DNA from: Minisyncoccia bacterium
Lineage (GTDB): Bacteria > Patescibacteriota > Minisyncoccia > Phycocordibacterales > JAACPR01
DNA length: 64,000 nt
Assembly: GCA_041740795.1 (NCBI GenBank)
Contig: JBGSLH010000008.1
Coordinates: 15,860 to 79,859, forward strand
Direction of reading: 5' to 3'
Made by a program: the position numbers and the translations under genes. The notes under the pieces were generated by a model. It saw only the letters and a list, made by a program, of their open reading frames with translations, ran no database searches and was not told the origin of the DNA. Below are positions 1-64,000 of the stretch, one piece after another. Positions within the stretch are counted from its first letter, which is position 1; each line of letters begins with the position of its first letter.

Positions 1-72
1 TTTGGATTTGAAATATTACCATCACCAATTGCCATGCCCACAACATATGCAAATTCAGGCGAAGGCGTCATG

Positions 73-156
73 TGCCGCTGGTCGGAGTCGAACCGACACG
101 CCCTTACGAGCACAGCATTTTGAGTGCTGCAAGTCTACCAATTCCATCACAGCGGC
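73..156 (-). tRNA. tRNA-Leu (anticodon CAA), class II with long variable arm
   Basis: The reverse complement of 73-156 folds as a cloverleaf. It has a 7-bp acceptor stem GCCGCTG/CAGCGGC. The anticodon stem is CAGCA/TGCTG with loop CTCAAAA (U33, CAA, A37). It has a long variable arm, a T-arm TCGG-TTCGACT-CCGA and discriminator A. CCA is not encoded. Confidence 0.7.
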
Positions 157-242
157 ATGTCCTGCTAGTCTAAACCAAAACGCGCTTTTATTCAATATTT
201 AAAAAGTGCCCTCTTGATAGAGGACACTGGGGTGTAGGGAAA

Positions 243-632
243 TCACTTCGGAGTTCTGTGCACTGATCGAACGAAGTCCGGGATCATTTTCCATGCATGC
301 CTTAAAGAGCGGACTGGCCATTGATAACCAGTGTCTTCTAAAGAATCAAATTGAACACAGGGCTCATTCAGGATACCTTCTGGTTCTTCTGTTGTAAAAT
401 AAGTAAGGAGCAAAATCCCAGGGTCTTTCTTTTCGATGTCTAGAAAATGCTTCGTGAGTAGATAGTCGGCGTCTCCGTCATTTTCGTATTCTCGACTATC
501 ATCCACTCCGATACATACGGGAAACAATGGCTTGTGTAAACGCCAGTGAATCCACTGCTTCCATTTGGGAAGTTTCGAGCGTCTTACGAACTCTTTAAAA
601 GCTTTGTCATAAGGGCATTCATTCGTTTTCAT
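243..632 (-). CDS. hypothetical protein (about 130 aa)
   Basis: ORF track 243..692. The N-terminal ~20 codons lie inside the 53-bp palindrome and mirror the artefactual N-terminus of the parB ORF, so the start was moved to the internal Met (MKTNECPYDK...). No recognisable family. Confidence 0.35.
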   Translation of the reverse strand: MKTNECPYDKAFKEFVRRSKLPKWKQWIHWRLHKPLFPVCIGVDDSREYENDGDADYLLTKHFLDIEKKDPGILLLTYFTTEEPEGILNEPCVQFDSLEDTGYQWPVRSLRHAWKMIPDFVRSVHRTPK

Positions 633-660
633 ATCTGTCGGGATAATACAGTATCTGTAA

Positions 661-713
661 AAATAAGTCACGCCCAGAGCGTTGCGAAGCAACGCTCTGG
701 GCGTGACTTATTT
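661..713. promoter_or_regulatory. 53-bp perfect palindrome (25-bp arms, GAA centre) in the divergent promoter region
   Basis: aaataagtcacgcccagagcgttgc-gaa-gcaacgctctgggcgtgacttattt. Arms are exact reverse complements. It lies between the starts of the minus-strand hypothetical (632) and parB (745). Confidence 0.6.
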
Positions 714-744
714 CCACAGGACAGCCGGTTCTTTTTTTGCTACA

Positions 745-1926
745 ATGTCCCGTATGGACGATGCAAAATCTCTAAACGAATCAGCCTTTTTTAGCAACGC
801 AATCTTCTTCATTGAGATTGAAAAAATAAAACCAAACCCGTTCCAGCCTCGACGGGAATTTGATCAAGCCAAGCTCCAGGATCTCGCGGATTCGATCAAG
901 ATGTACGGTATCTTGCAGCCGATAGTTGTCACTCGAAAGGAAGTGATCAAACCCGACGGTGGACTCACGACCGAATACGAACTCATCGCTGGTGAGCGAC
1001 GACTTCGAGCTTCCAAGCTTGCTGGACTTCGAGAAGTGCCGGCTATAATCCGTGCCAAAGAAGACGACGACCGAGCCAAGCTTGAGCTTGCGATTATAGA
1101 GAACCTTCAGCGTGAAGACATTTCACCTGTCGACAAAGCACGCGCATTCAAGCAACTTGCAGAAAAGTTCAACATGACTCATGGAGAAATTGCAAAGAAG
1201 ATCGGAAAAAGTCGTGAATACGTTTCTAACAGTATTCGCGTCCTCGGTTTGCCAGAAGAAATGCTTGATGCGATGTCTCAGGGCAAAATTACCGAAGGTC
1301 ACTCGCGTCCACTTCTTATGCTCTCTGATCGGCCTGAAGAACAGCATGTGTTGTTCAAGGACATTATGCTTCGAAAACTCACTGTGCGTGATGCCGAAAA
1401 AATATCTCGAAAAATTGCAGTTGATAAAGTTCGAAAAACTAACTTACTCCCTGATGCAGAACTCATGGAAATCGAACACGAGATTGGAACAGTACTTGGT
1501 ACGCGCGTGAATATTGCCAAGAAAGAAGAAGGAGGAAGAATCCAGATCGACTTTTTCAATCAGGAAGATTTACAGAACATTGTTGCACTTCTCTTGAAGA
1601 AAGGTCAGGTGCCTGCGATGTCACAATCTGCACAGGCAACTCCAATTGCAAGCACTATCCCTGTTGTTGCACCAGTAATGCTCGAGTCTGTTTCTACTCC
1701 AGAAGTTTCACCATCTCAAATTATTGAGTCTCCGGTTTTGATTGCTGATGATATTGTCACTCCCCAGGAACTCATCCAAGAATCACTTGCAGAACATACA
1801 GATGCACCCATTATTGAACAAGTCGGAGAGGAAAAGTTTGCAGATCAGCAAGTCTCAATCGACACGCCAAGTTATGGAGACGAGGAAGAAGAGGACTTGT
1901 ATTCGATGAAAGGGTTTAGTTTGTAA
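745..1926 (+). CDS. parB: ParB/Spo0J-family partition protein with long low-complexity acidic C-terminal tail
   Basis: ParB N-terminal box (IEIEKIKPNPFQPRREF) and the YELIAGERRLRASKLAGLREVPAIIR motif plus an HTH region. The start is set at MSRMDD because the upstream codons are palindrome-derived. No parA is adjacent. Confidence 0.85.
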   Translation: MSRMDDAKSLNESAFFSNAIFFIEIEKIKPNPFQPRREFDQAKLQDLADSIKMYGILQPIVVTRKEVIKPDGGLTTEYELIAGERRLRASKLAGLREVPAIIRAKEDDDRAKLELAIIENLQREDISPVDKARAFKQLAEKFNMTHGEIAKKIGKSREYVSNSIRVLGLPEEMLDAMSQGKITEGHSRPLLMLSDRPEEQHVLFKDIMLRKLTVRDAEKISRKIAVDKVRKTNLLPDAELMEIEHEIGTVLGTRVNIAKKEEGGRIQIDFFNQEDLQNIVALLLKKGQVPAMSQSAQATPIASTIPVVAPVMLESVSTPEVSPSQIIESPVLIADDIVTPQELIQESLAEHTDAPIIEQVGEEKFADQQVSIDTPSYGDEEEEDLYSMKGFSL

Positions 1927-1971
1927 TGTCATCCCAAATTTATTCCGGGATCTCGTAATTTTATATAAAAG

Positions 1972-2008
1972 AAAAGGCCTGCTGCGTTTGAGCGCAGTAG
2001 GCCTTTGG
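1972..2008. terminator. bidirectional rho-independent terminator between convergent parB and the HTH gene
   Basis: Stem ggcctgctgcg/cgcagtaggcc (one G-T wobble) with loop tttgag, flanked by an A-run upstream and a T-run downstream. Confidence 0.55.
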
Positions 2009-2018
2009 GTAAGTTTCA

Positions 2019-2384
2019 CTACTTCTGTTTTCTGCATTTCAGAAGTTCGCGAATGACTCGAATACTCATGGGTTTTTGAAGCCCTCGTGCTACCGTAATC
2101 AAGAATTCAAGATCCTCGACGGTAGCGCAGACATCTGAATCGTCGGAACCAACATGCGGAAACTCATCGGCAGAAAAACCACAAAGTTCGGCGAGTTCTT
2201 GGACGTCGATTTCGTACGCGCGCGCAATAGTTGACATTTTTGTGCTAGGGATAGCTGTTATACCACGCTCCCATCTTTCTACTGTCGTGCGATCACATCT
2301 GATTTTTCTGCCCATGTCTGCAGGTGTGAGCCCGAGGGCTTCTCGCTTGGTCTTAAGAAGGCTACCAATTTCCTTTTTGTCCAT
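2019..2384 (-). CDS. XRE-family helix-turn-helix transcriptional regulator
   Basis: HTH_3-like segment (LGLTPADMGRKIRCDRTTVERWERG). Confidence 0.65.
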   Translation of the reverse strand: MDKKEIGSLLKTKREALGLTPADMGRKIRCDRTTVERWERGITAIPSTKMSTIARAYEIDVQELAELCGFSADEFPHVGSDDSDVCATVEDLEFLITVARGLQKPMSIRVIRELLKCRKQK

Positions 2385-2561
2385 TTTTGGTTGAAGAGTT
2401 TGATTTTAAAAGGGGAGAACTGGGTGCTCTCCTGACTGACTTTAAGAGTATAATACAACTTAATATATAAATGTCAATATCTGCGTAATATGCAATTTTG
2501 TATACAAGTAGTGTAAAACGGACTGGATTCCCTTCTTCACGGGAATGATGCACTAATAGCT

Positions 2562-4745
2562 TTATTTCTTCTTAAATCCACCTCTCCTTCCAACTTTCTT
2601 TGGTTCCTTGAATATGTCTAGTGCTTGCTGAAGTGTCACTTCATATACGCTGATGTCTTTGAGAGATCTGAAGTCTGATTCGTGCACAACATATGGACCG
2701 AAGCGTCCATTGTTGGCAGAGATTGGTTCGTTGGTGTCAGGATGGTTTCCGAGTACTCGTGGGAGGCTGAGGAATTTGAGTGCGTCAGCAAGAGTTAGTT
2801 TTTCGAGAGGGAAGTCTCGTGGGACAGATGCGCGTTTTGGTTTTTTATTCTCTTTTGTTTTTTCTCCAATCTGGATATACGGACCGAATCTTCCAGTAAG
2901 CATATAGATAGGTGAGCCTGTCTCAGGATCTGTTCCGATCGGCTCATCCTTTTTGATCTCGACTCCATCGATAGTGAGTGCGCCGTCACATTCAGGATAT
3001 TTCTCGCATGAAAGAAACTTACCTCCACGTCCGAGCTTGATGTCCATTCCGGCTCCGCACTTGGGACACTTGAAATCACTTTTGCCAAGAGTTGTTGCTT
3101 TGTCTAATTTTTCCTTCGAATCGACTTCTTTTTTGAATACGGTATAGAAGTCCTTGAAGAATTTTTTGTATTCAGTCTTACCTTCAGCGATATCATCAAG
3201 CTTGTTCTCCATGTCGGCAGTGAAGGTATCTCCTATATATGTCTCGAAGTTGTCTTCGAGGAATGATGAAACTACATCACCTGTGTCTGTGGGTACGAGC
3301 GCTTTGTTTTCTTTAGTCACGTATTCTCGATCAAGAAGTGTTTTGATGATGGATGCGTACGTAGAAGGACGTCCAATACCACGCTTTTCAAGTTCTTTCA
3401 CAAGGCCTGCTTCGGAATATCGTCCTGGCGGTTGCGTCTGTTTTTCTGTATCAATTATTTCATCGAGTTTTACTGGTTGTTTGAGCTCCACTTCTGGAAG
3501 TGTAACTTCTTCAGACTTTGCTTTGGGATCGATCAGAAGCCATCCTTCCTTGAGAATGATCTGTCCATTGGAAACGAAGTTAGGTACTGAGTTTGTAACT
3601 GTATTGAAAGAAATTTTTGTTCGCATGATTTGCGCATCTACCATGTTGGAAGCAATCGTTCGTCGCCAGATCAGATCGTAGAGACGTTTTTGTTCATCAG
3701 TCACACCTTTTGATTGTGCGGACATGTTAGTTGGTCTGATCGCTTCATGCGCTTCCTGTGCGTTCTTTGATTTTTTTCCAAAAGTTCGTGTCTGTATATA
3801 TGAAGCTCCGAATTCCTTGGTGATGTATTTGTGGATTTCTCCTGTCGCCTGAGCAGAAAGGTTCGTGCTGTCCGTTCGCATGTATGAAATGTGTCCCGCT
3901 TCGTAGAGCTTCTGTGCAAGGATCATTGTTCGCGAAGGTGAATATCCAAGACGTGTACTTGCTGCCTGTTGCAGGGTAGAAGTTGTGAAAGGAGCCTTTG
4001 GAGATCGTTTTGCTTCAGTCTTTTTGATGTCGACGATATGCCATGTATCTTTTTGGGCTCTGTCCAAAATATCGTCGACAGTTTTTTTGTCTTTCAAATC
4101 CGCCTCGCAGCTTGCAGGAATCTTGTTCTTTTTTCCGTCGTCAAAAATCGCGTCGATGATCCAGAATGTTTCAGGTACGAAGGCACGGATCTGCCGCTCT
4201 CGTTCCATGATGATTCGGAGGGCAGGAGACTGTACTCGTCCAGCAGAAAGACCATAGCGAACTTTTTTCCAGATGATTCCAGAGAGATCGTATCCAACCA
4301 GACGGTCGAGAACTCGACGCGCTTCCTGTGCCTGTTTGAGATCATCGTCGATATGTCGCGGATGACTAACTGCTTCTTTGATCGCTTCTTTTGTAATTTC
4401 ATGGAAGACAACCCGTTTTGGATTTTTTAATTTCAAAACTTCCTTGAGGTGCCACGCAATGGCTTCTCCTTCTCGGTCGGGGTCAGTTGCAAGCAGAACT
4501 TCTTCCGCATTCTTTACGAGAGATTTTATTCCTGCGATTACCTTTTCTTTGCCTGGTGAAATTTCGTAATGAGGAACGAAACCCTTCTCGATATCGATGG
4601 CTTTCTTGTTGGATTTTGGCAGATCCCGAACGTGTCCGACTGACGCGACAACCTTGTAGTTCCCGATGTCTGAGAGATATTTCTCAATGGTTTTGGCCTT
4701 TGACGGAGACTCTACGATGAGAAGTTTGTATGACATTGAATACAA
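2562..4745 (-). CDS. topA: DNA topoisomerase I
   Basis: Toprim N-terminus (LLIVESPSKAKTIEKYL, GHVRDLP), catalytic region (YMRTDST) and C-terminal Cys4 zinc ribbons (CPKCGAGM...CEKYPEC). Confidence 0.9.
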   Translation of the reverse strand: MYSMSYKLLIVESPSKAKTIEKYLSDIGNYKVVASVGHVRDLPKSNKKAIDIEKGFVPHYEISPGKEKVIAGIKSLVKNAEEVLLATDPDREGEAIAWHLKEVLKLKNPKRVVFHEITKEAIKEAVSHPRHIDDDLKQAQEARRVLDRLVGYDLSGIIWKKVRYGLSAGRVQSPALRIIMERERQIRAFVPETFWIIDAIFDDGKKNKIPASCEADLKDKKTVDDILDRAQKDTWHIVDIKKTEAKRSPKAPFTTSTLQQAASTRLGYSPSRTMILAQKLYEAGHISYMRTDSTNLSAQATGEIHKYITKEFGASYIQTRTFGKKSKNAQEAHEAIRPTNMSAQSKGVTDEQKRLYDLIWRRTIASNMVDAQIMRTKISFNTVTNSVPNFVSNGQIILKEGWLLIDPKAKSEEVTLPEVELKQPVKLDEIIDTEKQTQPPGRYSEAGLVKELEKRGIGRPSTYASIIKTLLDREYVTKENKALVPTDTGDVVSSFLEDNFETYIGDTFTADMENKLDDIAEGKTEYKKFFKDFYTVFKKEVDSKEKLDKATTLGKSDFKCPKCGAGMDIKLGRGGKFLSCEKYPECDGALTIDGVEIKKDEPIGTDPETGSPIYMLTGRFGPYIQIGEKTKENKKPKRASVPRDFPLEKLTLADALKFLSLPRVLGNHPDTNEPISANNGRFGPYVVHESDFRSLKDISVYEVTLQQALDIFKEPKKVGRRGGFKKK

Positions 4746-4829
4746 TTAATACTATAGATGTATTCTTTTGGCAAATAAGTTTATATTTTCTTCATATTTA
4801 ATTTACCCTCCTCGCGTACAGTTTGAGGT

Positions 4830-5201
4830 ATGGATGAATTTGATTCATGGAATGCAATTAAAAAAGATTTGGAACATAAATCCAGAGAGTTTTTACCGAG
4901 AGCCGGAGAGGTCTGGGTATCCAATCTTGGAAAGAATATCGGTTTTGAATCTAATGGTAAAAATACTGATTTCATAAGGTCAGTTCTTGTATTGAAAAGT
5001 TATGGAAAATCAGGAGCTATTATCGTTCCACTTACAAGTAAGAAACAAAATAACATGTTTCATCTTCAAGTTAATGAAAGAAGTTACGCTAAACTGACCC
5101 AAGTCAAATTTATCGATCTAAAGAGATTCAAGAGAAAATTATTTAAAATAGACAGAATACTTTTGTTGGAGATAAGAAAAAAGTTGTTTGAAGTTATATA
5201 A
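4830..5201 (+). CDS. PemK/MazF-fold toxin-like protein (no adjacent antitoxin)
   Basis: GEVWVSNLG...ESNGK..RSVLVLKS...AIIVPLTSKKQ matches the Kid/PemK/MazF pattern (GxIW..DL..G.E..G.RPvLVv....iV.P.TS). A GAGG lies 5 nt upstream of the ATG. Confidence 0.45.
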   Translation: MDEFDSWNAIKKDLEHKSREFLPRAGEVWVSNLGKNIGFESNGKNTDFIRSVLVLKSYGKSGAIIVPLTSKKQNNMFHLQVNERSYAKLTQVKFIDLKRFKRKLFKIDRILLLEIRKKLFEVI

Positions 5202-5205
5202 AACG

Positions 5206-5230
5206 AAACCCGCCACAAGGGCGGGTTTCT
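5206..5230. terminator. bidirectional terminator (PemK-like gene / dprA)
   Basis: aaacccgcc-acaa-ggcgggttt perfect 9-bp stem followed by a T-run. Confidence 0.6.
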
Positions 5231-5306
5231 CGGCGGGCCGAAGCCAATCATAGTTAAAGTGTAGTGGGTGTTTGAAATAAAGTCAATCATAATCTTTATC
5301 AATTCT

Positions 5307-6173
5307 TTATCCCAAAACAACATACTTTCCATCCACTCTCTTTATCATCAACTCGATCTCGAGATTGAGAAGTGCCTGCACAACTTCCTGTGTAGTGAGA
5401 TTGCTTGAGCAGGCGGTGACGAGTGTCTGTGTAGAAGTGTTGCCGAGCGCGATTGCATCGAGGACGGTTTGTTCGGTGTCGGTCGGGGAATATTTTGGTC
5501 CGTGGTGTTCAGGGAATTCGAGTCCGAGGAGATGGAACAAGTCTTCTGGTTTGGTATAGACATATGCACCTTGTCTAATGAGTTCATTGGAACCTTTTGC
5601 GTGCAATGAGTAGATCGAGCTTGGGACGACAAGCAGGTCACGGTTGTAGTCGGTTGCAAGACGTGCGGTTATGAGTGTGCCGGATTTTTCTCTCGCTTCG
5701 ACTACGATTACAAGATTAGAAATGCCGACCATGATGCGGTTACGTGCAGGGAACATCCAGATCTGCGAACGCAGGTGCTGATCGTATTCGCTGATGAGCG
5801 CTCCGCCTGACTTGAGAATCTTTTGCGCAAGACGAAAATTGGTTTTGGGATAAATGATCTCGTCGGCAAGACCAGAGCCAATGACTGCTATTGTGTGTAG
5901 ACCGTACTTGAGAGCGCATTCGTGTGCGTGTGCATCGACTCCGAAGGCGAGGCCTGAAATTATCGAAACAGGCTGTCCTGCAAGCGCAGCACACATCTCG
6001 TCTACGACCTGTTTGGCATATTGTGAACAGTGGCGAGAACCTACGATGGTGATGCGCTTGAGATGCGGGGCGCCTGCGGCGCCCCGCATATATAGAACAC
6101 CCGGCGGAAATGGAGTCTCCCTCAGCATGTCCAGCATATGTCCGTCCCTGAGAATGTATATATCTTCCTGCAT
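5307..6173 (-). CDS. dprA: DNA processing protein DprA/Smf
   Basis: Rossmann-like DprA core (IVGSRHCS..., GVDAHAHECAL, VIGSGLADEIIYP, VVPSSI). Confidence 0.85.
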   Translation of the reverse strand: MQEDIYILRDGHMLDMLRETPFPPGVLYMRGAAGAPHLKRITIVGSRHCSQYAKQVVDEMCAALAGQPVSIISGLAFGVDAHAHECALKYGLHTIAVIGSGLADEIIYPKTNFRLAQKILKSGGALISEYDQHLRSQIWMFPARNRIMVGISNLVIVVEAREKSGTLITARLATDYNRDLLVVPSSIYSLHAKGSNELIRQGAYVYTKPEDLFHLLGLEFPEHHGPKYSPTDTEQTVLDAIALGNTSTQTLVTACSSNLTTQEVVQALLNLEIELMIKRVDGKYVVLG

Positions 6174-6223
6174 TTACTGACTATACAAAAATTGATATGA
6201 TGCTTTTATAAAGAAATCATCAT

Positions 6224-7492
6224 ATGTTAGACATCAAATTTATCCGCGAGAACAAGGACATCATCAAGATGGGTGCCAAAAAGAAACATCTCAATTTCGA
6301 CGTGGACCAACTTCTTGAAATAGATGACAAGCGACGGGCACTTCTTCTTGTAGTTGAAGAAAAACGTGCAAAGCAAAATGAGGTAGGACAAAAGATCGCA
6401 GTCGCATCCCAGGAGGAGAAGCAGCAACTCCTTTCTGAGATGACACTTCTCAAATCAGATCTACAAAAAGAAGAGGAGCAATTGCGTGATGTTATGAGTG
6501 ATTGGCGCACCCTGATGCTCGAAGTTCCAAACATTCCAGACATGTCAGTTCCCGAAGGTAAGGACGATAGTGAGAATGTCGAAGTGCGGACATGGGGAGA
6601 AATTCCAACTTTTGATTTTGAACCGAAAGGTCATATTGAACTCATGAACAATCTTGACCTTGCTGATTTTGAGCGAGGAACAAAGATTGCAGGATTCCGC
6701 GGATACATTCTCAAGAATGAAGGAATGCTTCTCCAACAGGCAGTACTCCAATTCACTCTCTTTCATCTTGTAAAAAAAGGATTCACTCCGATGTCTGTTC
6801 CATCACTTGTGCGTAAAGAGACGCTCATGGGAACAGGATATCTTCCTCAAGGTGAAGACGATCTGTACAAGACACAAGATGACGAATATCTCGCAGGAAC
6901 CGGAGAGGTTTCTACAATGTCATATTTTAGTGATGAAATTCTAAACAAGGCGGATTTACCTATCAAGTTCATTTCTTTTTCTCCGTGCTTTAGGCGAGAA
7001 GCAGGAAGTCATGGCAAGCAGACCAAAGGACTCTATCGTGTGCACGAATTTTTCAAACTGGAACAGGTTGTGCTTTGTGAAGCAGATCATACACAATCGG
7101 TGCAACTGCACGAAGAACTTACAGTCAATGCAGAAGAAATCCTACAGACACTTAATCTTCCATATCGCGTCGTTGTAAACTGCGGAGGCGATCTTGGACT
7201 CGGACAAGTGAAAAAATATGATATCGAAGCATGGATCCCATCCGAAAAGCGATACGGTGAAACCCACTCATCATCATACTTCCATGACTTCCAGACAAGA
7301 CGACTCAATATCCGCTATAATGATACTGATGGAAAAAAGAAACTTGCACACTCGCTTAACAACACTGCTGTCGCCGTACCTCGAATACTGATTCAGATAC
7401 TAGAGAACAATCAGCAAGCAGATGGAAGCATCCTTATTCCTGAAGCCCTTCGTCCATTCATGGGTGGAATAGAAAAAATCGCAAAGAAATAA
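6224..7492 (+). CDS. serS: seryl-tRNA synthetase
   Basis: N-terminal coiled-coil arm followed by class II aaRS core motifs (FSPCFRREAGSHGK.TKGLYRVHEF, NCGGDLG). 422 aa. Confidence 0.9.
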   Translation: MLDIKFIRENKDIIKMGAKKKHLNFDVDQLLEIDDKRRALLLVVEEKRAKQNEVGQKIAVASQEEKQQLLSEMTLLKSDLQKEEEQLRDVMSDWRTLMLEVPNIPDMSVPEGKDDSENVEVRTWGEIPTFDFEPKGHIELMNNLDLADFERGTKIAGFRGYILKNEGMLLQQAVLQFTLFHLVKKGFTPMSVPSLVRKETLMGTGYLPQGEDDLYKTQDDEYLAGTGEVSTMSYFSDEILNKADLPIKFISFSPCFRREAGSHGKQTKGLYRVHEFFKLEQVVLCEADHTQSVQLHEELTVNAEEILQTLNLPYRVVVNCGGDLGLGQVKKYDIEAWIPSEKRYGETHSSSYFHDFQTRRLNIRYNDTDGKKKLAHSLNNTAVAVPRILIQILENNQQADGSILIPEALRPFMGGIEKIAKK

Positions 7493-7493
7493 C

Positions 7494-8306
7494 ATGTCGA
7501 GTCAAAAATATATTTCCGACACACTGAAACAAAAAAAGAAAAACGTTCGTAAAGTAAAAACATATCTCTGGCTTGTTGCTGCTCTGCTTGTACTTATAGG
7601 ATTGATCTATGTTCTGAGGATGCCGTACATTCAGATAACTGAGGTTGAAGTTACGGGAAATGCTTTTGTTAGTACGCAGGAAATAAAAAATGAGACAGAA
7701 ACGATACTTAATTCGTCGATACTTGGTTTTATTCCGAGGCGTAATATCTTTATATTTTCGCAGCGTGAACTCGAGATGCACATCAAGAAAAATCCTGCGG
7801 TCGTATCCGTAAATATCAAAAAGGATTTTTTCAATAAGCTCACAGTCACGATCGTTGAACAGGAAAAAGAAATAATTTACTGCACGTCTACCGACCACAC
7901 TGAGTGTCTATATATAAACAAGACAGGATTCATCTACGCGAAACTCTCGGACTTCGTGATTCCTGAGCAGGAAGTGATTATCTACAGCGAACTGGGGCAG
8001 AAGCACATTGAGGATCGGATCCTTGATGAAAAACTTTACATAAACGTCGTTAGTTTTATCAAGAGTACGACGAGATATGACATCAAAATTGGAAAAGTGT
8101 ACATCAAGTCTGACCAGACTCTCGAGTTCGTGACGCGCGACGGTGTGCGTATCATCACGTCCATATACGATGACTTCGAAAAGGATTTTTCCAACCTCAT
8201 CGCACTTTTTGAAAAGCAAATCCTTACAAAGGAACAACTTCCGCAAATAGAATACATCGACGTGCGATTTGGGAATAAAGTCTTCTATAAAAACAAGACG
8301 AACTGA
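7494..8306 (+). CDS. FtsQ/DivIB-like cell division protein (single TM + POTRA-like)
   Basis: Basic N-terminus, one TM helix (LWLVAALLVLIGLIYV), then IQITEVEVTGN... typical of FtsQ POTRA. Starts 2 nt after serS. Confidence 0.5.
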   Translation: MSSQKYISDTLKQKKKNVRKVKTYLWLVAALLVLIGLIYVLRMPYIQITEVEVTGNAFVSTQEIKNETETILNSSILGFIPRRNIFIFSQRELEMHIKKNPAVVSVNIKKDFFNKLTVTIVEQEKEIIYCTSTDHTECLYINKTGFIYAKLSDFVIPEQEVIIYSELGQKHIEDRILDEKLYINVVSFIKSTTRYDIKIGKVYIKSDQTLEFVTRDGVRIITSIYDDFEKDFSNLIALFEKQILTKEQLPQIEYIDVRFGNKVFYKNKTN

Positions 8307-8320
8307 TATACTAATACTAT

Positions 8321-8722
8321 ATGAAGTTTTTTATGATAGCACCATACTATTTATATTGGCACTATACTCGGGGTCTTACCGAGTTATCCAAGAATCTTCT
8401 CAACTTCATCGTTTTTGAACTCCATTTTTTTTCAATTAAGGAACTTCTTCTAACACTTTTTTCTCCATTCCAACGTCTCAAGGAAAATTATGGTAACAGT
8501 ATCGTCGATTTTGAAAACATCGCATCCGCACTTGTAGTGAACGTTATAATGCGTGTCGTTGGATTTGTCGTACGGAGTCTGATTTTGCTCGTTGGTTTTT
8601 TTGCTATCATGGGTACAATATTTTTTGCTCCAATTCTTCTCATTCTATGGATCCTACTACCGTTTGTTCTTTTGATATTTCTCGTAGGTGCTGTGTGGGC
8701 ATATCTAACATACCAAATATAA
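8321..8722 (+). CDS. hypothetical membrane protein
   Basis: Two or three predicted hydrophobic helices at the C-terminus. No family recognised. Confidence 0.35.
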   Translation: MKFFMIAPYYLYWHYTRGLTELSKNLLNFIVFELHFFSIKELLLTLFSPFQRLKENYGNSIVDFENIASALVVNVIMRVVGFVVRSLILLVGFFAIMGTIFFAPILLILWILLPFVLLIFLVGAVWAYLTYQI

Positions 8723-8727
8723 TTCCT

Positions 8728-11133
8728 ATGAATTACTACAAGCTTCAAGAATACAAAAAAGACGTATATCCAGGAATCATTCTTGACGAGATTCTTTCGT
8801 ACAGGTTCCGCAAAGTCATGCGCAAGATTCTCCTTCTGCTTACGTGTGTAAGTATTATTGCACTTTTGATTCCGTCCCAATTCTTGGGATCACACCTGTT
8901 CCTACTTCGTGCTGTGTTCATGCTTTTTCTCTGTATGTATGTAGGACTTATTCTGCTTGAGGCAATGTATCGATCATGCTATTTTAAAAAGAATAAAGTC
9001 GACATTCGTGTACTTCGCATCCTCAACACTTCCAAAAAAAACAACGATCTTACGACGCTTTTTCTCAATCACGAACTTGGACAGTACGTAATGTACAGGC
9101 TTGGATATGCACAGTCCGACATAATGGACTTTTTGAATACAAAAAAAGACATTGTAACCAGGCATGAGTTCGAGATTATTGAGAATGATGATAATGAAGT
9201 CTCGTTTGCAGAGTTCGGATATTCGCTTGCACACTTCGATTCCGACCTTTCGCAATTTCTGCGTACACATGGAGTGACTGTTGGTGATTTTAAGCAGACA
9301 CTCGAATGGGTGGCGCGTATGGACCAAGCAATCAAGGAACAGGAAAGGTGGTGGACACTCGACAACCTCCTGCGGATTCCGAGTATTGGCAAGAGTCTCG
9401 CTTTTGGACAGGTATACAATCTTGAACGGTTCGGTCACAACATCGTGCGTGATACAGCATACGTGCAGCTGGGAGAAAAGTGGCGGACATACAAAACGTC
9501 AGTGCGCAAGCTCGAGGCTGTACTTTCCAAATCGGTCGGGGGAAATATTTTGTTGACGGCAGACGCGGCATACCTCACACTCGATGCAATCGCATCACTC
9601 GGAAAGGAAATCATGCAAGGTACTGTACTTTCAAACCTTGAAAATAAGCGCATTTATGTGCTCGACGTGAATATACTCATCTCAAGCTATGGAGAAAAAT
9701 CCGAGTTCGAGACGATGTTCCAGACTGTCTTGCACGAAGCCGCATACGCTGGAAACGTTATTCTAGCAATTCCAAACTTCGGGGACTTTGTACAGAACAC
9801 ACATTCCCTTGGAGTTGATGTGAAGGATATTATTCGCGAAGCACTCCAATCTTCAAGACTGCAAGTGATTGCGACCGCAAGTGAAAGATCTTTTCATGAA
9901 GTACTCGAGACTGATCTTGATCTCATGACACATTTTGAAAAATTACAGCTCAACGAATTCGACTCGTACCAGGCAATCTCGATTCTCCAGCAGGAAGTTC
10001 TGTATGCTGAAAATCGAGAGCATGTATTTTTTACATATCAGGCAGTGAAGCGAATCGTAGAAAGTGCTGATCGGTATTTTGCTGAGACATCGCTTCTCGA
10101 TAAGAGCGTTGATATTCTCAATGAGATAATTCCTGTCGTAAAGCAGCAGGGTGAATTTGTCATCACACAGGAGCACGTCGATGCACTCGTGACATCCAAG
10201 ACAGGAATCTCACTCGGCAAAATCTCAAGGGACGAATCAAAAAAACTTTCTAATATTGCAGCAGAAATGAAGGCACGCGTGATTGGACAAGATTCTGCAG
10301 TCGAAGCAGTATGCGAGGCGATGCTCCGTGCACGAACTGGACTCGCCAATCCCAAACGCCCTCTCGCATCTTTTCTTTTTGTCGGACCGACAGGTGTGGG
10401 TAAGACCGAAACCGCGAAGGCGCTTGCTGCACTGTTCTTCAAGGATGAGGAAAATATGCTTCGAAGCGACATGAGTGAATATTCCGATGCAGAAGCGGTA
10501 CCTCGGATGATTGGCGACGCAGGGCATGTGGGGGTCTTTGCTTCAAAGGTGAGACAACAAGGTCACGGTGTCCTTCTTTTGGATGAATTTGAAAAAGCAT
10601 CTCCAGACGTTCATGACTTATTTCTACAGATTATAGATGAAGGGTTCTTTACGGATGGTCGGGGAGAAAAGGTTATGATGCGTAACTTTATAATTATTGC
10701 GACATCCAATGCTGGAAGCGATCTGTTTGCACTACATGTAGGTACTCCAGTTCACAAGCAGGAGATAGTTGATCATATCATCAGCAAGCATCTCCTGCGT
10801 TCAGAACTTCTCAATAGGTTTGACGATGTGATCGTGTTTGAATCGCTTCTTGCACATGATACGCTTTTGAGTATCGCACACATCTCCGTGTCCAAGTTGG
10901 TTGAGCGTCTCGATAGGCGAGGAATTACACTCAAGGAAACATCCGAGCTTCTACAATATCTTGTGAAGGTCGGAACTAACCCTGTATTCGGAGCTCGGGA
11001 GATAAATCGTGTAATAACCCGTGAACTCGAGTCCAAAATTGCTCAAGCACTCGTCTTGGGAGATCTCTTTGAAGGTGATACAATATCTTTTGTTGTTTCA
11101 AGTGGAGAAATCGAAATCCAAAAATATTCATGA
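8728..11133 (+). CDS. membrane-anchored Clp/Hsp100-type AAA+ ATPase with a single (D2-like) nucleotide-binding domain
   Basis: The C-terminal half has the classic ClpA/B/C D2 module (VIGQDSAVEAV..., GPTGVGKTE Walker A, LLLDEFEKA Walker B, sensor NFIIIATSN). The N-terminal ~100 aa contain two hydrophobic helices. No Walker A is seen in the first half. The start was moved to MNYYKL to avoid overlap with 8321..8722. Confidence 0.7.
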   Translation: MNYYKLQEYKKDVYPGIILDEILSYRFRKVMRKILLLLTCVSIIALLIPSQFLGSHLFLLRAVFMLFLCMYVGLILLEAMYRSCYFKKNKVDIRVLRILNTSKKNNDLTTLFLNHELGQYVMYRLGYAQSDIMDFLNTKKDIVTRHEFEIIENDDNEVSFAEFGYSLAHFDSDLSQFLRTHGVTVGDFKQTLEWVARMDQAIKEQERWWTLDNLLRIPSIGKSLAFGQVYNLERFGHNIVRDTAYVQLGEKWRTYKTSVRKLEAVLSKSVGGNILLTADAAYLTLDAIASLGKEIMQGTVLSNLENKRIYVLDVNILISSYGEKSEFETMFQTVLHEAAYAGNVILAIPNFGDFVQNTHSLGVDVKDIIREALQSSRLQVIATASERSFHEVLETDLDLMTHFEKLQLNEFDSYQAISILQQEVLYAENREHVFFTYQAVKRIVESADRYFAETSLLDKSVDILNEIIPVVKQQGEFVITQEHVDALVTSKTGISLGKISRDESKKLSNIAAEMKARVIGQDSAVEAVCEAMLRARTGLANPKRPLASFLFVGPTGVGKTETAKALAALFFKDEENMLRSDMSEYSDAEAVPRMIGDAGHVGVFASKVRQQGHGVLLLDEFEKASPDVHDLFLQIIDEGFFTDGRGEKVMMRNFIIIATSNAGSDLFALHVGTPVHKQEIVDHIISKHLLRSELLNRFDDVIVFESLLAHDTLLSIAHISVSKLVERLDRRGITLKETSELLQYLVKVGTNPVFGAREINRVITRELESKIAQALVLGDLFEGDTISFVVSSGEIEIQKYS

Positions 11134-12119
11134 TGAAAAAAACTATTTCAACTTTTATATTCCTAATCGCAATTGTATGCGGTATGGGAGTAGGCTATGT
11201 CGCAACTCACGCTGCGGGAGTTACGTATAACACAGTTCTTGCATATGTTTCAGAATTCACCATCGACCTTCGTGCTCAGAGAGTAATTGCCGAGAGTGCA
11301 CAAGGCGGCCCTGAAGCCGAAAGTATAATAGAGAGTGATTTTAACCAGTCTCTTGAGCAATACACCAAGACATTCGAGGTGAACTCCAAGAACAAACCTG
11401 TGAAGATTTCTGCTGCGAGCTATCTTGTTGCCGATCTTGAAACTGGAAAGGTCCTTGCTTCAAAGAATATCAATCAGCAACTTCCTATTGCGTCAGTTAC
11501 CAAGTTGATGACGGCGATCGTTGCCGACGAGACACTCGGACTTGATACAAAGACAACTGTAAGTGCAAGTGCGATCAATACGTACGGTACGCAAGGAGAA
11601 TTAAAAAAGGGTGAGTCGTATTCCGTCCTTGAAATGTTCTACCCACTTTTGCTTGAATCGAGCAACGATGCTGCAGAAGCGCTTGCTCAGACCAAGAACC
11701 GGACGCAGTTCGTTGGGGACATGAATGGCAAAGCCAAGTCGATCGGGCTCCTCAATACGACATACGAGGATGCCAGCGGGCTTTCCTCAGGCAACCAGTC
11801 GACAGTGACGGATCTTTTTAGACTGACACAGTATATTTCAAAATATCGGGAATATATCTTCGAGATTTCAACCGAAAAGGAAAAGAAACTGGGTAAAAAA
11901 ACCTGGTTCAGTAACTCACGATTCAGAAGTGATGATGATTATAAAGGGGGCAAGAACGGATACACTGATGAGGCGCTCAAGACACAGATAGTTCTTTTTG
12001 AAGAACCATTTGATAAAGACGAACGAACGATCGTTTATATCGTACTTCGAAGTACCGACGTTGCATACGATATCAAGATGCTGCGGGATTTTGTATATAA
12101 GAACGTAGAATATAAGTAA
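11130..12119 (+). CDS. D-alanyl-D-alanine carboxypeptidase (S11, PBP5-like)
   Basis: Signal/TM N-terminus, SxxK (ASVTK), SxN (ESSNDAAEAL) and K(T/N)G (GGKNGYT) motifs. Confidence 0.75.
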   Translation: MMKKTISTFIFLIAIVCGMGVGYVATHAAGVTYNTVLAYVSEFTIDLRAQRVIAESAQGGPEAESIIESDFNQSLEQYTKTFEVNSKNKPVKISAASYLVADLETGKVLASKNINQQLPIASVTKLMTAIVADETLGLDTKTTVSASAINTYGTQGELKKGESYSVLEMFYPLLLESSNDAAEALAQTKNRTQFVGDMNGKAKSIGLLNTTYEDASGLSSGNQSTVTDLFRLTQYISKYREYIFEISTEKEKKLGKKTWFSNSRFRSDDDYKGGKNGYTDEALKTQIVLFEEPFDKDERTIVYIVLRSTDVAYDIKMLRDFVYKNVEYK

Positions 12120-12166
12120 AGCGCTCTCGCTTTTCAAAAACAGGATGAATATGATACTGTGCTGAT

Positions 12167-13306
12167 ATGAATCTGTTTTCCTTATTCAAAAAAGAAAAAA
12201 CAGTCATGGGATTTTGGGCGACACTCAAAAAACCACTTATCGTACTCGCACCAATGGCGGACGTTACTGATGTGTCCTTCAGGCAGATGTTTGCAAAGTA
12301 CGGCAAACCTGACGTGACGTGGACCGAGTTCGTGGCGGCAGACGGACTGATTCGTTCTCCTAAGGACAATCCTGATGATACAGGACTTAGCAGTAATGCA
12401 AAACTGTGGAAAGATCTTTTGTATTTTGAAAATGAGCGTCCGATCGTGGCACAGCTTTTTAGTGGGAATCCGGAATACATGGAAAAGGCTTCGTACGAAG
12501 TGACTCTTGCAGGATTCGACGGTATCGATATTAATATGGGATGTCCGGACAAGGCGATCCAGAGACAGAAGGCGGGAGCCTTTCTTATAAAAGATCCGAA
12601 GCGCGCGACAGCGATTGTCGCTGCGGTCAAAAAAGGGATTGCGCGCGCTTCCAAAGAGCTCAATAAGAAACCGATTCCTGTTTCGATAAAGACGCGTCTC
12701 GGGTTCAACTCAGATACGATGGAAGAATGGGTGACGCATCTTCTTAAGTCTAAGCCTGCAGTGTTGACGCTCCATGCACGAACGCGAAAGGAAATGTCAA
12801 AAGTTCCTGCAAGATGGGATCGCGTGAAGGATGCGGTCGCGCTTCGTGATTCTCTCAAATCCGAAACGCTTATTTTTGGAAATGGTGACGTGACTGATCT
12901 TGAAGATGCATTCAAAAAAGTACAAGAGACAGGATGTGATGGTGTGATGGTAGGGCGGGGGATTTTTGGAAATCCGTGGTTCTTTGCCAATTTGGCTCAC
13001 CTGAAAGGTGGTTGCCAAATTGAGCACTCATCAAAACCTCTGTTTGAGGGGAGCAATGACCACAAAGGTTCATCGGCAGAAACCTTCGTCAGTGAAATCT
13101 CCCCCGAACAGAAACTCCGCGGACTCGTCGAACATACCCAACTTTTTGAAAAGCACCTTTCGCACAAGAATTTCAGTATCATGAAAAAACACTACAAGGC
13201 GTACGTGAACGGTTTTGACGGCGCAAAGGAACTGCGGAACGATCTCATGGAGGCACGTAATGCACAGGAAGTGGAACGGGTGGTGAAAGCGTTCCTGAAG
13301 AATTAG
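12167..13306 (+). CDS. dus: tRNA-dihydrouridine synthase
   Basis: LAPMADVTDVSFR, FDGIDINMGCP and KTRLG Dus signatures. Confidence 0.85.
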   Translation: MNLFSLFKKEKTVMGFWATLKKPLIVLAPMADVTDVSFRQMFAKYGKPDVTWTEFVAADGLIRSPKDNPDDTGLSSNAKLWKDLLYFENERPIVAQLFSGNPEYMEKASYEVTLAGFDGIDINMGCPDKAIQRQKAGAFLIKDPKRATAIVAAVKKGIARASKELNKKPIPVSIKTRLGFNSDTMEEWVTHLLKSKPAVLTLHARTRKEMSKVPARWDRVKDAVALRDSLKSETLIFGNGDVTDLEDAFKKVQETGCDGVMVGRGIFGNPWFFANLAHLKGGCQIEHSSKPLFEGSNDHKGSSAETFVSEISPEQKLRGLVEHTQLFEKHLSHKNFSIMKKHYKAYVNGFDGAKELRNDLMEARNAQEVERVVKAFLKN

Positions 13307-13425
13307 AACGGCAGCCCTTCCTTCCCAGAAGGGACAGACTGTGCTATATTCTCTGCAGGAAGCAGTTCCGTAGAAAACAAAAGGAGGTATAAGACATGGA
13401 ATATTAGTCATGATTCCCCGACAGA

Positions 13426-13466
13426 CCCTGAAATCGCACAAGACGCTGCGCTTTCAGGGTCTTTTC
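13426..13466 (+). terminator. rho-independent terminator after dus
   Basis: ccctgaaa...tttcaggg 8-bp stem followed by tcttttc. Confidence 0.45.
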
Positions 13467-13494
13467 AACCTCATTTTTCACCTTTCTCAAAAAG

Positions 13495-13522
13495 CTTGAC
13501 AATATTGCATAGTATGCTATAC
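13495..13522 (+). promoter_or_regulatory. sigma70-like promoter (TTGACA-16-TATACT)
   Basis: A consensus -35 TTGACA at 13495-13500 and TATACT at 13517-13522. It sits directly upstream of a non-coding, structure-rich stretch. Confidence 0.5.
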
Positions 13523-13529
13523 TATGCAA

Positions 13530-13812
13530 GTTCAGTTCTTCCCCCAAATGAAAACGTGAAGAGAGGCAGTGGGATCCGTGTGATCTCCCCCAACAGTAGG
13601 ATTCTTTACTGCCTCTCTTCTCGGATTCCATAGACACTTTCCCCCCAAAGGCGGGCACAAGCAGTGGTCGATTCTTTACAAGAAGGATCCCGAGCTGTTC
13701 ACCCACATCCCCCCGATAACAGCTTATGCTGTGTCCGCCTTAAATTTCCAGCATAGTGTGTCGTTGGTTCTGATAAGCCCGGTTCGATTTTCGAACCGGG
13801 CCTTTTCTTTTG
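13530..13812 (+). ncRNA. candidate structured small RNA (~270 nt), identity undetermined
   Basis: Bounded by the promoter above and a strong terminator (gcccggttcga-ttt-tcgaaccgggc + T-run at 13777-13812). It contains a 13-bp inverted repeat gaagagaggcagt/actgcctctcttc and several C/G-rich helices. No credible ORF (the minus-strand 100-aa ORF is low-complexity). Confidence 0.4.
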
Positions 13813-13866
13813 TCTTGTTAATGAAAAATTGACACAATGAAACACTTTTTATAGTATGTAAAGAGA

Positions 13867-14433
13867 ATGAGTACAAAAATTTTGGTAAACAGATCAAGTG
13901 CATTGAGTTTGGAATCAATGATGATTCAGTTAGAACGTCAAGGTGAAGGAATAGACAGTCATCGAGTCTGCACATTCAATCATCCCGATCGGACAATTCA
14001 ATTGCGCAGGCATACATTTGATCGAAGAGAAAGTGATCAAGCTGTCTCATTGAGTCATCGATTGGTTTCTTGGGCAGAACCTTGGATTTCGGAAATCCGT
14101 TTCATTACGGATCTCAATCTTCCTCGGCCAGCCCAGCGATGCTTCTATTGTCTCAATAAGAGCGAACTCTACACAACTATGTTCTACGCAGAAGGTGCGG
14201 ACCTATTTTTTGGCCCGTTCTTTAGTCGAAGTTCGGAAGTACGTTCGGTACTTCAAGAGTATATAGAGTCATTGTACGGACAGGAGATGAAGTTTTCGGA
14301 AACCGGTTCGGGACTCTGGAGAAAGATTCAGGACACCCACGGACTGACAGGTCTTCTTGCAATCTGGAACGATCTGTATGAAAGCACGATTCTTCCCGAA
14401 ATGCTTCTGATGGATCCTTTCTGTTTCGATTAG
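13867..14433 (+). CDS. hypothetical protein (188 aa)
   Basis: The ORF has its own strong terminator (14445-14482: aaccctcc...ggagggtt + T-run). No family recognised. Confidence 0.4.
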   Translation: MSTKILVNRSSALSLESMMIQLERQGEGIDSHRVCTFNHPDRTIQLRRHTFDRRESDQAVSLSHRLVSWAEPWISEIRFITDLNLPRPAQRCFYCLNKSELYTTMFYAEGADLFFGPFFSRSSEVRSVLQEYIESLYGQEMKFSETGSGLWRKIQDTHGLTGLLAIWNDLYESTILPEMLLMDPFCFD

Positions 14434-14444
14434 GCACCAGCATC

Positions 14445-14482
14445 AACCCTCCCACGCTTCGGCGTCGGAGGGTTTTCTTTTT
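14445..14482 (+). terminator. rho-independent terminator
   Basis: aaccctcc / ggagggtt 8-bp stem followed by ttcttttt. Confidence 0.6.
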
Positions 14483-14485
14483 GTA

Positions 14486-14525
14486 AAAAACAAATAAAAA
14501 GCTGCGTCCAAGTGATGGACGCAGC
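14486..14525 (-). terminator. rho-independent terminator for a minus-strand transcript arriving from the right
   Basis: gctgcgtcc-aagtgat-ggacgcagc 9-bp stem. On the minus strand it is followed by a T-rich run (ttttatttgtttttt). No ORF of 60 aa or more in 14526-15037. Confidence 0.45.
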
Positions 14526-15037
14526 GGTTAAATGGATTCCTTGGATCCTAAGATCCTTGGATGTGAATACGGCTTTACGTACGGGGCCACGGAGTTTGTT
14601 AGAAACCTGCAGGATCGTCAGTAGGATATCGATAGGCGGGCGATGAGGAGGGCATTGCGGTTGCGGCGGATTGGTCGAGGCGGCGGCTGGCGCAGGGTCG
14701 ACCCCTGTTGTGTGCAGTGATTGTATTCATCGTTTCGTATTTTGGCGGTTTTGAGGTCGATTAACCTCGGCTTACCTGTAACTCACAGATTGTGAGAGCA
14801 GGTATCTACAGTCATCGCATGACTACATATACCTACTCTCACAGACTGATTCATCTTTATGAAGAACTATTTTTAATAGTAAAACTTTTGATATCTTTGT
14901 CAAATTTTTTGTAAACTTCGCAAATATGGTCGACTCTACTAAGACTTTTGTCGCTGGGTAGCTCAAAATAGTAAGCGTCGCGACATCATGAATTTATAGT
15001 CGCTTTGCTCCTTAAATTCTTATGTTAAACTGAACGC

Positions 15038-16069
15038 ATGTCCCAACACAAGACTCTCTATACCAAATACCGTCCGCATGTCTTCAAGGATGTTCTCGGG
15101 CAAGAACATGTCACTGATGTACTCAGAGAATCTATCGCGCTTGGTAATGTCGCACACGCATATCTTTTTTTTGGATCACGAGGAACAGGGAAGACTTCTG
15201 TAGCTCGAATAGTTGCACACGAGATTGGAACGCACGAGGATGACCTCTATGAGATCGACGCAGCATCGAACACCAGTGTCGATGATATTCGTTCGCTCAA
15301 TGAAGCTGTACATATTATGCCATTCAAGTCCAAGTACAAAGTGTACATATTGGATGAAGTACACATGCTTTCCAAGTCTGCTTTTAATGCACTCCTTAAG
15401 ACACTTGAAGAACCTCCTAAGCATGTAATCTTCGTGCTTGCTACAACAGAGATGCACAAAGTGCCAGACACTATTATTTCAAGATGTGAAGTGTATACGT
15501 TCAAAAAACCAACACAGAGCCTGCTCAAGGACATGGTTCTCAAGACTGCAAAAGCAGAAAGTGTAACACTTGAACCTTCGGCTGCTGATCTCATCGCACT
15601 CCTTGGAGACGGATCATTTAGGGATACGCACGGTACACTCCAAAAAGTAATTCACGCATCGGGCGACAAGAAGATCACTGTAGAGGAAGTCGAGAAGGTA
15701 ACAGGAGCACCCAAGGCACAACTTGTGAATGCTGTGATCGAATCAATTGCGCATAAGAATATTGAAAAGGGTCTCGACGCCGTAGTTCAGGCAACGAGCC
15801 AGAACATCGACATGAGCATTTTTGTATCCATGATCCTCAACAAAGTGCGAGCAATCTTGCTCGTGCGGTATTCTCCTTCTATAAGTAAAACAATCTCAGA
15901 AACCATGACAGAGAGTGACGTCGAATTTGTATCGACTCTTGCCAAGCAGTCTGATTCTCCAATTACTTCGCAGACACTAGTCACATTACTCGATACCTAC
16001 ACAATGATTGGTAAGGCACATGCTCCACACATCCCACTTGAGATTGCATTATTTGATTTAGCAAAGTAA
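15038..16069 (+). CDS. dnaX: DNA polymerase III subunit gamma/tau (short form, 343 aa)
   Basis: YRPHVFKDVLGQEHV, Walker A GSRGTGKTS, YKVYILDEVHMLS, LKTLEEPP. Confidence 0.85.
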   Translation: MSQHKTLYTKYRPHVFKDVLGQEHVTDVLRESIALGNVAHAYLFFGSRGTGKTSVARIVAHEIGTHEDDLYEIDAASNTSVDDIRSLNEAVHIMPFKSKYKVYILDEVHMLSKSAFNALLKTLEEPPKHVIFVLATTEMHKVPDTIISRCEVYTFKKPTQSLLKDMVLKTAKAESVTLEPSAADLIALLGDGSFRDTHGTLQKVIHASGDKKITVEEVEKVTGAPKAQLVNAVIESIAHKNIEKGLDAVVQATSQNIDMSIFVSMILNKVRAILLVRYSPSISKTISETMTESDVEFVSTLAKQSDSPITSQTLVTLLDTYTMIGKAHAPHIPLEIALFDLAK

Positions 16070-16082
16070 TATCCCCGCTACA

Positions 16083-17402
16083 GTGAAGAAATTTATACTA
16101 TCAGTTGCAGGTGGATGCGTCGTTGGAGGTCTTTTGGCTTGGGCGTTCATTATATTCGTTCCGCAGTTGCCGGACTTTTTGGCACGCACGTTCTTTACTC
16201 CGGTCATCAATGCACCACATAACATCACACAAAACATCCAGAATGCTTTTTCTGCAACAACAGATCAATACATTATTGAATCTGTAGACCAGGCGATCCC
16301 TCAGGATACCAAGGTGGTATACGCGGATCTCGGAGCGATGAAGATCTCACTGTACGAAAACGGAACCGTGATAGAGGAATACCCTATACAGTCTGTCGGG
16401 CGTGAAGGGACTGCGTGGCAGACACCGCTTGGTAAGTTCGATATGAGCTACAAAATGGAAAATCATTTTTCGAGTATCGGACACGTGTATATGCCTTTCT
16501 CTATGCACTTCTTCGGGAATTACTTCATCCACGGCTGGCCGTACTATGCGGACGGCACTCCTGTTCCCAAAGGATATTCTGGAGGATGCATTAGACTTAA
16601 CACGCCAGATTCTGAGCATGTGTTCGACTTTGTGGACAAGAACACAGAACTGATTGTGACCACGTCCGCTGACAAAATACTCAAGCAGGGCGAACTGCAA
16701 TATGTACTGACCGAACGCGCACCAGAACTTGATTCCCGCTTTCTTGTTGTCGATCTTGAGACAGGTGAAGTTGTAGCGACACAGGGAGGAACGGAAAAGG
16801 TTGCAATCGGATCTTTTGCAAAGCTCATGACCGCACTCATCTCGCTCGAGTCCCTCAACCAGTATCAAGAAACTGTCTTGCGTCAGGACATCGTCAACAT
16901 TGCAGATGTTCTCTATGCACTCCTCTTGGGTGATGACGACGATGCGGGCAAGCTCCTCTACGAACACAAGCACAAAGCGCAGTATCTTCTCGATATGAAT
17001 ACGCGTGCCAAGTCCCTCGGTATGAGCGCGACCACATACACCGACGTGAATGGAACTTCCTCGAGTACTGTCTCGACACTCGAGGACTCGTTTCGACTTT
17101 TTCAATATATGAATTCATACAAACCATTTATGCTCAAGGCACTTTCGCTCGATGAGTACGAGATTGCCGGAACAACGTACGAAGCACTTCATCCACTTAG
17201 GGAGACCGATGGATATGTCGCGGGATTTGCTGATGACTCCAATAGTGAACTTGCTACGCTCGTATCTGTAGATATTAAACGTGTGGAGATGGAGGAAAAT
17301 CCAGAGAAGACGTTCGTTATCCTAGTTGAAGGAAGCGAGAATGCGAAGGAAGATACGTTGCGGCTGTATGAGTGGGTGAAGGGGAGTGTGGAGGTGAGAT
17401 AG
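16083..17402 (+). CDS. L,D-transpeptidase (YkuD) fused to a PBP5-like DD-carboxypeptidase-type domain lacking the SxN serine
   Basis: N-terminal TM. YkuD catalytic motif HGWPYY...GYSGGCIRL. The C-terminal half is paralogous to 11130..12119: SxxK is present (GSFAK) but SxN is replaced by GDDDDAG. Confidence 0.7.
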   Translation: MKKFILSVAGGCVVGGLLAWAFIIFVPQLPDFLARTFFTPVINAPHNITQNIQNAFSATTDQYIIESVDQAIPQDTKVVYADLGAMKISLYENGTVIEEYPIQSVGREGTAWQTPLGKFDMSYKMENHFSSIGHVYMPFSMHFFGNYFIHGWPYYADGTPVPKGYSGGCIRLNTPDSEHVFDFVDKNTELIVTTSADKILKQGELQYVLTERAPELDSRFLVVDLETGEVVATQGGTEKVAIGSFAKLMTALISLESLNQYQETVLRQDIVNIADVLYALLLGDDDDAGKLLYEHKHKAQYLLDMNTRAKSLGMSATTYTDVNGTSSSTVSTLEDSFRLFQYMNSYKPFMLKALSLDEYEIAGTTYEALHPLRETDGYVAGFADDSNSELATLVSVDIKRVEMEENPEKTFVILVEGSENAKEDTLRLYEWVKGSVEVR

Positions 17403-17483
17403 GGAAGAAAGGGAAGTCAATTGAAAAATAGATAAAATCTGTTATAAATAGGTGTACCTCGTATTCGTACGAGGTGTGAATAT

Positions 17484-17554
17484 TGCCCGATCGTCTAATG
17501 GTAGGACTGCGGTTTTTGGTACCGTCTATCGAGGTTCGAGTCCTTGTCGGGCAG
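17484..17554 (+). tRNA. tRNA-Gln (anticodon TTG)
   Basis: Acceptor TGCCCGA/TCGGGCA, anticodon stem GCGGT/ACCGT with loop TTTTGGT (UUG), T-arm CGAGG-TTCGAGT-CCTTG, discriminator G. Close resemblance to enterobacterial tRNA-Gln. Confidence 0.7.
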
Positions 17555-17674
17555 CTATTGACAGCTAGCTCAAATATGTTGTGTAATTAGAGCGCTCAAG
17601 TTGCGTTGATTTTCATTATGATTTTCTGCTTCTGTGGAGGAGTTGGACATTTAGTTTAAAGTGTTAAGATTTAA

Positions 17675-18823
17675 TTGATGAATAAAACAGAAATAATTTC
17701 TAAGCATTTTTCTAACATCGAAGGAGTGTTATTTGGAAAAAAAGAAATAGGAAAAAGTTTATGGGATCTATGGTATCACCCAACTATAAGATTTTTATGG
17801 CAGCAAGATTTTGATGAAAATAATGAAGTTTGGTATAGGGAAGTAGATTTATTGCAACTGGCAAAAGATGATTTATTTTTAGATATAAGGAAAAGTATGT
17901 CTTTTGTTGTGCAACAAGAATTAACTAAAATAGACGAGCTCGATCAAGATAATTCAAAGAGCAATTACTACTCCATCTTAGTACGTATATTTGATTTGGA
18001 AGATGAAACAGATGAGAATGTATGTTTATTTCTTGATCAAATTTTTCAGAATGAATTTAAAAAAAATGAGAATGACCCACTTTTACTCTGTATTTACGGA
18101 GGATATCAGCAATGGTTGTTAAGAAGGATGGGGAAGAAAGCAAAAGCTGATCAAACAGACTTCTCAAGTGTTCCTTGGAACAGAATTATTTTACCCAAAA
18201 ATTATAAATTTGCTCTGGAATATTATGAGAAAGCACTTTCTTTCGACCCTGATAATTATGTAATTTTAGGACTTATCGGGTATGATTTAGGATTTCATTT
18301 AAACCACGAGCAACACGAAGACGCTATAAAACTTTATGATAAATCTTTAGGAATTAATCCAGAAAATAAATACATACTTTTTTACAAGGCTAAGTGGCAT
18401 AAAGAACACAATGAGAAAGAAGAAGAAATTAATTGTTACATTCGTATTTTAAAGATTGATCCTGATAATCTTGTAATCTGTAAATTGCTGGCTGAAACTC
18501 TTCTTTCAGTGAACAATAAAATAGATGCCTTCAAATATTATGAAATAATAATTTCTAATCTTGAAATCCAGAAACAATTTTTAGCGTTGCATCCTGAGAT
18601 ACTTTTAGATATTTGGCCATTATTGAAGGAGTTTAATAGGAAAGACCAATCACAAATTTATTTCGATTATTGGCTTTCTTCAAAAGGAATTGATTTGTTG
18701 TTTAATTCGACTAAATTGGCACCCTTGTATTCAAAAAATAAGATAGAGAATATTCAGAATATTATTTTAAAGTTAAATGAGCAAAAAGTAGATTTTTTAG
18801 ATTTCAAAAACAACATGTTATAA
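17675..18823 (+). CDS. TPR-repeat protein
   Basis: Repeated A..Y..AL..DP.N TPR-like units. Very AT-rich codon usage. Confidence 0.5.
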   Translation: MMNKTEIISKHFSNIEGVLFGKKEIGKSLWDLWYHPTIRFLWQQDFDENNEVWYREVDLLQLAKDDLFLDIRKSMSFVVQQELTKIDELDQDNSKSNYYSILVRIFDLEDETDENVCLFLDQIFQNEFKKNENDPLLLCIYGGYQQWLLRRMGKKAKADQTDFSSVPWNRIILPKNYKFALEYYEKALSFDPDNYVILGLIGYDLGFHLNHEQHEDAIKLYDKSLGINPENKYILFYKAKWHKEHNEKEEEINCYIRILKIDPDNLVICKLLAETLLSVNNKIDAFKYYEIIISNLEIQKQFLALHPEILLDIWPLLKEFNRKDQSQIYFDYWLSSKGIDLLFNSTKLAPLYSKNKIENIQNIILKLNEQKVDFLDFKNNML

Positions 18824-18887
18824 TGAACATTATTATGTAATTAGAATGCTCTAATTGTGTTGCTTTGTTTTAATATATAATTTATAT

Positions 18888-19079
18888 ATGAAAAAATATC
18901 ATTCAATTAAAAACATGACCACGTCGGATTGGGGTAAGGCTGCTTTGACTGGTTTATTAGCAGGTCTTGTTCCTCGTTATGACATAGGAGAAATTTGGAT
19001 TGTACTTCTTAACACTGCAACACTATTGGGACTCATGTCTCTTTTTATTTGGATTTACAGGAAAATTAAAAAGATATAA
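18888..19079 (+). CDS. small hypothetical membrane protein
   Basis: Two hydrophobic helices. Start taken at MKKYHS inside track ORF 18855..19079. Confidence 0.3.
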   Translation: MKKYHSIKNMTTSDWGKAALTGLLAGLVPRYDIGEIWIVLLNTATLLGLMSLFIWIYRKIKKI

Positions 19080-19139
19080 AGCTATTTCATCTGCTTTAGT
19101 CATATAGAGTTTCACTACAAAATATTCCATAATTGGAAT

Positions 19140-20450
19140 ATGAATGAAAAAAATAAATATTGTATATATGCACGTAAATCAATGGAAGCTGAAGAACGTC
19201 AGGCAATTTCTATTGACTCACAATTAAATGAAATGAAGAATATTGTTGAACGTGAAAGCTTATCAGTTGTGGAAATAAAATCAGAATCTCACTCTGCAAA
19301 GTATTCTGGAGCCAGACCAATCTTTGCAGAAATGATGAATGATATAGAAGAGGAAAAATACAATTCTATACTTACTTGGAATCCAGATAGATTAAGTCGT
19401 AATGCAGGCGATCTTGGTTTATTAGTCGATCTAATGGATAAGGGTAAATTATTAGAGATAAGGACTTATGGACAAGTCTTTAGTAATTCACCAAATGATA
19501 AGTTCTTATTGATGATTTTGTGCTCTCAGGCAAAGCTAGAAAATGATAATAAAGGTATAAATGTTAAAAGAGGATTAAGGACTAAGGCAGAAATGGGCCA
19601 GTGGCCGTGCTCATGTGCTCCTATAGGGTATTTAAAATCAAATAAGGTAAATGAGGGTGGAATTGTATTTGTTGATGAAAAAAGAGCTAAGATAATTAGA
19701 AAATCTTTTAGAAAAATCGCTTATGAGAATATCTCAATTTATGACTTAGTTAAGTGGCTAAAAGAAATAAACTTTATTCATCACACAGGTAAACATGTTG
19801 GTTACAGTATCACTCAAGCAATGATACATAATCATTTTTATTACGGTAGATTTGAATTCCCTAAGAAATCTGGGATTTGGTATAAAGGAGCTCATAAACC
19901 GATTATTACCAAAAAACTATTTAATGATGCACAAGAAGCAATTGCACAGTGTGAAAGAAAAAAGAAATATAGATTATCCAAGACAGCACCTTTTGCTTTT
20001 TTGAAAATGATTCGTTGTGGTAATTGTGGGTCAATTATATCTGCACAGGAGAAATATAAAATATTAAAAGGTAAAGGAGGAGAAGTTGTGTATAGGTATT
20101 ATACTTGCAGTCGTAGCAGAAATAGAGATTGTAGAGAAAGAATTATTAATGAAGAAACTCTTATGAAGGAGTTGTATAAAATTCTCGATAAGGTCGAAAT
20201 TGATTTAATAGGAATGAAAGACTTTTTAGATTCAGAGATAGAAAGATTTTATAAAATTCAATCTTTCATTGATAAAAAAGAACATAAGAAAAGGAATAAT
20301 CATAAAAAAGAATATGATTTGCGAAAGTACGCAAAAACTATTTTTCAAGAGGGTCGAATAGATGAAAAAAGGGAGATACTGAAAAATCTAAAAGGTAGAT
20401 TAATTTTAAAAGATAAGAGGGTATATTTAGACAAAGTTCCAGATATTTAG
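19140..20450 (+). CDS. large serine recombinase (resolvase/invertase N-terminal domain + recombinase domain + zinc ribbon)
   Basis: Catalytic Ser region YARKS, the ILTWNPDRLSRNAGDLG and KFLLMILCSQAKLENDNKGINVKRGLR motifs, a C-terminal CGNCGS...C..SR zinc ribbon and a coiled coil. Confidence 0.85.
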   Translation: MNEKNKYCIYARKSMEAEERQAISIDSQLNEMKNIVERESLSVVEIKSESHSAKYSGARPIFAEMMNDIEEEKYNSILTWNPDRLSRNAGDLGLLVDLMDKGKLLEIRTYGQVFSNSPNDKFLLMILCSQAKLENDNKGINVKRGLRTKAEMGQWPCSCAPIGYLKSNKVNEGGIVFVDEKRAKIIRKSFRKIAYENISIYDLVKWLKEINFIHHTGKHVGYSITQAMIHNHFYYGRFEFPKKSGIWYKGAHKPIITKKLFNDAQEAIAQCERKKKYRLSKTAPFAFLKMIRCGNCGSIISAQEKYKILKGKGGEVVYRYYTCSRSRNRDCRERIINEETLMKELYKILDKVEIDLIGMKDFLDSEIERFYKIQSFIDKKEHKKRNNHKKEYDLRKYAKTIFQEGRIDEKREILKNLKGRLILKDKRVYLDKVPDI

Positions 20451-20493
20451 ACTGTAGATTGTGTTGTAGTATAAAACAACAAATAGTGTTAGG

Positions 20494-20709
20494 ATGAGTA
20501 TTATGAAAGAAGATACTAGAAAACTTGGTGATAATCTTAAAACAATTAGGATTAAAAAGAATATTACTCAAATTGAGATAGCTAAGAAATTAGGGAAAGA
20601 TCGTTCTTTTGTTAGTAATATCGAAAACGCAAAAACCAACCCAACTCTTTCAACTATTACTAATCTTGCTAAGGTTTTAGGTGTTTCAGCTAATGAATTA
20701 TTAAAATAA
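20494..20709 (+). CDS. XRE/Cro-type HTH regulator
   Basis: A 71-aa HTH_3 protein. Its stop is 1 nt before the start of the 1629-aa gene. Confidence 0.7.
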   Translation: MSIMKEDTRKLGDNLKTIRIKKNITQIEIAKKLGKDRSFVSNIENAKTNPTLSTITNLAKVLGVSANELLK

Positions 20710-20710
20710 T

Positions 20711-23700
20711 ATGCAAAAAGGAATAGACAATGGTATAAAACTATTTGAATATTTAGAAAAACTATCTCTGCTTAATACTAATATAAGAAGTAATGTAAAG
20801 AATTTATCTAAGGAAGAAGAAGAATTTAATTTAGAAGATAAAAACTTTTTGCCTATATTAGATAAAGTGTTTCTGAAAAATAGAGATTTAGAATTAGAAA
20901 AACCAGAAGATTTATTTTTATCAATTGAAAGATATAAAATTGAAAAACCTCCAAAATTGCCGAAAGAACTTGAAAAATGGATTGATTTTGAATCTATCAG
21001 TTTTATTAAACCAGAACCTAGAGAATTTTTGGTTTCGGTAGAGAAATTTAGTGATAATTCAGAAAGAGAAAATGCTTTTGAATCAATTGACTTAAATTCA
21101 AAAAAAGTCGATCCGATAATTAAAGATTGGGTTACAAAAACAGATAATGACACCTATGAAATGATCATAGAGAAGCCCAATAAAGCTTATTTTAAAGATT
21201 ATCCTGAATTACATAAATTATATAAAGATTGGATTGAATTAAAATGGGAGAAATGGAAAGAAAAAAATAATGAATATTTTATATCAAATCAAGCATATGA
21301 TAGATTTTATTCTCTTAGGTCTTTCTTAAAAACCGAATCAGATAGCTATGATCTTCTGTGGGCACATGATATTTTGACTTGGAAAAAAAACAGTAAAGAG
21401 GTTTATCATCCTACTATATTTACCCCTGTTGTTTTGGAGTTTGATCCTGATAGAAATATAATATCAATAAAAACAGAACAAAATTCAAAGACATTTTTTG
21501 ATGTTTCTTTTGTAAGAGAATCTATGGATGAAAATAGTACAAATCTAGCAGATATTGATTCTTTAGCTGAAAGAATCAATAAGAAAATTATTGAGGGAGA
21601 TTTTAATGTTTGGGATTATAAGATGATACATAAATACCTACAACAATTAGTTCATTATATATCCCCAGATGGTGAGTCTAGATATAAGGATAGAGGTTTA
21701 GATATACAGGTAACTGCACACCCGATTTCATTCAATAGTCATCATTTATTTTTACTGAAAAAAAGCGGAAAAAGTTGGGCAGATTATGCAAAAAAAATAC
21801 AAGAAGATATCGCTAAGAATAAAAAATTGACTCCCTTTTTAGAGGATCTAATTTTTGATGATGAGAAAAAAATAGACGAAACAGATAAAGAAGTCGAAAA
21901 AAACGATTCTGGTTCAGATGAAATAACAGATGGAGAACTTTATTTTCCTTTACCATATAATGATGAACAAAAAAGAATTGCAAATCAAATTGAATCAAAT
22001 TATGGTTCAGTTGTACAAGGTCCTCCTGGAACTGGAAAAACTCATACAATTGCAAACTTGATATCAAGATTTCTTGCATTAGGTAAAACTGTATTAGTTA
22101 CATCTCAAACAGGACAAGCTCTCTCTGTTTTGAAAAATAAGATCCCAAGTGAAATAAGAAGCATGGTTGTTTCTCAAGTCGAGTCTGATTCTAGAAATAA
22201 TGACTTGCAATCTTCTGTATCAGAAATAAATACAATGTTGTCAGACAATATTAGATTTACTGATGATAAAAGAGAAAAAGTAGAAAAAGATGTTCAGATC
22301 GTGAGAGAAAAAATTGCTCAAAAAAATAATGAATTTGAAAAAAAATCTTTATTAGATTCGAGAGAAGAAAAAACGATTGAATCTGAAAAGTTTTCTCCTA
22401 TTACTGCTGCAAAATATGTAACCTCATTTATTAATAATGATAAATTTAAAATCTTAGATGAAATAAATCACAATAGGGAATTACCAGTCTCTCAGTTACA
22501 GATTGATAATTACATATCAATATTAAGAAATTCAGATAATGAAATTTGGGATTTTGTAAAATTGGATACAATCCCTACGTTAGAACATCTTCCAAGAATT
22601 GAAACTTTAGAGAGGTTGTTTGAACTGAAGAATGATTTAGATAAGGCAGAAATTAAATTATTTAAAGAATATGTGCCAGATATAGAAGAATTAGAAAAAC
22701 TTAATGACGTTGAGCAGTATATAGAGGAATATAATTTAAATCTAGAAAAAAGTAAATCGTTTAAAGATTTTTTGAAAGAGACAGAGTTCTTTAAAAGAAA
22801 TGAAATTACAGAAGATGAAATTTTTGATAAAAAAAAAGAAGATATTATTTTTGAGATTCATGATTTATTAAAAAAAACAAAAGAGACATTGATGTCATTT
22901 GGCGAGGAATATGAAAAAGAGCTTTTTAATATTATAAAAAGTGATGGACAAAGAAGAAAATGGGAAACTGCCATATCTAAAATAAAAGAAATGCTTAGTA
23001 TGTACGAGGAATTTGATAGTCTTGTGTTAGGTAAAAAGATAGAGGTTTCTAAAGACTATAATGTTAATTTTGTTTTAACTTTAGATATTATTTCAAAACT
23101 ATCTGAACAAGCAGTAAATAATGGAGATAGAGTAAAAAAGGGCATAGGATTATTATTTGATCAGGGTGCAAGAAAAATTATTAAAAATATAAAGATTAAT
23201 AATAAAGAAATAAATACCTATGATGATATGCTGGTATTGAATGCATATTTTTCAAAAATTAAGATAGAAGACGATTTAAGAAATATTTGGGAACAGACTT
23301 TTCAGGTAATGGTTAACAAGAAGACTTTTTCTGATCCATTTAATGTTGTTGATTTTGAAAGTTCTCTGTCTTCTATTGATAGAATTGTTTCTTTTGAAAA
23401 TTTCAATTCCAAACTAAAAAAAGATTTAGAGAATCTCAGCTTATTCGAAGATATTAATATATCTAGCTTACATTTTGTAGAGGAAGCAATTAATATTTTT
23501 AGTAATTTTATATCAGTATTCAGAACTGAAGAATATAGTAATCTTATTGACAGTGTTGCTGAAGATTTAAAAAGAGACAATTCACATCAAAAAACACTGT
23601 TACTTTCAAAGCAAATAAAAGTAATGGATATTGAAAATATAAGGCCTTTAAAAGAGGAATTAAAGGATTTAAACAAGAGAAAAGAATTATCAGTAGAATA

Positions 23701-25600
23701 TTCAAAACTATATGAAGATGTGTTTTCTACTGAAATGAAAAAAATTAAATCTAATAAAAATAATCATAGAGATGTAATATTGTATATTCAAAATATTGAA
23801 GAGGGTAATGCTGAAGATATAAAAAAGTTCTATAAAACAATTCCAGATCTTATTGATAAGCAAAACAAATCTGTAGAAATAAAGTTGATAGAAGATTCTT
23901 TGAAAAATGATATCCCTAAAACCATAGATGAAATTAAAACTTCAATAAAAAAAGATATATTAATTAACTTTGATATAAAAGAAAGTTGGAAGTGTGGAAG
24001 ATTAATCAGTTGGCTTGATGAATTACATTCTGGAAACTCTGTTACTCAAATTAGTAAGGAATTATATATACTAAAAAATCAGGAGAGAGATTTAGTAAAA
24101 AAGTTAGTCGAAGTTTCCTCTTGGATACATCTTAAGAAAAGAGTTACTAAAAAACAGAAGGAGGCTTTGGCATCATTCGCGCTGAGTATGAAAAAATATG
24201 GTAAAGGTATGGGTAAATATGCTTCAAAACACCTTAAGGATGCTAAGGATGCTCTTGAAATAGGAAAAGACGCTGTCCCTGTTTGGATTATGCCAATTAA
24301 CACAATTCATCAGCTATTTCCGAATCCTGAATCTGGAATGTTTGATATTGTTATTTTTGATGAGGCTAGTCAGGTAGATACGAGAGGTTTAAATATCGCA
24401 TACATAGGTGAAAAACTTCTTGTAGTTGGAGATGATGAGCAGGTTAGTCCAACGTCTTTTACAACACAAAGTAAGGTTACAGATTTGATAACACGATACA
24501 TATCTGACGTACCAAATAGCCATCATTTCTCTAATACCTCTAGTCTTTTTGATATTTCTAAAATAAAAATGACTGACATTATAACTCTGACAGAGCACTT
24601 TAGATCTATAGAAGAAATAATTGGTTTTAGTAATGCATTATCCTATAACGGTAAATTGAAAGTCTTAAGAGATCAGCTTCCTGAATATAGATTAGACCCT
24701 GTCTTAGAGCCTATTTTTGTAGATAATGGCTTTGAAGAAACTAATGCTCAGGTCAATAAACCAGAAGCTGAAGCAATAGTAAGTAAATTAAAGGAAATGC
24801 TTCAGGATGAGAAATATAATGAAACAGATGAAGATGGTAAAACAAGACCAATGACTTTCGGTGTTATTTCTTTGCTTGGTAAAGAACAATCCAAACTTAT
24901 AATGAAATTAATTAGTGAGAATATCTCCTCTAAAGAAATTGAAAAGAGAGAAATTAATTGTGGAGACCCTTACGTATTTCAAGGGGATGAAAGAGATATT
25001 ATATTGATATCAATGGTTAAGGCGCCATCATTGAGTGATTCAAGTAAAAATATTTCTCCTTATACTGTATCTAAAAAAGAATATAAGCAAAGAGTTAACG
25101 TGGCCATGTCTAGAGCAAAAAATAAAATGGTTCTTTTTCACTCAATACCAAAAGATAAGTTATCTAACCCAGATGATTTAAGAAAGCAAATTTTAGATTG
25201 GTTTTATAATCATAAAACCGAAGAGAGAAAAGCAGGACTTCAAATGATTAGAGAAGAAGTTGAAAGGGGTAGGGCATCAGAATTTGAATACGATGTTGCA
25301 GAAATAATAATCAATAAAGGATATAAAGTAATCCCTCAGTATGAGGTTGCAGGATATAGAATAGATTTAGTTGTTCAAGGAGAAAAATCAAAACTTGCTG
25401 TAGAATGTGATGGAGATAAATATCATAATCAGTTTGATAAATGGCACGAGGATATGGAAAGGCAACAAATTTTAGAAAGATCGGGCTGGACATTTTGGAG
25501 ATTGTCTGGAAGTTCTTTCTATAAACATAAAGAGTTGGCTCTAGATAGTTTGTGGAAAAAGTTGGATGAAATGAACATTAATCCGTCGTTAGGTAATTAA
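20711..25600 (+). CDS. giant SF1 (Upf1/DNA2-like) helicase with C-terminal DUF559/Vsr-like endonuclease domain (Hhe-like architecture)
   Basis: Walker A VVQGPPGTGKTH. A long coiled-coil insertion. Helicase motifs IVIFDEASQV, LLVVGDDEQVSP and FQGDERDIILISMV. The C-terminus GYRIDLVV...LAVECDGDKYH is a DUF559 (restriction-endonuclease-like) signature. The ~400-aa N-terminal region is unassigned. Confidence 0.75.
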   Translation: MQKGIDNGIKLFEYLEKLSLLNTNIRSNVKNLSKEEEEFNLEDKNFLPILDKVFLKNRDLELEKPEDLFLSIERYKIEKPPKLPKELEKWIDFESISFIKPEPREFLVSVEKFSDNSERENAFESIDLNSKKVDPIIKDWVTKTDNDTYEMIIEKPNKAYFKDYPELHKLYKDWIELKWEKWKEKNNEYFISNQAYDRFYSLRSFLKTESDSYDLLWAHDILTWKKNSKEVYHPTIFTPVVLEFDPDRNIISIKTEQNSKTFFDVSFVRESMDENSTNLADIDSLAERINKKIIEGDFNVWDYKMIHKYLQQLVHYISPDGESRYKDRGLDIQVTAHPISFNSHHLFLLKKSGKSWADYAKKIQEDIAKNKKLTPFLEDLIFDDEKKIDETDKEVEKNDSGSDEITDGELYFPLPYNDEQKRIANQIESNYGSVVQGPPGTGKTHTIANLISRFLALGKTVLVTSQTGQALSVLKNKIPSEIRSMVVSQVESDSRNNDLQSSVSEINTMLSDNIRFTDDKREKVEKDVQIVREKIAQKNNEFEKKSLLDSREEKTIESEKFSPITAAKYVTSFINNDKFKILDEINHNRELPVSQLQIDNYISILRNSDNEIWDFVKLDTIPTLEHLPRIETLERLFELKNDLDKAEIKLFKEYVPDIEELEKLNDVEQYIEEYNLNLEKSKSFKDFLKETEFFKRNEITEDEIFDKKKEDIIFEIHDLLKKTKETLMSFGEEYEKELFNIIKSDGQRRKWETAISKIKEMLSMYEEFDSLVLGKKIEVSKDYNVNFVLTLDIISKLSEQAVNNGDRVKKGIGLLFDQGARKIIKNIKINNKEINTYDDMLVLNAYFSKIKIEDDLRNIWEQTFQVMVNKKTFSDPFNVVDFESSLSSIDRIVSFENFNSKLKKDLENLSLFEDINISSLHFVEEAINIFSNFISVFRTEEYSNLIDSVAEDLKRDNSHQKTLLLSKQIKVMDIENIRPLKEELKDLNKRKELSVEYSKLYEDVFSTEMKKIKSNKNNHRDVILYIQNIEEGNAEDIKKFYKTIPDLIDKQNKSVEIKLIEDSLKNDIPKTIDEIKTSIKKDILINFDIKESWKCGRLISWLDELHSGNSVTQISKELYILKNQERDLVKKLVEVSSWIHLKKRVTKKQKEALASFALSMKKYGKGMGKYASKHLKDAKDALEIGKDAVPVWIMPINTIHQLFPNPESGMFDIVIFDEASQVDTRGLNIAYIGEKLLVVGDDEQVSPTSFTTQSKVTDLITRYISDVPNSHHFSNTSSLFDISKIKMTDIITLTEHFRSIEEIIGFSNALSYNGKLKVLRDQLPEYRLDPVLEPIFVDNGFEETNAQVNKPEAEAIVSKLKEMLQDEKYNETDEDGKTRPMTFGVISLLGKEQSKLIMKLISENISSKEIEKREINCGDPYVFQGDERDIILISMVKAPSLSDSSKNISPYTVSKKEYKQRVNVAMSRAKNKMVLFHSIPKDKLSNPDDLRKQILDWFYNHKTEERKAGLQMIREEVERGRASEFEYDVAEIIINKGYKVIPQYEVAGYRIDLVVQGEKSKLAVECDGDKYHNQFDKWHEDMERQQILERSGWTFWRLSGSSFYKHKELALDSLWKKLDEMNINPSLGN

Positions 25601-25609
25601 TATTAAAAC

Positions 25610-26542
25610 ATGTCTTTTTTAAATAAATTAATAAAAATATTAGAACAAAATAATAAAAAAAGTGTTTTAAAAACGAAAACACCTGAAAACCATTCTGGCG
25701 ATATAGGGGTTTTCACTGCTGATAATGATAAAGATTTTAAATTACTACTATCTTTGTATAAGAAAAATAAAGAAGATGAAATTGATATAAAGTTTGTTGT
25801 TAAAACAGAAAGTCCACAAGCGACGGAACACATCTGTCCATATTGTAAGACCGTCCATGAATTTAAGGCTAGTCGAGCAAGAAAATGTCCAAACTGCTCT
25901 AATAAAATGGTTGTTAGACAAGGACTTTTTGTTACAGAAGATCAAGCTGAAAATATAGAAAAAAAGATTAGTGAATTTTATAATAAACAAGGGATTATTA
26001 GTCAGGTAGGATTTTCATTAGAATCCGCACAAGACCATAAGATTAATAAAGATAAGATTTATTACTACCGTTCCTTAGGTGAATCTTTTAGGTTTATGGC
26101 ACAGATAGAAAATAAAAAAGATGAAAAAGGATTTTCTTTTTGGGATAAAGCTTGGGGTTATTATAATAATGCAAGACTTCAAGAGATGAAAACACTAAGA
26201 AAAGACAGAATGGAATTCAGTTCCTTGCCTGATATTTTTTGGGATATGTCTAAAATGTTATTAGACCAAGGTAATCATGAAGATAGTGAAAAATATAAAA
26301 AACAAGCCCTCACACAAGCATGTATGACTATCGGTGAATCAATAAGATTAGGGGCTGAATTATATTTTATTACAGATATATATGAATTCTCAAAAAAAAT
26401 AATAAATGATTTATCTATTGATGAAGAAGAATTTTTGAATATAGCTGAAAAAGCTTCAGAGAGCATGAGATTAAGTGGTTCTGGTCTTTCAAAATATAAT
26501 AAAAAAATCAAAGAATTAAGCGAATATGAGGTTATTCAATAA
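25610..26542 (+). CDS. hypothetical protein with Cys4 zinc ribbon
   Basis: CPYCKT...CPNCSN. Starts 10 nt after the helicase gene. Its 3' end overlaps the recombinase gene on the opposite strand. Confidence 0.45.
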   Translation: MSFLNKLIKILEQNNKKSVLKTKTPENHSGDIGVFTADNDKDFKLLLSLYKKNKEDEIDIKFVVKTESPQATEHICPYCKTVHEFKASRARKCPNCSNKMVVRQGLFVTEDQAENIEKKISEFYNKQGIISQVGFSLESAQDHKINKDKIYYYRSLGESFRFMAQIENKKDEKGFSFWDKAWGYYNNARLQEMKTLRKDRMEFSSLPDIFWDMSKMLLDQGNHEDSEKYKKQALTQACMTIGESIRLGAELYFITDIYEFSKKIINDLSIDEEEFLNIAEKASESMRLSGSGLSKYNKKIKELSEYEVIQ

Positions 26543-27851
26543 TTATTTCTTTGTATTTTAAAATAATCCTGCCATTTAAATATTCAAGTAACTTTCTTTT
26601 TTCTTCTATTTCGCCCTCTTTCAAAATAAACTTAGCATAATCCCTAATATCAACATCTTGAACTTCAATTTCTTGAGTTAATCCCAATAGAGATTGATTA
26701 AATTTCTTTATTCTTTCAACTTCTGATTCTATCTTGCTTTTCATTCCAATTTCATCAATATTGATTTTATCTAAGAGCTTTTCAAATTGTTTGATTAATT
26801 CAACTTCATTGATGTATCCACATTTGCAATTTTTATCTCTTACTTTGGAACATCCGTAATAAATGTGTTTATTAACTGAACCATTTGCAAGTTTCTTAAA
26901 TTTTTCATCGGCAGATATTCCTGAGCCACACAACCCACATGTCATCATTTTGGTAAAGGCAAACTCTTTTGATTCTTGAGTTCGTATTGAGTGACTTTTT
27001 ATCTGTTCCTGAACTTGATTAAATAACTCTTGGGTGATTAAGGGTTCATGTTTTCCTTTGTAGAAGTTTCCACTTTTCTTGGGATATTCAAATACTCCAT
27101 AATAGAAAGGGTTTTGAAGTAGTAGATAGATATTCCCAAGGGCTAATCCTTTATTTCCTTTTGCTGTTTTAAAGTTGAGGTCAAATTTAAGCCAATGGTA
27201 TATTTTTCTTCCTGACCATTTTTCATATGCTACTTTTTCAAACATTTGTTTTACGATATGTGCTCGTTCAGGATCTAAAATAACTTCACACTTTCTATCC
27301 ATTCGTTTTTCATTTAAGTATCCAACTAGGGCAGGGCCAGGCCGTAATCCCATTTCACATCTTGTTCTTAATCCACGTTTTACATTGATACTTTTATTAT
27401 CGTTCTCAAGTTTTGCTTGAGAACAGAGAATCATTAAAAGGAACTTTTCGTTAGGGGAGTTTTGAAATGATTGTCCATATGTTTTTATTTGAATTAATTT
27501 TTTCTCGTCCATTAGGTCGACAACTGAACCAAGGTCACCAGCATTTCTCGATAATCTATCTGGTGCCCAAGTAAGTATCCCATTATATCTATCTCTCCGT
27601 ATGTCTTCTAAAAGTTCTCTAAATACTGGTCGTCCACCTGATTCCTTTGCTGAATGTGATTCTCTTCGAATATCTACAATTTCAAGACCGTCACGCTCTG
27701 CGATTGATAACATCTCCTTAACCTGTGATTCAATTGATAATGCTTGTTTTTCATCGGATTCGGTTGATTTTCTGGCGTAGAGGACATACCTAACCTTTAT
27801 CTGTGGTATCTCTGTCTTCACTCCTAAATTATTTGTATATTGTATTTCCAT
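26532..27851 (-). CDS. large serine recombinase, paralog of 19140..20450
   Basis: It shares long identical peptide blocks with the first recombinase (LTWAPDRLSRNAGDLG; KFLLMILCSQAKLENDNKSINVKRGLRT). Nucleotide identity in these blocks is only ~75 percent. Confidence 0.85.
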   Translation of the reverse strand: MEIQYTNNLGVKTEIPQIKVRYVLYARKSTESDEKQALSIESQVKEMLSIAERDGLEIVDIRRESHSAKESGGRPVFRELLEDIRRDRYNGILTWAPDRLSRNAGDLGSVVDLMDEKKLIQIKTYGQSFQNSPNEKFLLMILCSQAKLENDNKSINVKRGLRTRCEMGLRPGPALVGYLNEKRMDRKCEVILDPERAHIVKQMFEKVAYEKWSGRKIYHWLKFDLNFKTAKGNKGLALGNIYLLLQNPFYYGVFEYPKKSGNFYKGKHEPLITQELFNQVQEQIKSHSIRTQESKEFAFTKMMTCGLCGSGISADEKFKKLANGSVNKHIYYGCSKVRDKNCKCGYINEVELIKQFEKLLDKINIDEIGMKSKIESEVERIKKFNQSLLGLTQEIEVQDVDIRDYAKFILKEGEIEEKRKLLEYLNGRIILKYKEIIIE

Positions 27852-27965
27852 GTATTAATTAATGACGCAATAAGAGCTATTTGCTAAGCTATGCAAAATA
27901 TGAAATATGTAGTCTACTCGTATTGATATTTATAAAGGTATATAAGTTGGTATATAATCAATACT

Positions 27966-28838
27966 ATGAATAATCTAGTAAAAAGAGTTCAAGATACGTA
28001 TCTAAAATCTCCAATCTCTTTTCAAATTATTGGGATAACAACCTTATTTTTAGTCATCGTTTTTCCAATTTATGGGATCTATAATGAAATAAAACCAAGC
28101 GATACAGAATACTCAGAGGATAGGGGTTCAGATCACGAAGACTGTAATGTTCAAGGGATTGAACTTAGAGGTGAATTATTTACATATGTTCCAAGAGACG
28201 ATGAGGGTGTCAAAGAATATGGACTTGAAGATTCGTCTGAGAGTGAAGATGTTATGTATTATCTCAAAAATGCAGAGAATGAAGATGACATCAAAGGTGT
28301 ACTCATCGAAGTTGATTCATATGGAGGATCACCAGCTGCTGCAGAAGAAATTTCAAACACAATAAAATCAATGAACAAGCCTGTAGTAGTATTTATTCGA
28401 GAAGCAGGGCTATCTGCATCATACTATGCAATTTCTCCAGCTGATTATATTTTTGCCCTCAAAAACTCTAGTATTGGAAGTATTGGTGTAACTCAATCGT
28501 ATTTAGATAATATTTCAAAGAATCAAAAAGAAGGAAATTCCTTTGTTCAATTAAGTGTGGGTAAATTTAAGGATTCAGGAAATCCAGATAAGTCACTTAA
28601 CCAAGAGGAGCGAGCTTTATTTATGAGAGATCTTAATATTATTCATGAAAACTTTATACAGGCTATTTCTGAAAATAGGAATATTCAAATTGATAAGATA
28701 AGAGATATAGCTGACGGATCTTCAGTACTAGGAGAGAAAGCAAAAGAACTCGGACTTATTGATGATATTGGGGGTTATGTTGAATCTCAGAAATACATTG
28801 AGAATTTAATAGATGAAGAAGTGTCTGTTTGCTGGTAG
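27966..28838 (+). CDS. signal peptide peptidase SppA (S49), membrane anchored
   Basis: N-terminal TM. VDSYGGSPAAAEEI and GLSASYYAISPAD match the S49 catalytic regions. Confidence 0.7.
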   Translation: MNNLVKRVQDTYLKSPISFQIIGITTLFLVIVFPIYGIYNEIKPSDTEYSEDRGSDHEDCNVQGIELRGELFTYVPRDDEGVKEYGLEDSSESEDVMYYLKNAENEDDIKGVLIEVDSYGGSPAAAEEISNTIKSMNKPVVVFIREAGLSASYYAISPADYIFALKNSSIGSIGVTQSYLDNISKNQKEGNSFVQLSVGKFKDSGNPDKSLNQEERALFMRDLNIIHENFIQAISENRNIQIDKIRDIADGSSVLGEKAKELGLIDDIGGYVESQKYIENLIDEEVSVCW

Positions 28839-28864
28839 ATTTTACTTAATGTTACAATAAAAAT

Positions 28865-29320
28865 ATGGAAAAAAATAAACAAAAAACAGGATTAAGTGAT
28901 GGAAATAGAAAATTTATTGTCTTCGTTTCTTTTGTTCTTTTGTTTATATATGCACCACTGTTTCCTGATAATATTATTATTAGAAGCTTAATCTTTTTCG
29001 GGACGCCTGTATCGATCTGGTTGTTTTTAAAGTATCAGGGAAAAGATTGGTCAATGAATAAGATGGATAATGATACTTTAACAAGTGTGATGTTCGGTAT
29101 AATTGCTGGAATGTTTTTACTGAGTAGTTACTCATCATTTTCTGCAAAATATCACACGGAATGCGATCAATATGCAAGGTCTGGAAAAGGGGAATATGAG
29201 TGCGTTGGAGATTATAAAACAGCTAAAGGTCCAGATAGAGGTGAAGGTATTATGAAAATATTATTTGCAGCAATTGCAATTAAACTTGCTCTTGCTAAAA
29301 AAGAGGAAGATGAATCCTAA
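28865..29320 (+). CDS. hypothetical membrane protein
   Basis: Three hydrophobic helices. No family recognised. Confidence 0.4.
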   Translation: MEKNKQKTGLSDGNRKFIVFVSFVLLFIYAPLFPDNIIIRSLIFFGTPVSIWLFLKYQGKDWSMNKMDNDTLTSVMFGIIAGMFLLSSYSSFSAKYHTECDQYARSGKGEYECVGDYKTAKGPDRGEGIMKILFAAIAIKLALAKKEEDES

Positions 29321-29575
29321 TCTAAATTTAAATTTGAATAAACTTACAAATAAAAAAGTTAAATTAACATATCTATGTAAAAAGTCTTCAGAAGAAAGTA
29401 CTTTGAGATTAGATAAAGCATTTGATATCTTATTTGAGTATGTTTTCGAGAAGATTGATGATTCAAAAAATACTAAATCACGGTAAACTGATTGCTTAGC
29501 AAATCCCTGATTTGCGATATAATGCAATGAGATAGTATATCTTTCGATATATTATAGAAGAATACAATTCAAAAA

Positions 29576-29676
29576 GGCCTATCAAGCATAAAGAACCCGT
29601 CATGGGGTTTTGCTTGATAGGCCGCATCAGGAAACTGGTGTGAAGGATTTCGATCCTTACCCGTGGCGGGCTTTTT
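29576..29676 (+). other. structured intergenic element (13-bp perfect stem enclosing an inner hairpin, a tRNA T-arm-like hairpin, terminator-like stem + T-run)
   Basis: ggcctatcaagca...tgcttgataggcc (13/13). aaggatttcgatcctt palindrome. cccgtggcggg followed by cttttt. Confidence 0.35.
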
Positions 29677-29712
29677 GTGTATTCAATTAATAATTAAGAC
29701 CTATCAAGTAAA

Positions 29713-30171
29713 ATGGAAAATTTAAATACAAAAGATACTAAAAACTGTTATCAGTGCCTTTCAGAAATGCCAAAACGAGCACGAAAATGTGCAAAATGTG
29801 GAAGTAAGCAACCAAGTCAAATACTCAAGGTTGCAGCAATAATTATCGGACTTATCGTTCTTTGGACAATGATTACATCTTCATTTGAAGACAGTGCTCC
29901 AGTTGTAACAGAAACATATAATCCGCCGGTTCCTGTTCAACAATCAAGTTTTGAACTTGGGAAGTATAAAGTTGAATCAGAAGAGTTTGCATATATTAAT
30001 CCTAAAGAATTAAATCTTTGGAAGTCATATAGTGATAGAACAAAAGTTGGAACAGTATCTGAAGGGAGTGTTATTGAAGTGATTGAACACGATTCTAAAA
30101 ATGACTACTGTAAAATCAAGACAGACAAGAGTACAGGTTGGGTAGCATGTGGATGGCTAGTAAAACAATAA
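29713..30171 (+). CDS. zinc-ribbon / TM / SH3b-like domain protein
   Basis: N-terminal CYQC...CAKCG ribbon, one TM, and a C-terminal GWVACGWL typical of bacterial SH3-like domains. Confidence 0.4.
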   Translation: MENLNTKDTKNCYQCLSEMPKRARKCAKCGSKQPSQILKVAAIIIGLIVLWTMITSSFEDSAPVVTETYNPPVPVQQSSFELGKYKVESEEFAYINPKELNLWKSYSDRTKVGTVSEGSVIEVIEHDSKNDYCKIKTDKSTGWVACGWLVKQ

Positions 30172-30633
30172 TCACTTCTTCTTAGTGTAAAAAGGTTTCC
30201 ATCTATCAAGCATTGCGCGAGCTTTTTGTTTGATTCTCTCTCTATCTTCTTTTGACTGTCCAAATTTGATTTGATTTAAATCGTTCATCATCCTGTAGTG
30301 CTCCTTAATCAATTCTCGTTCAAATACATTCACGCCTGCACCTCGATGCATAAAAGGTTTCCTGTATGCATGATGCCTATTGGATAACCAAAATTTACTC
30401 GTTCCAATGTCTCCTTTTTTAATCCCATTTAGAATATTACTTTCTGCCACGTCACTGACCAAACTACTTCCAATTTCTATTGCATCTGTTGCTTGTGTCT
30501 TAAACTTAGAATCTTCTTTCATCCAGCGATAAAAAGTTTGTCTTGATATTCCAACTTTCGTACACGCAATTTGTACAATCGGAGTTGACTCTAGTTCTCT
30601 AAGAATTTTCTTTTGTAAATTATCTTTTTTCAC
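30172..30633 (-). CDS. HTH protein resembling phage terminase small subunit
   Basis: N-terminal HTH (VGISRQTFYRWMKED) and a basic C-terminal region. Its 5' end overlaps the upstream methyltransferase gene. Confidence 0.4.
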   Translation of the reverse strand: MKKDNLQKKILRELESTPIVQIACTKVGISRQTFYRWMKEDSKFKTQATDAIEIGSSLVSDVAESNILNGIKKGDIGTSKFWLSNRHHAYRKPFMHRGAGVNVFERELIKEHYRMMNDLNQIKFGQSKEDRERIKQKARAMLDRWKPFYTKKK

Positions 30634-31909
30634 AACGATTAATCTTAGCTTTTTGACCAGTCATCTTTTCATATCTTTTAATAATGAGGTCACAGAAAAT
30701 AGGTTCAAGTTCACATCCGTATACTCGTCTTTGGAGTAATTCACCTGCAATTAATGTACTTCCTGATCCCAGAAAACTATCAAGGATTATGTCATTTGGC
30801 TTGGTGCATCTTTTCATTGCTTTTTCATGCAGTTGAGGTGGTTTTGAAGTTGCATGCTGATAGTCTTGTGCAGATAATCTTTTAGCAGTCCAAACATCTA
30901 TAAAGTCATCTACTTCATCAAGTAGATTATTACCAGTAGTCAGTTCTTTATTCATAACCTCGTTTAGATTATTGATTGTATGTGCAAGATATGGTTTTCC
31001 ACGAACACCATACGTCACAGGTTCATATACCTTGTTGAAGGCAACGGAAGGAACTGGGTTCTGATTATTCTTGAGCCACAAACATACGCGCTTGTTTGAT
31101 ATCCCAAGTAGGCGATAGAGTTCTTGCACAATTCCGATATAAATTTGATCAGACCAGTAGAACACATGAATATCTTTCTTACATACTTTTAAAGCACATT
31201 CTATACTGTCTTTAAGAAATTTATAATATTGATCAAATGTTCTCTTATCTTTCACGTCTCCACCATATGATTGTTTTCCTCCAATGCCTCCGTTGTAATC
31301 AACTTCAATATTGTAGACAGGGTCTGAATAAATCATCGATGCTTTTTCATTGCCAAATAGTTTTTTTAGAATTTCTGGGTCAGTTGAATCTCCACAGATA
31401 ATCCTGTGCTTTCCAAGAGTAATAATGTCACCCAATCGAATTTTAGGCTTTTTAATTTTTTGTAACTCTTTTTCAACATCAAAGTTATCATCGGTAACCT
31501 CTTTGTCTTGGTCCCAAAAATCTGCAATTTCAATCTCATCAAAACCAGCAAATTCTAAAGTTTTGATATCAAATGATTTGAGTAAATCAAAATCCCAATC
31601 ACCACCAAGTTTGTTGGATGCAATGAGATATTGCTCTGACTCTTTTTTAGTTAGTTTTCGATTTGGAATTCGAACATCAATTATTTCATCACCTCGACCA
31701 AGTAGGTGAAGGGCTTGTAATCTTTGGTGACCGGCCAGAATTACGCCATTAATATCAATGGCAGGTATTTCCACTAGATTGAATTTAGTGAGACTCTTTT
31801 TAATGTCAGACATTTGCTTATCTGTAATCTGTCTTGGATTTATTTTTTGAGGTGTTAAATCAGACACTTTTCTTTGAACTGTAGTCCATGTTAGTTTTTG
31901 TATATTCAT
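30620..31909 (-). CDS. ParB-like nuclease domain fused to N6-adenine/N4-cytosine DNA methyltransferase (phage/plasmid type, no cognate REase seen)
   Basis: ParBc motif ILAGHQRLQA. MTase motif IV-like SDPVY and motif I ILDSFLGSGST. Confidence 0.8.
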   Translation of the reverse strand: MNIQKLTWTTVQRKVSDLTPQKINPRQITDKQMSDIKKSLTKFNLVEIPAIDINGVILAGHQRLQALHLLGRGDEIIDVRIPNRKLTKKESEQYLIASNKLGGDWDFDLLKSFDIKTLEFAGFDEIEIADFWDQDKEVTDDNFDVEKELQKIKKPKIRLGDIITLGKHRIICGDSTDPEILKKLFGNEKASMIYSDPVYNIEVDYNGGIGGKQSYGGDVKDKRTFDQYYKFLKDSIECALKVCKKDIHVFYWSDQIYIGIVQELYRLLGISNKRVCLWLKNNQNPVPSVAFNKVYEPVTYGVRGKPYLAHTINNLNEVMNKELTTGNNLLDEVDDFIDVWTAKRLSAQDYQHATSKPPQLHEKAMKRCTKPNDIILDSFLGSGSTLIAGELLQRRVYGCELEPIFCDLIIKRYEKMTGQKAKINRCEKR

Positions 31910-32061
31910 AATATTAATTATTATTTATTAATGTTTTGACAAATACATACAAAAAGCCCACCTCTCATATGAAGATTCAATACACTAAAATAATGTATTC
32001 AAGCTTTCTATATGAGTTAGGTGGGTTAATTGCTTAAGCGACACTAACTACTTTATTTGTC

Positions 32062-32436
32062 TTACTCTAAAGAATTCTTAGGAACTAAGCGACCTGTTAG
32101 TAAAAATTCAAGAGAATCCATGTCTTCTATATCTTTACCATCAAGTCTTATGTTTAGATCCGTATCAAGTAATTCTTCGATCTCTTCATCTTTGTCTTGA
32201 TAATCAAAAAAACCATTTATTTGAATTTCATTTTTTATGATTTTTTCCTTTTGATAGGGAAGTATTTTGAACTTCGCAATCAAACCTCCTTTTTGGCCAT
32301 CTAGACAAGCGCTTTGTTTTTCTAAAACAATTCTCTGTGATTTGGAAGAATCCCAATTTTTCTCCTCACGATTACGTAATTTTCTTTTGGGAAAATTTAA
32401 TGTAATGGCTTTGAAATTTTTGATGATTATTTCCAT
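32062..32436 (-). CDS. hypothetical protein
   Basis: 124-aa ORF. No family recognised. Confidence 0.3.
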   Translation of the reverse strand: MEIIIKNFKAITLNFPKRKLRNREEKNWDSSKSQRIVLEKQSACLDGQKGGLIAKFKILPYQKEKIIKNEIQINGFFDYQDKDEEIEELLDTDLNIRLDGKDIEDMDSLEFLLTGRLVPKNSLE

Positions 32437-32442
32437 GATACT

Positions 32443-32583
32443 TTAACTTTTAGAACCTCGTTTATGTTTTTGAGATAGGGCACTTCCTGCTAACCTTTTT
32501 GTGGTTTTAGAAGTGCTTTTACTCCTCAGTGCTTTACTTGCAGTTCTTGCAACTTTGGCACTCGTTGTTTTTCTGTGACCCAT
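32443..32583 (-). CDS. small basic Ser/Thr/Lys-rich protein (46 aa), not in ORF track
   Basis: MGHRKTTSAKVARTASKALRSKSTSKTTKRLAGSALSQKHKRGSKS. It lies 6 nt upstream of 32062..32436 on the same strand. Confidence 0.25.
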   Translation of the reverse strand: MGHRKTTSAKVARTASKALRSKSTSKTTKRLAGSALSQKHKRGSKS

Positions 32584-32612
32584 ATTGTTCTTGGGTTAAC
32601 TAATAATGATGA

Positions 32613-32625
32613 TTGAAATATTCAA
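32613..32625. promoter_or_regulatory. palindromic candidate operator TTGAAATATTCAA in a divergent promoter region
   Basis: A perfect 13-bp palindrome between the minus-strand small gene and the LexA-like gene. Confidence 0.3.
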
Positions 32626-32713
32626 TCTATTCTTATTTTACCAAGGTTGTTTGTCAAAAGTCAAGACAATATATTTCTGAGCATTGCAAAAGTAAAGTGT
32701 AAGTGATATTATT

Positions 32714-33367
32714 ATGTATATGGAAGCAAAAAATCTGCATATAAAACAACAACTAATACTTTCAATGCTTGAATCTGGAAAAGATTTAGGAGCGATGACT
32801 CTTCGTGGTATTGCTGAAGATATTGGAGCTCCTGGGAAACCTCAAATTGCCAAACATCACTTAGATCAACTCGAAAAAAGGGGATTGATACAGATGAACC
32901 TAAAAGAGAATTTTATTAAACTTGTAAAAAAGGGATATAACAAACCTGTTGTGAGTCCTCTGTACTCTCTGCCAGTTATGGGATCTGCCAATTGCGGTTC
33001 TCCTACAATTTTTGCTGAACAGAACATTGAAAAATATTTGAAAGTTTCTTCTAGTAGATTACCAAGAAACAAAAAAAGTCTCTATGTATTAATTGCTAGT
33101 GGATCGAGTATGAACGATGTTTCTATTGATGGTAAAAATATTGAGAACGGTGATTTTGTGTTAGTAGACAGTAATTATAAAGACTACAAAGATGGAGATG
33201 TTGTTGTTGCTGTTGTGGATGGATTAGCAACAATTAAAATATATTTCAAAAGAGGTGATGAAATAATTTTAAAACCAAAATCAACAGAAGATCATCTCCC
33301 TGTTTATCTCCATGAGGATGATGAGTTTGCGTTTAATGGAAAGGTTGTAGGAGTTATTAAAAATTGA
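32714..33367 (+). CDS. LexA-like repressor (LexA-type winged HTH + S24 peptidase)
   Basis: LexA N-terminal domain pattern (LTLRGIAEDIG...HHLDQLEKRGLI). S24 Ser/Lys dyad context (IASGSSMNDVSI...ATIKIY). The stop is 1 nt before the next gene. Confidence 0.75.
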   Translation: MYMEAKNLHIKQQLILSMLESGKDLGAMTLRGIAEDIGAPGKPQIAKHHLDQLEKRGLIQMNLKENFIKLVKKGYNKPVVSPLYSLPVMGSANCGSPTIFAEQNIEKYLKVSSSRLPRNKKSLYVLIASGSSMNDVSIDGKNIENGDFVLVDSNYKDYKDGDVVVAVVDGLATIKIYFKRGDEIILKPKSTEDHLPVYLHEDDEFAFNGKVVGVIKN

Positions 33368-33368
33368 T

Positions 33369-34514
33369 ATGCCGATTACTAATGTAAAAGAAATTAAGGA
33401 TGCTCGAGGTATTGATCCAAATACAAAAGCCTTGTTATTTGCAAAAACTGCAGGTAGGTGTGAGTTGTGTAATAAATTGACCATTAAAGATGTAACAACT
33501 GGAGTGAATTTAATTTGGGGAGAAATGGCCCACATATATGCGTTTAGTGAGGGTGGTCCTCGAGCACAGGTAGATAAACTTAGGAAAAATGATATTGAGA
33601 ATTTACTTCTGGCTTGTCCTAATTGTCATGAAAAAATTGATAAAGGAGTTCAGGAAAAATATTATACAGTTAAATATCTACAAGAATCTAAAAAGAATCA
33701 TGAAGATAGAATAAAATTAGCAACAAGTTTTTCGTCAGAACAAAAAACTAAAGTATTGAAAACGGTTGCAAATATTAATAATGAAATAGTAAAACTTTCT
33801 AACTTCGATATGTTCCAGGCCTTAATGGTAGAAAAATTACTCACTTCTGAAGAAAATTGCGAAGAAATTAATTTTACACAAAATTCAGGTCTTAATAATC
33901 AGACATATTGGAAATCAAAAAAACAAGATATTGATGAAATTATAAAAAATTTTATTTCTGATTTGAAAAGAGAGAAGTTTGAACATATTTCAATTTTCGG
34001 GATTGGACCAATTCCACTTCTGATGTATTTAGGTTCAAAATTAGACAATAAGATTAATACAAAAGTATTTCAAAGACACCGTGATGGTGAGAGTTGGAGC
34101 TGGAAGAAGGGAATACCAAAAGCTGAATATAATTTTAGTGTAAAGAAAAAGGGCTCTGACAAAAATAAAGTTTCACTTCTACTGTCTCTTTCTGGAACTA
34201 TAAATCGTAACCTACTCCCAACTAATGTCAAAGAAAATTATATGTACGAATTGTCTCTTAAGGGTAGTCCTAATTATAATTTTTTGCAAACAGAAAAAGA
34301 CCTATTTCATTTTGAAAAAGATTTCACTACGGCTATAAGTAAAATAAAAAATAATCACCCTAATTTAAAAAGCATCGATGTTTTCCCGGCTGTCCCAGCA
34401 CCTGTTGCAATTATATGTGGTAGGTCCTTAAATAAAAACTCTGACCCCAAATTAAGGATTTTTAATACATCCAACAAGAAGAAGTTCGTTTATTCATTAA
34501 CAATTAATAATTAA
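33369..34514 (+). CDS. HNH endonuclease with ~270-aa C-terminal domain (Cap5-like HNH-SAVED effector architecture)
   Basis: HNH motif CELCNK...AHIYAFSEGG...NLLLACPNCHEKID within the N-terminal 95 aa. The C-terminal domain is unassigned by eye; its size and position fit SAVED. Confidence 0.55.
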   Translation: MPITNVKEIKDARGIDPNTKALLFAKTAGRCELCNKLTIKDVTTGVNLIWGEMAHIYAFSEGGPRAQVDKLRKNDIENLLLACPNCHEKIDKGVQEKYYTVKYLQESKKNHEDRIKLATSFSSEQKTKVLKTVANINNEIVKLSNFDMFQALMVEKLLTSEENCEEINFTQNSGLNNQTYWKSKKQDIDEIIKNFISDLKREKFEHISIFGIGPIPLLMYLGSKLDNKINTKVFQRHRDGESWSWKKGIPKAEYNFSVKKKGSDKNKVSLLLSLSGTINRNLLPTNVKENYMYELSLKGSPNYNFLQTEKDLFHFEKDFTTAISKIKNNHPNLKSIDVFPAVPAPVAIICGRSLNKNSDPKLRIFNTSNKKKFVYSLTINN

Positions 34515-34517
34515 AAT

Positions 34518-35408
34518 ATGGAAACTAATAAATATTTAAAAGAAGTACTAAAACAGGAAGCATTAGAAGACGACGGTCCTGAGCTAAAAGAATTACGTTC
34601 TGAGCGAGAAAAAATAGAGAAAATAATCTTAGAAAAGTTTTCTGAGTCTAGCCCATCTATTCGTTATGGTGGCTCAAAAGCAAAAGGTACAATGATAAAA
34701 AGTAGTTTTGATTTAGATATCACTGTGTACTTTGATCATAATGACACTAAGTGTGGAAGTAGTTTGAAAGAGATCTTTGATAATGTTACAGAGGCATTTT
34801 CCGAGACTTATTTACCTGTACCCAAAAACGCATCGATACGATTAGAGTCAAAGGGGGATAATAATATGTATACACATATAGATATTGTTCCTGGACGTTT
34901 TATTTCAGATAATAAGGAAAATGAAGATGTCTTTATTCATCAAAATACAGGAGAAAAAGGTTTTTTAAAGACAAATCTTAATAAGCACAAGGAATTCATT
35001 AGTAAAAGTGGTTTGCGAGAAGAGATAAAACTTGCAAAGATTTGGAAGATTAAAAACAATCTCGAAGTTAAAACTTTTGTTTTAGAGTTGTTACTAATCA
35101 AAATTCTAAAAGAATATGTTGGGAAACCTTTGGAGGATAACATGATTTTGTTCTGGGAAACCTTAAGGGACAAGATTAATAATATTACTATCATTGATCC
35201 TGCTAATTCTAGTAATGATTTAACTGATATTTTAAATAAAAGTAAATATACACTATGTAGTAGTGCTTCAACAGCATTGTATTATGTAAACTCAGATTCT
35301 TGGAAAAGTATTTTTGGAGAAGTTAATAATTTGGAAAAAGTAAATATTGAGGATAGTACACCAATGGCCATCACTAGTACTCCGAAACCATGGTCTTCGA
35401 TTTCATGA
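34518..35408 (+). CDS. minimal Pol-beta-type nucleotidyltransferase (CD-NTase/SMODS-like)
   Basis: GS...DLD (RYGGSKAKGTMIKSSFDLDITV) and a third acidic motif HIDIV. 3-nt gap from the upstream gene. Confidence 0.55.
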   Translation: METNKYLKEVLKQEALEDDGPELKELRSEREKIEKIILEKFSESSPSIRYGGSKAKGTMIKSSFDLDITVYFDHNDTKCGSSLKEIFDNVTEAFSETYLPVPKNASIRLESKGDNNMYTHIDIVPGRFISDNKENEDVFIHQNTGEKGFLKTNLNKHKEFISKSGLREEIKLAKIWKIKNNLEVKTFVLELLLIKILKEYVGKPLEDNMILFWETLRDKINNITIIDPANSSNDLTDILNKSKYTLCSSASTALYYVNSDSWKSIFGEVNNLEKVNIEDSTPMAITSTPKPWSSIS

Positions 35409-36124
35409 GTATGGCGCTATATAAATTTAGTGAGGAGGAGGTAGAATCTGTTTTTAAGAAATATAAAAAACTAAAATTGAACAAAAACGGTTTTATTGAA
35501 GGTGAAATATTGTTAAATCACACTTATGATGACATTCATATAAAAGATAAATTTCAGATAGTTATAGGTGCTGATGAAGAGTATCCTAAAACCACACCTC
35601 GATTAATGGAAGTCGGAAAGAGAACAGAGAAAATTGCTCAGAAATATAATATAAAAGATTTTAGGGATTTACATAATAATTCAAAAGATGGTGGAACTGT
35701 ATGTTTGGGGAGTCCTCGTGAAATTAGAAATAAATTTCCAGTTGGTTCAGATCTAGTGGTCTTTGTCGATGATTTGGTAATACCTTATCTATTTGGATTT
35801 AGTTTTTATGAAAAACATAAAAAATGGCCTTGGGGAGAATTAAGTCATGGTATTCTGGGAATTTTGGAAGACTATCTGGATATCAAAGATGTATCTAGAA
35901 CTGATATAGATAATGTATTATTGTTGATTAAGAGGAGTCCAGATTGGATTGATTACAATAAACAAATAAAAAAACTCAGTCCACAAAAACATTGTATCTG
36001 TGGCTCGTGCAGACCCTTTTGTAAATGTCATTCTGATGCATGGAAAGGTTTAGAAAAACTTGTTTGTGATATGAAAAAATTTAATCTAAATGTAAAATCT
36101 GCACTAAGTCAGATTAAGATTTAA
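35390..36124 (+). CDS. E2/UBC-like protein with C-terminal Cys-rich zinc ribbon (CBASS type II-short Cap2-like)
   Basis: HNN...GGTVCLGSP resembles the E2 HPN...G.ICL active-site region. C-terminal HCICGSCRPFCKCH. Overlaps the NTase gene end. Confidence 0.45.
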   Translation: MVFDFMSMALYKFSEEEVESVFKKYKKLKLNKNGFIEGEILLNHTYDDIHIKDKFQIVIGADEEYPKTTPRLMEVGKRTEKIAQKYNIKDFRDLHNNSKDGGTVCLGSPREIRNKFPVGSDLVVFVDDLVIPYLFGFSFYEKHKKWPWGELSHGILGILEDYLDIKDVSRTDIDNVLLLIKRSPDWIDYNKQIKKLSPQKHCICGSCRPFCKCHSDAWKGLEKLVCDMKKFNLNVKSALSQIKI

Positions 36125-36728
36125 TTTTCTTATTTAATTTCATATTTTTCATCTCTTCTCTAACCCATTTTCTGTGTTTTTTATCTCTATGTCTATCATA
36201 AGATTTTCTTATTGGATTAAACTTGATTATTAGATTAGGGTTTTCTTTTTTAAGGAAAATATACTCGTGAACTTTACCATCTTCATTTAATATCTCTCTT
36301 GCAACTAGTTTGCCTTCTCGAACATATTTTTTAACCGTTTGTATATGAAGACCTAAATCACTTTTTAATTGCCAAGTTTTTATATAACTATCACTGTTGT
36401 GACAAATAAAACTAGGTACAACACCTGTGTCTAGTGCTTTCTGACAAAGTGAACATTTATTGCCATTCCAATCATACCAACCGTTGACCTCGTCGATACC
36501 ACATCCACATATGATACAACTATATTGGCCATCAACTGGAAATCCTTTAGGCTCTGTCTTCAGACGTTTTTTCTTTCTTTGGTCTCTAATTGCGATATCA
36601 AAAAGGAGATCTGCTAAACCTATTAAATTATTGGTGGCTTCTTGTGCTTCAGAATCACTCATTTCTTTACCTTCCTTTTTCTTATATAACTTTTTTATTT
36701 CTTCTGTTAATTTCTCAGATGATTTCAT
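36114..36728 (-). CDS. hypothetical Cys-rich (zinc-binding) protein
   Basis: CIICGCG...C.LC plus a basic C-terminus. No family recognised. Confidence 0.35.
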   Translation of the reverse strand: MKSSEKLTEEIKKLYKKKEGKEMSDSEAQEATNNLIGLADLLFDIAIRDQRKKKRLKTEPKGFPVDGQYSCIICGCGIDEVNGWYDWNGNKCSLCQKALDTGVVPSFICHNSDSYIKTWQLKSDLGLHIQTVKKYVREGKLVAREILNEDGKVHEYIFLKKENPNLIIKFNPIRKSYDRHRDKKHRKWVREEMKNMKLNKKIKS

Positions 36729-36811
36729 AAAGTATTAAAGGTTACTTTGTAATGAGGTACTACTTTATATTTTATAATGGACTCGATATTTTAATCCAGA
36801 CATGCTAGTGT

Positions 36812-37018
36812 TTGGGGCATATGAGGGAAACAAACACATTATCTATAATTCTAAACATAATACTGATACCTATTGTGATAATTAGTAAGGTTATTGCTTT
36901 GATATATAAGGGTATAAAGAGGGTAGTATTTGATATGCTTAAACATGTATATGGCAAAATAATTGCTCTCCTTGTGGCCTTTGTAGTGATTTGGATAGTT
37001 ACATATCTCTTTCGCTAG
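36812..37018 (+). CDS. small membrane protein
   Basis: Two hydrophobic helices. Confidence 0.3.
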   Translation: MGHMRETNTLSIILNIILIPIVIISKVIALIYKGIKRVVFDMLKHVYGKIIALLVAFVVIWIVTYLFR

Positions 37019-37114
37019 GCAGTGTCACTTTTGTCACTTTTTATAGGTGCTCAAGTCGCGTCATTTCAAAATTTAAAGATTGTACCAACCATCAAGCAGG
37101 GCTTGGTGGTGGTT

Positions 37115-37137
37115 GGTTCGAGCTCTTGTCGGCCAGC
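37115..37137 (+). repeat. degenerate direct copy of the tRNA-Gln 3' end (candidate attR)
   Basis: ggttcgagctcttgtcggccagc vs tRNA 17533-17555 ggttcgagtccttgtcgggcagc: 20/23 identical, same orientation. Confidence 0.4.
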
Positions 37138-37225
37138 AGCACATTTTCTTCTTGTTTTTCAACCTATTTTTATTGAGGTGTCTTGGACGCTAGAACTTTT
37201 TACATAAAGTGCTATTATTTAATCA

Positions 37226-37732
37226 ATGAAGAATTTTATAAAAATACTGTCTATAATTTTTATTATTGGACTGACAAGTTTTATTGCTTATTGGCTTTAT
37301 TTAGATTCAAATTATTATTTAAGCCCTAGTTCTGATGAAATGCAGAAAATATCCCAAATTACATTAGAAAAAAACAGTCCTGACGAATGTTATAAAATTA
37401 AAAATTCTCCTTTGGCCGTAATGGAGCCCAGTTCAAAAGACTTAGTAAATAATTGTCTTTACAACTTTGCACTATCAACTAAAAATATTGAAGTTTGTAA
37501 AAATTATATAGATTACAGAGGTAAGTTTTATAGTGATGAAAGATGCTCCAAATTTGTTACCCTTTTAAACAAAGAAAAAAATAATTGTAGTGACATAACT
37601 TCTCTTGATGAACAAATTTTGGATGGAACAAGTTCTATGTATTGTTCTAGTAGGTCAGACCAGATTTCAAAAAATATTTGTTCAAATATAAAAGAACTTG
37701 TAAATAAGTGTGATTTAGGAATTGAGATATAA
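37226..37732 (+). CDS. secreted/membrane-anchored Cys-rich protein
   Basis: N-terminal signal/TM plus about 9 Cys. Confidence 0.4.
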   Translation: MKNFIKILSIIFIIGLTSFIAYWLYLDSNYYLSPSSDEMQKISQITLEKNSPDECYKIKNSPLAVMEPSSKDLVNNCLYNFALSTKNIEVCKNYIDYRGKFYSDERCSKFVTLLNKEKNNCSDITSLDEQILDGTSSMYCSSRSDQISKNICSNIKELVNKCDLGIEI

Positions 37733-37807
37733 ATAAAATATTAAATAGTGTACTTGAGGGTGTGGTAATAAAACTCACTCTTTCCTTGTAGTAAAACGGT
37801 TCTAACA

Positions 37808-37827
37808 TCATCCAAGAGGCCCAGCAA
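37808..37827 (+). repeat. member of a short dispersed repeat family (CATCCAAGAGGCCCAGC)
   Basis: Related copies at 40630-40658, 41508-41536 and 44577-44604. Confidence 0.4.
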
Positions 37828-37891
37828 GTATGAGGTAGGTTCGGAGTACGAGGTGCATTGTTTATAATAATTATTGTGATAAAAATTTGAT

Positions 37892-39418
37892 ATGGAACCA
37901 GAGGTTTTCAAACTTTATAAACCAGTAAGAAATCATTTGAGAAGAGTCTCTATTGAGAATGCTTTCTATGTTATTTGGGCTTATGTGAGATGTTTCCAGT
38001 TTAGTACTCCTATTCCTAAAGACATACAAGTTGATCAATCTATTCTATCTGCAAAAGATATTCCCAGTAGGGGTTTGTATGAATGGGAACTATCACTTCT
38101 TGCAAGAGAAGTTTTGGCTAATGGTGAAAGTGAATTGATTCTGTCTACGGAATCTTTTAATAAATGGTCATATTTCTCTAATGTTATAAATAAAATAAAA
38201 AATTTTGAGAATAATGTGTGGCCTGTTATAGGTAGCAAAGAATTATTGCGACATGAACTTCGCCGAATTGCTCATCGTCAATTTCCTTGGCATTTTAAAA
38301 TAACATCAGCAGATTTTGTTAGGTATTACAAAATCTACAACAATCCAAGAATAAGAGATAAAGTAAAAGAAATAATTGGTATTAATACACAGGATTGGTA
38401 TGTAATAGGGACTGCTATCCTAGGTGCATTTTTGTCTCATACCAAAATGAACATAGATTCAAATATAGAACTAACAAATGTTACTAAAAAAGAATTTGAT
38501 ATTTTTTTAGACTTCATCTCAAATACCATTGATGGGTTCAGGGAGATAATCAAAAAAGATGTTAAATATGATGATCAGTATGTCTATTCTTTTAACCCGC
38601 TCGAGTACTTTCCGTTAGTAGAAATTGGTAGTTACTATTATTGTCCGATTATTAATTTTTTAGCATGGAGAATTACATCTGGACTGTATTTTGATCTCAT
38701 AAAAAATGATAAGAATACAAGTTTTGGTAATGCTTTTGGGCTATCTTTTCAAGATTATTTATATGAAATATCTGAAAAGGTCCTTGATTCAAAAAAAATC
38801 CTACATTATAGAGAAGATAAGTATAAGGTTGACAAGCTTCAAAAAGATAGTGTCGATCTCATTATTAAACAGGGGGATAGTTTTTTTTTCGTGGAAGCTA
38901 AGGCGAAAAGAATGCAGGTCAAATCAAAAACTCAACTTTCTGATGAATCAGCATTGAAAGAAGATATTGATGTTTTAGCTGAGGATATTGTTCAGGTTTA
39001 TCAAACATTAGATGATTTTAAGAAGGGACACTATTCTCATTTAGAATATAAAGAAGGTGACAACATATACTCAATGGTAGTAACTTTAGAAGACTGGTAC
39101 TTGCTCGGAGAAGATCTTTTGGACGTTCAGGAGAAAGTAAAAGAGAAAATGAGAGTAAAGGGATTATCGGAGGATATGATTGAAAAACACCCATATATTC
39201 TCTGCTCTGTGAAAACTTTTGAAATACTAATACAAGTTTTGAATACAAGAATGATTAGTGAAATTATGTCAGATTGGCTTGTTCCAGAAAAAGTGGGTCA
39301 TGATTTTGGAAATTTTTTAATTACAGAATATGGGAAAGGAGTTAAATATATAGACAACTTCTTCCCTGAAGATTTTGAAAAGATTTATAAAGATCAATTA
39401 GGAAAAAGACAACAATAA
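37892..39418 (+). CDS. hypothetical protein with PD-(D/E)xK-like motif in the C-terminal half
   Basis: SVDLIIKQGDSFFFVEAKAK fits a D...ExK nuclease core. Otherwise unassigned. Confidence 0.4.
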   Translation: MEPEVFKLYKPVRNHLRRVSIENAFYVIWAYVRCFQFSTPIPKDIQVDQSILSAKDIPSRGLYEWELSLLAREVLANGESELILSTESFNKWSYFSNVINKIKNFENNVWPVIGSKELLRHELRRIAHRQFPWHFKITSADFVRYYKIYNNPRIRDKVKEIIGINTQDWYVIGTAILGAFLSHTKMNIDSNIELTNVTKKEFDIFLDFISNTIDGFREIIKKDVKYDDQYVYSFNPLEYFPLVEIGSYYYCPIINFLAWRITSGLYFDLIKNDKNTSFGNAFGLSFQDYLYEISEKVLDSKKILHYREDKYKVDKLQKDSVDLIIKQGDSFFFVEAKAKRMQVKSKTQLSDESALKEDIDVLAEDIVQVYQTLDDFKKGHYSHLEYKEGDNIYSMVVTLEDWYLLGEDLLDVQEKVKEKMRVKGLSEDMIEKHPYILCSVKTFEILIQVLNTRMISEIMSDWLVPEKVGHDFGNFLITEYGKGVKYIDNFFPEDFEKIYKDQLGKRQQ

Positions 39419-39520
39419 CTTTTTTAAAGTGTCGCTTTTCAACCATTCCGAGGTGCATCAAAACCACTTTCAAAATTCTCATTGAAAACCCTTGTGGGGC
39501 TTGTTAGTAAAAATAACGAG

Positions 39521-39581
39521 ACCGAGCTGTCCAGCTCGTTTTTTAACCCTTTGTTTTCAATGTGAATTTTATATACCTGTC
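39521..39581 (+). repeat. ~60-bp dispersed repeat, copy 1
   Basis: ccgagctgtccagctcgtt...ttttatatacctgtc. About 85 percent identical to 43875-43933. Confidence 0.55.
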
Positions 39582-39612
39582 AGTGACTTGAAACTTTTGA
39601 TATGATTGACGT

Positions 39613-40119
39613 ATGAAAAACAACAACTACAAGATAATAATCCTCGGACCTCAATGCTCAGGCAAAACAACTCTCAAGAAATATCTCTTAAAAGAAAATC
39701 CTGATCTCCCGCTTAGAGAAGAAGATGAGATGTTTCCTGATTTAAATGGAGGAACATATCCTACTGACCTTGAATACAAAGAAAATGTTTTACGACCAAA
39801 ACTTGAAACTGAGATAAAGCAATCAGAAAACCTTATATTTCTATCAAGTTACTGCAGCAGGCCTTTACTGCAAGAACTTAAATCTGAAGGTTTTAAGATT
39901 ATTCAGCTTGTACTTGAAAGGGATGAATTTAATAAAAGAAACGAAAGAAGAATGGAAGAAGAAGGATATGACGACGCGAATGTGTGGGCAGATCATATTT
40001 TCAACTTCCATCAAGACGTTAGAGATAAGGGCTGGGTTGATTTGGAAATTAATGTGAATCAACCGATTGAAGATGTTGCAGGTAAGGTGCTTGGTTTTTT
40101 AAAACAAACAGTAAGATAA
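39613..40119 (+). CDS. P-loop NTPase/kinase-like protein
   Basis: Walker A GPQCSGKTT near the N-terminus. Small size, like nucleoside/nucleotide kinases. Confidence 0.5.
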   Translation: MKNNNYKIIILGPQCSGKTTLKKYLLKENPDLPLREEDEMFPDLNGGTYPTDLEYKENVLRPKLETEIKQSENLIFLSSYCSRPLLQELKSEGFKIIQLVLERDEFNKRNERRMEEEGYDDANVWADHIFNFHQDVRDKGWVDLEINVNQPIEDVAGKVLGFLKQTVR

Positions 40120-40137
40120 ATTTGTTATACTTTTATT

Positions 40138-40632
40138 ATGCAAATAAAAGAAATAACTATCAATGAATGGAGGGAATTCTCAGATCTTTATCTACAACTC
40201 TTAAAAAACGATCCAGATGCCTTTGTTGATGATTATGAAGATATTAAATTGCGTACACAAGAAGACTGGGTAAAGAGTCTTGAAGAAAGAGGAAAAACGT
40301 TTGTTGCAATAGAAGATGGAAAATATGTTGGTATGGGTCGAGTAAACTTTTATGAAGAAATTCCTGGTGTTCCTGTACTTCACAAACTAGGTGTTCTTCC
40401 TGAGTATAGAGGAAGGGGAATTGCACATGCTCTTATTGATGCCAGAGAAAAATGGGCACTTTCTGAAGGTGCTCAGAAAATCAGACTATGTGTGATGGCA
40501 AACAAAGATCAGACAATAGAATTTTCAAATAAGAATGGCTATTTAATAACTGAAACTCTAAAGGGAGATATTGAGAGAAAGGATGGAACTTGGGCAGATG
40601 TAGTTGTTATGGAGAAGGATTTGGTAGACTAG
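40138..40632 (+). CDS. GNAT family N-acetyltransferase
   Basis: Acetyl-CoA motif A VLPEYRGRGIAHALI. Confidence 0.75.
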   Translation: MQIKEITINEWREFSDLYLQLLKNDPDAFVDDYEDIKLRTQEDWVKSLEERGKTFVAIEDGKYVGMGRVNFYEEIPGVPVLHKLGVLPEYRGRGIAHALIDAREKWALSEGAQKIRLCVMANKDQTIEFSNKNGYLITETLKGDIERKDGTWADVVVMEKDLVD

Positions 40633-40658
40633 TTCCAACTTCGTTCCAGACGGCCAGC
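40630..40658 (+). repeat. TAG-TTCCAACTTCGTTCCAGACGGCCAGC element directly overlapping the stop codon
   Basis: 27/29 identical to 41508-41536, which likewise begins with the stop codon of the next gene. Confidence 0.55.
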
Positions 40659-40712
40659 AAAAAAGTTAACAAAGTAAGTTATTTAATTTAAAAAATTGAT
40701 ATACTTAAAAAC

Positions 40713-41510
40713 ATGATTAAATTTAATGAAGTTACATGGTACTCAAAATTAGCAGCTGTACTATTTTTTATCGGAGTGCTACCTATTCTAACTTTTTATA
40801 TTGGTGTTCAGTATCAAAAAACAAATTCAATACTTACTACTGATATACAAAAAAATCCCGAACAAAAAAATAATATAGATTTGGATACTGAGAATAAAAT
40901 TAGTTATGAAACTGTAGAAATTAATAATTTTAAGATTCCTCAAATTAAAAATTTTCATAATAATGCCATTGAACAGAAAGTTAATAATTATCTAACTGAT
41001 GTGGCTAAAAATTCAACTTGTAGTGATGTACCTTCTTCTGGAAATAATTATTACAATCTGGATATGAAAGTTTCATATGCAAAGAATGATATATTCAGTA
41101 TAAGTATCCATTCATCTTGGTATTGTTCAGGTCCATATCCTACAAATGATTCAAACAACTCACTCACCTTTGATATGAAAACCGGAGAAGTTGTACCATT
41201 TGCTAAATTATTTTCTAACTATGAAAAGGATAGAAAGACTATCATGTCTTTAATTTTTTCAGAGCAGATACAAAAGACCAGTGGTGCACCGAGCGATCAA
41301 TCATGCAATGGGATTTATTCTATGAAAAACGAAGGGCGTGATACTGGTGATTACTTTAAGTCCATTGATTATAACATTGAGAGTTCAGGACTCTCAGGAC
41401 AGCCATCATTTCCCCATGTTATAGAAGCATGTTCTGAGATTGGATACGTTTCGATTGAACAACTTAGACCATATTTTGACTCTTCGAGTTTGTTGGGTCG
41501 AGTAAATTAG
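40713..41510 (+). CDS. secreted hypothetical protein
   Basis: N-terminal TM/signal. Bracketed by the two 29-nt repeats. Confidence 0.45.
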   Translation: MIKFNEVTWYSKLAAVLFFIGVLPILTFYIGVQYQKTNSILTTDIQKNPEQKNNIDLDTENKISYETVEINNFKIPQIKNFHNNAIEQKVNNYLTDVAKNSTCSDVPSSGNNYYNLDMKVSYAKNDIFSISIHSSWYCSGPYPTNDSNNSLTFDMKTGEVVPFAKLFSNYEKDRKTIMSLIFSEQIQKTSGAPSDQSCNGIYSMKNEGRDTGDYFKSIDYNIESSGLSGQPSFPHVIEACSEIGYVSIEQLRPYFDSSSLLGRVN

Positions 41511-41536
41511 TTCCAACTTCGCACCAGACGGCCAGC
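41508..41536 (+). repeat. TAG-TTCCAACTTCGCACCAGACGGCCAGC element
   Basis: See 40630-40658. Confidence 0.55.
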
Positions 41537-41575
41537 TAGTTTGAGATAGGTTATTGTGCTCGAAAAAACTATATT

Positions 41576-42214
41576 ATGCTAGAAGAACATAGAAAAATTA
41601 TTGAAAATTCAATTAATGACGCTTTTAACTTTCGTAAGGAATTTTCAGATTTTGAAATCAGTAGTAATTTTCAGCTACTAACAACACAACTGGACCTATT
41701 TAAAGTAATTGCAGGCTTAGTTATTGGAGTAGCTAGCATCGGATATATCTATAATGAAAATCTTAATAGTAGTTTTTTAGGAGTCTCGGTGTTCTTCGCT
41801 TTGATAACATTAATTCTTTCCGTTTCCTATACCAGAGAAGTGATTGACTTACAAGCCAAACAAAATAAAGAAACAGGGGTAAATATCTTTAATAAAACAG
41901 AAGAACATATAAATGTTGCCCTAAAATCACTAAAAGAAAATGATTCAAATATATTTTTTGATTATGCAAAGGAGCGCCTGAACGATAAGTACCCAGAACC
42001 TCAACTTAATTACATTGGTGAAATTGTCATTTTCATTTTCTACCTTTCATTAGGGAGCCTAGTAATGGCTCTTATTTCATCTAAATACAAATTTGGAATA
42101 GTTTCTTGCCAATCAATAATAGCAATCACAATAGTATACCTAGCAAGTTTTAAAAATTGGACCACACCATTATCAAACTTACTAAGTATCAATTTAACTA
42201 AAAAACCTAAATAA
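41576..42214 (+). CDS. hypothetical membrane protein
   Basis: Four hydrophobic segments. Confidence 0.4.
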   Translation: MLEEHRKIIENSINDAFNFRKEFSDFEISSNFQLLTTQLDLFKVIAGLVIGVASIGYIYNENLNSSFLGVSVFFALITLILSVSYTREVIDLQAKQNKETGVNIFNKTEEHINVALKSLKENDSNIFFDYAKERLNDKYPEPQLNYIGEIVIFIFYLSLGSLVMALISSKYKFGIVSCQSIIAITIVYLASFKNWTTPLSNLLSINLTKKPK

Positions 42215-42465
42215 AATAATCGAAAACAGTTATTTACTACAATGAATCTAAAAACAAGTTCTTGGATTCAAAAGGCCTAGATTTTAGTAAAAATTACAAC
42301 GCTCAAGACACGTAGAAATAATATGCTGAAATGGTTAAAAATAACCTTGTAGGGTAACAAAAAGGTTCTAGCTCAAAGACGCCAGCAATATTGACTTTTT
42401 TATTACTAATGTCATAATGCATTTCAAAGTTCCTGTAGTTTCGCGTGCAGCAGTGAGAATGTTTT

Positions 42466-43179
42466 GTGAATTTTCTCTCTGCTTCATGTGAAGCTCAACA
42501 ACAATACAAGACCATGGAACGTACAATTAGCACCGGAGTATTCGACCGACAAGGAAGAGACAGTATCAGTGGCCCGTTTTTCTACGCGGCTCTCACGGCA
42601 TCCCTTCTTTGGGGACTGGTAGTCACAGCAATCGTGGCCCATAAAGTTATCGCCTCCCAATATCAACCGGGTCTCTGGGAGATTCTGTTGCTCGGTTTGG
42701 CGCTTCCTATCGTCGGAATTATCGTTGCATTAAAGAGCGATAACCCGATTGTCTCATTTATTGGTTACAACATGATCGTGATTCCATTCGGAATTATCCT
42801 AGGACCTGCGGTTAACCACTACAGCCAAGACGTCATCAGGAACGCTTTCATGCTTACTGCAATAATCACATTCGTCATGGGCTTTGCTGGAACCTGTTTC
42901 CCGAGGCTCTTTGAGAATATGGGAGCGCCGCTTCTGCTGAGTCTTGGGGCACTGGTGCTCGTGAGAGTTGCCCAGATCTTTATCCCTGAAATGCAGTCAC
43001 TCGGCTTCATTGATTACATCGCGGCGGGAATCTTTTCGCTGTACATTGGCTACGACATGTATCGTGCCAGTGTTGTGCAAAAGAGTCTCGACAGTGCGGT
43101 TGATATCTCGGTGGACCTCTATCTTGATATCATCAACCTGTTTCTGAACCTGTTGCGAATCATGGGCAATAAAAAGTAA
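42466..43179 (+). CDS. Bax-inhibitor-1/YccA family membrane protein
   Basis: Seven hydrophobic helices and the family's C-terminal DLYLDIINLFLNLLRI motif. The real start is probably MERTIS at 42514. Confidence 0.6.
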   Translation: MNFLSASCEAQQQYKTMERTISTGVFDRQGRDSISGPFFYAALTASLLWGLVVTAIVAHKVIASQYQPGLWEILLLGLALPIVGIIVALKSDNPIVSFIGYNMIVIPFGIILGPAVNHYSQDVIRNAFMLTAIITFVMGFAGTCFPRLFENMGAPLLLSLGALVLVRVAQIFIPEMQSLGFIDYIAAGIFSLYIGYDMYRASVVQKSLDSAVDISVDLYLDIINLFLNLLRIMGNKK

Positions 43180-43217
43180 AGACACTGAAAGGCTCAACTG
43201 ACACATCCCAAATCATA

Positions 43218-43252
43218 AACCCACCTAGCTTGTAATGGTGGGTTTTCTTTTA
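43218..43252 (+). terminator. rho-independent terminator
   Basis: aaacccacc...ggtgggttt followed by tctttt. Confidence 0.55.
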
Positions 43253-43349
43253 CTCATTGATTATAGTTCAAACTTCGTACTAACACTTCAGCAATTTAAA
43301 AAAGTTTGAATAAAATACTGAAGGGTGGTTTTGTAGTATAATTATATGT

Positions 43350-43796
43350 ATGATTGATTTAGATTTTATCGGACTATTTATATTTATTGCAGGATTTATT
43401 ATTGGACTTGGAGCAGTAACTGTTATTGATATCCATGGCTTCTTGGGCAGGAAGTCAGGGTATTGGACAGGAGCAACAATACAAACCCATAAAGTTACTA
43501 AACCACTTATTTGGCTAGGTATCGTTTTTGCTGGCATAGGGGGTTCTATTTTTTATAGAAACGTACCTTTTTCTGGTATTCCTTTGTACCATGCACTTAT
43601 TGCAGGAACACTGATACTTAATGGATTATTCTTATCATGGTATGTAAGTCCATTCTTGCTTCTTCAAGAGAAAGAAGGTCGACAGACAGAACTATTGCCA
43701 CAATCGCTTCAAAATAAAATCATGGTAAGTTTGATAATTTCTGACATTGGATGGTGGGGAGGATTGCTACTTTTGGTTCGGTATATTGTTGTTTAA
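43350..43796 (+). CDS. hypothetical membrane protein
   Basis: Four hydrophobic helices. Confidence 0.4.
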   Translation: MIDLDFIGLFIFIAGFIIGLGAVTVIDIHGFLGRKSGYWTGATIQTHKVTKPLIWLGIVFAGIGGSIFYRNVPFSGIPLYHALIAGTLILNGLFLSWYVSPFLLLQEKEGRQTELLPQSLQNKIMVSLIISDIGWWGGLLLLVRYIVV

Positions 43797-43874
43797 AAGA
43801 TTATTTGAATTCGCACAACTGTCAGTTTCTTTGATTAAAGTTTTTTGTTGGGTCTCACTAAGGTTGCCGCTGAT

Positions 43875-43933
43875 CCGAGTTGTCCAGCTCGTTCTTAACA
43901 CTTTAATTTCAATTTTATTTTTATATACCTGTC
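43875..43933 (+). repeat. ~60-bp dispersed repeat, copy 2
   Basis: See 39521-39581. Confidence 0.55.
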
Positions 43934-43999
43934 GAGAATGTGGAATTTTTAGAATTTAAAAAACCACCCTCTCTTTTGAAGGGGTGGTAGGATCGGTTT

Positions 44000-44563
44000 T
44001 TAAATGATACCAGAAATAATTTGAGCCATATCTTCTTTTCGGGTGTATTTTTTTAACGAACGAAGACATGAACGAGCATTTCTCCAGCACTCTGAAACAT
44101 TGAAGTGATTTCGGACTTCGGTTCTTTCGTGATAGAGATTTCCTCCGTGTGCACAGTACACTGTTCCGCTTGTAGGTAAGAGTAACGCGGACGTAGTTGA
44201 AATCATTCCCATGGGATATGGATCAATAATTGCACCATCAGGAGTACGAAGCCAAGAGTGGTTGCTTTGAACAATTGTAACTTGAGTTTCTCCAGGAACA
44301 AGTTCGAGACCAATAAGGTATCCATCAACAAGAGTGAGATCTTTGGAAATCAGAGAAATCATTTTTGAAATAGAATGACACTCCATTTGTCTTAATCTCC
44401 ATTCTGAATCCGTAGCTTTTTGTCTTCCACCAATAAAACAAAGAGTTCTGAGGATAATGCAAACTTGCATAAGAAGATCTTCGTCTTGTTTGGTAACGGC
44501 GTGTGTGTTCGCATTGTCGAAGTACATATAAAAGCACATTACAATATACTTAGAATATGTCAA
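44000..44563 (-). CDS. hypothetical protein
   Basis: TTG start in the track. A minus-strand terminator lies just downstream (ccaccc...ggggtgg + T-run, ~43960-43999). Confidence 0.35.
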   Translation of the reverse strand: MTYSKYIVMCFYMYFDNANTHAVTKQDEDLLMQVCIILRTLCFIGGRQKATDSEWRLRQMECHSISKMISLISKDLTLVDGYLIGLELVPGETQVTIVQSNHSWLRTPDGAIIDPYPMGMISTTSALLLPTSGTVYCAHGGNLYHERTEVRNHFNVSECWRNARSCLRSLKKYTRKEDMAQIISGII

Positions 44564-44576
44564 TTTTTAGTTAAGT

Positions 44577-44604
44577 TAGTTCCAATTTCATCCAAGAGCC
44601 CAGT
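44577..44604 (+). repeat. member of the TTCCAAyTTC...CCAG...CCCAG repeat family
   Basis: tagttccaatttcatccaagagcccagt. Confidence 0.4.
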
Positions 44605-44667
44605 AAATAAATCAAACAATGTCTATTTTATGCTCGGACTATAATTCAACTGTAGTATCATATAGAT

Positions 44668-45291
44668 ATGAATAATATTTTAATAATCATTTTTGGAATT
44701 CTCATTCTCTGGAGTGTCTGGGGATATTTTTCATCAAGAGTTGAACAGACTGAATATTCCGTACTGAAGAATATGAAAGGATATGAAATTCGTGAATATC
44801 CTTCTCATGTTGTTGCTCAAACAAGAGTTGAAGGATCATATGATGAAGCACTCAACAATGGATTTGGTATTGTAGCGGGATACATTTTTGGTGGCAATAT
44901 AAAGCGTGAGAAGATTGCTATGACCGCACCAGTTATGGCAGAAAAGCAGTCGTCAGAAAAAATAGCGATGACAGCTCCTGTTCTTGCAACTGTGGATGGT
45001 GATGTGCGTATAGTTTCCTTTGGTATGCCAAAAAAATATACGCTTGAATCTCTCCCTGTTCCGAGTGATCCTCGGGTGGAGCTAGTGCAAGTTCCCACAA
45101 AGAAAATGGCGGCATTGCGTTTTTTGTGGTTTAGAACTACTGACCGTGTGCATAGTCTTGAAAATAAGCTGATGACACTATTGGTAAACGACAAGATAGA
45201 AATGATCGGAGCTCCCGTGTATGCGGGATACAACGCTCCTTGGACACCACCGTGGATGACACGAAATGAAATACTCATTGAAATAAAATAA
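44668..45291 (+). CDS. SOUL/HBP heme-binding family protein (membrane anchored)
   Basis: An N-terminal TM, then a SOUL-like core with the C-terminal YNAPWTPPWMTRNEI motif. Confidence 0.5.
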   Translation: MNNILIIIFGILILWSVWGYFSSRVEQTEYSVLKNMKGYEIREYPSHVVAQTRVEGSYDEALNNGFGIVAGYIFGGNIKREKIAMTAPVMAEKQSSEKIAMTAPVLATVDGDVRIVSFGMPKKYTLESLPVPSDPRVELVQVPTKKMAALRFLWFRTTDRVHSLENKLMTLLVNDKIEMIGAPVYAGYNAPWTPPWMTRNEILIEIK

Positions 45292-45412
45292 TCATGAACA
45301 TATCGCACCTTCCAATCCTCGACTTCTATAGAGTGAATTAAGGGACGAATATGATACAATTTAATCATTGTTTTTGTTAAAAACAATGATTAAAAATTAA
45401 ATTAAAATAACT

Positions 45413-45823
45413 ATGAAAAAAGCAATCCTATCATTTTTATTGTTAGCATTGATTGCACCTAGTATATCTTTTGCTGCAAAAGACGTACGAGATACAACTT
45501 GTGTTAAGAATGCAGTTGATACACGAGAAAGTTCAATCATCTCTGCTTTCAGCAAATTCAATACATCAATTGTATCTGCCTTAGAAAAAAGAAAAAGTAG
45601 TTTGAGTGATTCTTGGTCAAAAACAGAAAGTGCTGAAAGAAAATCAACACGAAAATCTGCTTGGGCTAACTTTAAATCAGAGAAAAAAGCAGCAGCGAGC
45701 ACCTATAATTCAGCACGAAAATCTGCTTGGTCTACATACAAAAATACAGTAGTCAGCACATGTAAAGTTCCAGAAGCAGCTGTTGAAGAAACAGAAAAAA
45801 CATCAGTAGAACCAACTTTATAA
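45413..45823 (+). CDS. secreted protein with internal (S/A)RKSAW(S/A).(Y/F)K repeats
   Basis: Signal peptide. Repeats ERKSTRKSAWANFK / SARKSAWSTYK. Terminator at 45857-45885. Confidence 0.45.
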   Translation: MKKAILSFLLLALIAPSISFAAKDVRDTTCVKNAVDTRESSIISAFSKFNTSIVSALEKRKSSLSDSWSKTESAERKSTRKSAWANFKSEKKAAASTYNSARKSAWSTYKNTVVSTCKVPEAAVEETEKTSVEPTL

Positions 45824-45954
45824 TAAAATAATTTTAAAATAGAGTTTTGATCTAACAAAAACTCCCTTTAGGGAGTTTTTGTTTTATACGAAAGTAAGTA
45901 AAGACAACTTTACATTCATATTTCAGTAAGTTATAATCTTGATATTCAAAATGT

Positions 45955-46167
45955 ATGCAAGAGAAGATAAAAAACGAAGTAATCAAATACAGAACAGAGA
46001 TGGGTGTGACTCAGGAGGATCTCGCAACCGGAGTGAATGTCAGTCGACAGACTATCATCGCACTGGAGAAAGGAAACTACACACCATCAATTTTACTAGC
46101 TCTAAAAATCGCTGGTTTCTTTAAGATGCCTGTCGAGCGAATATTCAAGATATCATATGAAAAATAA
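45955..46167 (+). CDS. XRE-family HTH regulator (70 aa)
   Basis: MGVTQEDLATGVNVSRQTIIALEKG. Confidence 0.7.
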   Translation: MQEKIKNEVIKYRTEMGVTQEDLATGVNVSRQTIIALEKGNYTPSILLALKIAGFFKMPVERIFKISYEK

Positions 46168-46531
46168 TCCAAATGGAATAATCAGGGAAACCATTGTCAC
46201 GGCGGCTCTCGTCATACTTGCGATTTTGCTACTCAACCCTTTTCATTTTTGGATGCCAGACATGATGGTAGTGTGTATGCTCGCTATAATACTTGGACTT
46301 TTTGGAATATTTGCGAGTTTCATTCTCCGTGAAAGTATGATTGATGAGCGTGACGGTCAGCATCGGACGCTTGCAGGACGAAACGCATTTCTCGCAGGAG
46401 CAGGAGTGCTTACTCTTGGAATCGTCATACAAGGATATATGTATACAGTTGATCCGTGGCTTGTTGCAGCTCTTGTTGTGATGGTCATTGTTAAAATTGG
46501 TACTCGAATCTGGAGTGACAAGAACCTGTAG
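46157..46531 (+). CDS. small membrane protein, translationally coupled to the HTH gene
   Basis: Three hydrophobic helices. Overlaps the HTH gene stop. Confidence 0.45.
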   Translation: MKNNPNGIIRETIVTAALVILAILLLNPFHFWMPDMMVVCMLAIILGLFGIFASFILRESMIDERDGQHRTLAGRNAFLAGAGVLTLGIVIQGYMYTVDPWLVAALVVMVIVKIGTRIWSDKNL

Positions 46532-46551
46532 CATAAAGTTGTCCACACAGT

Positions 46552-46597
46552 AATGTAAAGTATACTTTACATTTGTTTCTACCTCCTGCATACTTAA
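46552..46597 (+). promoter_or_regulatory. 22-bp perfect palindrome AATGTAAAGTATACTTTACATT overlapping a -35 (TTTACA), 17-nt spacer, -10-like CATACT
   Basis: The palindrome is at 46552-46573. The whole ~65-bp block (from a TTGTCCACA box) is repeated at 46826-46892. Confidence 0.5.
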
Positions 46598-46630
46598 TCT
46601 ATTATTAGTAGTATTAATTTATAAAAATAT

Positions 46631-46810
46631 ATGATGGATAAAAAAATGATGGCTAAAGAAATGATGGAAATGTCAAAAAGTATGATGGAAATGGGTATGG
46701 CTATGGATAAGGATATGATGGAAATGCCTATGGATAATGGCATGATGGAGATGGGTGAAAAGATGATGAAGATGTCTAAGGATATGATGGAGATGGGTAA
46801 GGATATGTAG
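46631..46810 (+). CDS. methionine-rich small protein (59 aa, 26 Met)
   Basis: MMDKKMMAKEMMEMSKSMMEMGMAMDKDMMEMPMDNGMMEMGEKMMKMSKDMMEMGKDM. An uninterrupted frame between the two palindromic promoters. Below the 60-aa cut-off of the ORF track. Confidence 0.5.
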   Translation: MMDKKMMAKEMMEMSKSMMEMGMAMDKDMMEMPMDNGMMEMGEKMMKMSKDMMEMGKDM

Positions 46811-46846
46811 GAAATTTAGATTAAAATAAAGTTATCCACTAAAACA

Positions 46847-46892
46847 AATGTAAAGTATACTTTACATTTGTTTTTCTTTCCTCTATACTAAT
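46847..46892 (+). promoter_or_regulatory. second copy of the palindromic operator/promoter (TTTACA-17-TATACT)
   Basis: Identical 22-bp palindrome at 46847-46868. The -10 TATACT is at 46884-46889, 35 nt upstream of the thioredoxin gene. Confidence 0.55.
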
Positions 46893-46926
46893 AGGTATAT
46901 AAGTAATTAATAGATAATAAAATTTT

Positions 46927-47472
46927 ATGAATAAAAACACAGGAATTATTATTGGGATCATTGCATTCGTGATTATTGCAGGCGGTGTCTATGCATCTAT
47001 GAACAATAACGATGATGCGATGATGGAAAAAGAAAACATGGAACAGAAGGCTATGGAAGAAAAAAAGATGGCTGACGAGAAGGTTTTGATGGAAAAAAAA
47101 GAAGACGAGATGGTGAATAAGGATGATACAAGCGTGATAGATAAAGGTGATGCCACAATGAAAGTTGGATCATACGAGGCATATAGTGCAGACAAGATTG
47201 CTCGTGCAGAGACTGGAGATGTCGTATTGTTTTTTCACGCTTCATGGTGTCCGTCATGTAGGAGTCTCAATTCAAATATCGAAGCTAATATGAGCTCAAT
47301 TCCAGAAGGAGTGACTATTTTGAAAGTGGATTACGATAAGGAGACAGAACTTAAGAAGAAATATGGTGTTACATATCAACACACACTTGTGCAAGTTGAT
47401 AAAGATGGAAACATGATAAAGAAATGGAGCGGTAGCTCAAGTCTCGACAATCTTGTGTCACAAATACAATAA
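46927..47472 (+). CDS. membrane-anchored thioredoxin-like protein with Met/Glu/Lys-rich linker
   Basis: N-terminal TM, the linker DDAMMEKENMEQKAMEEKKMADEKVLMEKKEDEM, and a Trx fold with WCPSC. Confidence 0.7.
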   Translation: MNKNTGIIIGIIAFVIIAGGVYASMNNNDDAMMEKENMEQKAMEEKKMADEKVLMEKKEDEMVNKDDTSVIDKGDATMKVGSYEAYSADKIARAETGDVVLFFHASWCPSCRSLNSNIEANMSSIPEGVTILKVDYDKETELKKKYGVTYQHTLVQVDKDGNMIKKWSGSSSLDNLVSQIQ

Positions 47473-47477
47473 TAATT

Positions 47478-49280
47478 ATGATCTTTTTTCTCATTTCAAT
47501 TTTGGCAGGACTCTTTACAGTAGTAGCACCTTGCATACTACCGTTACTTCCTATTGTGATTGGAGCGTCCGAAGAAGGTGAACGACGAGTGTCCAAGCGT
47601 GCGCTTATAATAATAGGATCGCTTTCGGTGTCCGTTATCCTGTTTACACTTCTCCTGAAGGCAACTACGTTCTTTATATCCATTCCTCAGGTATTTTGGA
47701 GTAGCTTCTCTGGGACAGTCATTATTCTTGTTGGGCTAGCTATCGTATTTCCATCGCTTTGGACCAAGGTACCGTTTGTACAAAAATTAAGCATAGTAAG
47801 TAACAAAGCAGTAGGTGTCGGATATCAAAAGAAAAACTATAAGGGAGATATGTTGATCGGACTGGCACTTGGTCCTGTGTTTACGACTTGTTCTCCAACA
47901 TACTTATTTATTATCGCCACAACATTACCAGCCAGCTTTATCGTCGGACTCATCTATCTTCTAGGATTCACTTTTGGTTTAGCTGTTGCACTTCTACTTA
48001 TTGCGTACTTTGGTCAGCAAATTATAAATAAGATCACCACACATATGCAAACAACGGGGACGGTCAAGAAAGTTTTTGGGGCACTTATCATCCTTGTTGG
48101 TATAGCGGTTCTGACTGGCTACGACAAAAAAATTGAGACTCTTATTTTGGATTCTGGATACGGAGCAACTATTCAACTAGAAGATTCCTTGATTGAGCGA
48201 TTTGCTCCTAAAAATGATTCTATGCAAGAAAAAAACACAATGAATAAAACATACGAAACTATCACGCTTGCAGGAGGATGCTTCTGGTGTACCGAAGCAT
48301 ACTTTCAAGAAGAAAAGGGGATCATTGATGCAGTTTCTGGATATGCTGGTGGAGATGAGTCGGATGCATCGTATCTCTCGGTTGCAAAAGGAACTACAAA
48401 GCATCGTGAAGCTGTGCAAGTAACCTATGATCCAAACATCATTTCTACAGAGAAAGTACTGGATATATATTGGTCACATATTGACCCGACGAATACACAA
48501 GGGCAATTTGCTGATAAGGGATTTCATTATACAAGTGCAATCTTCTATCAGAATGTAGAACAAGAAACAGTTGCTCGTGATGCCAAGATGCGTCTAGAAA
48601 AAAGTGGCGTTTTCACCAAACCAATTGCAACAGAAATACTTCCATTCACTACATTCTTCAAAGCCGAAGAATATCATCAAGACTATTACAAAAAAGCATC
48701 TGATCACTATGAACGATATAAGAAAGGTTCAGGTAGAGCAGGATTTGTAGAAGAAACATGGGCAAAGGATGCGGCGATACAGTTTTTGCAATCTGAGCAA
48801 ACAGAAACTATGGATAACAAAGAAGTGTCAAAAAAGAGTGACTACGATTATACTGAGGAAGAAATTGAGGAGATGTTAAAAAACCTAGATCCGTTGGCAT
48901 ATCATGTGGTTGCAGAGGGTGGTACTGAATCACCGTTCAATAATGCGTATTGGAACAACAAGGCTGATGGAATCTATGTCGACGTTGCAACAGGAAAACC
49001 TCTTTTTTCGAGTACTCACAAATATGATTCAGGTACCGGCTGGCCAAGCTTTTGGAGAACGATTGATGATGATTCAGTAACAATGCATGAAGATAAATCA
49101 CTCTCATCCACTCGCACAGAAATACGAAGTGATGCTGGACATGTCGGTCACGTTTTTGAAGACGGTCCAAAAGAAGAAGGTGGTCGACGTTTCTGTACCA
49201 ACTCTGCGTCACTGCGGTTTGTTCCAAAAGAAGAAATGACAAAGGAGGGTTATGAAGCATATCTCTACCTGTTCACTTAA
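47478..49280 (+). CDS. CcdA/DsbD-type membrane electron transporter fused to MsrA and MsrB
   Basis: TM Cys motifs APCILP and TTCSP. MsrA GCFWCTEAYF. MsrB-type domain (GTGWPSF, CTNSASL). Confidence 0.8.
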   Translation: MIFFLISILAGLFTVVAPCILPLLPIVIGASEEGERRVSKRALIIIGSLSVSVILFTLLLKATTFFISIPQVFWSSFSGTVIILVGLAIVFPSLWTKVPFVQKLSIVSNKAVGVGYQKKNYKGDMLIGLALGPVFTTCSPTYLFIIATTLPASFIVGLIYLLGFTFGLAVALLLIAYFGQQIINKITTHMQTTGTVKKVFGALIILVGIAVLTGYDKKIETLILDSGYGATIQLEDSLIERFAPKNDSMQEKNTMNKTYETITLAGGCFWCTEAYFQEEKGIIDAVSGYAGGDESDASYLSVAKGTTKHREAVQVTYDPNIISTEKVLDIYWSHIDPTNTQGQFADKGFHYTSAIFYQNVEQETVARDAKMRLEKSGVFTKPIATEILPFTTFFKAEEYHQDYYKKASDHYERYKKGSGRAGFVEETWAKDAAIQFLQSEQTETMDNKEVSKKSDYDYTEEEIEEMLKNLDPLAYHVVAEGGTESPFNNAYWNNKADGIYVDVATGKPLFSSTHKYDSGTGWPSFWRTIDDDSVTMHEDKSLSSTRTEIRSDAGHVGHVFEDGPKEEGGRRFCTNSASLRFVPKEEMTKEGYEAYLYLFT

Positions 49281-49307
49281 TTGATATAATCTAATACATA
49301 AAAATAT

Positions 49308-49703
49308 ATGAATAATGACATGCCAAAAAATGAAGACGAGTTCAAGAAGAAGCTAACACCGAAGCAATACGAAGTTCTGCGGGAAAAGGGTACCGAAGCT
49401 CCTTTTTCTGGGAAACTTATTCATCCAGATAAAGACGGTTTTTATAAATGTGCTGCTTGCAGTAACCCGCTTTTTAAGGCAGAAGCAAAGTTCGATTCAG
49501 GTACTGGCTGGCCAAGCTTCGATGAAGCACTTCCAGGGGCTGTGAAGAATGTTTATGATTTTTCTCATGGAATGAGAAGAATTGAAACAGTTTGTGCTGT
49601 ATGTAATTCACATCTCGGACATCTCTTTGATGATGGTCCAACAGAAACAGGTAAAAGATATTGCATGAACTCAGTTTGTTTTGAAGATTTTGACGAAAAA
49701 TAA
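49308..49703 (+). CDS. msrB: peptide-methionine (R)-S-oxide reductase
   Basis: A stand-alone 131-aa SelR domain: CxxC pairs (CAACSN, CAVCNS), GTGWPSF and HLGHLFDDGP. Confidence 0.85.
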   Translation: MNNDMPKNEDEFKKKLTPKQYEVLREKGTEAPFSGKLIHPDKDGFYKCAACSNPLFKAEAKFDSGTGWPSFDEALPGAVKNVYDFSHGMRRIETVCAVCNSHLGHLFDDGPTETGKRYCMNSVCFEDFDEK

Positions 49704-49750
49704 TATAAACAAAAAAGTGTCTCAGTTTGCAGTCTTAGTCGTTTTTAATT

Positions 49751-50317
49751 CTATTTCTTCATCCCCCAAGGACTTGCTTCAGGCAGGCGTTCTTTTTTTG
49801 AAAGCCTGAATTGGTAGAGTGAAAAGAGTATCGTTACGAGAGTGGCGATACCCTTGTAGACAATCCATTCTTCAGGAGGCAGGAACATTCGCACGACCTC
49901 ATTTGAAACTGCAAGGATTATAAACATGACTGCCCATCGAAGGGTGAGTATGGACCAGCCTTTTTCGGTCATGACAAAAAGATTTCCAAACAGGGGCTTG
50001 AGGAGTGGTTTTTTGAACAATAGGCCTGTCAAAAGTACTAATGCGAATATCCCATTGTAGAGAGTATCCTTTATTATGAGGAAAAACGGATTGTTCAGAA
50101 AAAAGGTGAGTAATCCTGAAACAATGATCGTCATTCCGACAATGAATGGGAACCACGCAAGTTTCTTTCGCTCCAAAAAACCTGCAACAAGCGCAACAAA
50201 AGTCGCCATGACAAAAATAAGGGTTGCCGGTATGAAGGAAGTCAGGCTGGACGCTACAAGGAAGACGATGATAGGTCCGAATTCGATACTTAAATTTAAA
50301 AAAAGTCTTAGTGGCAT
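49751..50317 (-). CDS. hypothetical polytopic membrane protein
   Basis: Five or six hydrophobic helices. Weak resemblance to YciB/IspZ-type proteins only. Confidence 0.35.
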   Translation of the reverse strand: MPLRLFLNLSIEFGPIIVFLVASSLTSFIPATLIFVMATFVALVAGFLERKKLAWFPFIVGMTIIVSGLLTFFLNNPFFLIIKDTLYNGIFALVLLTGLLFKKPLLKPLFGNLFVMTEKGWSILTLRWAVMFIILAVSNEVVRMFLPPEEWIVYKGIATLVTILFSLYQFRLSKKERLPEASPWGMKK

Positions 50318-50343
50318 TTGAAGCTTTATGATACCATTAATGC

Positions 50344-50739
50344 ATGAATATCATTACATATATATGTACGTTGATCGTACTTGCGATTTTTGACAGTGCG
50401 TGGCTTCTAAGTATGGGTGCCAAATATAAGTTGTGGCTTGGACACCTTTTTGCTCCGACAGTTAACTTTATTCCTGCTATAATTTTTTATCTGATATATA
50501 CAGCAGGAGTTGTATTTTTTGTTGTACTTCCTGCAATAAAAGGAGAACATTCTCTTTTGTGGACACTTGGTGTAGGATGTCTGTTCGGACTTGTTGCATA
50601 TGCGACGTATGATCTTACCAATAATGCAACTTTAAAAGATTGGCCTGTCTTTGTGACATTGATTGATATGATATGGGGCACAATTCTGACAGGACTTACT
50701 GCCGTAATTGTCGTTTTTTTAAGCAGATATTTCAAATAG
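50344..50739 (+). CDS. hypothetical membrane protein
   Basis: Four hydrophobic helices. Confidence 0.4.
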   Translation: MNIITYICTLIVLAIFDSAWLLSMGAKYKLWLGHLFAPTVNFIPAIIFYLIYTAGVVFFVVLPAIKGEHSLLWTLGVGCLFGLVAYATYDLTNNATLKDWPVFVTLIDMIWGTILTGLTAVIVVFLSRYFK

Positions 50740-50740
50740 C

Positions 50741-51523
50741 ATGCTCGAAATCCTCCTTTCTTCAATCAATCTATCTTCGCTGATTATATTTGTGTACATG
50801 ACTCTTTGGTTTTTTGTCGCACAGATTCTCAAAAGAAACGATGTTGCTGATATTGCATGGGGTCTCGGATTTATCCTGATAGCATTTTGTCTATATATTC
50901 GTAATGGCATCTCAATTGACAGAGGACTTCTATCTTTGATTCTTGTGGTTGTCTGGGGAACAAGACTTTCTTACTATATTCTCAAGCGCAATATCCGTAA
51001 GCCGGAAGACAAGAGGTATGCCACATGGAGAATCGAGTGGGGCCGATGGTTTGTCTTACGATCGTATCTTCAGGTATTTCTTTTGCAGGGAATACTTCTT
51101 CTCTTGATTGTAACTCCTGTTAGCATTACGACTGTTTTGCGAGGAGGTCCGATAAATTTGTTAGACGTGCTGGGCATCTGCGTGTGGTTGTTTGGATTTT
51201 ATTTTGAATCTGTCGGTGATAAGCAACTCAAAAAATTTCTTGCGAATCCTGACAATAAAGGAAAGGTACTCGACACTGGACTTTGGAAGTATACGAGACA
51301 TCCGAATTATTTTGGAGAGGTGACACAGTGGTGGGGATTGTGGATTATTGCGCTCTCAGTTCCATATGGATTTTTTGGAATTATTGGTCCTCTCACTATT
51401 ACATTTCTCATTCTCAAGGTTTCTGGCGTACCAATGCTTGAAAAAGGGATGGCAATGAATCCGCTTTTTGATGAGTATCGAAAAAAAACCAGTGTGTTTA
51501 TTCCTTTGCCACCAAAATCATAA
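50741..51523 (+). CDS. membrane protein of the ICMT/DUF1295 (steroid-5alpha-reductase-like) superfamily
   Basis: C-terminal YTRHPNYFGE motif, polytopic. Starts 1 nt after the previous gene. Confidence 0.5.
   Translation: MLEILLSSINLSSLIIFVYMTLWFFVAQILKRNDVADIAWGLGFILIAFCLYIRNGISIDRGLLSLILVVVWGTRLSYYILKRNIRKPEDKRYATWRIEWGRWFVLRSYLQVFLLQGILLLLIVTPVSITTVLRGGPINLLDVLGICVWLFGFYFESVGDKQLKKFLANPDNKGKVLDTGLWKYTRHPNYFGEVTQWWGLWIIALSVPYGFFGIIGPLTITFLILKVSGVPMLEKGMAMNPLFDEYRKKTSVFIPLPPKS
51467..51510 (+). repeat. 44-bp exact direct repeat, copy 1 (coding 3' end of the DUF1295-like gene)
   Basis: tttgatgagtatcgaaaaaaaaccagtgtgtttattcctttgcc. Identical to 53492-53535. Confidence 0.85.
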
Positions 51524-51610
51524 TTACGAAGTTGATGATTTGAAAGTTTTAAAAGTTGCTTCAACTTTAGATTACTTAATCAAATATTTTTTTCGTGATA
51601 ATATATTTTT

Positions 51611-51979
51611 ATGATAAAAGAAATTGCATTCGTTGGTTATCCAACAAAAAATATGAAGAACGCACGTGAGTTTTATGAAAGAATCCTTGGTCTTATCCCG
51701 AGTAATGAGTTTGGTCCTGTTACAGATGAATCCGAATTTGTAGAATATGCTATAGGTTCAGGAACTTTTTCTCTTGGCTGTATGCCAGAATGGAAACCCT
51801 CAAAAGATGGACCTTCTGTTGCATTCGAAATGGAAAATTTTGAAGATGCAATCATTAAGCTTAAAGAGAAGAGTGTTACTTTTACTACGGAACAAATTGA
51901 TACTCCTGTCTGCAACATGGCTATTGTGCTTGATCCAGATGGAAATTCAGTTCTGATACACAAACGAAAGAATACATAG
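51611..51979 (+). CDS. VOC/glyoxalase family protein
   Basis: A 122-aa glyoxalase-like fold N-terminus (IAFVGYPTKNMKNAREFYERILGL). Confidence 0.6.
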   Translation: MIKEIAFVGYPTKNMKNAREFYERILGLIPSNEFGPVTDESEFVEYAIGSGTFSLGCMPEWKPSKDGPSVAFEMENFEDAIIKLKEKSVTFTTEQIDTPVCNMAIVLDPDGNSVLIHKRKNT

Positions 51980-52205
51980 TATTTCATAAATTATCTTTCT
52001 TGCTCATATTTGCCACCAGACTCTCTGTGTGTTATTTTTATGAAATCTAATCTACAGCCATGTTAATAAATATGTACACACAAACTTGGTCTAGTTTTAC
52101 ACAAGATTTTCTTAAATAGGGAAGGGTTTTAGTCTTTATACACTACATACTAAACCGCTTCTCTTTTAGCGGTTTTTACGTTTATAAAATAAAAAAACTA
52201 ATAAC

Positions 52206-53480
52206 ATGAATAATTTTGAACAATACTATAATGCCATCAATTTTCTTGAAGGATTATCCAACTTACCTTTGAAGGGTGACTACATAATCAATCGACAACA
52301 TACAGACGTATACCTTAAGCGTATGAGATATTTTTTGAATCTCATCGGGAATCCTGATAGAGGAATAAAGTATATTCACATTACTGGAACAGCTGGAAAA
52401 GGTACGGTTACTAACATGCTCCATGAAATATTTCACGTTTCAGGTAAGAATGTTGGGTCATTTACTTCACCGTTCGTTACGACATCAATCGAAAAGATAA
52501 AAGTAAAGGATGTATATATTGCCCCCGATGAATTGGCAGATATTGTCGAGTACCTCAAACCCTTTATAGATAAAGCTTATTTAGAGGGTCCATATGGTAG
52601 GCCGTCATATTTTGAAATATTTTTGGCGATTGCGTTCATATATTTTAAACAGAAAAAATGTGAATGGGTTGTACTTGAAGTCGGTTTGGGTGGCAGGTAC
52701 GATGCAACAAATGTTATTGAAAATCCAGTTGTCACTGCAATTACTACTATTGATTATGATCACACGCAGGTTCTTGGAAAAACTTTGAAAAAAATTGCGT
52801 ACGACAAGGCGGGAATAATTAAAAAGAACTCTTTGTTTTTTACGGCAGAACAACGACCGTCACTTCTTAAAATATTTTCTGAGAAATGTGGAGTACGGAA
52901 AGTACAAATGATTCAGATTCCAAAACAAGAAAATTATCAGGAATATAACAAAGCGTTAGTTTCTGCGATTGCAGAGAGTCTAGGAATATCAACTTCATTT
53001 ATTAAAAAAGGAATCAACAATGCTCGTTTGCAATGTCGATTCGAAATCATTCAACAGAAACCACTTGTTGTTTTGGATGGTGCACACAATAGATCAAAGA
53101 TTCGAAGCACAATAGCCAATTTGAAAAAATTAACATTCAATAAACTCCATCTCATTATTGGTATAGCTGAAAACAAAGACGAGACTCTTATTCTTAATCA
53201 GATTGTTCCATGTGCCGATAAAATATACTTAACAAGATTCCAAATTAAAGAGAGAAAATGTGCTCATCCAAAAGAATTGATGAAAAGATCTAAGAAATAT
53301 TCCAAAAAGTCTGCTCAGATAGAGATTTTCCTTGATGCTACTCAGGCTCTCGATAAAGCTCTATCTGAAGCAAAAGATGACGATCTTGTGCTTGTGGTAG
53401 GTTCGTTCTTTTTGGCTGGAGAATTGAGAAAGAAATGGGTTTCTGAAAAAAGAATACTTGAAAAAAGAAAGAGTTTTTGA
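52206..53480 (+). CDS. folC: folylpolyglutamate synthase / dihydrofolate synthase
   Basis: Mur-ligase P-loop IHITGTAGKGTV, VLEVGLGGRYD, DGAHN. Confidence 0.8.
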   Translation: MNNFEQYYNAINFLEGLSNLPLKGDYIINRQHTDVYLKRMRYFLNLIGNPDRGIKYIHITGTAGKGTVTNMLHEIFHVSGKNVGSFTSPFVTTSIEKIKVKDVYIAPDELADIVEYLKPFIDKAYLEGPYGRPSYFEIFLAIAFIYFKQKKCEWVVLEVGLGGRYDATNVIENPVVTAITTIDYDHTQVLGKTLKKIAYDKAGIIKKNSLFFTAEQRPSLLKIFSEKCGVRKVQMIQIPKQENYQEYNKALVSAIAESLGISTSFIKKGINNARLQCRFEIIQQKPLVVLDGAHNRSKIRSTIANLKKLTFNKLHLIIGIAENKDETLILNQIVPCADKIYLTRFQIKERKCAHPKELMKRSKKYSKKSAQIEIFLDATQALDKALSEAKDDDLVLVVGSFFLAGELRKKWVSEKRILEKRKSF

Positions 53481-53491
53481 CGTATGATTCA

Positions 53492-53535
53492 TTTGATGAG
53501 TATCGAAAAAAAACCAGTGTGTTTATTCCTTTGCC
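53492..53535 (+). repeat. 44-bp exact direct repeat, copy 2 (non-coding, after folC)
   Basis: Identical to 51467-51510. Confidence 0.85.
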
Positions 53536-53598
53536 TAGAAAGTAGTTCATCAGAGTTTCTTGGTTCTCGAACATCTCTATTTTTGCTATACTTTACCC

Positions 53599-53805
53599 AT
53601 GGAAATCACTAATCACAAAAAATTATACAGAAGTACTACAGACAAGAAGCTTGCAGGTATCTGTGGAGGAATCGCAGAGTATTTTGACATAGACAGTACA
53701 CTGCTTCGGCTTATCTGGGTGCTTGTCGTGATATTCTCTGGAATATTTCCAGGCGTTTTGGTATATATTCTTGCAATATTTATTGTGCCCGTAAAATCTA
53801 AGTAG
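53599..53805 (+). CDS. PspC-domain membrane protein
   Basis: [26 protein letters not shown] + TM. Start taken at MEITNH within track ORF 53560..53805. Confidence 0.6.
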
Positions 53806-53833
53806 TTCTGAGTTGGCTTGAACTTTCTAACAT

Positions 53834-54289
53834 ATGACTCACGAAGAATTTTTCAATGAGGCGGAAAAAGAAGCAAGGAGAGCAATGTGCCTGCGAGACA
53901 AGTGCGGAGCAATTGTCGTTCGTGATGGTGTAATAATCGGGCGGGGAAGCAATGGTCCTGCTGGGAATGTTGCTCAAAATCGAAAATGCGAACTTGATCT
54001 CCGTGATTCTCCAAAACCTAAGTCGGACAGGACATGCTGTGTTCATGCAGAATGGAGAGCAATCATCAGTGCTGTTGCGTATGCAAAAGATATTACGGGA
54101 AGTACTCTGTACTTCACTCGTGTGGATCTTGAGGGGAACATGCTCAAGTCGGGACAACCGTATTGTACCGTCTGCAGTCGTCTCGCATCAGATAACGGAG
54201 TTGCATACTTCGCCCTGTGGCATGATGACGGAATAAAAATATACGAGACAGGAGAATACAACGAGTTGTCGTATAATTTTCATATTTGA
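53834..54289 (+). CDS. dCMP/cytidine deaminase family zinc enzyme
   Basis: CVHAEWRAI (H-A-E) and PCTVCSRL (PCxxC). Confidence 0.8.
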   Translation: MTHEEFFNEAEKEARRAMCLRDKCGAIVVRDGVIIGRGSNGPAGNVAQNRKCELDLRDSPKPKSDRTCCVHAEWRAIISAVAYAKDITGSTLYFTRVDLEGNMLKSGQPYCTVCSRLASDNGVAYFALWHDDGIKIYETGEYNELSYNFHI

Positions 54290-54370
54290 TATTTCTCTTA
54301 TTTTGTGACATATTGAGCTCGGACAAACCGGTCCTTTTCAACATCAAACTAGAAAGGTCAATAATCTATT

Positions 54371-55525
54371 ATGAGTGATCCATACGCTGAATCTGGTGTT
54401 AATGTGTCAGTTGGTGATGCATTCAGTGCGTATTGTGGAGGGGTGTGTCGTCAAAGCCACAGCAACTCTCAATTCGTGAAAGTCCACGATATGTCCAAGG
54501 GACATTTTCGTGGTCCTCGTGGGTTCTCTCTTCAGAACCTTCCTCCGGACTGTATTTTGACCGCCGGGAGCGACGGTATCGGTACAAAAACAATCATCAG
54601 TAGCAGTGCTAATGATTATTCACATTCCGCATACGATTTGCTTGCGATGGTCGGTGGAGACTTTACTCGCTATGGAGGATTGCCTCTCGTGTTCGTAAAT
54701 CATCTGGACCTAAAAACTCTAGGTAACAGTATCAATCATCCTGCATACCTGTCTGCGCTTTGCCTTATGGATGGACTGTCTCTTGGTGCAAAAAGCCAAG
54801 GATATGTACTTCTTGGAGGCGAGACAGCCGAACTCAATGATTGTGTCACGTCCGAAAATCTTGACGCAATTCTCCAGTACAACTGGGGAGGTGTCATGAT
54901 GGGTGTGTACCATCCTGAGAAGATGATTACGGGCGAACAAGTGAAGTCAGGCGATCGAGTGATCGCACTGCGTGAAAACGGCCCTCGTTCAAACGGAATT
55001 AGTTTGCTTCGCAAAGGCCTTCGTACAAAATACGGTCCGAAGTGGTACAAAGGAGAAACCGCAGATGCTGTGCTCGCTATTGAGGCAGCTGCCGCTCCTT
55101 CCGTTCTTTACGACAAGTTTCTTGCCAAGATGAATGGTTGGGGAAGTGCAGATTTTGAACCGATAGTTCGGGTCAAGCTTATTGCCCATCTCAGCGGTGG
55201 TGGAATCCCAGACAAATTCGGAGAAGATCTCCTCTTTCCTCTCGGTTATTCTGCAACCCTGAACAATTTGTGGGAACCCCCAGCAGTCATCCGTGAATGC
55301 GCACAGACTCTCGGACTTTCCGACGCAACATGCTACAAAACATGGAGTGCCGGACAAGGCGTTCTCGCTGTGGTGAGTGAGGGTGATGTCGAGAAATTCA
55401 TTGCCTGTGCCAATGAGCACGCTATTGCTGCTCGTGATGCGGGGTATATTTGTGAGACTTCCTCTGGAGCGGTTCCATCTATCGAAATTCTGTCTGGCTT
55501 CACGGGGAAATTCGTTTCCTTCTAA
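54371..55525 (+). CDS. PurM-like (AIR synthase-related) protein
   Basis: ESGVNVSVGDAF and AGSDGIGTKT match the PurM/HypE/SelD/ThiL superfamily N-domain. Confidence 0.55.
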   Translation: MSDPYAESGVNVSVGDAFSAYCGGVCRQSHSNSQFVKVHDMSKGHFRGPRGFSLQNLPPDCILTAGSDGIGTKTIISSSANDYSHSAYDLLAMVGGDFTRYGGLPLVFVNHLDLKTLGNSINHPAYLSALCLMDGLSLGAKSQGYVLLGGETAELNDCVTSENLDAILQYNWGGVMMGVYHPEKMITGEQVKSGDRVIALRENGPRSNGISLLRKGLRTKYGPKWYKGETADAVLAIEAAAAPSVLYDKFLAKMNGWGSADFEPIVRVKLIAHLSGGGIPDKFGEDLLFPLGYSATLNNLWEPPAVIRECAQTLGLSDATCYKTWSAGQGVLAVVSEGDVEKFIACANEHAIAARDAGYICETSSGAVPSIEILSGFTGKFVSF

Positions 55526-55549
55526 GTTGGTTTTGATTCTCAAACACAA

Positions 55550-55585
55550 CCAGCAGGCGCGTACGCGCCTGCTGGTTTTCTTTTT
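55550..55585 (+). terminator. rho-independent terminator
   Basis: ccagcaggcgc-gtac-gcgcctgctgg 11-bp stem followed by ttttctttttat. Confidence 0.65.
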
Positions 55586-55655
55586 ATAAACATATTTGTG
55601 CCGTATTATTTAGATGCTATACTTAATTCACTTATCAATTAATTTCATAACACGT

Positions 55656-55871
55656 ATGAAAAAAATGACATGTGCACAGATGGGTGGAATGTGTGAAGCG
55701 GAAGTCATGGGAGCGACACCTGACGAGATGATGGCAAACGGAATGAATCATCTTGAAGAATCACATCCTGAAATGGCCGCAAGCATACATTCGATGGCGG
55801 AAGATGATCCGATGATGGTTGCATGGAACGAGAAGTTCACGAAGGACTTCGAAGCTGCTCCTGAGATGTAA
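55656..55871 (+). CDS. DUF1059-like small metal-binding protein
   Basis: MKKMTCAQMGGMCEAEV... Start moved to the internal Met. Terminator at 55879-55902. Confidence 0.45.
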   Translation: MKKMTCAQMGGMCEAEVMGATPDEMMANGMNHLEESHPEMAASIHSMAEDDPMMVAWNEKFTKDFEAAPEM

Positions 55872-55948
55872 ATTCAAAAAACACCCGAAAGGGTGTTTTT
55901 TCATTGCTTGCTTTATGGGTGCTATTTTTATGAGGTATACTGTCCTAT

Positions 55949-57733
55949 ATGGAACCAAGTGAAAAGCTAAGTAAAGAAAATATTTCAACAGGTATAAAAG
56001 TACTGTGGAAATATATTAGTCAGTATAGAAAAGAGATTGCGCTCCTTAGTGTTATGGGTATTTTTTCTGCAATCGGTAATGGAATCGTACCGTATATCGT
56101 CGGTAAGTTTTTTGATAGTATCGCAAGCACTGAAAATATATCTATCTTTTGGTACGTAGTTCCTCTGTATATTTTTCTTATAATTATCTGGTCAATCATA
56201 CAGTTGATCACCTATATTCTCGATTGGAGAATAAACATTCTGAGTGAAAAGTTTTCTAATGTCATTTGGCTTGATTATTTGAGTAAAGGATTTGGGTATC
56301 TTTTGCTTTTGCCTGTATCATTTCACAAGACAAATAAAATTGGAGAAATCAGTAATAAAATTAATATCGCAGCTAATGCATTAGAAACTATCGCAGGTCG
56401 AATAATCATTGATCTCAGTCCACAGATATTAAGTATTGTCATTGCATTTGTGGTGACATTCTACCTACAACCTGTATTAGCATTAGTACTGCTTTTGGGA
56501 GTTATTATCTATATCTTTATTTTTTCAAACAAAATTCAACACACTGCGACATATCAGAAAGAGTATTGGGATGTTCTTAATTTTGTCTTTGGTGAATCAT
56601 ACGATGTGGTTGGTAATGCTCTTGCGATCAAACAAGCAGCTGCAGAGGAATATGAAATAGAAAGACTTTCCACTAAGATGAAAAGCGCCGTACCACTATG
56701 GATGCGTCTGACTAATCTGTGGGGAAGTTTGAATCTCTATCAACGGATGACAATTCTCGCTACGCAAATAATCATTTTTAGTATGTCCGTGTATTTCATT
56801 AGACAAGGAACAATGTCTATTGGAGAATTGATTGCTTTCAATACTTATGCGTCAATGGTTTTTGGTCCGTTTACAATCATTGCTCGTAATTGGCAGACTA
56901 TTCAAAATGGTATTGTAAATATTCAAGAAACAGAAAAGATATTACAGCTTGAAACTGAGTTGTATGAAGGTAAGGATGCAAAACAAATCGAGTTGCAGGG
57001 CAATATTGATTTCAAGAATGTATTTTTTCAATATGAAGAAGGAAAGAAAATTTTGGAAGACATATCATTTTCAGTTAAGGCAGGTCAACTTGTTGCATTG
57101 GTAGGAGAGTCAGGAGTAGGTAAGAGTACACTGATTGATCTTATTTCTGCATATCACTTTGCGAACAAAGGAGAAGTGAAGATTGATGGATATGATATAC
57201 AAGATATTCAATTGAAAAAACTCCGTCAGCAAATTGCTGTTGTCCCACAGGAAGTAGTGTTGTTCAACGATACAATTATGATGAACATCAAATATGGAAA
57301 TTTTAATGCGACTGACGAGGAAGTCCGTGCCGCTGCCAAAAAAGCACACGCACTTGATTTTATTGAAAAATTTCCGGATAAATGGAATCAGATTGTGGGT
57401 GAACGAGGTGTAAAACTTTCTGTAGGTCAAAAACAACGAGTTGCTATTGCTCGTGCTATTTTACGTAATCCACGAATTCTTATTCTCGATGAACCTACCT
57501 CAGCTCTTGATGCTGGTTCAGAAAAGATTATTACCGAATCTCTCGATGAATTGATGACAGGTAAGACGACATTTATTATCGCTCATCGATTAAGTACTGT
57601 ACGAAAAGCGAACATCATTCTGGTATTCAAGGATGGTCGGATTATCGAATCTGGAACTCATGACGAATTACTGACACTTGCAAGTGGAGAATATCGAAGA
57701 TTGTACGAATTACAAATCGGATTACATAGCTAA
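55949..57733 (+). CDS. ABC exporter, fused permease/ATPase (MsbA-like)
   Basis: Six TM segments. Walker A GESGVGKST, signature LSVGQKQR, Walker B ILILDEPTSALD. Confidence 0.85.
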   Translation: MEPSEKLSKENISTGIKVLWKYISQYRKEIALLSVMGIFSAIGNGIVPYIVGKFFDSIASTENISIFWYVVPLYIFLIIIWSIIQLITYILDWRINILSEKFSNVIWLDYLSKGFGYLLLLPVSFHKTNKIGEISNKINIAANALETIAGRIIIDLSPQILSIVIAFVVTFYLQPVLALVLLLGVIIYIFIFSNKIQHTATYQKEYWDVLNFVFGESYDVVGNALAIKQAAAEEYEIERLSTKMKSAVPLWMRLTNLWGSLNLYQRMTILATQIIIFSMSVYFIRQGTMSIGELIAFNTYASMVFGPFTIIARNWQTIQNGIVNIQETEKILQLETELYEGKDAKQIELQGNIDFKNVFFQYEEGKKILEDISFSVKAGQLVALVGESGVGKSTLIDLISAYHFANKGEVKIDGYDIQDIQLKKLRQQIAVVPQEVVLFNDTIMMNIKYGNFNATDEEVRAAAKKAHALDFIEKFPDKWNQIVGERGVKLSVGQKQRVAIARAILRNPRILILDEPTSALDAGSEKIITESLDELMTGKTTFIIAHRLSTVRKANIILVFKDGRIIESGTHDELLTLASGEYRRLYELQIGLHS

Positions 57734-57907
57734 TTCAATTTCTGTATCATATGGAGCATTGTGTAATATTTAACTGGTATTTTTTGTTCGTTTGATTTAA
57801 TCCCTTATTTTGGTAAGGTGACTCCTAAGAGTCGTTCTTCGACAAACATGAATGTCATTTGACTTCATAATCAAACTCAAATCAAACACAGAAAGGAACA
57901 ACACAAC

Positions 57908-58474
57908 ATGATCAAATTATCGAACGGACACGAGTTCCGGTATATGGTCGCAAGCGGAGCTCTTGCATTTGACGGTCTCGGCTGGTGGTGGGAAAGACCA
58001 CTCGTCCGATTTGGCTTAGTCAAACCTGAACTATTCACAGTAGTCCTCAAGACACTGACCCGCCAACCTCGCAAGGGCAATTTGAGATGGTGGAAACCTT
58101 GGGATTGTGTCGCCTTGATAAAAGATGGAGCAGTCAACAAGGTTGCATTTCCCGACAAGCGTTCACCTCTTCATCGACTTGAAAAAAGAGTCGGTGGCGG
58201 AGGTGGTGGAGTGTCTGGCAAACCAGCACAACGCTTCAATTGGGAAGCGGTTGACAAGCTTGCCGAACAGGGCGTATTGCCCGTAATCGGACCAAGTATC
58301 ATGCAATATGAAGACATCGGGAAGATGAGAAGGCTCGGTGCCAAAGCTTACAGCTTTGGCGCAATTCATCTTCCAAGTTATCCCATCTGGCTCAAACCGT
58401 GGACAATTTTCACAAATCCGTGCAAACCCACACAATTCGTAGAAAGGAAAGGAACTACAACATATGAAAACTGA
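57908..58474 (+). pseudogene. pyrD: dihydroorotate dehydrogenase remnant (in-frame internal deletion)
   Basis: The N-terminus FRYMVASGA...KTLTRQPRKGN and the C-terminus GGVSGKP...LPVIGPSI...LGAKAYSFGA align to both ends of DHODH. The ~150-aa catalytic core is replaced by a GGGGGG linker. Confidence 0.5.
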
Positions 58475-59558
58475 TTCGATAACAATCCCTCGATGGTTTG
58501 ATGCCCACCTTCATCTTCGCGATGGTGGGATGATGGAGAATGTTCTTCCTTGTACACTCGCACAACGACCGACAGGAGCAATAATTATGCCAAACCTGAT
58601 GAAACCAGGAGGTATTGCCGATCCTGTGGATACGGTCGAGAAGGCAGTTGCATATCATTCGCGCATACTCGGAGCGTGTACAAGGTATTTGCGAACTGCC
58701 GAAATTCCTCAAGAATCCTTCACGCCGTGTATGACATGTTATCTGACGGATCATACTGATCCCGAAGAAGTGGTGCGTGGATACCAAGAGGGAATCTGGA
58801 AAGCGGTCAAACTATACATGGCTGACCAGCAAGGTCGAGGAGGAACAACCGGCTCCGGACATGGGGTCCGGAATCTCCTTGGTCGTTACAAGGTATTCGA
58901 GGCGATGGAAAAGTACGGCATTCCTCTGCTCGGACATTTCGAAGCAGTTGAAGATGACGTGGATGAATTCGATCGTGAGATCATCTCAGCCGAACGTGAC
59001 TACGTTCCGATTCTGGATACATTTTCAGGATTGCTAGTCGTGTTTGAGCATCTGACTGATGGCCGAGTTGCGGACATGATCGCACAAACACCTCGTGAAA
59101 ATACATTTGCATCGGTAAGTGCCCATCATCCGATGGTCAACCGGAACGCTATGTTTAATGGTGGAATGAACCCTCTGTATTTTTGCAAGCCCGTGCCCAA
59201 GCGTGAAGAACACAGGTTGAGGGTTCGTAGGCATATTACTTCGGGTAACCGTCGTTTCCGTGCAGGGACTGATTCGGCTCCTCATGACGAGGCTAACAAG
59301 GCACGCTGCTGCGGTTGTGCAGCAGGTATGTTTACTGCACCGGTTGCCGTTGAACTGTATGCCACGATCTTTGACGAAGACGATGCACTTGAGCATCTAG
59401 GTCCTTTCCTCTCTGAAAACTTCCTCCATATTTATGATATGGAGGTGAGCAAGGAGATGATGACCATCGTCCGAGAAGAAACCCACGTTCCTGAGAAAGT
59501 CGGTTCGGTTCTAGTTTTTAAGGGTGGCGAGACGCTTCCTTGGAAACTCGTCCGGTAA
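58464..59558 (+). CDS. pyrC: dihydroorotase, homodimeric (E. coli) type
   Basis: DAHLHLRDG and GTDSAPH signatures, 364 aa. Terminator at 59581-59612. Confidence 0.8.
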   Translation: MKTDSITIPRWFDAHLHLRDGGMMENVLPCTLAQRPTGAIIMPNLMKPGGIADPVDTVEKAVAYHSRILGACTRYLRTAEIPQESFTPCMTCYLTDHTDPEEVVRGYQEGIWKAVKLYMADQQGRGGTTGSGHGVRNLLGRYKVFEAMEKYGIPLLGHFEAVEDDVDEFDREIISAERDYVPILDTFSGLLVVFEHLTDGRVADMIAQTPRENTFASVSAHHPMVNRNAMFNGGMNPLYFCKPVPKREEHRLRVRRHITSGNRRFRAGTDSAPHDEANKARCCGCAAGMFTAPVAVELYATIFDEDDALEHLGPFLSENFLHIYDMEVSKEMMTIVREETHVPEKVGSVLVFKGGETLPWKLVR

Positions 59559-59654
59559 CTCCTGAGTTTGAATGTCACAAGGCCCGTTGCATTGCTGCAA
59601 CGGGCCTTTTCTATATAAGTTGAATATCTGTCACCGATTGCATAGAATCAGTAC

Positions 59655-60194
59655 ATGAAAATAGTAATCAAGCCAATAAGAAATGAAGATACGGATACCT
59701 TACACTACTCTTTTTTCAAAAGTCAGTTTGGAATCTGTCTTGTTGCCTCTGTCGAGAGTGGAATTTGCAATATACTTTTTGCAGATTCATCAAGAAAAGC
59801 AATTGAAGATCTTAAGTTGAGATGGCCAAAAGCAAAACTTGTTTTGAAATCTCTACCTTCGCATGTTCAATTAAAAAAATATCTTGCAGGAGACGTGTCT
59901 CCTTCTGTTATCGAACTATGTCTGCAAGGAACAGACTTTCAAATTAAAGTATGGAAAGCACTTACTATGATTCCTTTTGGCAAGACTGCAACATATAAAG
60001 ACATCGCAACTCGCATAGGCAAACCTCTCGCATACCGCGCAGTCGGCACAGCGATAGGGAACAATCCTATCGGATACTTCGTTCCATGTCATAGGATTTT
60101 AAAATCAGACGGCGGTATTGGTGGATTCAGATGGGGAACAGCATGTAAGCAGGCGATGCTCGCCTACGAAGCTGCACAGAAAACAAAAGCGTAA
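59655..60194 (+). CDS. ogt: methylated-DNA-protein-cysteine methyltransferase
   Basis: Active site VPCHRIL plus an HTH region (ATYKDIATRIGKPLAYRAVGTAIGNNP). Confidence 0.8.
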   Translation: MKIVIKPIRNEDTDTLHYSFFKSQFGICLVASVESGICNILFADSSRKAIEDLKLRWPKAKLVLKSLPSHVQLKKYLAGDVSPSVIELCLQGTDFQIKVWKALTMIPFGKTATYKDIATRIGKPLAYRAVGTAIGNNPIGYFVPCHRILKSDGGIGGFRWGTACKQAMLAYEAAQKTKA

Positions 60195-60206
60195 TATACT
60201 GAAAGT

Positions 60207-60935
60207 ATGAAAATACTTATTTTGATAATAGTGTGTCTTGGGGCAGTGCTTGCGTACGACATTGTACACGTTTTTATTCTCAGCAAAAAAAGCGCGACGC
60301 TCATCAGGAATACAACCCCGTTTACGCGTGTTGTTACTGAGCCAAAGATGAAAATCTTGGTTCTCGGAGACAGTACTGCATACGGAACTGGCGTGACCGA
60401 TTCTGCCCTGTCTACTGCAGGACGACTTGGCACATTGTATCCCGATGCGGAAGTAAAAAATCTTGCAGTGAACGGACTCAAGATCGAAGGACTACTTGAA
60501 ATTTTAAATACCCTTTCGACTGACGAGCGATTCGAAATCATCCTTGTTCAAATTGGTGCTAATGACATCATTAGGCTTACTCCGATCGATTCGATCAGAA
60601 CAGGTATCCAAGATGTTCTTGCCAAAACTCAAAAAATCGGAACGCAGGTCATTGTTCTGCATTCTGGAAATATTGGAGAAACATATTTTTTTCCGTGGTA
60701 TGTCAGACCTGTGCTTAGTCGTCGCAGTTTGGAAGTGCGAGAAATATACAAGAAAGAATCTGACCGATACGAAGCATCTTACGTAGACCTGATCGATTCA
60801 CCTGTCGACAAACTGGTAAAAGAAAATCCCGACATCTATTATGCAGAGGATTTATTGCATTTGAGCAACGATGGATATGGGATGTGGTTTGAAGAAATCA
60901 AGAAACACCTGCAGCCTGTGAGCAAAAACATTTGA
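60207..60935 (+). CDS. SGNH/GDSL hydrolase
   Basis: Block I VLGDSTAYG (GDS), block V DLLHLSNDGY (DxxH). Confidence 0.7.
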   Translation: MKILILIIVCLGAVLAYDIVHVFILSKKSATLIRNTTPFTRVVTEPKMKILVLGDSTAYGTGVTDSALSTAGRLGTLYPDAEVKNLAVNGLKIEGLLEILNTLSTDERFEIILVQIGANDIIRLTPIDSIRTGIQDVLAKTQKIGTQVIVLHSGNIGETYFFPWYVRPVLSRRSLEVREIYKKESDRYEASYVDLIDSPVDKLVKENPDIYYAEDLLHLSNDGYGMWFEEIKKHLQPVSKNI

Positions 60936-61015
60936 GAAAACTTCCGAATGTTTTATAATTGAGCAAGCACGATAAATAAATCGTCTTTAACAGTCTTACT
61001 TACTTATTAAATTCT

Positions 61016-62248
61016 ATGAAAATTTTAAAAACAGTTTCGTTCTTAACAGTATTCCTGCTGATCCTTGCTACAGTTATTTCTATCAAGCCTGCAGAGGCAG
61101 CAGCAGCCTGCAGTTTTAGTCGTACTCTGGATCTTGGAGTAGATGGTGAGGATGTTCGATGTCTTCAAAAATATCTCAACGGAGCAGGGTTTGTAATCGC
61201 AACGACAGGTGTTGGTTCTGTTGGTGGTGAGACAACGCTCTTTCGGGATAAGACAAAGGCGGCTGTTGTAAAATGGCAGACTGCAAACGGAATTTCTCCT
61301 GCTTCAGGAATATTCGGACCACTTTCCAAAATGAAATATCTCTCGCTTAACGGTGGAACTACTGTTTCGGGAGTAACTACTCCAACCCCTGCAACACCGA
61401 CAATCCCTGCGACTTCAAACGAAATTGCAACCCTCAAGAATCAGATCTCCTCATTGACTTCACAGCTTGCTGCTGCCAAGACTGGTTCAAACTCACTTTC
61501 TTCTGAGGCAAAAAAAGCAAAAGATCAGATTAAGGAGGCTATCAATATGATCGAAGATGCCGAAGACGAAATAGATAATTCAAACGAAGGAGCAGATATT
61601 GCCGCTGCAGAAAGCAATATTGATGATGCAAAGGAAGATTTGTTCGATGCATACGATGCTTTTTTTGATGACGATTTTGCGGATGCATATAAGTTTGCAG
61701 AAAAATCATTCAACAATGCCGAAGACGCACTTGACGATGCTGGTGGAGAAACTGACGAAGACGAGATCGAGGACTTTATCGACGAGGTAGAGGACTATAT
61801 TGATGACGTGGATCAAGAAATCAAGGATTCTGAAGATGATACTGATGAGGCCGAAGAACTTCTTGAAGAAGCGGAGGACGTATTGGAACAGGCAAAAGAT
61901 GCATTCGATGACGATGATGCTGACGAGGCAGAAGAACTTGCAGAAGAGGCAAAGGATCTTGCCAAGGATGCACGAGACGCGATTGGTGAAGAGAATGACG
62001 ATAATGAGAAGGACGATGCCAAGGATGCAATAGAAGATGCCGAAGACGCTATTGACGAAGCAGAGGATGCTATCAGTGAAGCTCAGGATGATGGTGACGA
62101 TACTGACGAAGCGGAAGATCTTCTTGACGAGGCGAACGATGCACTTGATGACGCTCAAGAAGCATACGATGACAAAGATTATGAAGATGCTGAAGATTAT
62201 GCCAAAGATGCTGAAGATCTTGCGAATGACGCAATCGACGAACTGTAA
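61016..62248 (+). CDS. secreted peptidoglycan-binding-domain protein with coiled coil and long acidic D/E/A repeat tail
   Basis: Signal peptide, a PG_binding_1-like region (LDLGVDGEDVRCLQKYLNGAGFV...VKWQTANGI), a Thr/Pro linker, then ~230 aa of DDAEDAIDEAEDA-type repeats. Terminator at 62293-62325. Confidence 0.6.
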   Translation: MKILKTVSFLTVFLLILATVISIKPAEAAAACSFSRTLDLGVDGEDVRCLQKYLNGAGFVIATTGVGSVGGETTLFRDKTKAAVVKWQTANGISPASGIFGPLSKMKYLSLNGGTTVSGVTTPTPATPTIPATSNEIATLKNQISSLTSQLAAAKTGSNSLSSEAKKAKDQIKEAINMIEDAEDEIDNSNEGADIAAAESNIDDAKEDLFDAYDAFFDDDFADAYKFAEKSFNNAEDALDDAGGETDEDEIEDFIDEVEDYIDDVDQEIKDSEDDTDEAEELLEEAEDVLEQAKDAFDDDDADEAEELAEEAKDLAKDARDAIGEENDDNEKDDAKDAIEDAEDAIDEAEDAISEAQDDGDDTDEAEDLLDEANDALDDAQEAYDDKDYEDAEDYAKDAEDLANDAIDEL

Positions 62249-62362
62249 AGATTTCGGCAAAACTTGTTGATTTGAGCTTAAGAATTATTAAGAAAAGGGG
62301 CGGTCCTGCGGACCGCCCCTTTTCTTTATAATTGCTTTATCTCCGTATGCTATAATCTTGCC

Positions 62363-64000
62363 ATGACGCAAAACGAAGCACTCACTCTCCTCAAGATGGG
62401 CAAGAACGTTTTCCTGACAGGTCCTGCAGGATCAGGTAAGACGTACGTTCTCAATTCCTACATCACCTATCTCGAAGAACGCGGTGTCGAAGTTGCTATT
62501 ACTGCATCGACAGGTATCGCAGCGACGCACCTTGGAGGAATGACTATCCATGCCTGGTCAGGAATCGGTATCAAAGACTCTCTTTCTGCACGCGACATCG
62601 ACTATATGGAACAGCAGCAATATTTGTGGAAGCGTTTTGAAAATGTAAAAGTCCTTATCATCGACGAGATCTCAATGCTCAAGGGAACGACAGTCGATAT
62701 GGTTGATCATGTGTGCCGTGCATTCAAGCGGAATCAAAAATCTTTCGGTGGCCTTCAAGTTATTTTTTCAGGAGACTTCTTTCAACTTCCTCCAATCGAA
62801 AAATACAGACCACAGGCACAGATGGAACAGATCTCTCTCTATTCGGATTCGAGCGATGACATCCAGTACGAAGTAGAAGACGAAATTCGAACACCATTCG
62901 CATTTCTTTCACAAAGTTGGAAGCAGGCAGATCTGCATGTGTGCTATCTCACTGAACAACACCGACAAGACGACAGTACACTTCTCAACATTCTTAATGA
63001 AATCAGGTCGGGCGAAGTGTCTGATGATACGCGAGAACTTCTACTAGAAAAAGTCACGACAAAAGACATTCCCGATGTTCCAAAATTGTATACGCACAAT
63101 ATTGAAGTGGACAAATTCAATCTCGAGCAGCTCGATAAGATAGATGGTGAAGGTCAGATTTACGAAATGACATCCAAAGGGAAACTGAGCGGTGTCGAAG
63201 CACTCAAGCGAGGATGTCTCTCTCCTGAAGAGTTGTGGCTCAAGATCGGCGCGCTTGTGATGTTTGTAAAAAACAATCCCGTTGCAGGATACGTAAACGG
63301 CACGATTGGAGAGATAACTGGTTTTAACGAGGATGGGTTCCCTGTTGTTTTGACCAAGGAGGGCAGAGAATATGTCGCACTTCCACAGTCGTGGGCAATC
63401 GAGGATCAGGGCAATATCGTTGCCGAAATCTTTCAAGTTCCGCTTCGTCTTGCGTGGGCTGTGACCATCCACAAAAGCCAGGGAATGACACTCGATTCGG
63501 CTCTGATCGACCTCTCTCAAGCCTTTGTGGCAGGACAGGGATATGTGGCACTTTCGCGTGTAAAAACACTTGATGGTTTGTATCTCAAAGGTATAAATAG
63601 ACAAGCACTTGAAGTTCATCCTGGTGTGCTGACATTCAACGAGCGCTTGATGGAGCTTTCCGATATATCATGTTCACGACTCGCTAAGACTGAAGAAACC
63701 CGGATTAACGAATGCATCGATGAGTTTCTCAAATCAGTAGGTGGCGACGTCAATTTTGTTCCAAAAAAGAAAAAAACTAAAGAGACAAAACTGTCCACCA
63801 AGACGACATACGAGATTACGAAGGAAATGATTTTGGAAAAAAAACCGATTCCTGTAATCTCGCTTGAACGTGACATCAGCGAAAGTACGATCATTGATCA
63901 TGTCGAAAAATTGCTTGTCGAAAAAATGGTAACCTCGACTGAGCTTGAATATCTCATTCCTTCAAAATCAAAAGAGAAGAAAATCATTTCCCAAATCGCA
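62363..64000 (+). CDS. PIF1/RecD-like SF1 helicase (partial; runs off the window end)
   Basis: Walker A GPAGSGKTY, Walker B LIIDEISM, TIHKSQGMTLD and YVALSRVKTLDGL. TATAAT at 62351-62356 just upstream. In frame to position 64000. Absent from the ORF track, presumably because no stop lies inside the window. Confidence 0.75.
   Translation, partial: MTQNEALTLLKMGKNVFLTGPAGSGKTYVLNSYITYLEERGVEVAITASTGIAATHLGGMTIHAWSGIGIKDSLSARDIDYMEQQQYLWKRFENVKVLIIDEISMLKGTTVDMVDHVCRAFKRNQKSFGGLQVIFSGDFFQLPPIEKYRPQAQMEQISLYSDSSDDIQYEVEDEIRTPFAFLSQSWKQADLHVCYLTEQHRQDDSTLLNILNEIRSGEVSDDTRELLLEKVTTKDIPDVPKLYTHNIEVDKFNLEQLDKIDGEGQIYEMTSKGKLSGVEALKRGCLSPEELWLKIGALVMFVKNNPVAGYVNGTIGEITGFNEDGFPVVLTKEGREYVALPQSWAIEDQGNIVAEIFQVPLRLAWAVTIHKSQGMTLDSALIDLSQAFVAGQGYVALSRVKTLDGLYLKGINRQALEVHPGVLTFNERLMELSDISCSRLAKTEETRINECIDEFLKSVGGDVNFVPKKKKTKETKLSTKTTYEITKEMILEKKPIPVISLERDISESTIIDHVEKLLVEKMVTSTELEYLIPSKSKEKKIISQIA

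Follow-up and report, generated by a model that had tools for sequence, protein, structure and literature searches.

Within a 64,000-nt stretch of a Minisyncoccia bacterium genome (GCA_041740795.1, JBGSLH010000008.1:15860-79859; hereafter "the window"), an AT-rich region begins directly behind a tRNA-Gln gene. This raises the question of what this DNA is, where it ends and which enzyme placed it there. A preliminary description had proposed an integrative island of about 19.6 kb, closed by a degenerate copy of the tRNA 3' end. With a probability of roughly 0.7, we consider positions 17556-37137 to be a single integrative element that a large serine recombinase, probably LSR2, inserted at the 3' end of tRNA-Gln; such elements form a family that is common among Patescibacteria.

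The tRNA-Gln(ttg) gene (54 bits against the Rfam tRNA) is identical across all 72 nt to the copy in the closest relative (L001). GC content was 0.43-0.47 across 1-17 kb and 0.25-0.35 across 18-42 kb, and the tetranucleotide distance to the flanks rose from ~0.2 to 0.43-0.71 inside the low-GC region, which bears out the sharp drop described directly after the tRNA. Relatives with the same left flank (Dus, holB-like, YkuD, tRNA-Gln) carry wholly unlike DNA 3' of the tRNA, and in relatives no homologue of any gene to its right was located 3' of tRNA-Gln. Comparison with related elements likewise supports the proposed integrative island at this site. The suggested right end at 37137 could not be upheld as a composition limit: GC remains at 0.31-0.34 up to ~42 kb and intermediate until ~54 kb, and a second composition dip follows at 56-58 kb. 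As no composition change occurs at 37137, the right boundary is drawn from comparative evidence only.

For the left junction, the most informative locus was L136, in which the backbone is 80% identical to that of the window and the host's tRNA-Gln sequence is a different one. Homology between the two starts directly past CAGC, i.e. after the tRNA and not within it. The left arm (P') also resembles that of L053 and contains an A-type tRNA-3'-like box (17586-17610). From this starting point we infer a crossover at the very 3' end of the tRNA, a position that would leave tRNA-Gln unsplit.

At the right end, GGTTCGAGCTCTTGTCGGCCAGC (37115-37137, + strand) shares 20 of its 23 positions with the tRNA-Gln 3' end, on the same strand. 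It is the sole other match in the window at three or fewer mismatches, the next best ungapped match having seven, and a second match appeared in 0 of 100 shuffled sequences, showing that the same-orientation repeat reported earlier is real and better than chance. The 23-mer closes a ~120-nt module composed, in order, of GTGTCACTTTTGTCACTTTTT, an A-type box (37043-37064), CAGGGCTTGG and the S-type tRNA-3'-like 23-mer itself. This module is kept in L059, L072, L053, L015 and L005, with conservation ending directly past CCAGCA, and a model built from foreign copies only picks up window positions 37102-37142. The preliminary description had taken the 23-mer for a degenerate copy of the resident tRNA. 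That view was not sustained, since the 23-mer region is nearer to copies in distant genomes (24 of 26 positions for L015, versus 21 of 26 for the window's own tRNA). The distant genomes that carry copies of the 23-mer or module have a different tRNA-Gln, and their copies differ from each host's tRNA. Judging by these alignments, the 23-mer is the element-borne end of a conserved module, not a fragment of the resident tRNA that was displaced and decayed. The attL/attR signature claimed for a classical tRNA-targeted element holds for the right end at 37115-37137 and fails for the classical tyrosine-integrase case, as only large serine recombinases were found. Among other family members, L060 has an exact 19-nt repeat, and L120 a 22/23 repeat within ~48 nt of similarity centred on the tRNA end; such near-identical attL and attR are unusual among canonical large serine integrases.

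Table 1. Features of the tRNA-Gln locus, in window coordinates.
Feature	Position	Strand	Remark
tRNA-Gln(ttg)	17484..17555	+	intact gene; putative attB left arm and attL
Element left arm (P')	17556..17624	+	homologous to post-tRNA-Gln sequence of L136, another host
TPR-repeat cargo gene	17675..18823	+	
LSR1, full-length large serine recombinase	19140..20450	+	
Small XRE-type HTH gene, downstream of LSR1	20494..20709	+	our own ORF reading; kept in L136
Variable defence slot: 1629-aa helicase-nuclease (PDC-S37/Hhe-like) and 310-aa ORF	20711..26542	+	
LSR2, full-length large serine recombinase	26532..27851	-	transcribed towards tRNA
Lineage-specific insert: S49 peptidase, membrane protein, LOOT RNA (29534-29658), SH3 protein	27966..30171	+	
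TerS-like HTH	30172-30633	-	conserved backbone, upstream of LSR2
ParB-N6/N4 methylase	30620-31909	-	conserved backbone, upstream of LSR2
S24/LexA-like repressor	32714..33367	+	divergent from backbone operon; kept in 9 loci
CBASS cargo: HNH-SAVED effector, CD-NTase cyclase, E2-like protein	33369..36124	+	
204-aa Cys-rich protein	36114..36728	-	terminal gene adjoining right end
Right-end module (putative attR), non-coding	37020..37137	+	conserved across related elements
L-type junction motif (tRNA-3'-like, 5 extra nt)	37790..37825	+	followed by P'-like arm
L-type junction motif	40623..40658	+	overlaps GNAT gene stop codon
L-type junction motif	41501..41536	+	89% identical to 40624 copy; followed by P'-like arm
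S-type junction motif	42360..42389	+	A-type box before it, 42294-42315
Degenerate L-type junction motif	43259..43294	+	
Degenerate L-type junction motif	44571..44606	+	last detected

The two recombinases lie 6 kb apart, convergent about a cargo slot. Both match Pfam PF00239, PF07508 and PF13408 (Resolvase, Recombinase, Zn-ribbon) and retain the conserved catalytic residues, the serine of YxRKS being invariant in the recombinase alignment. LSR1 shares 51% identity with LSR2 and belongs to a separate family, with an 86% homologue in L136, and LSR2 gave PDB matches to the SPbeta and TP901-1 integrases. A scan of the principal ORFs of at least 85 aa between 17.5 and 58 kb found no Phage_integrase (tyrosine) domain. 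Homologues of the LSR2 type numbered at least 7,900 at E<=1e-50 among the 8,000 matches listed, few of them from named sources.

Metagenomic loci with LSR2 homologues of 59-84% identity (n = 80) were used as the comparison set. The family order is tRNA, cargo, reverse-strand LSR2, TerS-like gene, ParB-methylase, divergent S24 repressor, cargo and the right-end module with its 23-mer. Downstream of the recombinase stop 37 tRNAs were found, versus one upstream, with similar amounts of DNA on both sides. The first downstream tRNA lies on the opposite strand in all 30 of 30 loci, at a distance of 0.2-9 kb, and ten loci end within 150 nt past it. The window shares this geometry; with 9 kb between LSR2 and attL, it is at the upper extreme of the distances found in the family. 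The type of tRNA (Gln, Ser, Glu, Trp) follows the recombinase clade. One 16.5-kb contig (L053) spans exactly the interval from tRNA-Gln to the right-end module with a collinear backbone, and L059 and L086 have the same backbone order as the window. A holB-like left-flank gene is common to L060, L111 and L129 (in L060 together with Dus), so elements of this kind occupy the same tRNA-Gln locus in other species as well. Neither of the two motif types (S and L) nor the left arm was found in scans of IMG/VR, and 21 IMG/VR matches to a loose module pattern were dismissed as chance hits in unrelated coding DNA.

On this comparative basis LSR2 is most likely the integrase of the element. LSR1 is a second intact recombinase inside it, without assigned sites. 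Two tandem elements in place of one were also considered and rejected: there is no junction motif near the LSR2 stop and the left arm is like that of L053, which has an LSR2-type gene only, so LSR1 is treated as internal.

Domain searches confirmed the gene content listed previously, namely two serine recombinases, defence modules, phage-type genes, an SppA-type peptidase and regulators. The TPR gene is flanked by 34-nt direct repeats (17579-17612 and 18833-18866), and L136 carries another gene in its position. In the first defence slot, the 1629-aa protein combines an SF1 helicase with an MTES_1575 nuclease, its PADLOC matches to PDC-S37 and Hhe being confined to the C-terminal part. In L136 the interval bounded exactly by the stop codons of the HTH gene and LSR2 is filled instead by an MmeI-type restriction-modification system, a helicase and T5orf172. 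Of the 80 loci, 37 have the TerS-like gene and 34 the ParB-methylase upstream of the recombinase and on its strand, and nothing in the lineage-specific insert (27966-30171) has a homologue in these loci. The CBASS trio scored well in PADLOC (cyclase 3.9e-69, SAVED-HNH effector 4.5e-145, E2 8.9e-41) and forms a type II-like set; no JAB/Cap3 gene was seen with it. Homologues of the 204-aa protein occur upstream of the recombinase in four loci, and the L086 copy adjoins the right-end motif. To our knowledge, recombination directionality factors have no common signature; the 204-aa protein and the TerS-like HTH may be candidates, as guesses from their position.

Foreign DNA does not stop at the right end of the element. 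A search for further tRNA-Gln 3' fragments returned six same-strand tRNA-3'-like junction motifs at 37790-44606, seven with the 23-mer (37113-44606), which bound units of 1-3 genes without recombinases. The tandem or successive insertions suggested before are supported by comparison with related elements, and composition stays unusual to ~54-58 kb. The right limit of all foreign DNA may lie at about 44.6, 54 or 58 kb. Two other readings of this array were rejected. Mobile single-gene cassettes do not fit, as homologues of 40713-41510 occur in core neighbourhoods (RuvB-X-YebC-RuvC; EF-P-X) with no motifs nearby. An integron was rejected because there is neither an IntI nor an attC-like structure, the motifs being direct tRNA-like repeats without a supported hairpin. 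Elements of large serine integrases have short attP and attB sites, 40-50 bp long, with a central dinucleotide in common. For canonical large serine integrases, 2-bp identity suffices, and attP half-sites are 5 bp longer than those of attB (PMC3783163). As a simple attB/attP shift, the 5-nt difference between S and L motifs is a poor fit, because the presumed P arm at the right end has the S spacing, equal to that of the tRNA arm; the 5-nt-longer variant is found only at the other junctions.

Based on these observations, we propose that a circular element was inserted by a large serine recombinase at the very 3' end of tRNA-Gln. The final ~23 nt of the tRNA, from T-loop to discriminator, would serve as one attB arm, and the S-type 23-mer closing the ~120-nt module as the look-alike arm of attP. 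Strand exchange at, or just past, the discriminator/CCA position would keep the tRNA intact and leave the look-alike arm 19.6 kb away as attR. The element would consist of a fixed backbone (LSR2, TerS-like HTH, ParB-methylase, S24 repressor, terminal 204-aa gene and right-end module) with two slots for defence cargo, one for the helicase-nuclease between LSR1-HTH and LSR2 and one for the CBASS trio past the repressor. The stretch from 37138 to ~44.6 kb may be an older pile-up of recombinase-less 1-3-gene units, accreted in tandem at the same hot spot. At the level of sequence, the comparisons demonstrate the boundaries, the family membership, the recombinase-tRNA geometry, the swapping of cargo and the motif array; from them we infer the acting recombinase, the exact crossover, present-day mobility and the way in which the array arose. 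In the conspecific data, which comprised Logan SRR28170465 only, exact-protein look-ups revealed the same arrangement. The contigs of this data set break at the tRNA and also at a palindrome of 27 nt, and neither an excised circle nor an empty site nor a junction read was seen.

Several other explanations were weighed against insertion by a large serine recombinase. In a classical tRNA island, a tyrosine integrase would have split tRNA-Gln and the element restored its 3' part, with 37115-37137 as the decayed host fragment and the integrase lost or acting in trans. The tDNA with a same-strand 3' fragment fits the form of this signature, and A-type boxes on both sides of the reconstructed attP core resemble arm-type sites. 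Against this stand the lack of any Phage_integrase match in the scanned ORFs, the preservation of the 23-mer and ~100 nt upstream in distant genomes with another tRNA-Gln, an acceptor strand (TCGGCCA) that would not pair with the host 5' strand, and the L136 homology beginning past the tRNA, which together make it very unlikely. The repeats could also act as RNA, be it a small RNA or tRNA-like signals for processing or termination in the gaps between genes, given that every copy is intergenic and shares the coding strand with its neighbouring genes, and that a weak acceptor-like pairing (GCUUGG with CCAGC) is predicted. We regard such a role as extremely improbable: RNAalifold on seven modules yielded 9 pairs with zero covariation (-4.6 kcal/mol), an Rfam search of motifs and module found no match, and the motifs are confined to islands adjoining tRNA-Gln or to serine-recombinase elements, with none in core contexts.

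A decayed prophage or phage satellite, transferred by packaging rather than as a plain mobilizable island, would still have been integrated by a large serine recombinase. Such an origin is suggested by the TerS-like gene, the S49 head-maturation-type protease, the LexA-like repressor and the ParB-methylase, by PHROG matches (small terminase, head maturation protease, phage methylase) and by the family members L141 and L143, which IMG/VR lists as viral contigs. It appears doubtful nonetheless, as the window element has no capsid, portal, large terminase or tail genes, the S49 peptidase lacks a homologue in the 80 related loci, and the TerS-like match is weak (Pfam E=1e-4) and may reflect a simple HTH protein. 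Somewhat less doubtful, and possible in our view, is that the island is a fixed, immobile remnant whose tRNA-like motifs are decaying, functionless scars. Motif degeneration grows with distance, the copies at 43259 and 44571 scoring weakly; one of the unit genes has homologues in core contexts elsewhere, where no motif is close by; and SRR28170465 revealed no polymorphism. On the other hand, LSR1 and LSR2 are full length with conserved catalytic residues, and the non-coding ends are conserved across genomes beyond what neutral scars would lead one to expect.

Among known systems, the closest analogues of the window element are the SCC elements and the Dehalococcoides ssrA islands. In SCC/SCCmec, CcrAB serine recombinases target the 3' end of rlmH, a conserved gene, without inactivating it; ccrA and ccrB lie side by side in a single operon, direct site repeats flank the element, and composite arrays hold recombinase-less pseudo-elements. 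The window element similarly has two serine recombinases, flanking site repeats and a 3'-end target that would be left working; unlike SCC, its recombinases are separated and convergent, and its target is a tRNA gene. The ssrA islands, integrated by the serine integrase DsiB, have low GC, sit at the 3' end of a gene for a small stable RNA and are bounded by a direct repeat of that end, ~20 nt long (McMurdie et al. 2011, PMC3146451). Part of their reverse-strand integration module are a large serine recombinase and a gene with a ParB domain, and their tandem arrays include integrase-less units, read as cis-mobilizable (PMC3146451). The minus strand of the window likewise carries LSR2, the TerS-like gene and the ParB-methylase, an order present in 34-37 of the 80 loci, and tandem target-3'-end repeats with recombinase-less units are common to the window, ssrA islands and SCC. 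In contrast to the ssrA islands, the targets here are tRNA genes (Gln, Ser, Trp, Glu, others) and not tmRNA, the hosts are Patescibacteria, a conserved module of ~120 nt forms the right end, and in the window cargo is inserted on the stretch from attL to the integrase; a small DsiA-type partner is missing, and the window lineage has a second full-length recombinase.

Islander-type tRNA/tmRNA islands are defined by a tyrosine integrase and a split-and-restored tDNA, and may also form tandem arrays (Hudson et al. 2015, PMC4383910). Here, too, a tDNA and a same-orientation 3' fragment delimit the island; the differences are the missing tyrosine integrase and a tRNA that was apparently not split. 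The window recombinases have the same domain set as the A118/LI, SPbeta SprA, TP901-1 and phiC31 integrases, with sequence similarity to SprA and TP901-1, and differ from these phage enzymes in that the tRNA arm and the right-end arm lack the 5-bp outer-motif shift. Phage integrases of this type are known to use tRNA genes rarely or not at all.

The working rule is that tyrosine integrases make tRNA-gene islands (PMC4383910). In the TIGER survey, 14 of 297 serine-integrase cases were at t(m)RNA genes, and its authors stated that serine integrases at tRNA genes were to their knowledge unreported before and that experimental proof was needed (Mageeney et al. 2020, PMC7192596). The widespread family described here appears to use large serine, not tyrosine, integrases at tRNA gene ends; a well-populated family with fixed recombinase-tRNA geometry would clearly counter that rule. 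It could also yield serine integrases with natural tRNA-end targets, of possible interest for genome engineering. For the ultra-small symbiotic Patescibacteria, the findings also show how defence functions are gained and exchanged, with CBASS, helicase-nucleases and restriction-modification genes placed in defined cargo slots. More speculatively, and in our estimate improbable as a whole, the observations could be joined into a very large Patescibacteria clade of serine integrases that specialised on tRNA 3' ends and brought its own tRNA-end mimic arms, with the S and L motifs, 5 nt apart, as attB- and attP-type half-sites. If so, the mimic would recreate the landing pad, making tRNA-Gln an open-ended platform for gene capture, where defence genes and single-gene units would be stacked and swapped.

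The sharp fall in sequence composition reported behind tRNA-Gln was borne out. GC content was 0.43-0.47 upstream of the gene, 0.29 in the first kb after it and 0.25-0.35 from there to ~42 kb, and the tetranucleotide distance to the flanks rose from ~0.2 to 0.43-0.71. The near-copy of the tRNA 3' end at 37115-37137 lies on the same strand and agrees with it in 20 of its 23 nt. None of 100 shuffled sequences gave a second match, so the repeat is better than chance, and any other ungapped alignment in the window had at least 7 mismatches. Neither the GC nor the tetranucleotide profile changed abruptly at 37137; foreign DNA may extend to about 44.6, 54 or 58 kb.

The genes listed in the preliminary description (recombinases, defence and phage-like genes, an SppA-type peptidase, regulators) were recovered. 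The large serine recombinases, LSR1 and LSR2, share 51% identity. They are accompanied by a 1629-aa helicase with an MTES_1575 nuclease (PADLOC PDC-S37 and Hhe matches confined to the C-terminal part), a CBASS trio (HNH-SAVED effector, cyclase, E2-like protein), a ParB-methylase, a TerS-like HTH protein, an S49 peptidase and an S24 repressor. A LOOT RNA (Rfam RF03000; 55.5 bits, gathering score 46.4) lies inside the island at 29534-29658 (+), between the S49-peptidase block and an SH3 gene. Beside the tRNA, 34-nt direct repeats (17579-17612 and 18833-18866; 79% identical, with a tRNA-3'-like A-type box) bracket a single TPR gene, a position occupied by a different gene in the related locus L136.

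Features at the tRNA-Gln locus and recombinases of the island
Feature	Position	Strand	Source
tRNA-Gln(ttg)	17484-17555	+	ARAGORN, Rfam
LSR1, full-length large serine recombinase	19140-20450	+	
LSR2, full-length large serine recombinase	26532-27851	-	

No tyrosine-integrase family match was found among the principal ORFs (at least 85 aa) scanned between 17.5 and 58 kb. LSR2 aligned in the PDB to the SPbeta and TP901-1 integrases, and scanning metagenomes with an alignment of the recombinases yielded 80 loci with LSR2 homologues (59-84% identity). The positions of tRNA genes in these loci are strongly non-random: 37 were located downstream of the recombinase stop (347 kb of DNA) and one upstream (402 kb). 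The first downstream tRNA was opposite in strand to the recombinase in 30/30 loci, at a distance of 0.2-9 kb, and its type (Gln, Ser, Glu or Trp) follows the recombinase clade. Ten loci stop within 150 nt past this tRNA, as expected for a core/variable junction. Repeats of the tRNA end were seen beyond the recombinase in L120 (22/23, with similarity over ~48 nt and the tRNA end at its centre) and L060 (19 nt exact, plus a second degenerate copy). LSR1 belongs to a separate family, whose members include proteins of L136 (86% identity) and of a complete Candidatus Nomurabacteria genome (67%); the 80 LSR2 loci all lack a second recombinase.

Synteny with Candidatus Paceibacterota/Parcubacteria MAG contigs covers the left flank (Dus, holB-like, YkuD-type transpeptidase, tRNA-Gln; best protein identity 74%). 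The window has nothing in common with these relatives to the right of tRNA-Gln, in contrast to the shared, non-polymorphic gene content that would have refuted the island reading. Because the right side is unshared and composition likewise falls directly behind tRNA-Gln in the GC-rich relative L005, the locus is a hot spot. The holB-like gene also flanks the loci L060, L111 and L129, and Dus additionally L060; the same tRNA-Gln is therefore occupied by such elements in related species. Neither an excision product nor an empty site was found; conspecific data (Logan SRR28170465) showed the same arrangement. Degenerate tRNA-3'-like motifs also occur directly behind the tRNA-Gln of relatives (L001, 7478-7778; L005, 3300-7710), recombinase-less genes in L005 are bracketed by S-type and L-type motifs, and several MAG contigs (among them L001 and L003) terminate at or directly behind tRNA-Gln.

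Both proposed boundaries, tRNA-Gln and 37115-37137, were validated by comparison with related elements. The 16.5-kb contig L053 extends exactly from tRNA-Gln to the right-end module with the gene order of the window element, and L059 and L086 are consistent with this order. TerS-like and ParB-methylase genes were present in 37/80 and 34/80 loci, respectively, both upstream of the recombinase on its strand. A divergent S24 repressor was found in nine loci and homologues of the 204-aa terminal protein in four. The non-coding right-end module (~120 nt) consists of GTGTCACTTTTGTCACTTTTT, the A-type box GCTCRAGTYGCGTC, CAGGGCTTGG and an S-type tRNA-like motif ending in CCAGCA, past which similarity between loci ends. 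A profile built from other genomes' copies only recovered 37102-37142 in the window. A role of the module as RNA has no support, as RNAalifold gave -4.6 kcal/mol without covariation and an Rfam match was absent. In L141 (2185-2494, -), a family member in IMG/VR, a complete tRNA-Ser(cga) gene takes the place of the short motif behind the module; in L142 (4050-4450), multiple copies of the GTGTCACTTTT unit, lying in both orientations, form an iteron-like array. As regards transfer, the element is possibly a prophage or satellite, given its PHROG matches and the listing of two family members in IMG/VR, but structural genes are absent from it.

LSR1-HTH and LSR2 of the window are 80% identical to those of L136 at the nucleotide level. 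In both loci, the left arm begins directly behind the CAGC of the host tRNA-Gln, and the two tRNA genes differ. The tRNA-Gln of L001 is identical to that of the window over 72 nt, with different DNA downstream. The 37115 motif matches a copy in the distant genome L015 at 24/26 positions versus 21/26 for its own tRNA, and the corresponding motifs in L053 and L005 are strongly unlike the local tRNA. From the left arm of L136, the tRNA identity in L001 and the closer match to L015, we infer that strand exchange would occur at or just behind the discriminator/CCA position and leave tRNA-Gln unsplit, and that the "repeat" would be an arm which the element already carried and which imitates that of the tRNA. 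The tyrosine-integrase paradigm (PMC4383910) is different in this respect. The earlier reading as a classical attL/attR signature thus holds in that the tRNA end and the 37115 copy bound the element, but the copy is probably an element arm and no tyrosine integrase was seen among the scanned ORFs.

The points at which homology between window and L136 is lost coincide exactly with the HTH stop (20710) and the LSR2 stop (26538). The slot between them holds the helicase-nuclease and a 310-aa ORF in the window, and an MmeI-type RM gene, a helicase and T5orf172 in L136. In L102, a helicase-nuclease with 67% identity is encoded convergently to the recombinase, and a CBASS trio occupies the other cargo slot in L100. 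Defence genes are therefore typical cargo of this family. One arrangement recurs (window 19140-27851; L136 832-9492; L134 1-2706): an LSR gene, a small HTH gene, defence genes that vary, and a convergent second LSR gene. The swapped cargo extends precisely from the HTH stop to the stop of the second LSR gene. In the Candidatus Nomurabacteria genome, a type I RM gene follows LSR and HTH in the same order.

A search for further tRNA-Gln 3' fragments revealed six more intergenic, same-strand motifs (37790, 40623, 41501, 42360, 43259, 44571), with no others in the rest of the window or on the opposite strand. They bound units of 1-3 genes without recombinases. The S form has tRNA spacing and the L form is 5 nt longer; both were also found in L018, L005, L015, L059 and L072, and the arms behind two L motifs resemble left arms behind tRNA-Gln elsewhere. 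The array would fit tandem accretion, in line with the successive insertions suggested earlier and as described for SCC composites and Dehalococcoides ssrA islands (PMC3146451). A 5-bp shift of the outer motif likewise distinguishes attB from attP in serine integrases (PMC3783163); yet a simple assignment of S and L to attB and attP misfits, as the right-end arm has S spacing. There is no evidence that units move on their own, since homologues of one unit gene occur in core contexts with no motifs near.

The first multi-gene unit encodes a 508-aa protein (37892-39418, +) with no family match and a PD-(D/E)xK-like motif (DLIIKQGDSFFFVEAKAK), which may be another nuclease-type defence protein. 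A ~75-nt repeat (39522-39598 and 43875-43950; ~75% identical) inside the array comprises the hairpin CCGAGCTGTCCAGCTCGTTTTTT and a promoter-like stretch. Further right, a perfect 44-nt direct repeat (51467-51510 and 53492-53535), a second copy of the DUF1295 gene 3' end, encloses a glyoxalase and a Mur-ligase-like gene and suggests that a gene end was the target of an independent and recent site-specific insertion. The stretch 46552-46889 holds a 59-codon ORF (46631-46810) with 25 Met codons (MMxM repeats). A perfect palindrome of 27 nt occurs once on either side of this ORF (46552-46578, 46842-46868), and genes for thioredoxin and a DsbD-MsrA-MsrB fusion follow closely downstream. The ORF may encode a Met-rich sink or substrate for oxidants and have operator sites; the same-strain Logan contig breaks at the palindrome.

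A literature search found no published report of such serine-recombinase tRNA islands in Patescibacteria. The 2020 TIGER paper (PMC7192596) placed 14/297 serine-integrase cases at t(m)RNA genes and called for proof by experiment. As a precedent, the islands of Dehalococcoides come closest (PMC3146451): they likewise have a serine integrase, but their target is tmRNA, whereas the window element lies at tRNA-Gln. Genomic islands with defence genes at a tRNA are commonplace; what is unusual here is the class of the recombinase.

What the first reader, a model, noticed from the sequence alone, without database searches (positions are those of the whole stretch)
20494..26542. Hhe-like giant helicase-nuclease with dedicated HTH and zinc-ribbon partners
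A 1629-aa protein combines an unassigned ~400-aa N-terminal region, an Upf1/DNA2-like SF1 helicase split by a ~650-aa coiled-coil insertion, and a C-terminal DUF559/Vsr-like endonuclease domain. This is the architecture reported for the single-gene Hhe antiphage system. Here it is flanked at 1-nt and 10-nt spacing by a Cro-like HTH and a 310-aa Cys4 zinc-ribbon protein. That suggests a three-gene variant, and the whole unit is bracketed by two recombinase genes.
Basis: partly seen in the sequence, partly recalled or inferred. Interest (0 to 1): 0.7.

Follow-up and report, generated by a model that had tools for sequence, protein, structure and literature searches.

The report
Hhe-like helicase-nuclease on a mobile island
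A giant helicase fused to a DNA-cutting domain, related to but distinct from the known anti-phage protein Hhe, sits in a defence island of a Parcubacteria-type (CPR) bacterium; its small HTH partner is kept only in its closest relatives, and the zinc-ribbon gene is an occasional passenger, not a dedicated partner.

Summary
All the described genes are present. They are a 71-aa XRE-type HTH (20494-20709), a 1629-aa protein (20711-25600) and a 310-aa Cys4 zinc-ribbon protein (25610-26542). Two 50%-identical large serine recombinases bracket them.

The 1629-aa protein has five parts:
- an unassigned N-terminal domain of about 415 aa;
- the first part of an Upf1/DNA2-like SF1 helicase;
- an insertion of about 635 aa;
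- the rest of the helicase;
- an MTES_1575/Vsr-type nuclease.

A genuine Hhe from a Klebsiella plasmid has the same domain order, but this protein is not Hhe. It has no DUF4011, it scores 135 bits against NCBIfam's Hhe cut-off of 2000, and its best named match, ProA, scores 207 against 1500. It belongs to a large unnamed sister family with its own N-terminal domain (1392 clusters at 50% identity), found across many phyla with unrelated neighbours.

The HTH is conserved at 1-4 nt spacing only in the closest sub-clade. The zinc-ribbon protein (zinc ribbon plus TPR-like solenoid) is absent from about 90 other helicase loci. It recurs beside a Cas4-like DUF2779 gene that often follows the helicase in Patescibacteria-type mobile elements.

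The island also carries a CBASS operon. The most likely role is single-gene anti-phage or anti-plasmid defence under an HTH regulator. This is a new variant of a known kind.

The parts
19140..20450 (+). Large serine recombinase REC1 (436 aa), upstream bracket
   Evidence: Resolvase, Recombinase and Zn_ribbon_recom domains. It is 50% identical to REC2.
20462..20481 (.). Candidate operator, TGTTGT-N8-ACAACA, in the 43-nt gap between REC1 and the HTH gene (inferred only)
   Evidence: Read from the sequence. L086 has a similar 7-bp-arm, N8 palindrome at the same distance from its HTH start. In AT-rich DNA this could be chance.
20494..20709 (+). XRE/Cro-type HTH protein (71 aa), probable transcriptional regulator of the operon
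   Evidence: HTH_3, 3e-17. The best PADLOC hits are HTH_VI, RM control proteins and CapH. Orthologues sit 1-4 nt upstream of the helicase in L001-4, L086 and L006 only.
20711..21955 (+). N-terminal domain of the helicase-nuclease (aa 1-415), the family signature and putative sensor or targeting domain
21956..22372 (+). First part of the SF1 helicase, with Walker A GPPGTGKT (aa 416-554)
   Evidence: AAA_11, AAA_30 and AAA_19. The motif is invariant. DNA2, IGHMBP2 and Upf1 match this stretch.
22373..24277 (+). Insertion of about 635 aa within the helicase (aa 555-1189). Helix-favouring composition; its last ~150 aa are better conserved.
   Evidence: No Pfam domain. The ProA model aligns across it in one stretch. 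Hhe has an insertion in the same place.
24278..25150 (+). Rest of the helicase core (motif II DEAS, GDDEQVSP, FQGDERD, VAMSRA; aa 1190-1480)
   Evidence: AAA_12, 6e-17. Sen1 matches residues 1207-1473. The motifs are invariant.
25283..25564 (+). Vsr-type restriction-endonuclease-fold nuclease, MTES_1575 (aa 1525-1618)
   Evidence: MTES_1575, 1.2e-31, and DUF559, 1.5e-5. D1552, E1565, D1567 and H1572 are invariant. It aligns to the Hhe nuclease.
25610..26542 (+). ZR310: Cys4 zinc ribbon (about aa 70-108) plus a TPR-like helical solenoid. A facultative accessory or passenger gene.
26532..27851 (-). Large serine recombinase REC2 (439 aa), convergent with the operon
   Evidence: Resolvase, Recombinase and Zn_ribbon_recom. 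It matches the PHROG integrase family phrog_95, 2e-62. Homologues at 58-73% identity lie beside helicase homologues in L008, L009 and L093 and beside a ZR310 homologue in L095.

Best explanation
**What it is.** The 1629-aa protein is a self-contained helicase-nuclease effector. It belongs to a large, unnamed family that is a sister of the anti-phage proteins Hhe and ProA and of the PADLOC candidate PDC-S37.

**Proposed mechanism (inferred from the family; not shown here).**
- The family-specific N-terminal domain recognises or is recruited to invading nucleic acid or a phage product.
- The Upf1/DNA2-like SF1B motor uses ATP to translocate along that nucleic acid.
- The long helical insertion acts as a regulatory or oligomerisation arm.
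- The C-terminal Vsr/MTES_1575 nuclease cuts the DNA, which aborts phage or plasmid replication.

**The neighbouring genes.**
- The 71-aa XRE-type HTH is translationally coupled 1 nt upstream. It is a lineage-specific transcriptional regulator of the operon, like the C-proteins of restriction-modification systems or CapH of CBASS. It is not a mechanistic subunit.
- The 310-aa zinc-ribbon/TPR protein is a facultative accessory or passenger gene. It travels in the same family of serine-recombinase elements of Patescibacteria.
- In related elements the slot after the helicase is usually taken by a Cas4-like/exonuclease DUF2779 protein. Here that gene is missing and ZR310 abuts the helicase directly.

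**Setting.** The cassette is cargo of a low-GC integrated island next to tRNA-Gln in a Parcubacteria-type genome. The same island carries a CBASS operon.
For: **Architecture and intact catalytic motifs:**

**Similarity to known defence proteins**
- PADLOC: PDC-S37 2e-59 and Hhe 8e-36.
- NCBIfam: ProA 4e-61 and Hhe 2e-39.
- Same domain order as an annotated Hhe, with the C-terminal halves aligning at 99.9% probability.
- A nuclease active-site mutation (E1731A) abolishes Hhe defence in E. coli (bioRxiv 10.1101/2022.06.16.496414).

**The protein acts on its own**
- In 80 species-representative genomes from many phyla, the upstream and downstream genes are unrelated to one another.
- Close relatives stand alone between housekeeping genes.

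**Mobility and patchy distribution**
- Relatives occur in 485 plasmid records.
- Close relatives lie next to IS elements, serine recombinases or Rep genes.
- Only 2 hits in 2.9 million viral contigs, and none of full length in 50,697 phage genomes.

**Defence-island context**
- GC drops from about 45% to about 30% directly after tRNA-Gln.
- A CBASS effector, cyclase and E2 lie at 33369-36124 and a type II methyltransferase at 30620-31909.

**HTH as regulator**
- It matches RM control proteins and CapH.
- It is conserved at 1-4 nt spacing in four independent loci while diverging faster than the helicase: 30-53% against 69-75% identity.

**Host:** its ClpC-like protein is closest to Parcubacteria and Patescibacteria proteins.
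Against: - No member of this particular family has been tested for phage defence in any literature I could find.
- Scores against every named defence model are far below their curated cut-offs.
- The role of the N-terminal domain is pure inference. It has no fold or sequence relative in the PDB.
- Frequent adjacency to serine recombinases, Rep, ParB-methyltransferase and DUF2779 genes in Patescibacteria also fits a function that serves the mobile element itself.
- ZR310 is linked to the helicase/DUF2779 module in 3 of 6 independent contexts. That is more than chance and could mean a functional tie that I am underrating.
Confidence: 0.6

Rival explanations
1. This is a genuine multi-gene system. 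The HTH, the helicase-nuclease and the zinc-ribbon/TPR protein (with DUF2779 in related loci) work together. ZR310 would act as an adaptor or sensor subunit that binds the helicase through its TPR-like surface.
For: - The three genes are tightly packed on one strand, with gaps of 1 and 9 nt.
- A ZR310 homologue directly follows helicase-DUF2779 in L094 with a 4-nt overlap.
- A ZR310 homologue also follows a DUF2779 remnant in L104-108.
- The ZR310 fold is a protein-interaction scaffold.
Against: - ZR310 is absent from all other helicase loci examined. These are about 90 loci, including six close-clade contexts.
- It occurs without any helicase in L005, L095/96 and L097.
- Its family has only 28 clusters, against more than 6000 helicase hits.
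- In L104-108 the helicase is gone while the ZR gene persists, although split into two ORFs.
Confidence: 0.12
2. The helicase-nuclease serves the mobile element rather than the host. It could process DNA for excision, replication or transfer of the serine-recombinase element, or act as a selfish addiction or competitor-exclusion nuclease.
For: - Helicase homologues recur beside REC2-like serine recombinases at 58-73% identity, even when the helicases themselves are only 35% identical (L008, L009, L093).
- They also lie beside Rep (REP_ORF2-G2P), rve integrase, ParB-methyltransferase and terminase-small-subunit-like genes.
- The window cassette is bracketed by two such recombinases.
Against: - Most family members across phyla have no recombinase or Rep neighbour.
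- Close relatives sit alone between housekeeping genes.
- The family is nearly absent from viral contigs and phage genomes.
- The nearest characterised relatives are host defence proteins.
- Competitor exclusion would in practice be a form of defence.
Confidence: 0.15
3. It is a housekeeping DNA-repair or RNA-surveillance helicase-nuclease of the DNA2/Upf1/Sen1 type.
For: The only solved relatives by sequence are Sen1, DNA2, IGHMBP2 and Upf1.
Against: - Those matches cover only the generic helicase lobes.
- The gene lies in a low-GC island beside tRNA-Gln, between recombinases.
- The family is patchy, is often plasmid-borne, and has different neighbours in every genome.
- The nuclease is a Vsr/restriction-endonuclease type typical of conflict systems (PMC3710099).
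Confidence: 0.05

Closest known systems
Hhe (single-gene anti-phage helicase-Vsr nuclease; NCBIfam NF042953, PADLOC Hhe; e.g. WP_031944115 of K. pneumoniae pKp848CTX)
   Same: - One giant polypeptide with the same order of parts: an N-terminal domain of about 420 aa, a Walker A lobe, a long insertion, the rest of the SF1 helicase and an MTES_1575/Vsr nuclease.
- The C-terminal ~450 aa are homologous (probability 99.9%, 31% identity).
- It acts as a stand-alone gene in most genomes.
   Different: - The N-terminal domain is not DUF4011.
- The insertion is about 635 aa, against about 850 aa in Hhe.
- There is no ~130-aa tail after the nuclease.
- The NCBIfam score is 135 bits against a cut-off of 2000.
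- The closest sub-clade has an added upstream HTH gene.
ProA (NCBIfam NF058533, 'anti-phage protein ProA')
   Same: It is the best named match. One alignment runs from just before Walker A through the insertion to the end of the nuclease: residues 378-1621 against model positions 613-1706 of 1903.
   Different: - The score is 207 bits against a cut-off of 1500.
- The first ~610 model positions (the ProA N-terminus) and the last ~200 are unmatched.
- Five other carriers of this N-terminal domain also score only about 230 bits.
- I could find no paper on ProA in the library.
PADLOC candidate PDC-S37
   Same: It is the best PADLOC hit (2e-59, 199.5 bits). The match covers helicase motif II onward and the nuclease: residues 1190-1621 against model positions 918-1341 of 1550.
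   Different: The match is partial. Most of the N-terminal domain and the insertion are not in the best-scoring stretch. It is a prediction-only candidate system, and I found no paper on it.
MTES_1575-type conflict proteins (HEPN + transglutaminase + SF1 helicase + Vsr REase + wHTH; Anantharaman et al. 2013, PMC3710099)
   Same: It has an SF1 helicase fused to the same Vsr-family nuclease domain.
   Different: It has no HEPN, transglutaminase or wHTH/DUF3320 domains.
Upf1-like SF1B helicases (Sen1, DNA2, IGHMBP2, Upf1)
   Same: The helicase core motifs match, and these are the closest solved structures by sequence.
   Different: Those proteins are eukaryotic housekeeping enzymes. They have no Vsr nuclease, no comparable N-terminal domain and no 635-aa insertion at this position.

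Membership tests
Hhe (NF042953 / PADLOC Hhe) | N-terminal DUF4011 domain (PF13195) | tested here: not met
   There is no DUF4011 hit on the whole protein at E<=0.01, or on residues 1-415 at E<=5. A genuine Hhe scores 1.6e-37. The N-terminal profile compared with the Hhe N-terminus gives probability 0.5%. A structural comparison could not be run.
Hhe (NF042953 / PADLOC Hhe) | Whole-protein score at or above the curated equivalog cut-off (2000 bits) | tested here: not met
   134.7 bits.
Hhe (NF042953 / PADLOC Hhe) | SF1 helicase (AAA_11/AAA_12) interrupted by a long insertion, followed by an MTES_1575/Vsr nuclease with a catalytic Glu | tested here: met
   E1565, in the motif VECDG, aligns with the IECDG Glu of Hhe.
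Hhe (NF042953 / PADLOC Hhe) | Works as a single gene, with no conserved partner | tested here: met
   Neighbours are heterogeneous in 80 genomes. The HTH occurs only in the closest sub-clade.
Hhe (NF042953 / PADLOC Hhe) | Protects against phage; abolished by a nuclease mutation | not testable with these tools
   This needs an experiment. It has been reported for E. coli Hhe.
ProA (NF058533) | Whole-protein score at or above the curated equivalog cut-off (1500 bits) | tested here: not met
   207 bits. Only model positions 613-1706 of 1903 are matched.
PADLOC PDC-S37 | Full-length match to the 1550-position model | tested here: inconclusive
   It is the best PADLOC hit (199.5 bits, 2 stretches). 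The best stretch covers only model positions 918-1341. No cut-off is given.
Upf1-like SF1B helicases | Conserved helicase motifs I, II, III and V/VI, and sequence similarity to Upf1, DNA2, Sen1 and IGHMBP2 | tested here: met
   Translocation polarity and substrate were not tested.
Unnamed family defined by this N-terminal domain | N-terminal domain (aa ~1-415; conserved core ~160-415) followed by the split helicase and MTES_1575 | tested here: met
   The profile finds 1392 clusters at E<=1e-3, and the domain is always N-terminal in proteins of 1400-1950 aa. Five sampled members share the architecture. Eighteen full-length homologues align end to end.
Proposed three-gene HTH + helicase + zinc-ribbon system | Conserved co-occurrence of all three genes | tested here: not met
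   The HTH is present in 4 independent loci only. ZR310 lies next to a helicase only in the window and, separated from it by DUF2779, in L094. It occurs alone in L005, L095/96 and L097.

The most novel reading that the evidence does not exclude
In Patescibacteria, the Hhe-like helicase-nuclease may be the core of a modular, element-borne system rather than a single-gene defence. The full set would be an HTH regulator, the helicase/Vsr nuclease, a Cas4-like plus DEDD-like exonuclease (DUF2779) and a zinc-ribbon/TPR adaptor. Modules would be swapped or lost between elements. The previously undescribed N-terminal domain would be a new sensor fold that defines a defence family as large as Hhe itself.
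Probability: 0.2. Interest if true: 0.6.

Novelty: new variant of a known kind. Interest (0 to 1): 0.42.

Why it matters
- **Annotation.** Hhe-like helicase-nucleases are a superfamily with interchangeable N-terminal domains. This branch has at least 1392 clusters at 50% identity, spans many phyla and has no Pfam domain for its N-terminus. It is currently annotated only as 'AAA domain-containing protein', so defence-finding tools tuned to Hhe or ProA will miss it.
- **CPR biology.** The window is a clear case of a defence island (this gene plus CBASS) in a Parcubacteria-type CPR genome, a group thought to be poor in defence systems.
- **Experimental leads.** The recurring link with a Cas4-like DUF2779 nuclease and a zinc-ribbon/TPR protein on serine-recombinase elements gives concrete candidates for accessory factors that could be tested.

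Tried and rejected
- **Literature.** Searches for ProA, PDC-S37 and an Hhe mechanism found no primary paper on ProA or PDC-S37. The only functional statements on Hhe were those.
- **N-terminus as a divergent DUF4011.** Sequence methods rejected this.
- **Fold searches.**
  - The N-terminal model has no meaningful PDB match.
  - ZR310 has only generic TPR matches and no viral match.
  - The afdb50 library was unavailable.
- **Metagenome scan with the helicase.** It returned only 3 loci, so contexts of close relatives came from exact-protein look-ups instead.
- **Viral contig scans.** None for ZR310 and 2 for the helicase.
- **Island ends.** I looked for a direct repeat derived from tRNA-Gln and found none. 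Long repeats flanking the cassette look like AT-rich chance matches.
- **DUF2779.** There is no trace of it in the window. The 507-aa gene next to ZR310 in L095 is not DUF2779.
- **Other scans.** The promoter/terminator scan gave fewer promoter-like sites than shuffled sequence, so it is uninformative. Rfam finds no RNA element inside the cassette.
Full report

Yes. Three + strand ORFs lie at 20494-20709 (71 aa), 20711-25600 (1629 aa) and 25610-26542 (310 aa).

Pfam gives the following:
- HTH_3 (3e-17) on the small protein.
- On the giant protein: AAA_11/AAA_30/AAA_19 at residues 416-554, AAA_12 at 1278-1475, MTES_1575 (a Vsr-family restriction-endonuclease fold) at 1525-1618 (1e-31), and DUF559 (1.5e-5).

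Residues 1-415 and 555-1200 match no Pfam family even at E<=5. A profile of 18 full-length homologues hits only Sen1, DNA2, IGHMBP2 and Upf1 among solved structures, which places the motor in the Upf1-like SF1B helicases. These residues are invariant across the alignment:
- Walker A GPPGTGKT
- motif II FDEAS
- GDDEQVSP
- FQGDERD
- VAMSRA
- the nuclease residues D1552, E1565, D1567 and H1572

The insertion (residues 555-1189, about 635 aa) is rich in K/E/I/L and poor in Pro/Gly, and it is the least conserved part. I could not test whether it is a coiled coil.

The 310-aa protein has an invariant CxxC...CxxC motif. The flanking genes at 19140-20450 (+) and 26532-27851 (-) are large serine recombinases, 50% identical to each other.

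**2. Which family does the giant protein belong to?**

It has thousands of homologues, many aligning over 99-100% of its length, so the N-terminal domain and the insertion are family features. Full-length relatives occur in these groups:
- Patescibacteria
- Omnitrophota
- Planctomycetota
- Negativicutes
- Deltaproteobacteria-type lineages
- Melainabacteria
- Coxiellaceae
- a few archaea

A profile of the N-terminal 415 aa, searched against 1.84 billion representative proteins, finds 1392 clusters at E<=1e-3. The domain is always at the N-terminus of proteins of 1400-1950 aa, or of fragments. Five long members that I sampled have the same helicase and nuclease layout and no DUF4011. Some add C-terminal DUF3320, ArsR-type HTH or Mrr_N domains.

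Scores against named defence models are significant but far below membership level:

| Model | Result | Curated cut-off |
|---|---|---|
| NCBIfam ProA | 207 bits | 1500 |
| NCBIfam Hhe | 135 bits | 2000 |
| PADLOC PDC-S37 | 2e-59 | none given |
| PADLOC Hhe | 8e-36 | none given |

The sampled relatives behave the same way.

I fetched a genuine annotated Hhe (K. pneumoniae plasmid pKp848CTX, 1911 aa). Its layout is DUF4011 at 30-308, Walker A at about 430-490, AAA_11 C-part/AAA_12 at 1378-1637 and MTES_1575 at 1683-1780. This is the same order of parts, including a long insertion in the helicase. Only the C-terminal ~450 aa align between the two proteins (probability 99.9%, 31% identity). The N-terminal domains show no detectable similarity.

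The N-terminal model (pLDDT 79.8, mixed alpha/beta) has no fold match in the PDB and no sequence match.

Conclusion: the protein works like Hhe by architecture, but it is not a member of Hhe or ProA. It belongs to an unnamed sister family with its own N-terminal domain.

**3. Are the partners dedicated?**

*HTH.* An HMM built from four orthologues finds this HTH immediately upstream of the helicase, at 1-4 nt spacing, only in the window, L001-L004, L086 and L006. In those loci helicase identity is 69-75%.

No such gene was called or found upstream of the other close relatives: P0008 (69%), P0013 (65%), P0016 (62%), P0023 (56%), P0033 (55%) and P0042 (54%). Among 28 small ORFs upstream of the helicase in species-representative genomes, only two besides the window's carry HTH_3.

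Its best PADLOC matches are generic defence regulators: HTH_VI, restriction-modification control proteins and CapH. I read it as a lineage-specific transcriptional regulator. A TGTTGT-N8-ACAACA palindrome lies 13 nt upstream of its start codon. L086 has a comparable palindrome at the same distance. This is suggestive only.

*Zinc-ribbon protein (ZR310).* Its family is small, with 28 clusters. tblastn finds it in none of the roughly 90 other helicase loci. The six independent contexts I found for it are:

| Context | Arrangement |
|---|---|
| Window | directly after the helicase |
| L094 | helicase (48% identical) - DUF2779 - ZR, same strand, 4-nt overlap |
| L104-108 | serine recombinase - Rep - C-terminal 205-aa remnant of DUF2779 - ZR (split into two ORFs), helicase gone |
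| L005 | alone, between ScpAB and a tRNA synthetase |
| L095/96 | near two serine recombinases and a ParB-methyltransferase |
| L097 | among phage-like genes |

Its model (pLDDT 89.5) is a zinc ribbon followed by a TPR-like solenoid. It has no viral counterpart.

*DUF2779.* The gene that most often follows the helicase in the close clade is DUF2779, seen in L001-4, L086, L093, L094 and L102. A recent analysis describes DUF2779 as a Cas4-like nuclease fused to a second exonuclease domain (PMC13621843). It is absent from the window.

ZR310 is therefore not a dedicated partner of the helicase. It shows a looser, non-random link to the helicase/DUF2779 module. Travel on the same family of mobile elements can explain that link.

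**4. Context**

The host is a Parcubacteria/Patescibacteria-type organism, judged from the nearest relatives of its ClpC-like protein. GC falls from about 45% to about 30% directly after tRNA-Gln (17484-17555) and stays low for tens of kilobases.

Besides the cassette, the island carries:
- a CBASS operon at 33369-36124 (SAVED-endonuclease effector, CD-NTase and E2-like protein), preceded by an S24 peptidase-type protein;
- a type II methyltransferase with a gene resembling a terminase small subunit.

REC2-like recombinases at 58-73% identity sit beside helicase homologues in L008, L009 and L093, and beside a ZR310 homologue in L095. In L009 the recombinase has the same convergent position as in the window, although the helicase there is only 35% identical. 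So the cassette is cargo of a recurrent family of serine-recombinase elements.

Relatives of the helicase are common on plasmids, with 485 records. They are almost absent from viral contigs and phage genomes.

**5. Most likely mechanism**

Shown here:
- an intact ATPase/helicase and a Vsr-type nuclease in one polypeptide;
- a conserved, family-specific N-terminal domain;
- single-gene behaviour across phyla;
- a location in a mobile defence island.

Inferred:
- The N-terminal domain senses or targets invading nucleic acid.
- The SF1B motor translocates along it, and the nuclease cleaves it, which stops phage or plasmid replication.
- The HTH sets expression of the operon.

This follows what is reported for Hhe, where a nuclease active-site mutation abolishes defence. 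I put about 0.6 on this reading. The rivals are an element-serving function (0.15), a true multi-gene system that requires ZR310 (0.12) and housekeeping repair (0.05).

**6. Novelty and verdict**

"Hhe-like architecture" holds, "Hhe" as a family does not, and "dedicated HTH and zinc-ribbon partners" holds only for the HTH and only in a narrow sub-clade.

This is a new variant of a known kind: an Hhe/ProA-type helicase-nuclease with a different, undescribed N-terminal domain. It is of moderate interest, mainly for three reasons. The unnamed family is large. The setting is a CPR defence island. The DUF2779 and ZR310 genes are testable candidates for accessory factors.

Noticed in passing
window 32714-36124 (+): A CBASS operon lies in the same low-GC island. 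It comprises an S24 peptidase/LexA-like protein (32714-33367), a SAVED-endonuclease effector (33369-34514, PADLOC 4.5e-145), a CD-NTase cyclase (34518-35408, 4e-69) and an E2-like protein (35390-36124, 9e-41).
   Followed up: partly
window 29534-29658 (+): There is a full-length match to the LOOT RNA motif (Rfam RF03000, 55.5 bits against a gathering score of 46.4). It lies just upstream of a 152-aa ORF with an N-terminal zinc-ribbon-like CxxC...CxxC (29713-30171).
   Followed up: no
window 30172-31909 (-): A type II N6/N4 DNA methyltransferase (30620-31909) is paired with a 153-aa protein that weakly resembles terminase small subunits (30172-30633). A similar methyltransferase plus TerS-like pair lies near the helicase in L093, and methyltransferase genes lie near it in L102. 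This suggests a shared phage-like element backbone.
   Followed up: partly
window 17579-17612 and 18833-18866: A 34-nt direct repeat (79% identical) brackets a TPR-repeat gene (17675-18823) immediately after tRNA-Gln. It may be an old attachment-site scar. No tRNA-derived repeat marks the far end of the island.
   Followed up: partly
L009 5094-6353 (-); L008 3752-5059 (-); L093 2620-3936 (+); L095 2672-3985 (-): Serine recombinases 58-73% identical to the window's REC2 lie directly beside helicase homologues of very different identity (35-56%) and beside a ZR310 homologue. This points to one recombinase family that shuttles these cargo genes among Patescibacteria.
   Followed up: partly
L104 6373-7955 (also L105-L108): This is a decayed version of the module, seen in many samples. 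Only the C-terminal 205 aa of DUF2779 remain, the helicase is missing, and the ZR310 homologue is split into 225-aa and 101-aa ORFs. It sits next to a Rep protein and a serine recombinase.
   Followed up: yes
P0203, P0213 (relatives found): Some members of the family carry extra C-terminal domains after the nuclease: two ArsR-type HTH domains plus DUF4357, or an Mrr_N domain. DNA-binding modules therefore seem to be added in cis in some lineages, whereas this lineage has a separate HTH gene.
   Followed up: no
window 27966-28838 (+): An S49 (SppA/ClpP-like) peptidase gene lies directly after REC2. Its relation to the island is unknown.
   Followed up: no

Follow-up and report, generated by a model that had tools for sequence, protein, structure and literature searches.

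The window analysed here, a 64,000-nt stretch of DNA, carries on its forward strand four closely packed genes, which encode a repressor (32714..33367), an effector nuclease (33369..34514), a nucleotidyltransferase (34518..35408) and an E2-like protein (35390..36124), exactly the four open reading frames named in the original prediction. The successive gaps are +1, +3 and -19 nt, so that the tight spacing described earlier holds, with a smallest gap of -19 rather than -18 nt. The second gene encodes a 381-aa Cap5 effector, in which HMM search identified an HNH nuclease and a SAVED sensor (2.5e-36); the PADLOC endonuclease effector model (4.5e-145) and the solved Cap5 7rwm (6.9e-45) also match, confirming the proposed HNH-SAVED architecture. 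The minimal nucleotidyltransferase (296 aa) is a CD-NTase, as had been suggested, with a PADLOC cyclase match of 3.9e-69, invariant GS, DxD and D motifs, an AF2 model with a pLDDT of 89.7, and a disordered C-terminal tail ending in PKPW. All of its top 13 PDB fold matches are bacterial CD-NTases; CdnC, CdnB and CdnD score slightly above CdnG, at an identity of at most 20% to any solved clade representative. The 244-aa E2 protein (PADLOC E2, 8.9e-41) is an E2-only Cap2 homologue with an H95..C105 motif, conserved in its protein cluster, and a C-terminal SEC-C-like zinc motif. Cap5, CD-NTase and E2 together constitute a type II-short CBASS anti-phage system, the class to which the E2 gene had been assigned. 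Convergent with the E2 gene, on the reverse strand, lies a 204-aa gene without assigned function (36114..36728), whose product has no Pfam match.

The first gene encodes a 217-aa LexA/CI-type repressor, combining a winged HTH with an S24 autopeptidase (Peptidase_S24, 5.9e-20) and matching a PHROG transcriptional repressor family at 5.7e-18. E. coli LexA (7b5g) aligns at 2e-12, placing C94-G95, S132 and K175 of the repressor on A84-G85, S119 and K156 of LexA; G95, S132 and K175 are kept in 84/84 homologues and C94 in 81. The Cys-Gly cleavage site and the Ser/Lys dyad are thus intact by alignment, and the predicted LexA-type HTH and S24 protein upstream of CBASS is indeed present with all its catalytic residues. 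The N-terminal domain reaches only E = 0.075 against Pfam LexA_DNA_bind, which counts against the explanation favoured below. JGI annotations name the homologues of this repressor LexA.

The operon lies in a low-GC island (0.26-0.33, against 0.44 in the flanks) whose left edge is marked by a tRNA-Gln gene (17484..17555, + strand; ARAGORN, Rfam), a candidate integration target just past which GC falls from 0.44 to about 0.30. The host belongs to the Patescibacteria, judging by a SerRS that shares 85% identity with a Candidatus Parcubacteria protein. Leftward from the repressor, on the reverse strand, follow genes for a 46-aa basic protein (32443..32583), first in its operon and of a cluster shared with the closest relative, locus L002; a 124-aa early protein (32062..32436), conserved in L002 and three other loci and without a Pfam or PHROG match; a fusion of a ParB-like domain with an N6/N4 DNA methyltransferase (30620..31909; N6_N4_Mtase 3.9e-26, PHROG DNA methyltransferase 1.4e-83, ParB-like 2.6e-22); and a small-terminase-like HTH protein (TerS, 30172..30633; PHROG terminase small subunit families 2e-7 to 2e-4, Pfam Sf6_terminase 1e-4, under its cut-off). 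A LOOT RNA (29534..29658, + strand; Rfam RF03000, 55.5 bits, gathering score 46.4) forms a conserved non-coding part of the element and recurs at the equivalent spot in 6/8 related loci (70-88 bits). A forward-strand S49/prohead-protease-like gene (27966..28838; Peptidase_S49 2.9e-30, PHROG head maturation protease 2.6e-38) is specific to the window and sits where other loci have the large terminase gene, TerL. At the left end, on the reverse strand, lies a large serine integrase (26532..27851; Resolvase, Recombinase and Zn_ribbon_recom domains, PHROG integrase 1.7e-62), whose cluster is present in 24 of the 32 backbone loci having at least 8 kb of upstream sequence.

The right terminal region (37022..37138, + strand) begins with the 16-mer GTGTCACTTTTGTCAC (37022-37037), followed by a conserved stretch ending like the 3' end of tRNA-Gln; its last 23 nt share 20/23 positions with the 3' end of the tRNA-Gln gene. 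Element ends were set from copies of one element that lie in different flanks: their homology stops at the 3' edge of this region, which is conserved across aligned loci, and in locus L004 begins at the 3' end of the integrase gene, a left end at which no tRNA is found. A search of the element ends for an inverted repeat or an attachment-site pair found neither. The 16-mer occurs in 51 loci, on the + strand downstream of the repressor and normally once per locus (three loci have a second copy), and closes the cargo slot in 29/32 backbone loci; in the window, the 204-aa gene falls inside this slot, between the E2 gene and the 16-mer.

The survey covered 84 loci with a related repressor, almost all from Patescibacteria, and across this set the repressor comes first in a rightward operon. 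Among the 65 loci with enough upstream sequence, 42 have the backbone of ParB-methyltransferase, TerS/TerL (TerL of relatives against PHROG 38, 6.6e-79) and large serine integrase divergent from the repressor. In most loci the repressor belongs to the backbone of an integrative element derived from a phage. The backbone is absent in 18 loci, and the repressor-cargo pair can therefore also exist apart from the element. Among the recognised cargo are CBASS I/II/III, Thoeris-like TIR systems, TIR-caspase, Pycsar, Shedu, E1-E2-JAB and KAP NTPase (18 CBASS and 19 TIR-based cases, plus Pycsar, Shedu, E1-E2-JAB, KAP and others); the cargo was unrecognised in only 4/37 backbone loci. Exchange takes place at a fixed junction. 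L004 and L007 are 98% identical through the repressor and a DUF2188 gene and then diverge into CD-NTase and Cap15 on one side and ThsB-TIR on the other; one identical repressor stands ahead of different cargo on different contigs; and homology between the window and L002 ends 23 nt past the repressor stop codon. The linkage of repressor and immune genes recurs far beyond chance; the repressor is not restricted to CBASS, nor is it a housekeeping LexA. A coupling particular to CBASS, as first supposed, is contradicted by these data, in which the same family, once with identical sequence, heads Thoeris-like, TIR-caspase, Pycsar, Shedu, E1-E2-JAB and other operons.

A promoter scan predicted a rightward promoter for the repressor-CBASS operon at 32684..32712 (TTGCAA-17-TATTAT with an upstream TG), with a -35 and an extended -10 box that are conserved in an alignment of 26 loci. 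The end of the -10 box precedes ATG 32714 by 1 nt and ATG 32720 by 7 nt, so that the latter is the more likely repressor start, and the mRNA, judged from this spacing, is probably leaderless. The candidate operator TTGTCAAAAGTCAAGACAA (32651..32669) overlaps the -35 hexamers of the leftward promoter and aligns with the invariant box GTGTAAAATGTCAAA of 30 loci. In those loci this 15-mer box is found 32 to 70 nt (in the majority 56 to 70) ahead of the repressor's ATG and is nearly absent elsewhere, and the window contains no further copy; a partial second box, CAAAAGTAAAG, occurs at 32687-32697, within the rightward promoter. The family-wide half-site TGT(C/A)AA overlaps the divergent promoters. 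Half-sites are 18-fold enriched upstream of repressors, part of which reflects promoters rather than an operator, TTGACA being also the sigma-70 -35 consensus, and palindromes are seen in 33% of the upstream windows and in 0.44% of those in the background. The palindrome's right arm doubles as the -35 box of the repressor promoter in three loci, namely L082, which retains the backbone, and L083 and L084, which lack it, an arrangement that hints at autoregulation. The conserved box of most backbone loci takes the form of a direct repeat and not of a palindrome, which would be unusual for a LexA-type dimer; it is a candidate operator on grounds of its conservation.

The operator proposed at first was a perfect palindrome in the divergent upstream region. 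An inverted repeat is present at 32611..32627 (GATTGAA-ATA-TTCAATC, 7-nt arms and a 3-nt spacer), though not as a perfect 13-mer, its centre being A-T-A. Because a match with up to two mismatches is expected by chance about once per 64 kb, the palindrome is not significant on its own; no second copy was found in the window. L002 has GGTTGA-ATTA-TCAACC at the same position, and beyond this closest relative the palindrome is absent, making it a subfamily-specific feature of the leftward leader. It contains none of the family-wide half-sites and lies just downstream of the -10 box predicted for the leftward promoter, at a distance of 57 nt upstream from the -35 box of the rightward one. A role as the repressor's operator is therefore not upheld: the palindrome is no family-wide motif and adjoins the leftward promoter, not that of the repressor-CBASS operon.

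The most likely reading, of moderate confidence as a whole, is that the window at ~26.5-37.1 kb carries one representative of a family whose members, compact (~9-11 kb) integrative elements derived from phages, are widespread in Patescibacteria, and whose RecA-cleavable repressor would also autoregulate an operon bearing immune cargo. The left arm, read leftward from a predicted near-consensus promoter, comprises small proteins, the ParB-methyltransferase, TerS (with TerL in most relatives) and, at the element end, the integrase; the right arm is the probably leaderless operon, with the repressor first and then an exchangeable slot, here holding type II-short CBASS and the gene without assigned function, up to the 16-mer and terminal region. 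Such an element may be mobile and perhaps packaged; only one relative was found in IMG/VR, so that a phage-satellite lifestyle is putative.

In lambda, a leaderless mRNA carries the repressor gene and, downstream of it, the abortive-infection genes rexA-rexB. A comparable logic is rather unlikely here and is the strongest competitor: in the quiescent element the operon would be transcribed with its repressor as a necessary activator or as a simple companion, as for cI-rexA-rexB from PRM. CBASS would be made as long as the repressor stays intact, and its cleavage in the SOS response would bring cargo expression down. Both in the window and in loci with the box ~67-70 nt upstream, the main box covers the leftward -35 and directly precedes the rightward one, as in the OR2/PRM geometry, which is compatible with activation as well as repression. 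The two box-spacing classes are ~11 nt, one helical turn, apart, the apparently leaderless mRNA resembles that of cI from PRM, and a transcriptome survey reports a negative correlation of defence expression with recA. Against this, a promoter with a good -35 and an extended -10 should need no activator, the partial second box falls in the rightward promoter spacer, and the coincidence of a palindrome arm with the repressor's -35 box in L004, L082, L083 and L084 predicts repression.

Less probable again is adjacency without regulation, with the slot as a permissive hotspot, its cargo constitutive or under its own signals, and the repressor controlling the phage-like arm only. Defence hotspots at fixed positions are known from P2 prophages and P4-like satellites (bioRxiv 10.1101/2021.01.21.427644), repressor-cargo junctions are sharp, and in some loci 100-300 nt gaps or small extra genes precede the cargo. 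However, in 60/75 loci no more than 20 nt separate the repressor stop from the start of the next gene (1 nt in the window), leaving no space for a separate promoter, and the repressor-cargo pair is retained in backbone-less loci.

The reading first proposed, in which a single protein serves this CBASS operon as an SOS regulator that evolved for it and acts through the 32611-32627 palindrome, is improbable. It would agree with the tight gene spacing and with the S24 gene that likewise lies upstream in the nearest CD-NTase relatives (52-63% identity). An IrrE/CapP-type M78 peptidase cluster occupies the corresponding place upstream of a homologous Cap5-CD-NTase-E2 operon in an Acidobacteriota genome, which fits the LexA-like protein filling a regulator's place, to judge from gene order. 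Cargo diversity already contradicts such dedication, the repressor family preceding at least ten other system types, and the palindrome has the restricted distribution, the position beside the leftward promoter and the lack of family-wide half-sites described above. That the gene is a housekeeping LexA with CBASS merely adjacent, as the JGI naming and the best PDB and NCBIfam matches (all LexA) might imply, is very improbable and already contradicted by a score of 94.1 bits, under the TIGR lexA equivalog cut-off of 110.95, by a low-GC island context beside integrase and terminase genes, by two copies in 4 MAGs, by only 88 relatives among 185,579 species representatives in a family-specific pattern search, and by a candidate operator unique in 64 kb.

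Lambda CI and SetR of SXT/R391 ICEs are HTH and S24 repressors cleaved via RecA and divergent from lytic or transfer genes. The window repressor resembles them in domain content, in its divergence from element genes and in the defence cargo downstream; it differs in having a LexA-like winged HTH rather than the CI-type HTH and a Cys-Gly cleavage site, as in UmuD, and in belonging to an element of Patescibacteria of only about 9-11 kb, without capsid or tail genes, whose hypervariable cargo slot is bounded by an invariant 16-mer. PICIs are small integrative phage-related elements with defence hotspots. Like these and P2/P4, the Patescibacteria element is small, phage-related and integrative, with a conserved backbone and one fixed spot for many alternative defence systems, whereas its phylum, its gene set (large serine integrase, ParB-methyltransferase, TerS and TerL, LOOT RNA) and the position of the hotspot inside the repressor's operon are different. 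CapW/BrxR, CapH-CapP and CapK-CapS likewise head a range of immune operons, CBASS among them, and are believed to tie expression to DNA damage (PMC9122588; bioRxiv 10.1101/2022.04.27.489752; PMC13373217), the Acidobacteriota M78 cluster being CapP-like. In contrast to those divergent regulators, the window repressor unites regulator and S24 protease in one protein, without WYL, M78 peptidase or kinase, is co-directional as first operon gene, and usually lies within a mobile-element backbone. The cargo shares its three-part architecture with CdnG-E2-Cap5 type II-short CBASS (PDB 8hsb, Serratia CdnG-E2; Cap5 7rwm; PMC8568899), and the CdnG-E2 complex is among the top fold matches of the CD-NTase; the window operon differs in its low CD-NTase identity to solved representatives and in placing the effector first.

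No description of a RecA-cleavable element repressor autoregulating an immune-cargo operon was found in the searchable literature. Under the favoured reading, a repressor dimer would occupy TGT(C/A)AA-type half-sites overlapping the back-to-back promoters, silencing the phage-like arm and, by autoregulation, keeping expression of its own operon low, toxic immune cargo included. On DNA damage or in the course of phage replication, RecA-ssDNA filaments would form and stimulate self-cleavage at Cys94-Gly95 by Ser132/Lys175. Both arms would then be derepressed, which would place CBASS under SOS induction and raise expression of the immune cargo while the element is activated.

The four plus-strand ORFs of the original prediction were recovered by ORF calling at the positions it had assigned to them: the repressor (32714-33367, 217 aa), an HNH + SAVED effector (Cap5; 33369-34514, 381 aa), a CD-NTase (34518-35408, 296 aa), and an E2-only Cap2 homologue (35390-36124, 244 aa), with intergenic gaps of +1, +3, and -19 nt. 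The effector, already read as HNH-SAVED, carries both an HNH domain and a SAVED domain (Pfam, 2.5e-36, residues 193-379), and it is matched by the PADLOC endonuclease effector model (4.5e-145) and the solved Cap5 structure 7rwm (6.9e-45); that reading is thus borne out, with a SAVED cyclic-nucleotide sensor joined to an HNH killing domain, as expected of a CBASS effector. The CD-NTase is recognised by the PADLOC cyclase model (3.9e-69) and lies below the curated cut-offs of Pfam SMODS (21.7 bits) and of the NCBIfam cyclase models. Its catalytic residues G52-S53, D65, D67, and D122 are invariant in 52 homologues, and the top 13 matches of its AlphaFold2 model (pLDDT 89.7) in a fold search of the PDB were all bacterial CD-NTases (TM 0.63-0.70), in keeping with the predicted CD-NTase rather than a nucleotidyltransferase of another kind. 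These matches (CdnC, CdnB, CdnD, a CdnG-E2 complex, and CdnE) occupy a narrow score band from which none stands out, and the sole PDB sequence match is CdnC (4e-6). PADLOC alone recognises the E2 protein (8.9e-41), with no match in Pfam, NCBIfam, or PDB sequence searches; H95..C105 is kept among its relatives (cluster C17), and HMM searches of the neighbouring genes gave no ThiF or JAB match. With an E2-only Cap2 homologue and neither E1 nor JAB, the operon is, judging from its predicted proteins, a type II-short CBASS, as had been proposed. By the HMM identities of each gene, therefore, the operon presents neither an effector lacking a SAVED fold, nor a nucleotidyltransferase outside the CD-NTases, nor the genome's only housekeeping lexA, the three outcomes that the original prediction had named against itself. 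As a CBASS, the operon is unexceptional though divergent, and belongs to the CdnG-E2-Cap5 kind.

A disordered C-terminal tail that ends in P-[KRS]-[PQ]-W-[SAG] is common to proteins encoded directly upstream of an E2-like gene, including the CD-NTase of the window (35330-35408, plus strand, residues 273-296) and loci L008, L016, L019, and L084. It also occurs in L029 (11315-11890), on a TIR protein of ThsB type whose partner belongs to that E2 family, which suggests E2 control of a TIR system via this tail.

Homologues of the repressor were detectable in 338 cases, mostly at 55-65% identity. Contig look-ups and a scan of one genome per species yielded 84 non-redundant loci, almost all from Patescibacteria MAGs, with two repressor copies in each of four MAGs. 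After ORF calling and clustering, the backbone was counted only in loci with at least 2.5 kb of upstream sequence (n = 65), and a divergent ParB-methyltransferase was found in 42 of them. Where such loci had at least 8 kb upstream (n = 32), TerS and/or TerL (PHROG 38, 6.6e-79) were present in 31 and the serine integrase in 24. The next gene begins within 20 nt of the repressor stop in 60/75 loci, the gap in the window being 1 nt. The genes that follow the repressor are diverse, comprising CBASS variants (CD-NTase with Cap5 + E2, Cap15, S_4TM, SLATT, or HORMA + TRIP13), TIR systems (ThsB-TIR with ThsA-Macro, 8xMP, or membrane proteins, and TIR with caspase), Pycsar cyclase with PycTM, Shedu, E2-E1-JAB, KAP NTPase, and restriction-modification genes. 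Among the 69 loci with enough downstream sequence, 18 carry CBASS, 19 TIR-based cargo, and 14 unrecognised or no identifiable cargo; in the 37 backbone loci, unrecognised cargo occurs only four times. A single defined slot of this element family receives systems as different as CBASS I/II/III, Thoeris-like, TIR-caspase, Pycsar, and Shedu, among others. As the same repressor heads many other cargo types, the claim of an SOS control specific to CBASS had to be downgraded, and it is replaced by a broader finding, namely that a phylum-specific element has a bounded slot for immune cargo with the repressor at its head.

The unidentified cargo includes a 658-aa protein (L015) and an MBL-like 285-aa protein (L034), besides that of L024, L044, and L078, and the slot genes of these unrecognised loci may encode defence systems yet to be described. 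A protein of ~218 aa (cluster C18; L002 10394-11053, L014 12271-12924, also L023, L029, and L041), which gave no Pfam or PHROG match, is the last one encoded in cargos that are unrelated in other respects (S_4TM CBASS, TIR-caspase, TIR-E2).

Both borders of the slot can be placed by comparison. The closest relative, L002, whose repressor is 77% identical and whose cargo is SMODS + S_4TM, is homologous to the window at the DNA level from the methyltransferase end to 23 nt beyond the repressor stop and no further. Loci L004 and L007 have an identical repressor and 98% identity through a small DUF2188 gene, past which the cargo diverges, with CD-NTase + Cap15 in one and ThsB-TIR in the other. Beyond the cargo, 51 loci contain the 16-mer GTGTCACTTTTGTCAC, normally in single copy, always on the same strand and at a distance of 1.3-10 kb from where the repressor begins. 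Of 32 backbone loci, 29 have it, and about 100 nt of conserved sequence come after it. The window copy, unique there, lies at 37022-37037, and the window slot is therefore 33368-37021, containing the CBASS and a convergent gene for a 204-aa protein (36114-36728, minus strand) with a CxxC..CxxC motif, which overlaps the E2 gene by 11 nt and has neither a Pfam family match nor a homologue among the loci collected.

About 30 loci have a small gene between repressor and cargo, on the conserved side of the cargo junction, which encodes DUF2188 (L004 8653-8880; also L011, L014, L021, and others) or a ~70-aa protein with the motif KxWTxEEvKQLkqLA (cluster C9; L019, L022, L037, L050, and others); the window is without it. 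At the right end, a hairpin AAAGTTACA..TGTAACTTT usually precedes the 16-mer (51 loci, alignment A5), and a GCGCACGAGAnGCGTCG box, a TGATATAAT-like box, and a tRNA-3'-end-like terminus lie downstream of it (window 37022-37138). Possible roles of this region are those of a pac site, an att arm, an origin, or a promoter, and it gave no credible Rfam family match. A degenerate copy of the GCGC..GCGTC box is also found after the intact tRNA-Gln, at 17590-17612 in the window and in L016.

The operon lies in a mobile island of a Patescibacterium genome. GC content drops from ~0.44 to 0.26-0.33 between ~18 and 42 kb, directly after tRNA-Gln (17484-17555), and the flanks are housekeeping genes, with a SerRS of 85% identity to a 'Candidatus Parcubacteria' protein and about 70% to Paceibacterota proteins. 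To the left of the repressor, the opposite strand encodes a 46-aa basic protein, a 124-aa protein of unknown function, a ParB-N6/N4-methyltransferase fusion (PHROG, 1.4e-83), and a TerS-like HTH protein. Further on are a few plus-strand genes, including one for a prohead-protease-like S49 protein that the window copy carries in place of TerL, and then a large serine integrase (PHROG, 1.7e-62). The element family has an integrase, a repressor with a divergent early operon, packaging genes (integrase, TerL, TerS, and repressor all with PHROG matches), and defined ends, with no capsid/tail module, which are the features of a phage satellite or cryptic integrative phage-derived element. Comparison of L004 with L005/L006 (96-99.5% identity, different flanks) delimits the element as an 8.95-kb unit between host flanks, bounded by the 3' end of the integrase gene on one side and by the outer edge of the terminal region on the other; by analogy, the window copy would span about 26.5-37.1 kb. 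The last 23 nt of its terminal region match the 3' end of the tRNA-Gln at the left edge of the island at 20 of 23 positions, a relationship seen only in the window and L016, which suggests tRNA-Gln-directed integration and a composite island. ARAGORN found no tRNA beside most elements, and inverted or direct repeats between the L004 element ends did not rise above noise. A scan of IMG/VR returned one relative, a 4-kb contig, so that no full phage carrying the module was found there.

Other components adjoin or accompany the element. LOOT RNA (Rfam RF03000) is conserved between the integrase and terminase genes, with a variable ORF beginning 55-70 nt beyond it (window 29534-29658, plus strand; L002 3264-3386, L004 3054-3182, L008 4039-4159, L013 4552-4678, L014 5106-5223, L019 6666-6784), and no literature on its function was found. 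A second large serine recombinase (19140-20450, plus strand) lies between tRNA-Gln and the integrase of the element, followed by a 1629-aa SF1 helicase with a C-terminal MTES_1575/DUF559 nuclease and a 310-aa protein; this stretch (19140-26542) could represent either another defence module or an element in tandem, and a similar giant helicase adjoins the integrase in L003. Genes for a csoR-type metal repressor and copper ATPase/oxidase adjoin the integrase end of many copies (L004 1232-1507; also L005, L006, L008, L009, L017, and L020), which suggests a preferred insertion site other than tRNA-Gln.

The repressor contains a full Peptidase_S24 domain (Pfam, 5.9e-20) and matches E. coli LexA (PDB 7b5g) with E = 2e-12. 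Its C94-G95 pair aligns with the A84-G85 cleavage bond of LexA, and S132 and K175 with the catalytic S119 and K156; across the 84 repressor homologues G95, S132, and K175 are invariant and C94 is kept in 81. A Ser-Lys dyad of S24 type with an Ala/Cys-Gly linker site is what characterises the self-cleaving LexA/CI/UmuD proteins, and the cleavage site of UmuD is Cys-Gly. The repressor thus looks competent for self-cleavage, and the predicted LexA-like autoproteolytic regulator has retained its S24 domain with cleavage and catalytic residues intact. For the N-terminus, where such proteins have a DNA-binding (winged) HTH domain, the matches were these: Pfam LexA_DNA_bind is weak and below cut-off (E = 0.075), the TIGR lexA alignment spans residues 7-217 and that with PDB LexA begins only at residue 29, and weak matches to CasR/Csa3 HTH were obtained.

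The regulatory region was read from 26 aligned intergenic regions, across which divergent promoters stand back-to-back. The rightward promoter has a conserved TTGCA-like -35 and an extended -10, TGcTATAAT, ending 5-8 nt before the repressor ATG, and the mRNA is therefore probably leaderless; in the window (TTGCAA 32684-32689, TATTAT 32707-32712), the position of the -10 speaks for translation beginning at ATG 32720. The leftward -35 hexamer falls within an invariant 15-mer, GTGTAAAATGTCAAA, which 30 loci have 32-70 nt (mostly 56-70) ahead of the repressor ATG and which is all but absent elsewhere in the 20-kb loci. The window and L002 have the variant box TTGTCAAAAGTCAAGACAA (32651-32669), whose core is unique in the window, where a partial second copy lies within the rightward promoter. 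Upstream of the repressor, the hexamer TGT(C/A)AA and its complement together reach 1.8 occurrences per 100 nt vs a background of 0.10, TTGACA being a generic -35 consensus too. Half-sites pair as a palindrome in 27/82 upstream regions vs 0.44% of background windows, the boxes being direct, not inverted, repeats in many loci. The right arm of the palindrome doubles as the -35 of the repressor's own promoter in three loci, L082 with the backbone and L083 and L084 without it; in L004 each arm is the -35 box of one of the two divergent promoters. As read from these sites, the arm placement is the geometry of a repressor shutting off both promoters, its own included.

We propose that the repressor would act as the RecA-cleavable repressor of the element, binding TGT(C/A)AA boxes to silence the leftward phage-like arm and autoregulating its own operon with the immune cargo; its cleavage, set off by DNA damage or by replicating phage, would derepress both arms. 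The main rival, which we consider less probable, is a lambda-like arrangement in which cargo expression requires an intact repressor. Lambda CI and SetR are known examples of S24 repressors in mobile elements; rexAB are defence genes transcribed together with cI, and P2, P4, and PICI elements are known to have defence hotspots. The inverted repeat of the original prediction exists (7+3+7, GATTGAA-ATA-TTCAATC, 32611-32627) and is not a perfect palindrome. On its own it is statistically unremarkable, and its position just downstream of the leftward -10, together with its occurrence in the window and L002 only and its lack of the family half-sites, rules against its being the operator for the CBASS genes; it more likely belongs to the leftward operon, as a site peculiar to this subfamily or as a hairpin in the leader. 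A housekeeping LexA is rejected, as the repressor scores 94.1 bits on TIGR00498 lexA vs an equivalog cut-off of 110.95, lies in the low-GC island, is present twice in four MAGs, and has a candidate operator unique in 64 kb. The 16-mer as an operator copy is unsupported, the repeat spacing being 9 nt vs 7-8 nt.

Returning to the proposed autoregulated cargo operon, the link to immunity could be regulatory or positional. Distant backbone-less homologues still precede immune genes: Cap5 + CD-NTase + E2 in L079 (a Bacteroidetes MAG), CD-NTase + E2 in L084, CBASS III in L083, and DUF1883-TIR in L065 (Acidobacteria). All of the nearest CD-NTase relatives (52-63% identity) have an S24 gene upstream. 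A 46%-identical Cap5-CD-NTase-E2 operon in Acidobacteriota CP065000.1 stands beside a divergent cluster ending in an IrrE/ImmA-type M78 peptidase (CapP type); its 143-aa and 202-aa upstream proteins gave no HTH match, the CapP-like half alone being verified there. This position is thus one where DNA-damage-responsive regulators occur. The 1-nt gap, the backbone-less loci, and these upstream regulators argue for a functional link.

Regulators known for immune operons are CapW/BrxR, CapH-CapP, and CapK-CapS (PMC9122588; bioRxiv 10.1101/2022.04.27.489752; PMC13373217). CapW/BrxR has a wHTH-WYL-WCX architecture, whereas no WYL match was found in the four proteins or their neighbours; CapH-CapP combines an HTH repressor with a separate M78 metallopeptidase, whereas HMM searches found no Peptidase_M78 in the window region. 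No description of LexA/S24 proteins with CBASS, Thoeris, or defence islands, or of this Patescibacteria element, was met in the literature, whose coverage was incomplete, and this absence is therefore not proof of novelty. Tentatively, and with rather less than even confidence, HTH + S24 proteins may represent a fourth, single-protein class of DNA-damage-responsive immune-operon regulators, carried on undescribed ~9-11 kb phage-derived elements that would be the main abortive-infection vehicle of Patescibacteria, with the slot from repressor stop to 16-mer as a trap for new defence systems.

If true, a self-cleaving LexA/CI-type first gene would couple abortive-infection immunity to RecA sensing more directly than any link so far, because no partner protease or kinase is needed. 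The occurrence of the same CBASS type under an M78-type module in Acidobacteria and under an S24 protein in Patescibacteria would amount to a natural swap, and the orphan LOOT RNA gains a defined genetic context. The slot also gives a simple rule for finding new systems, given that cargo was unrecognised or not identifiable in 14/69 loci. The genomes of Patescibacteria are tiny, and classical defence has been described as scarce in these bacteria (PMC12455944); one element family supplying varied systems to a single slot changes the picture of their immunity.
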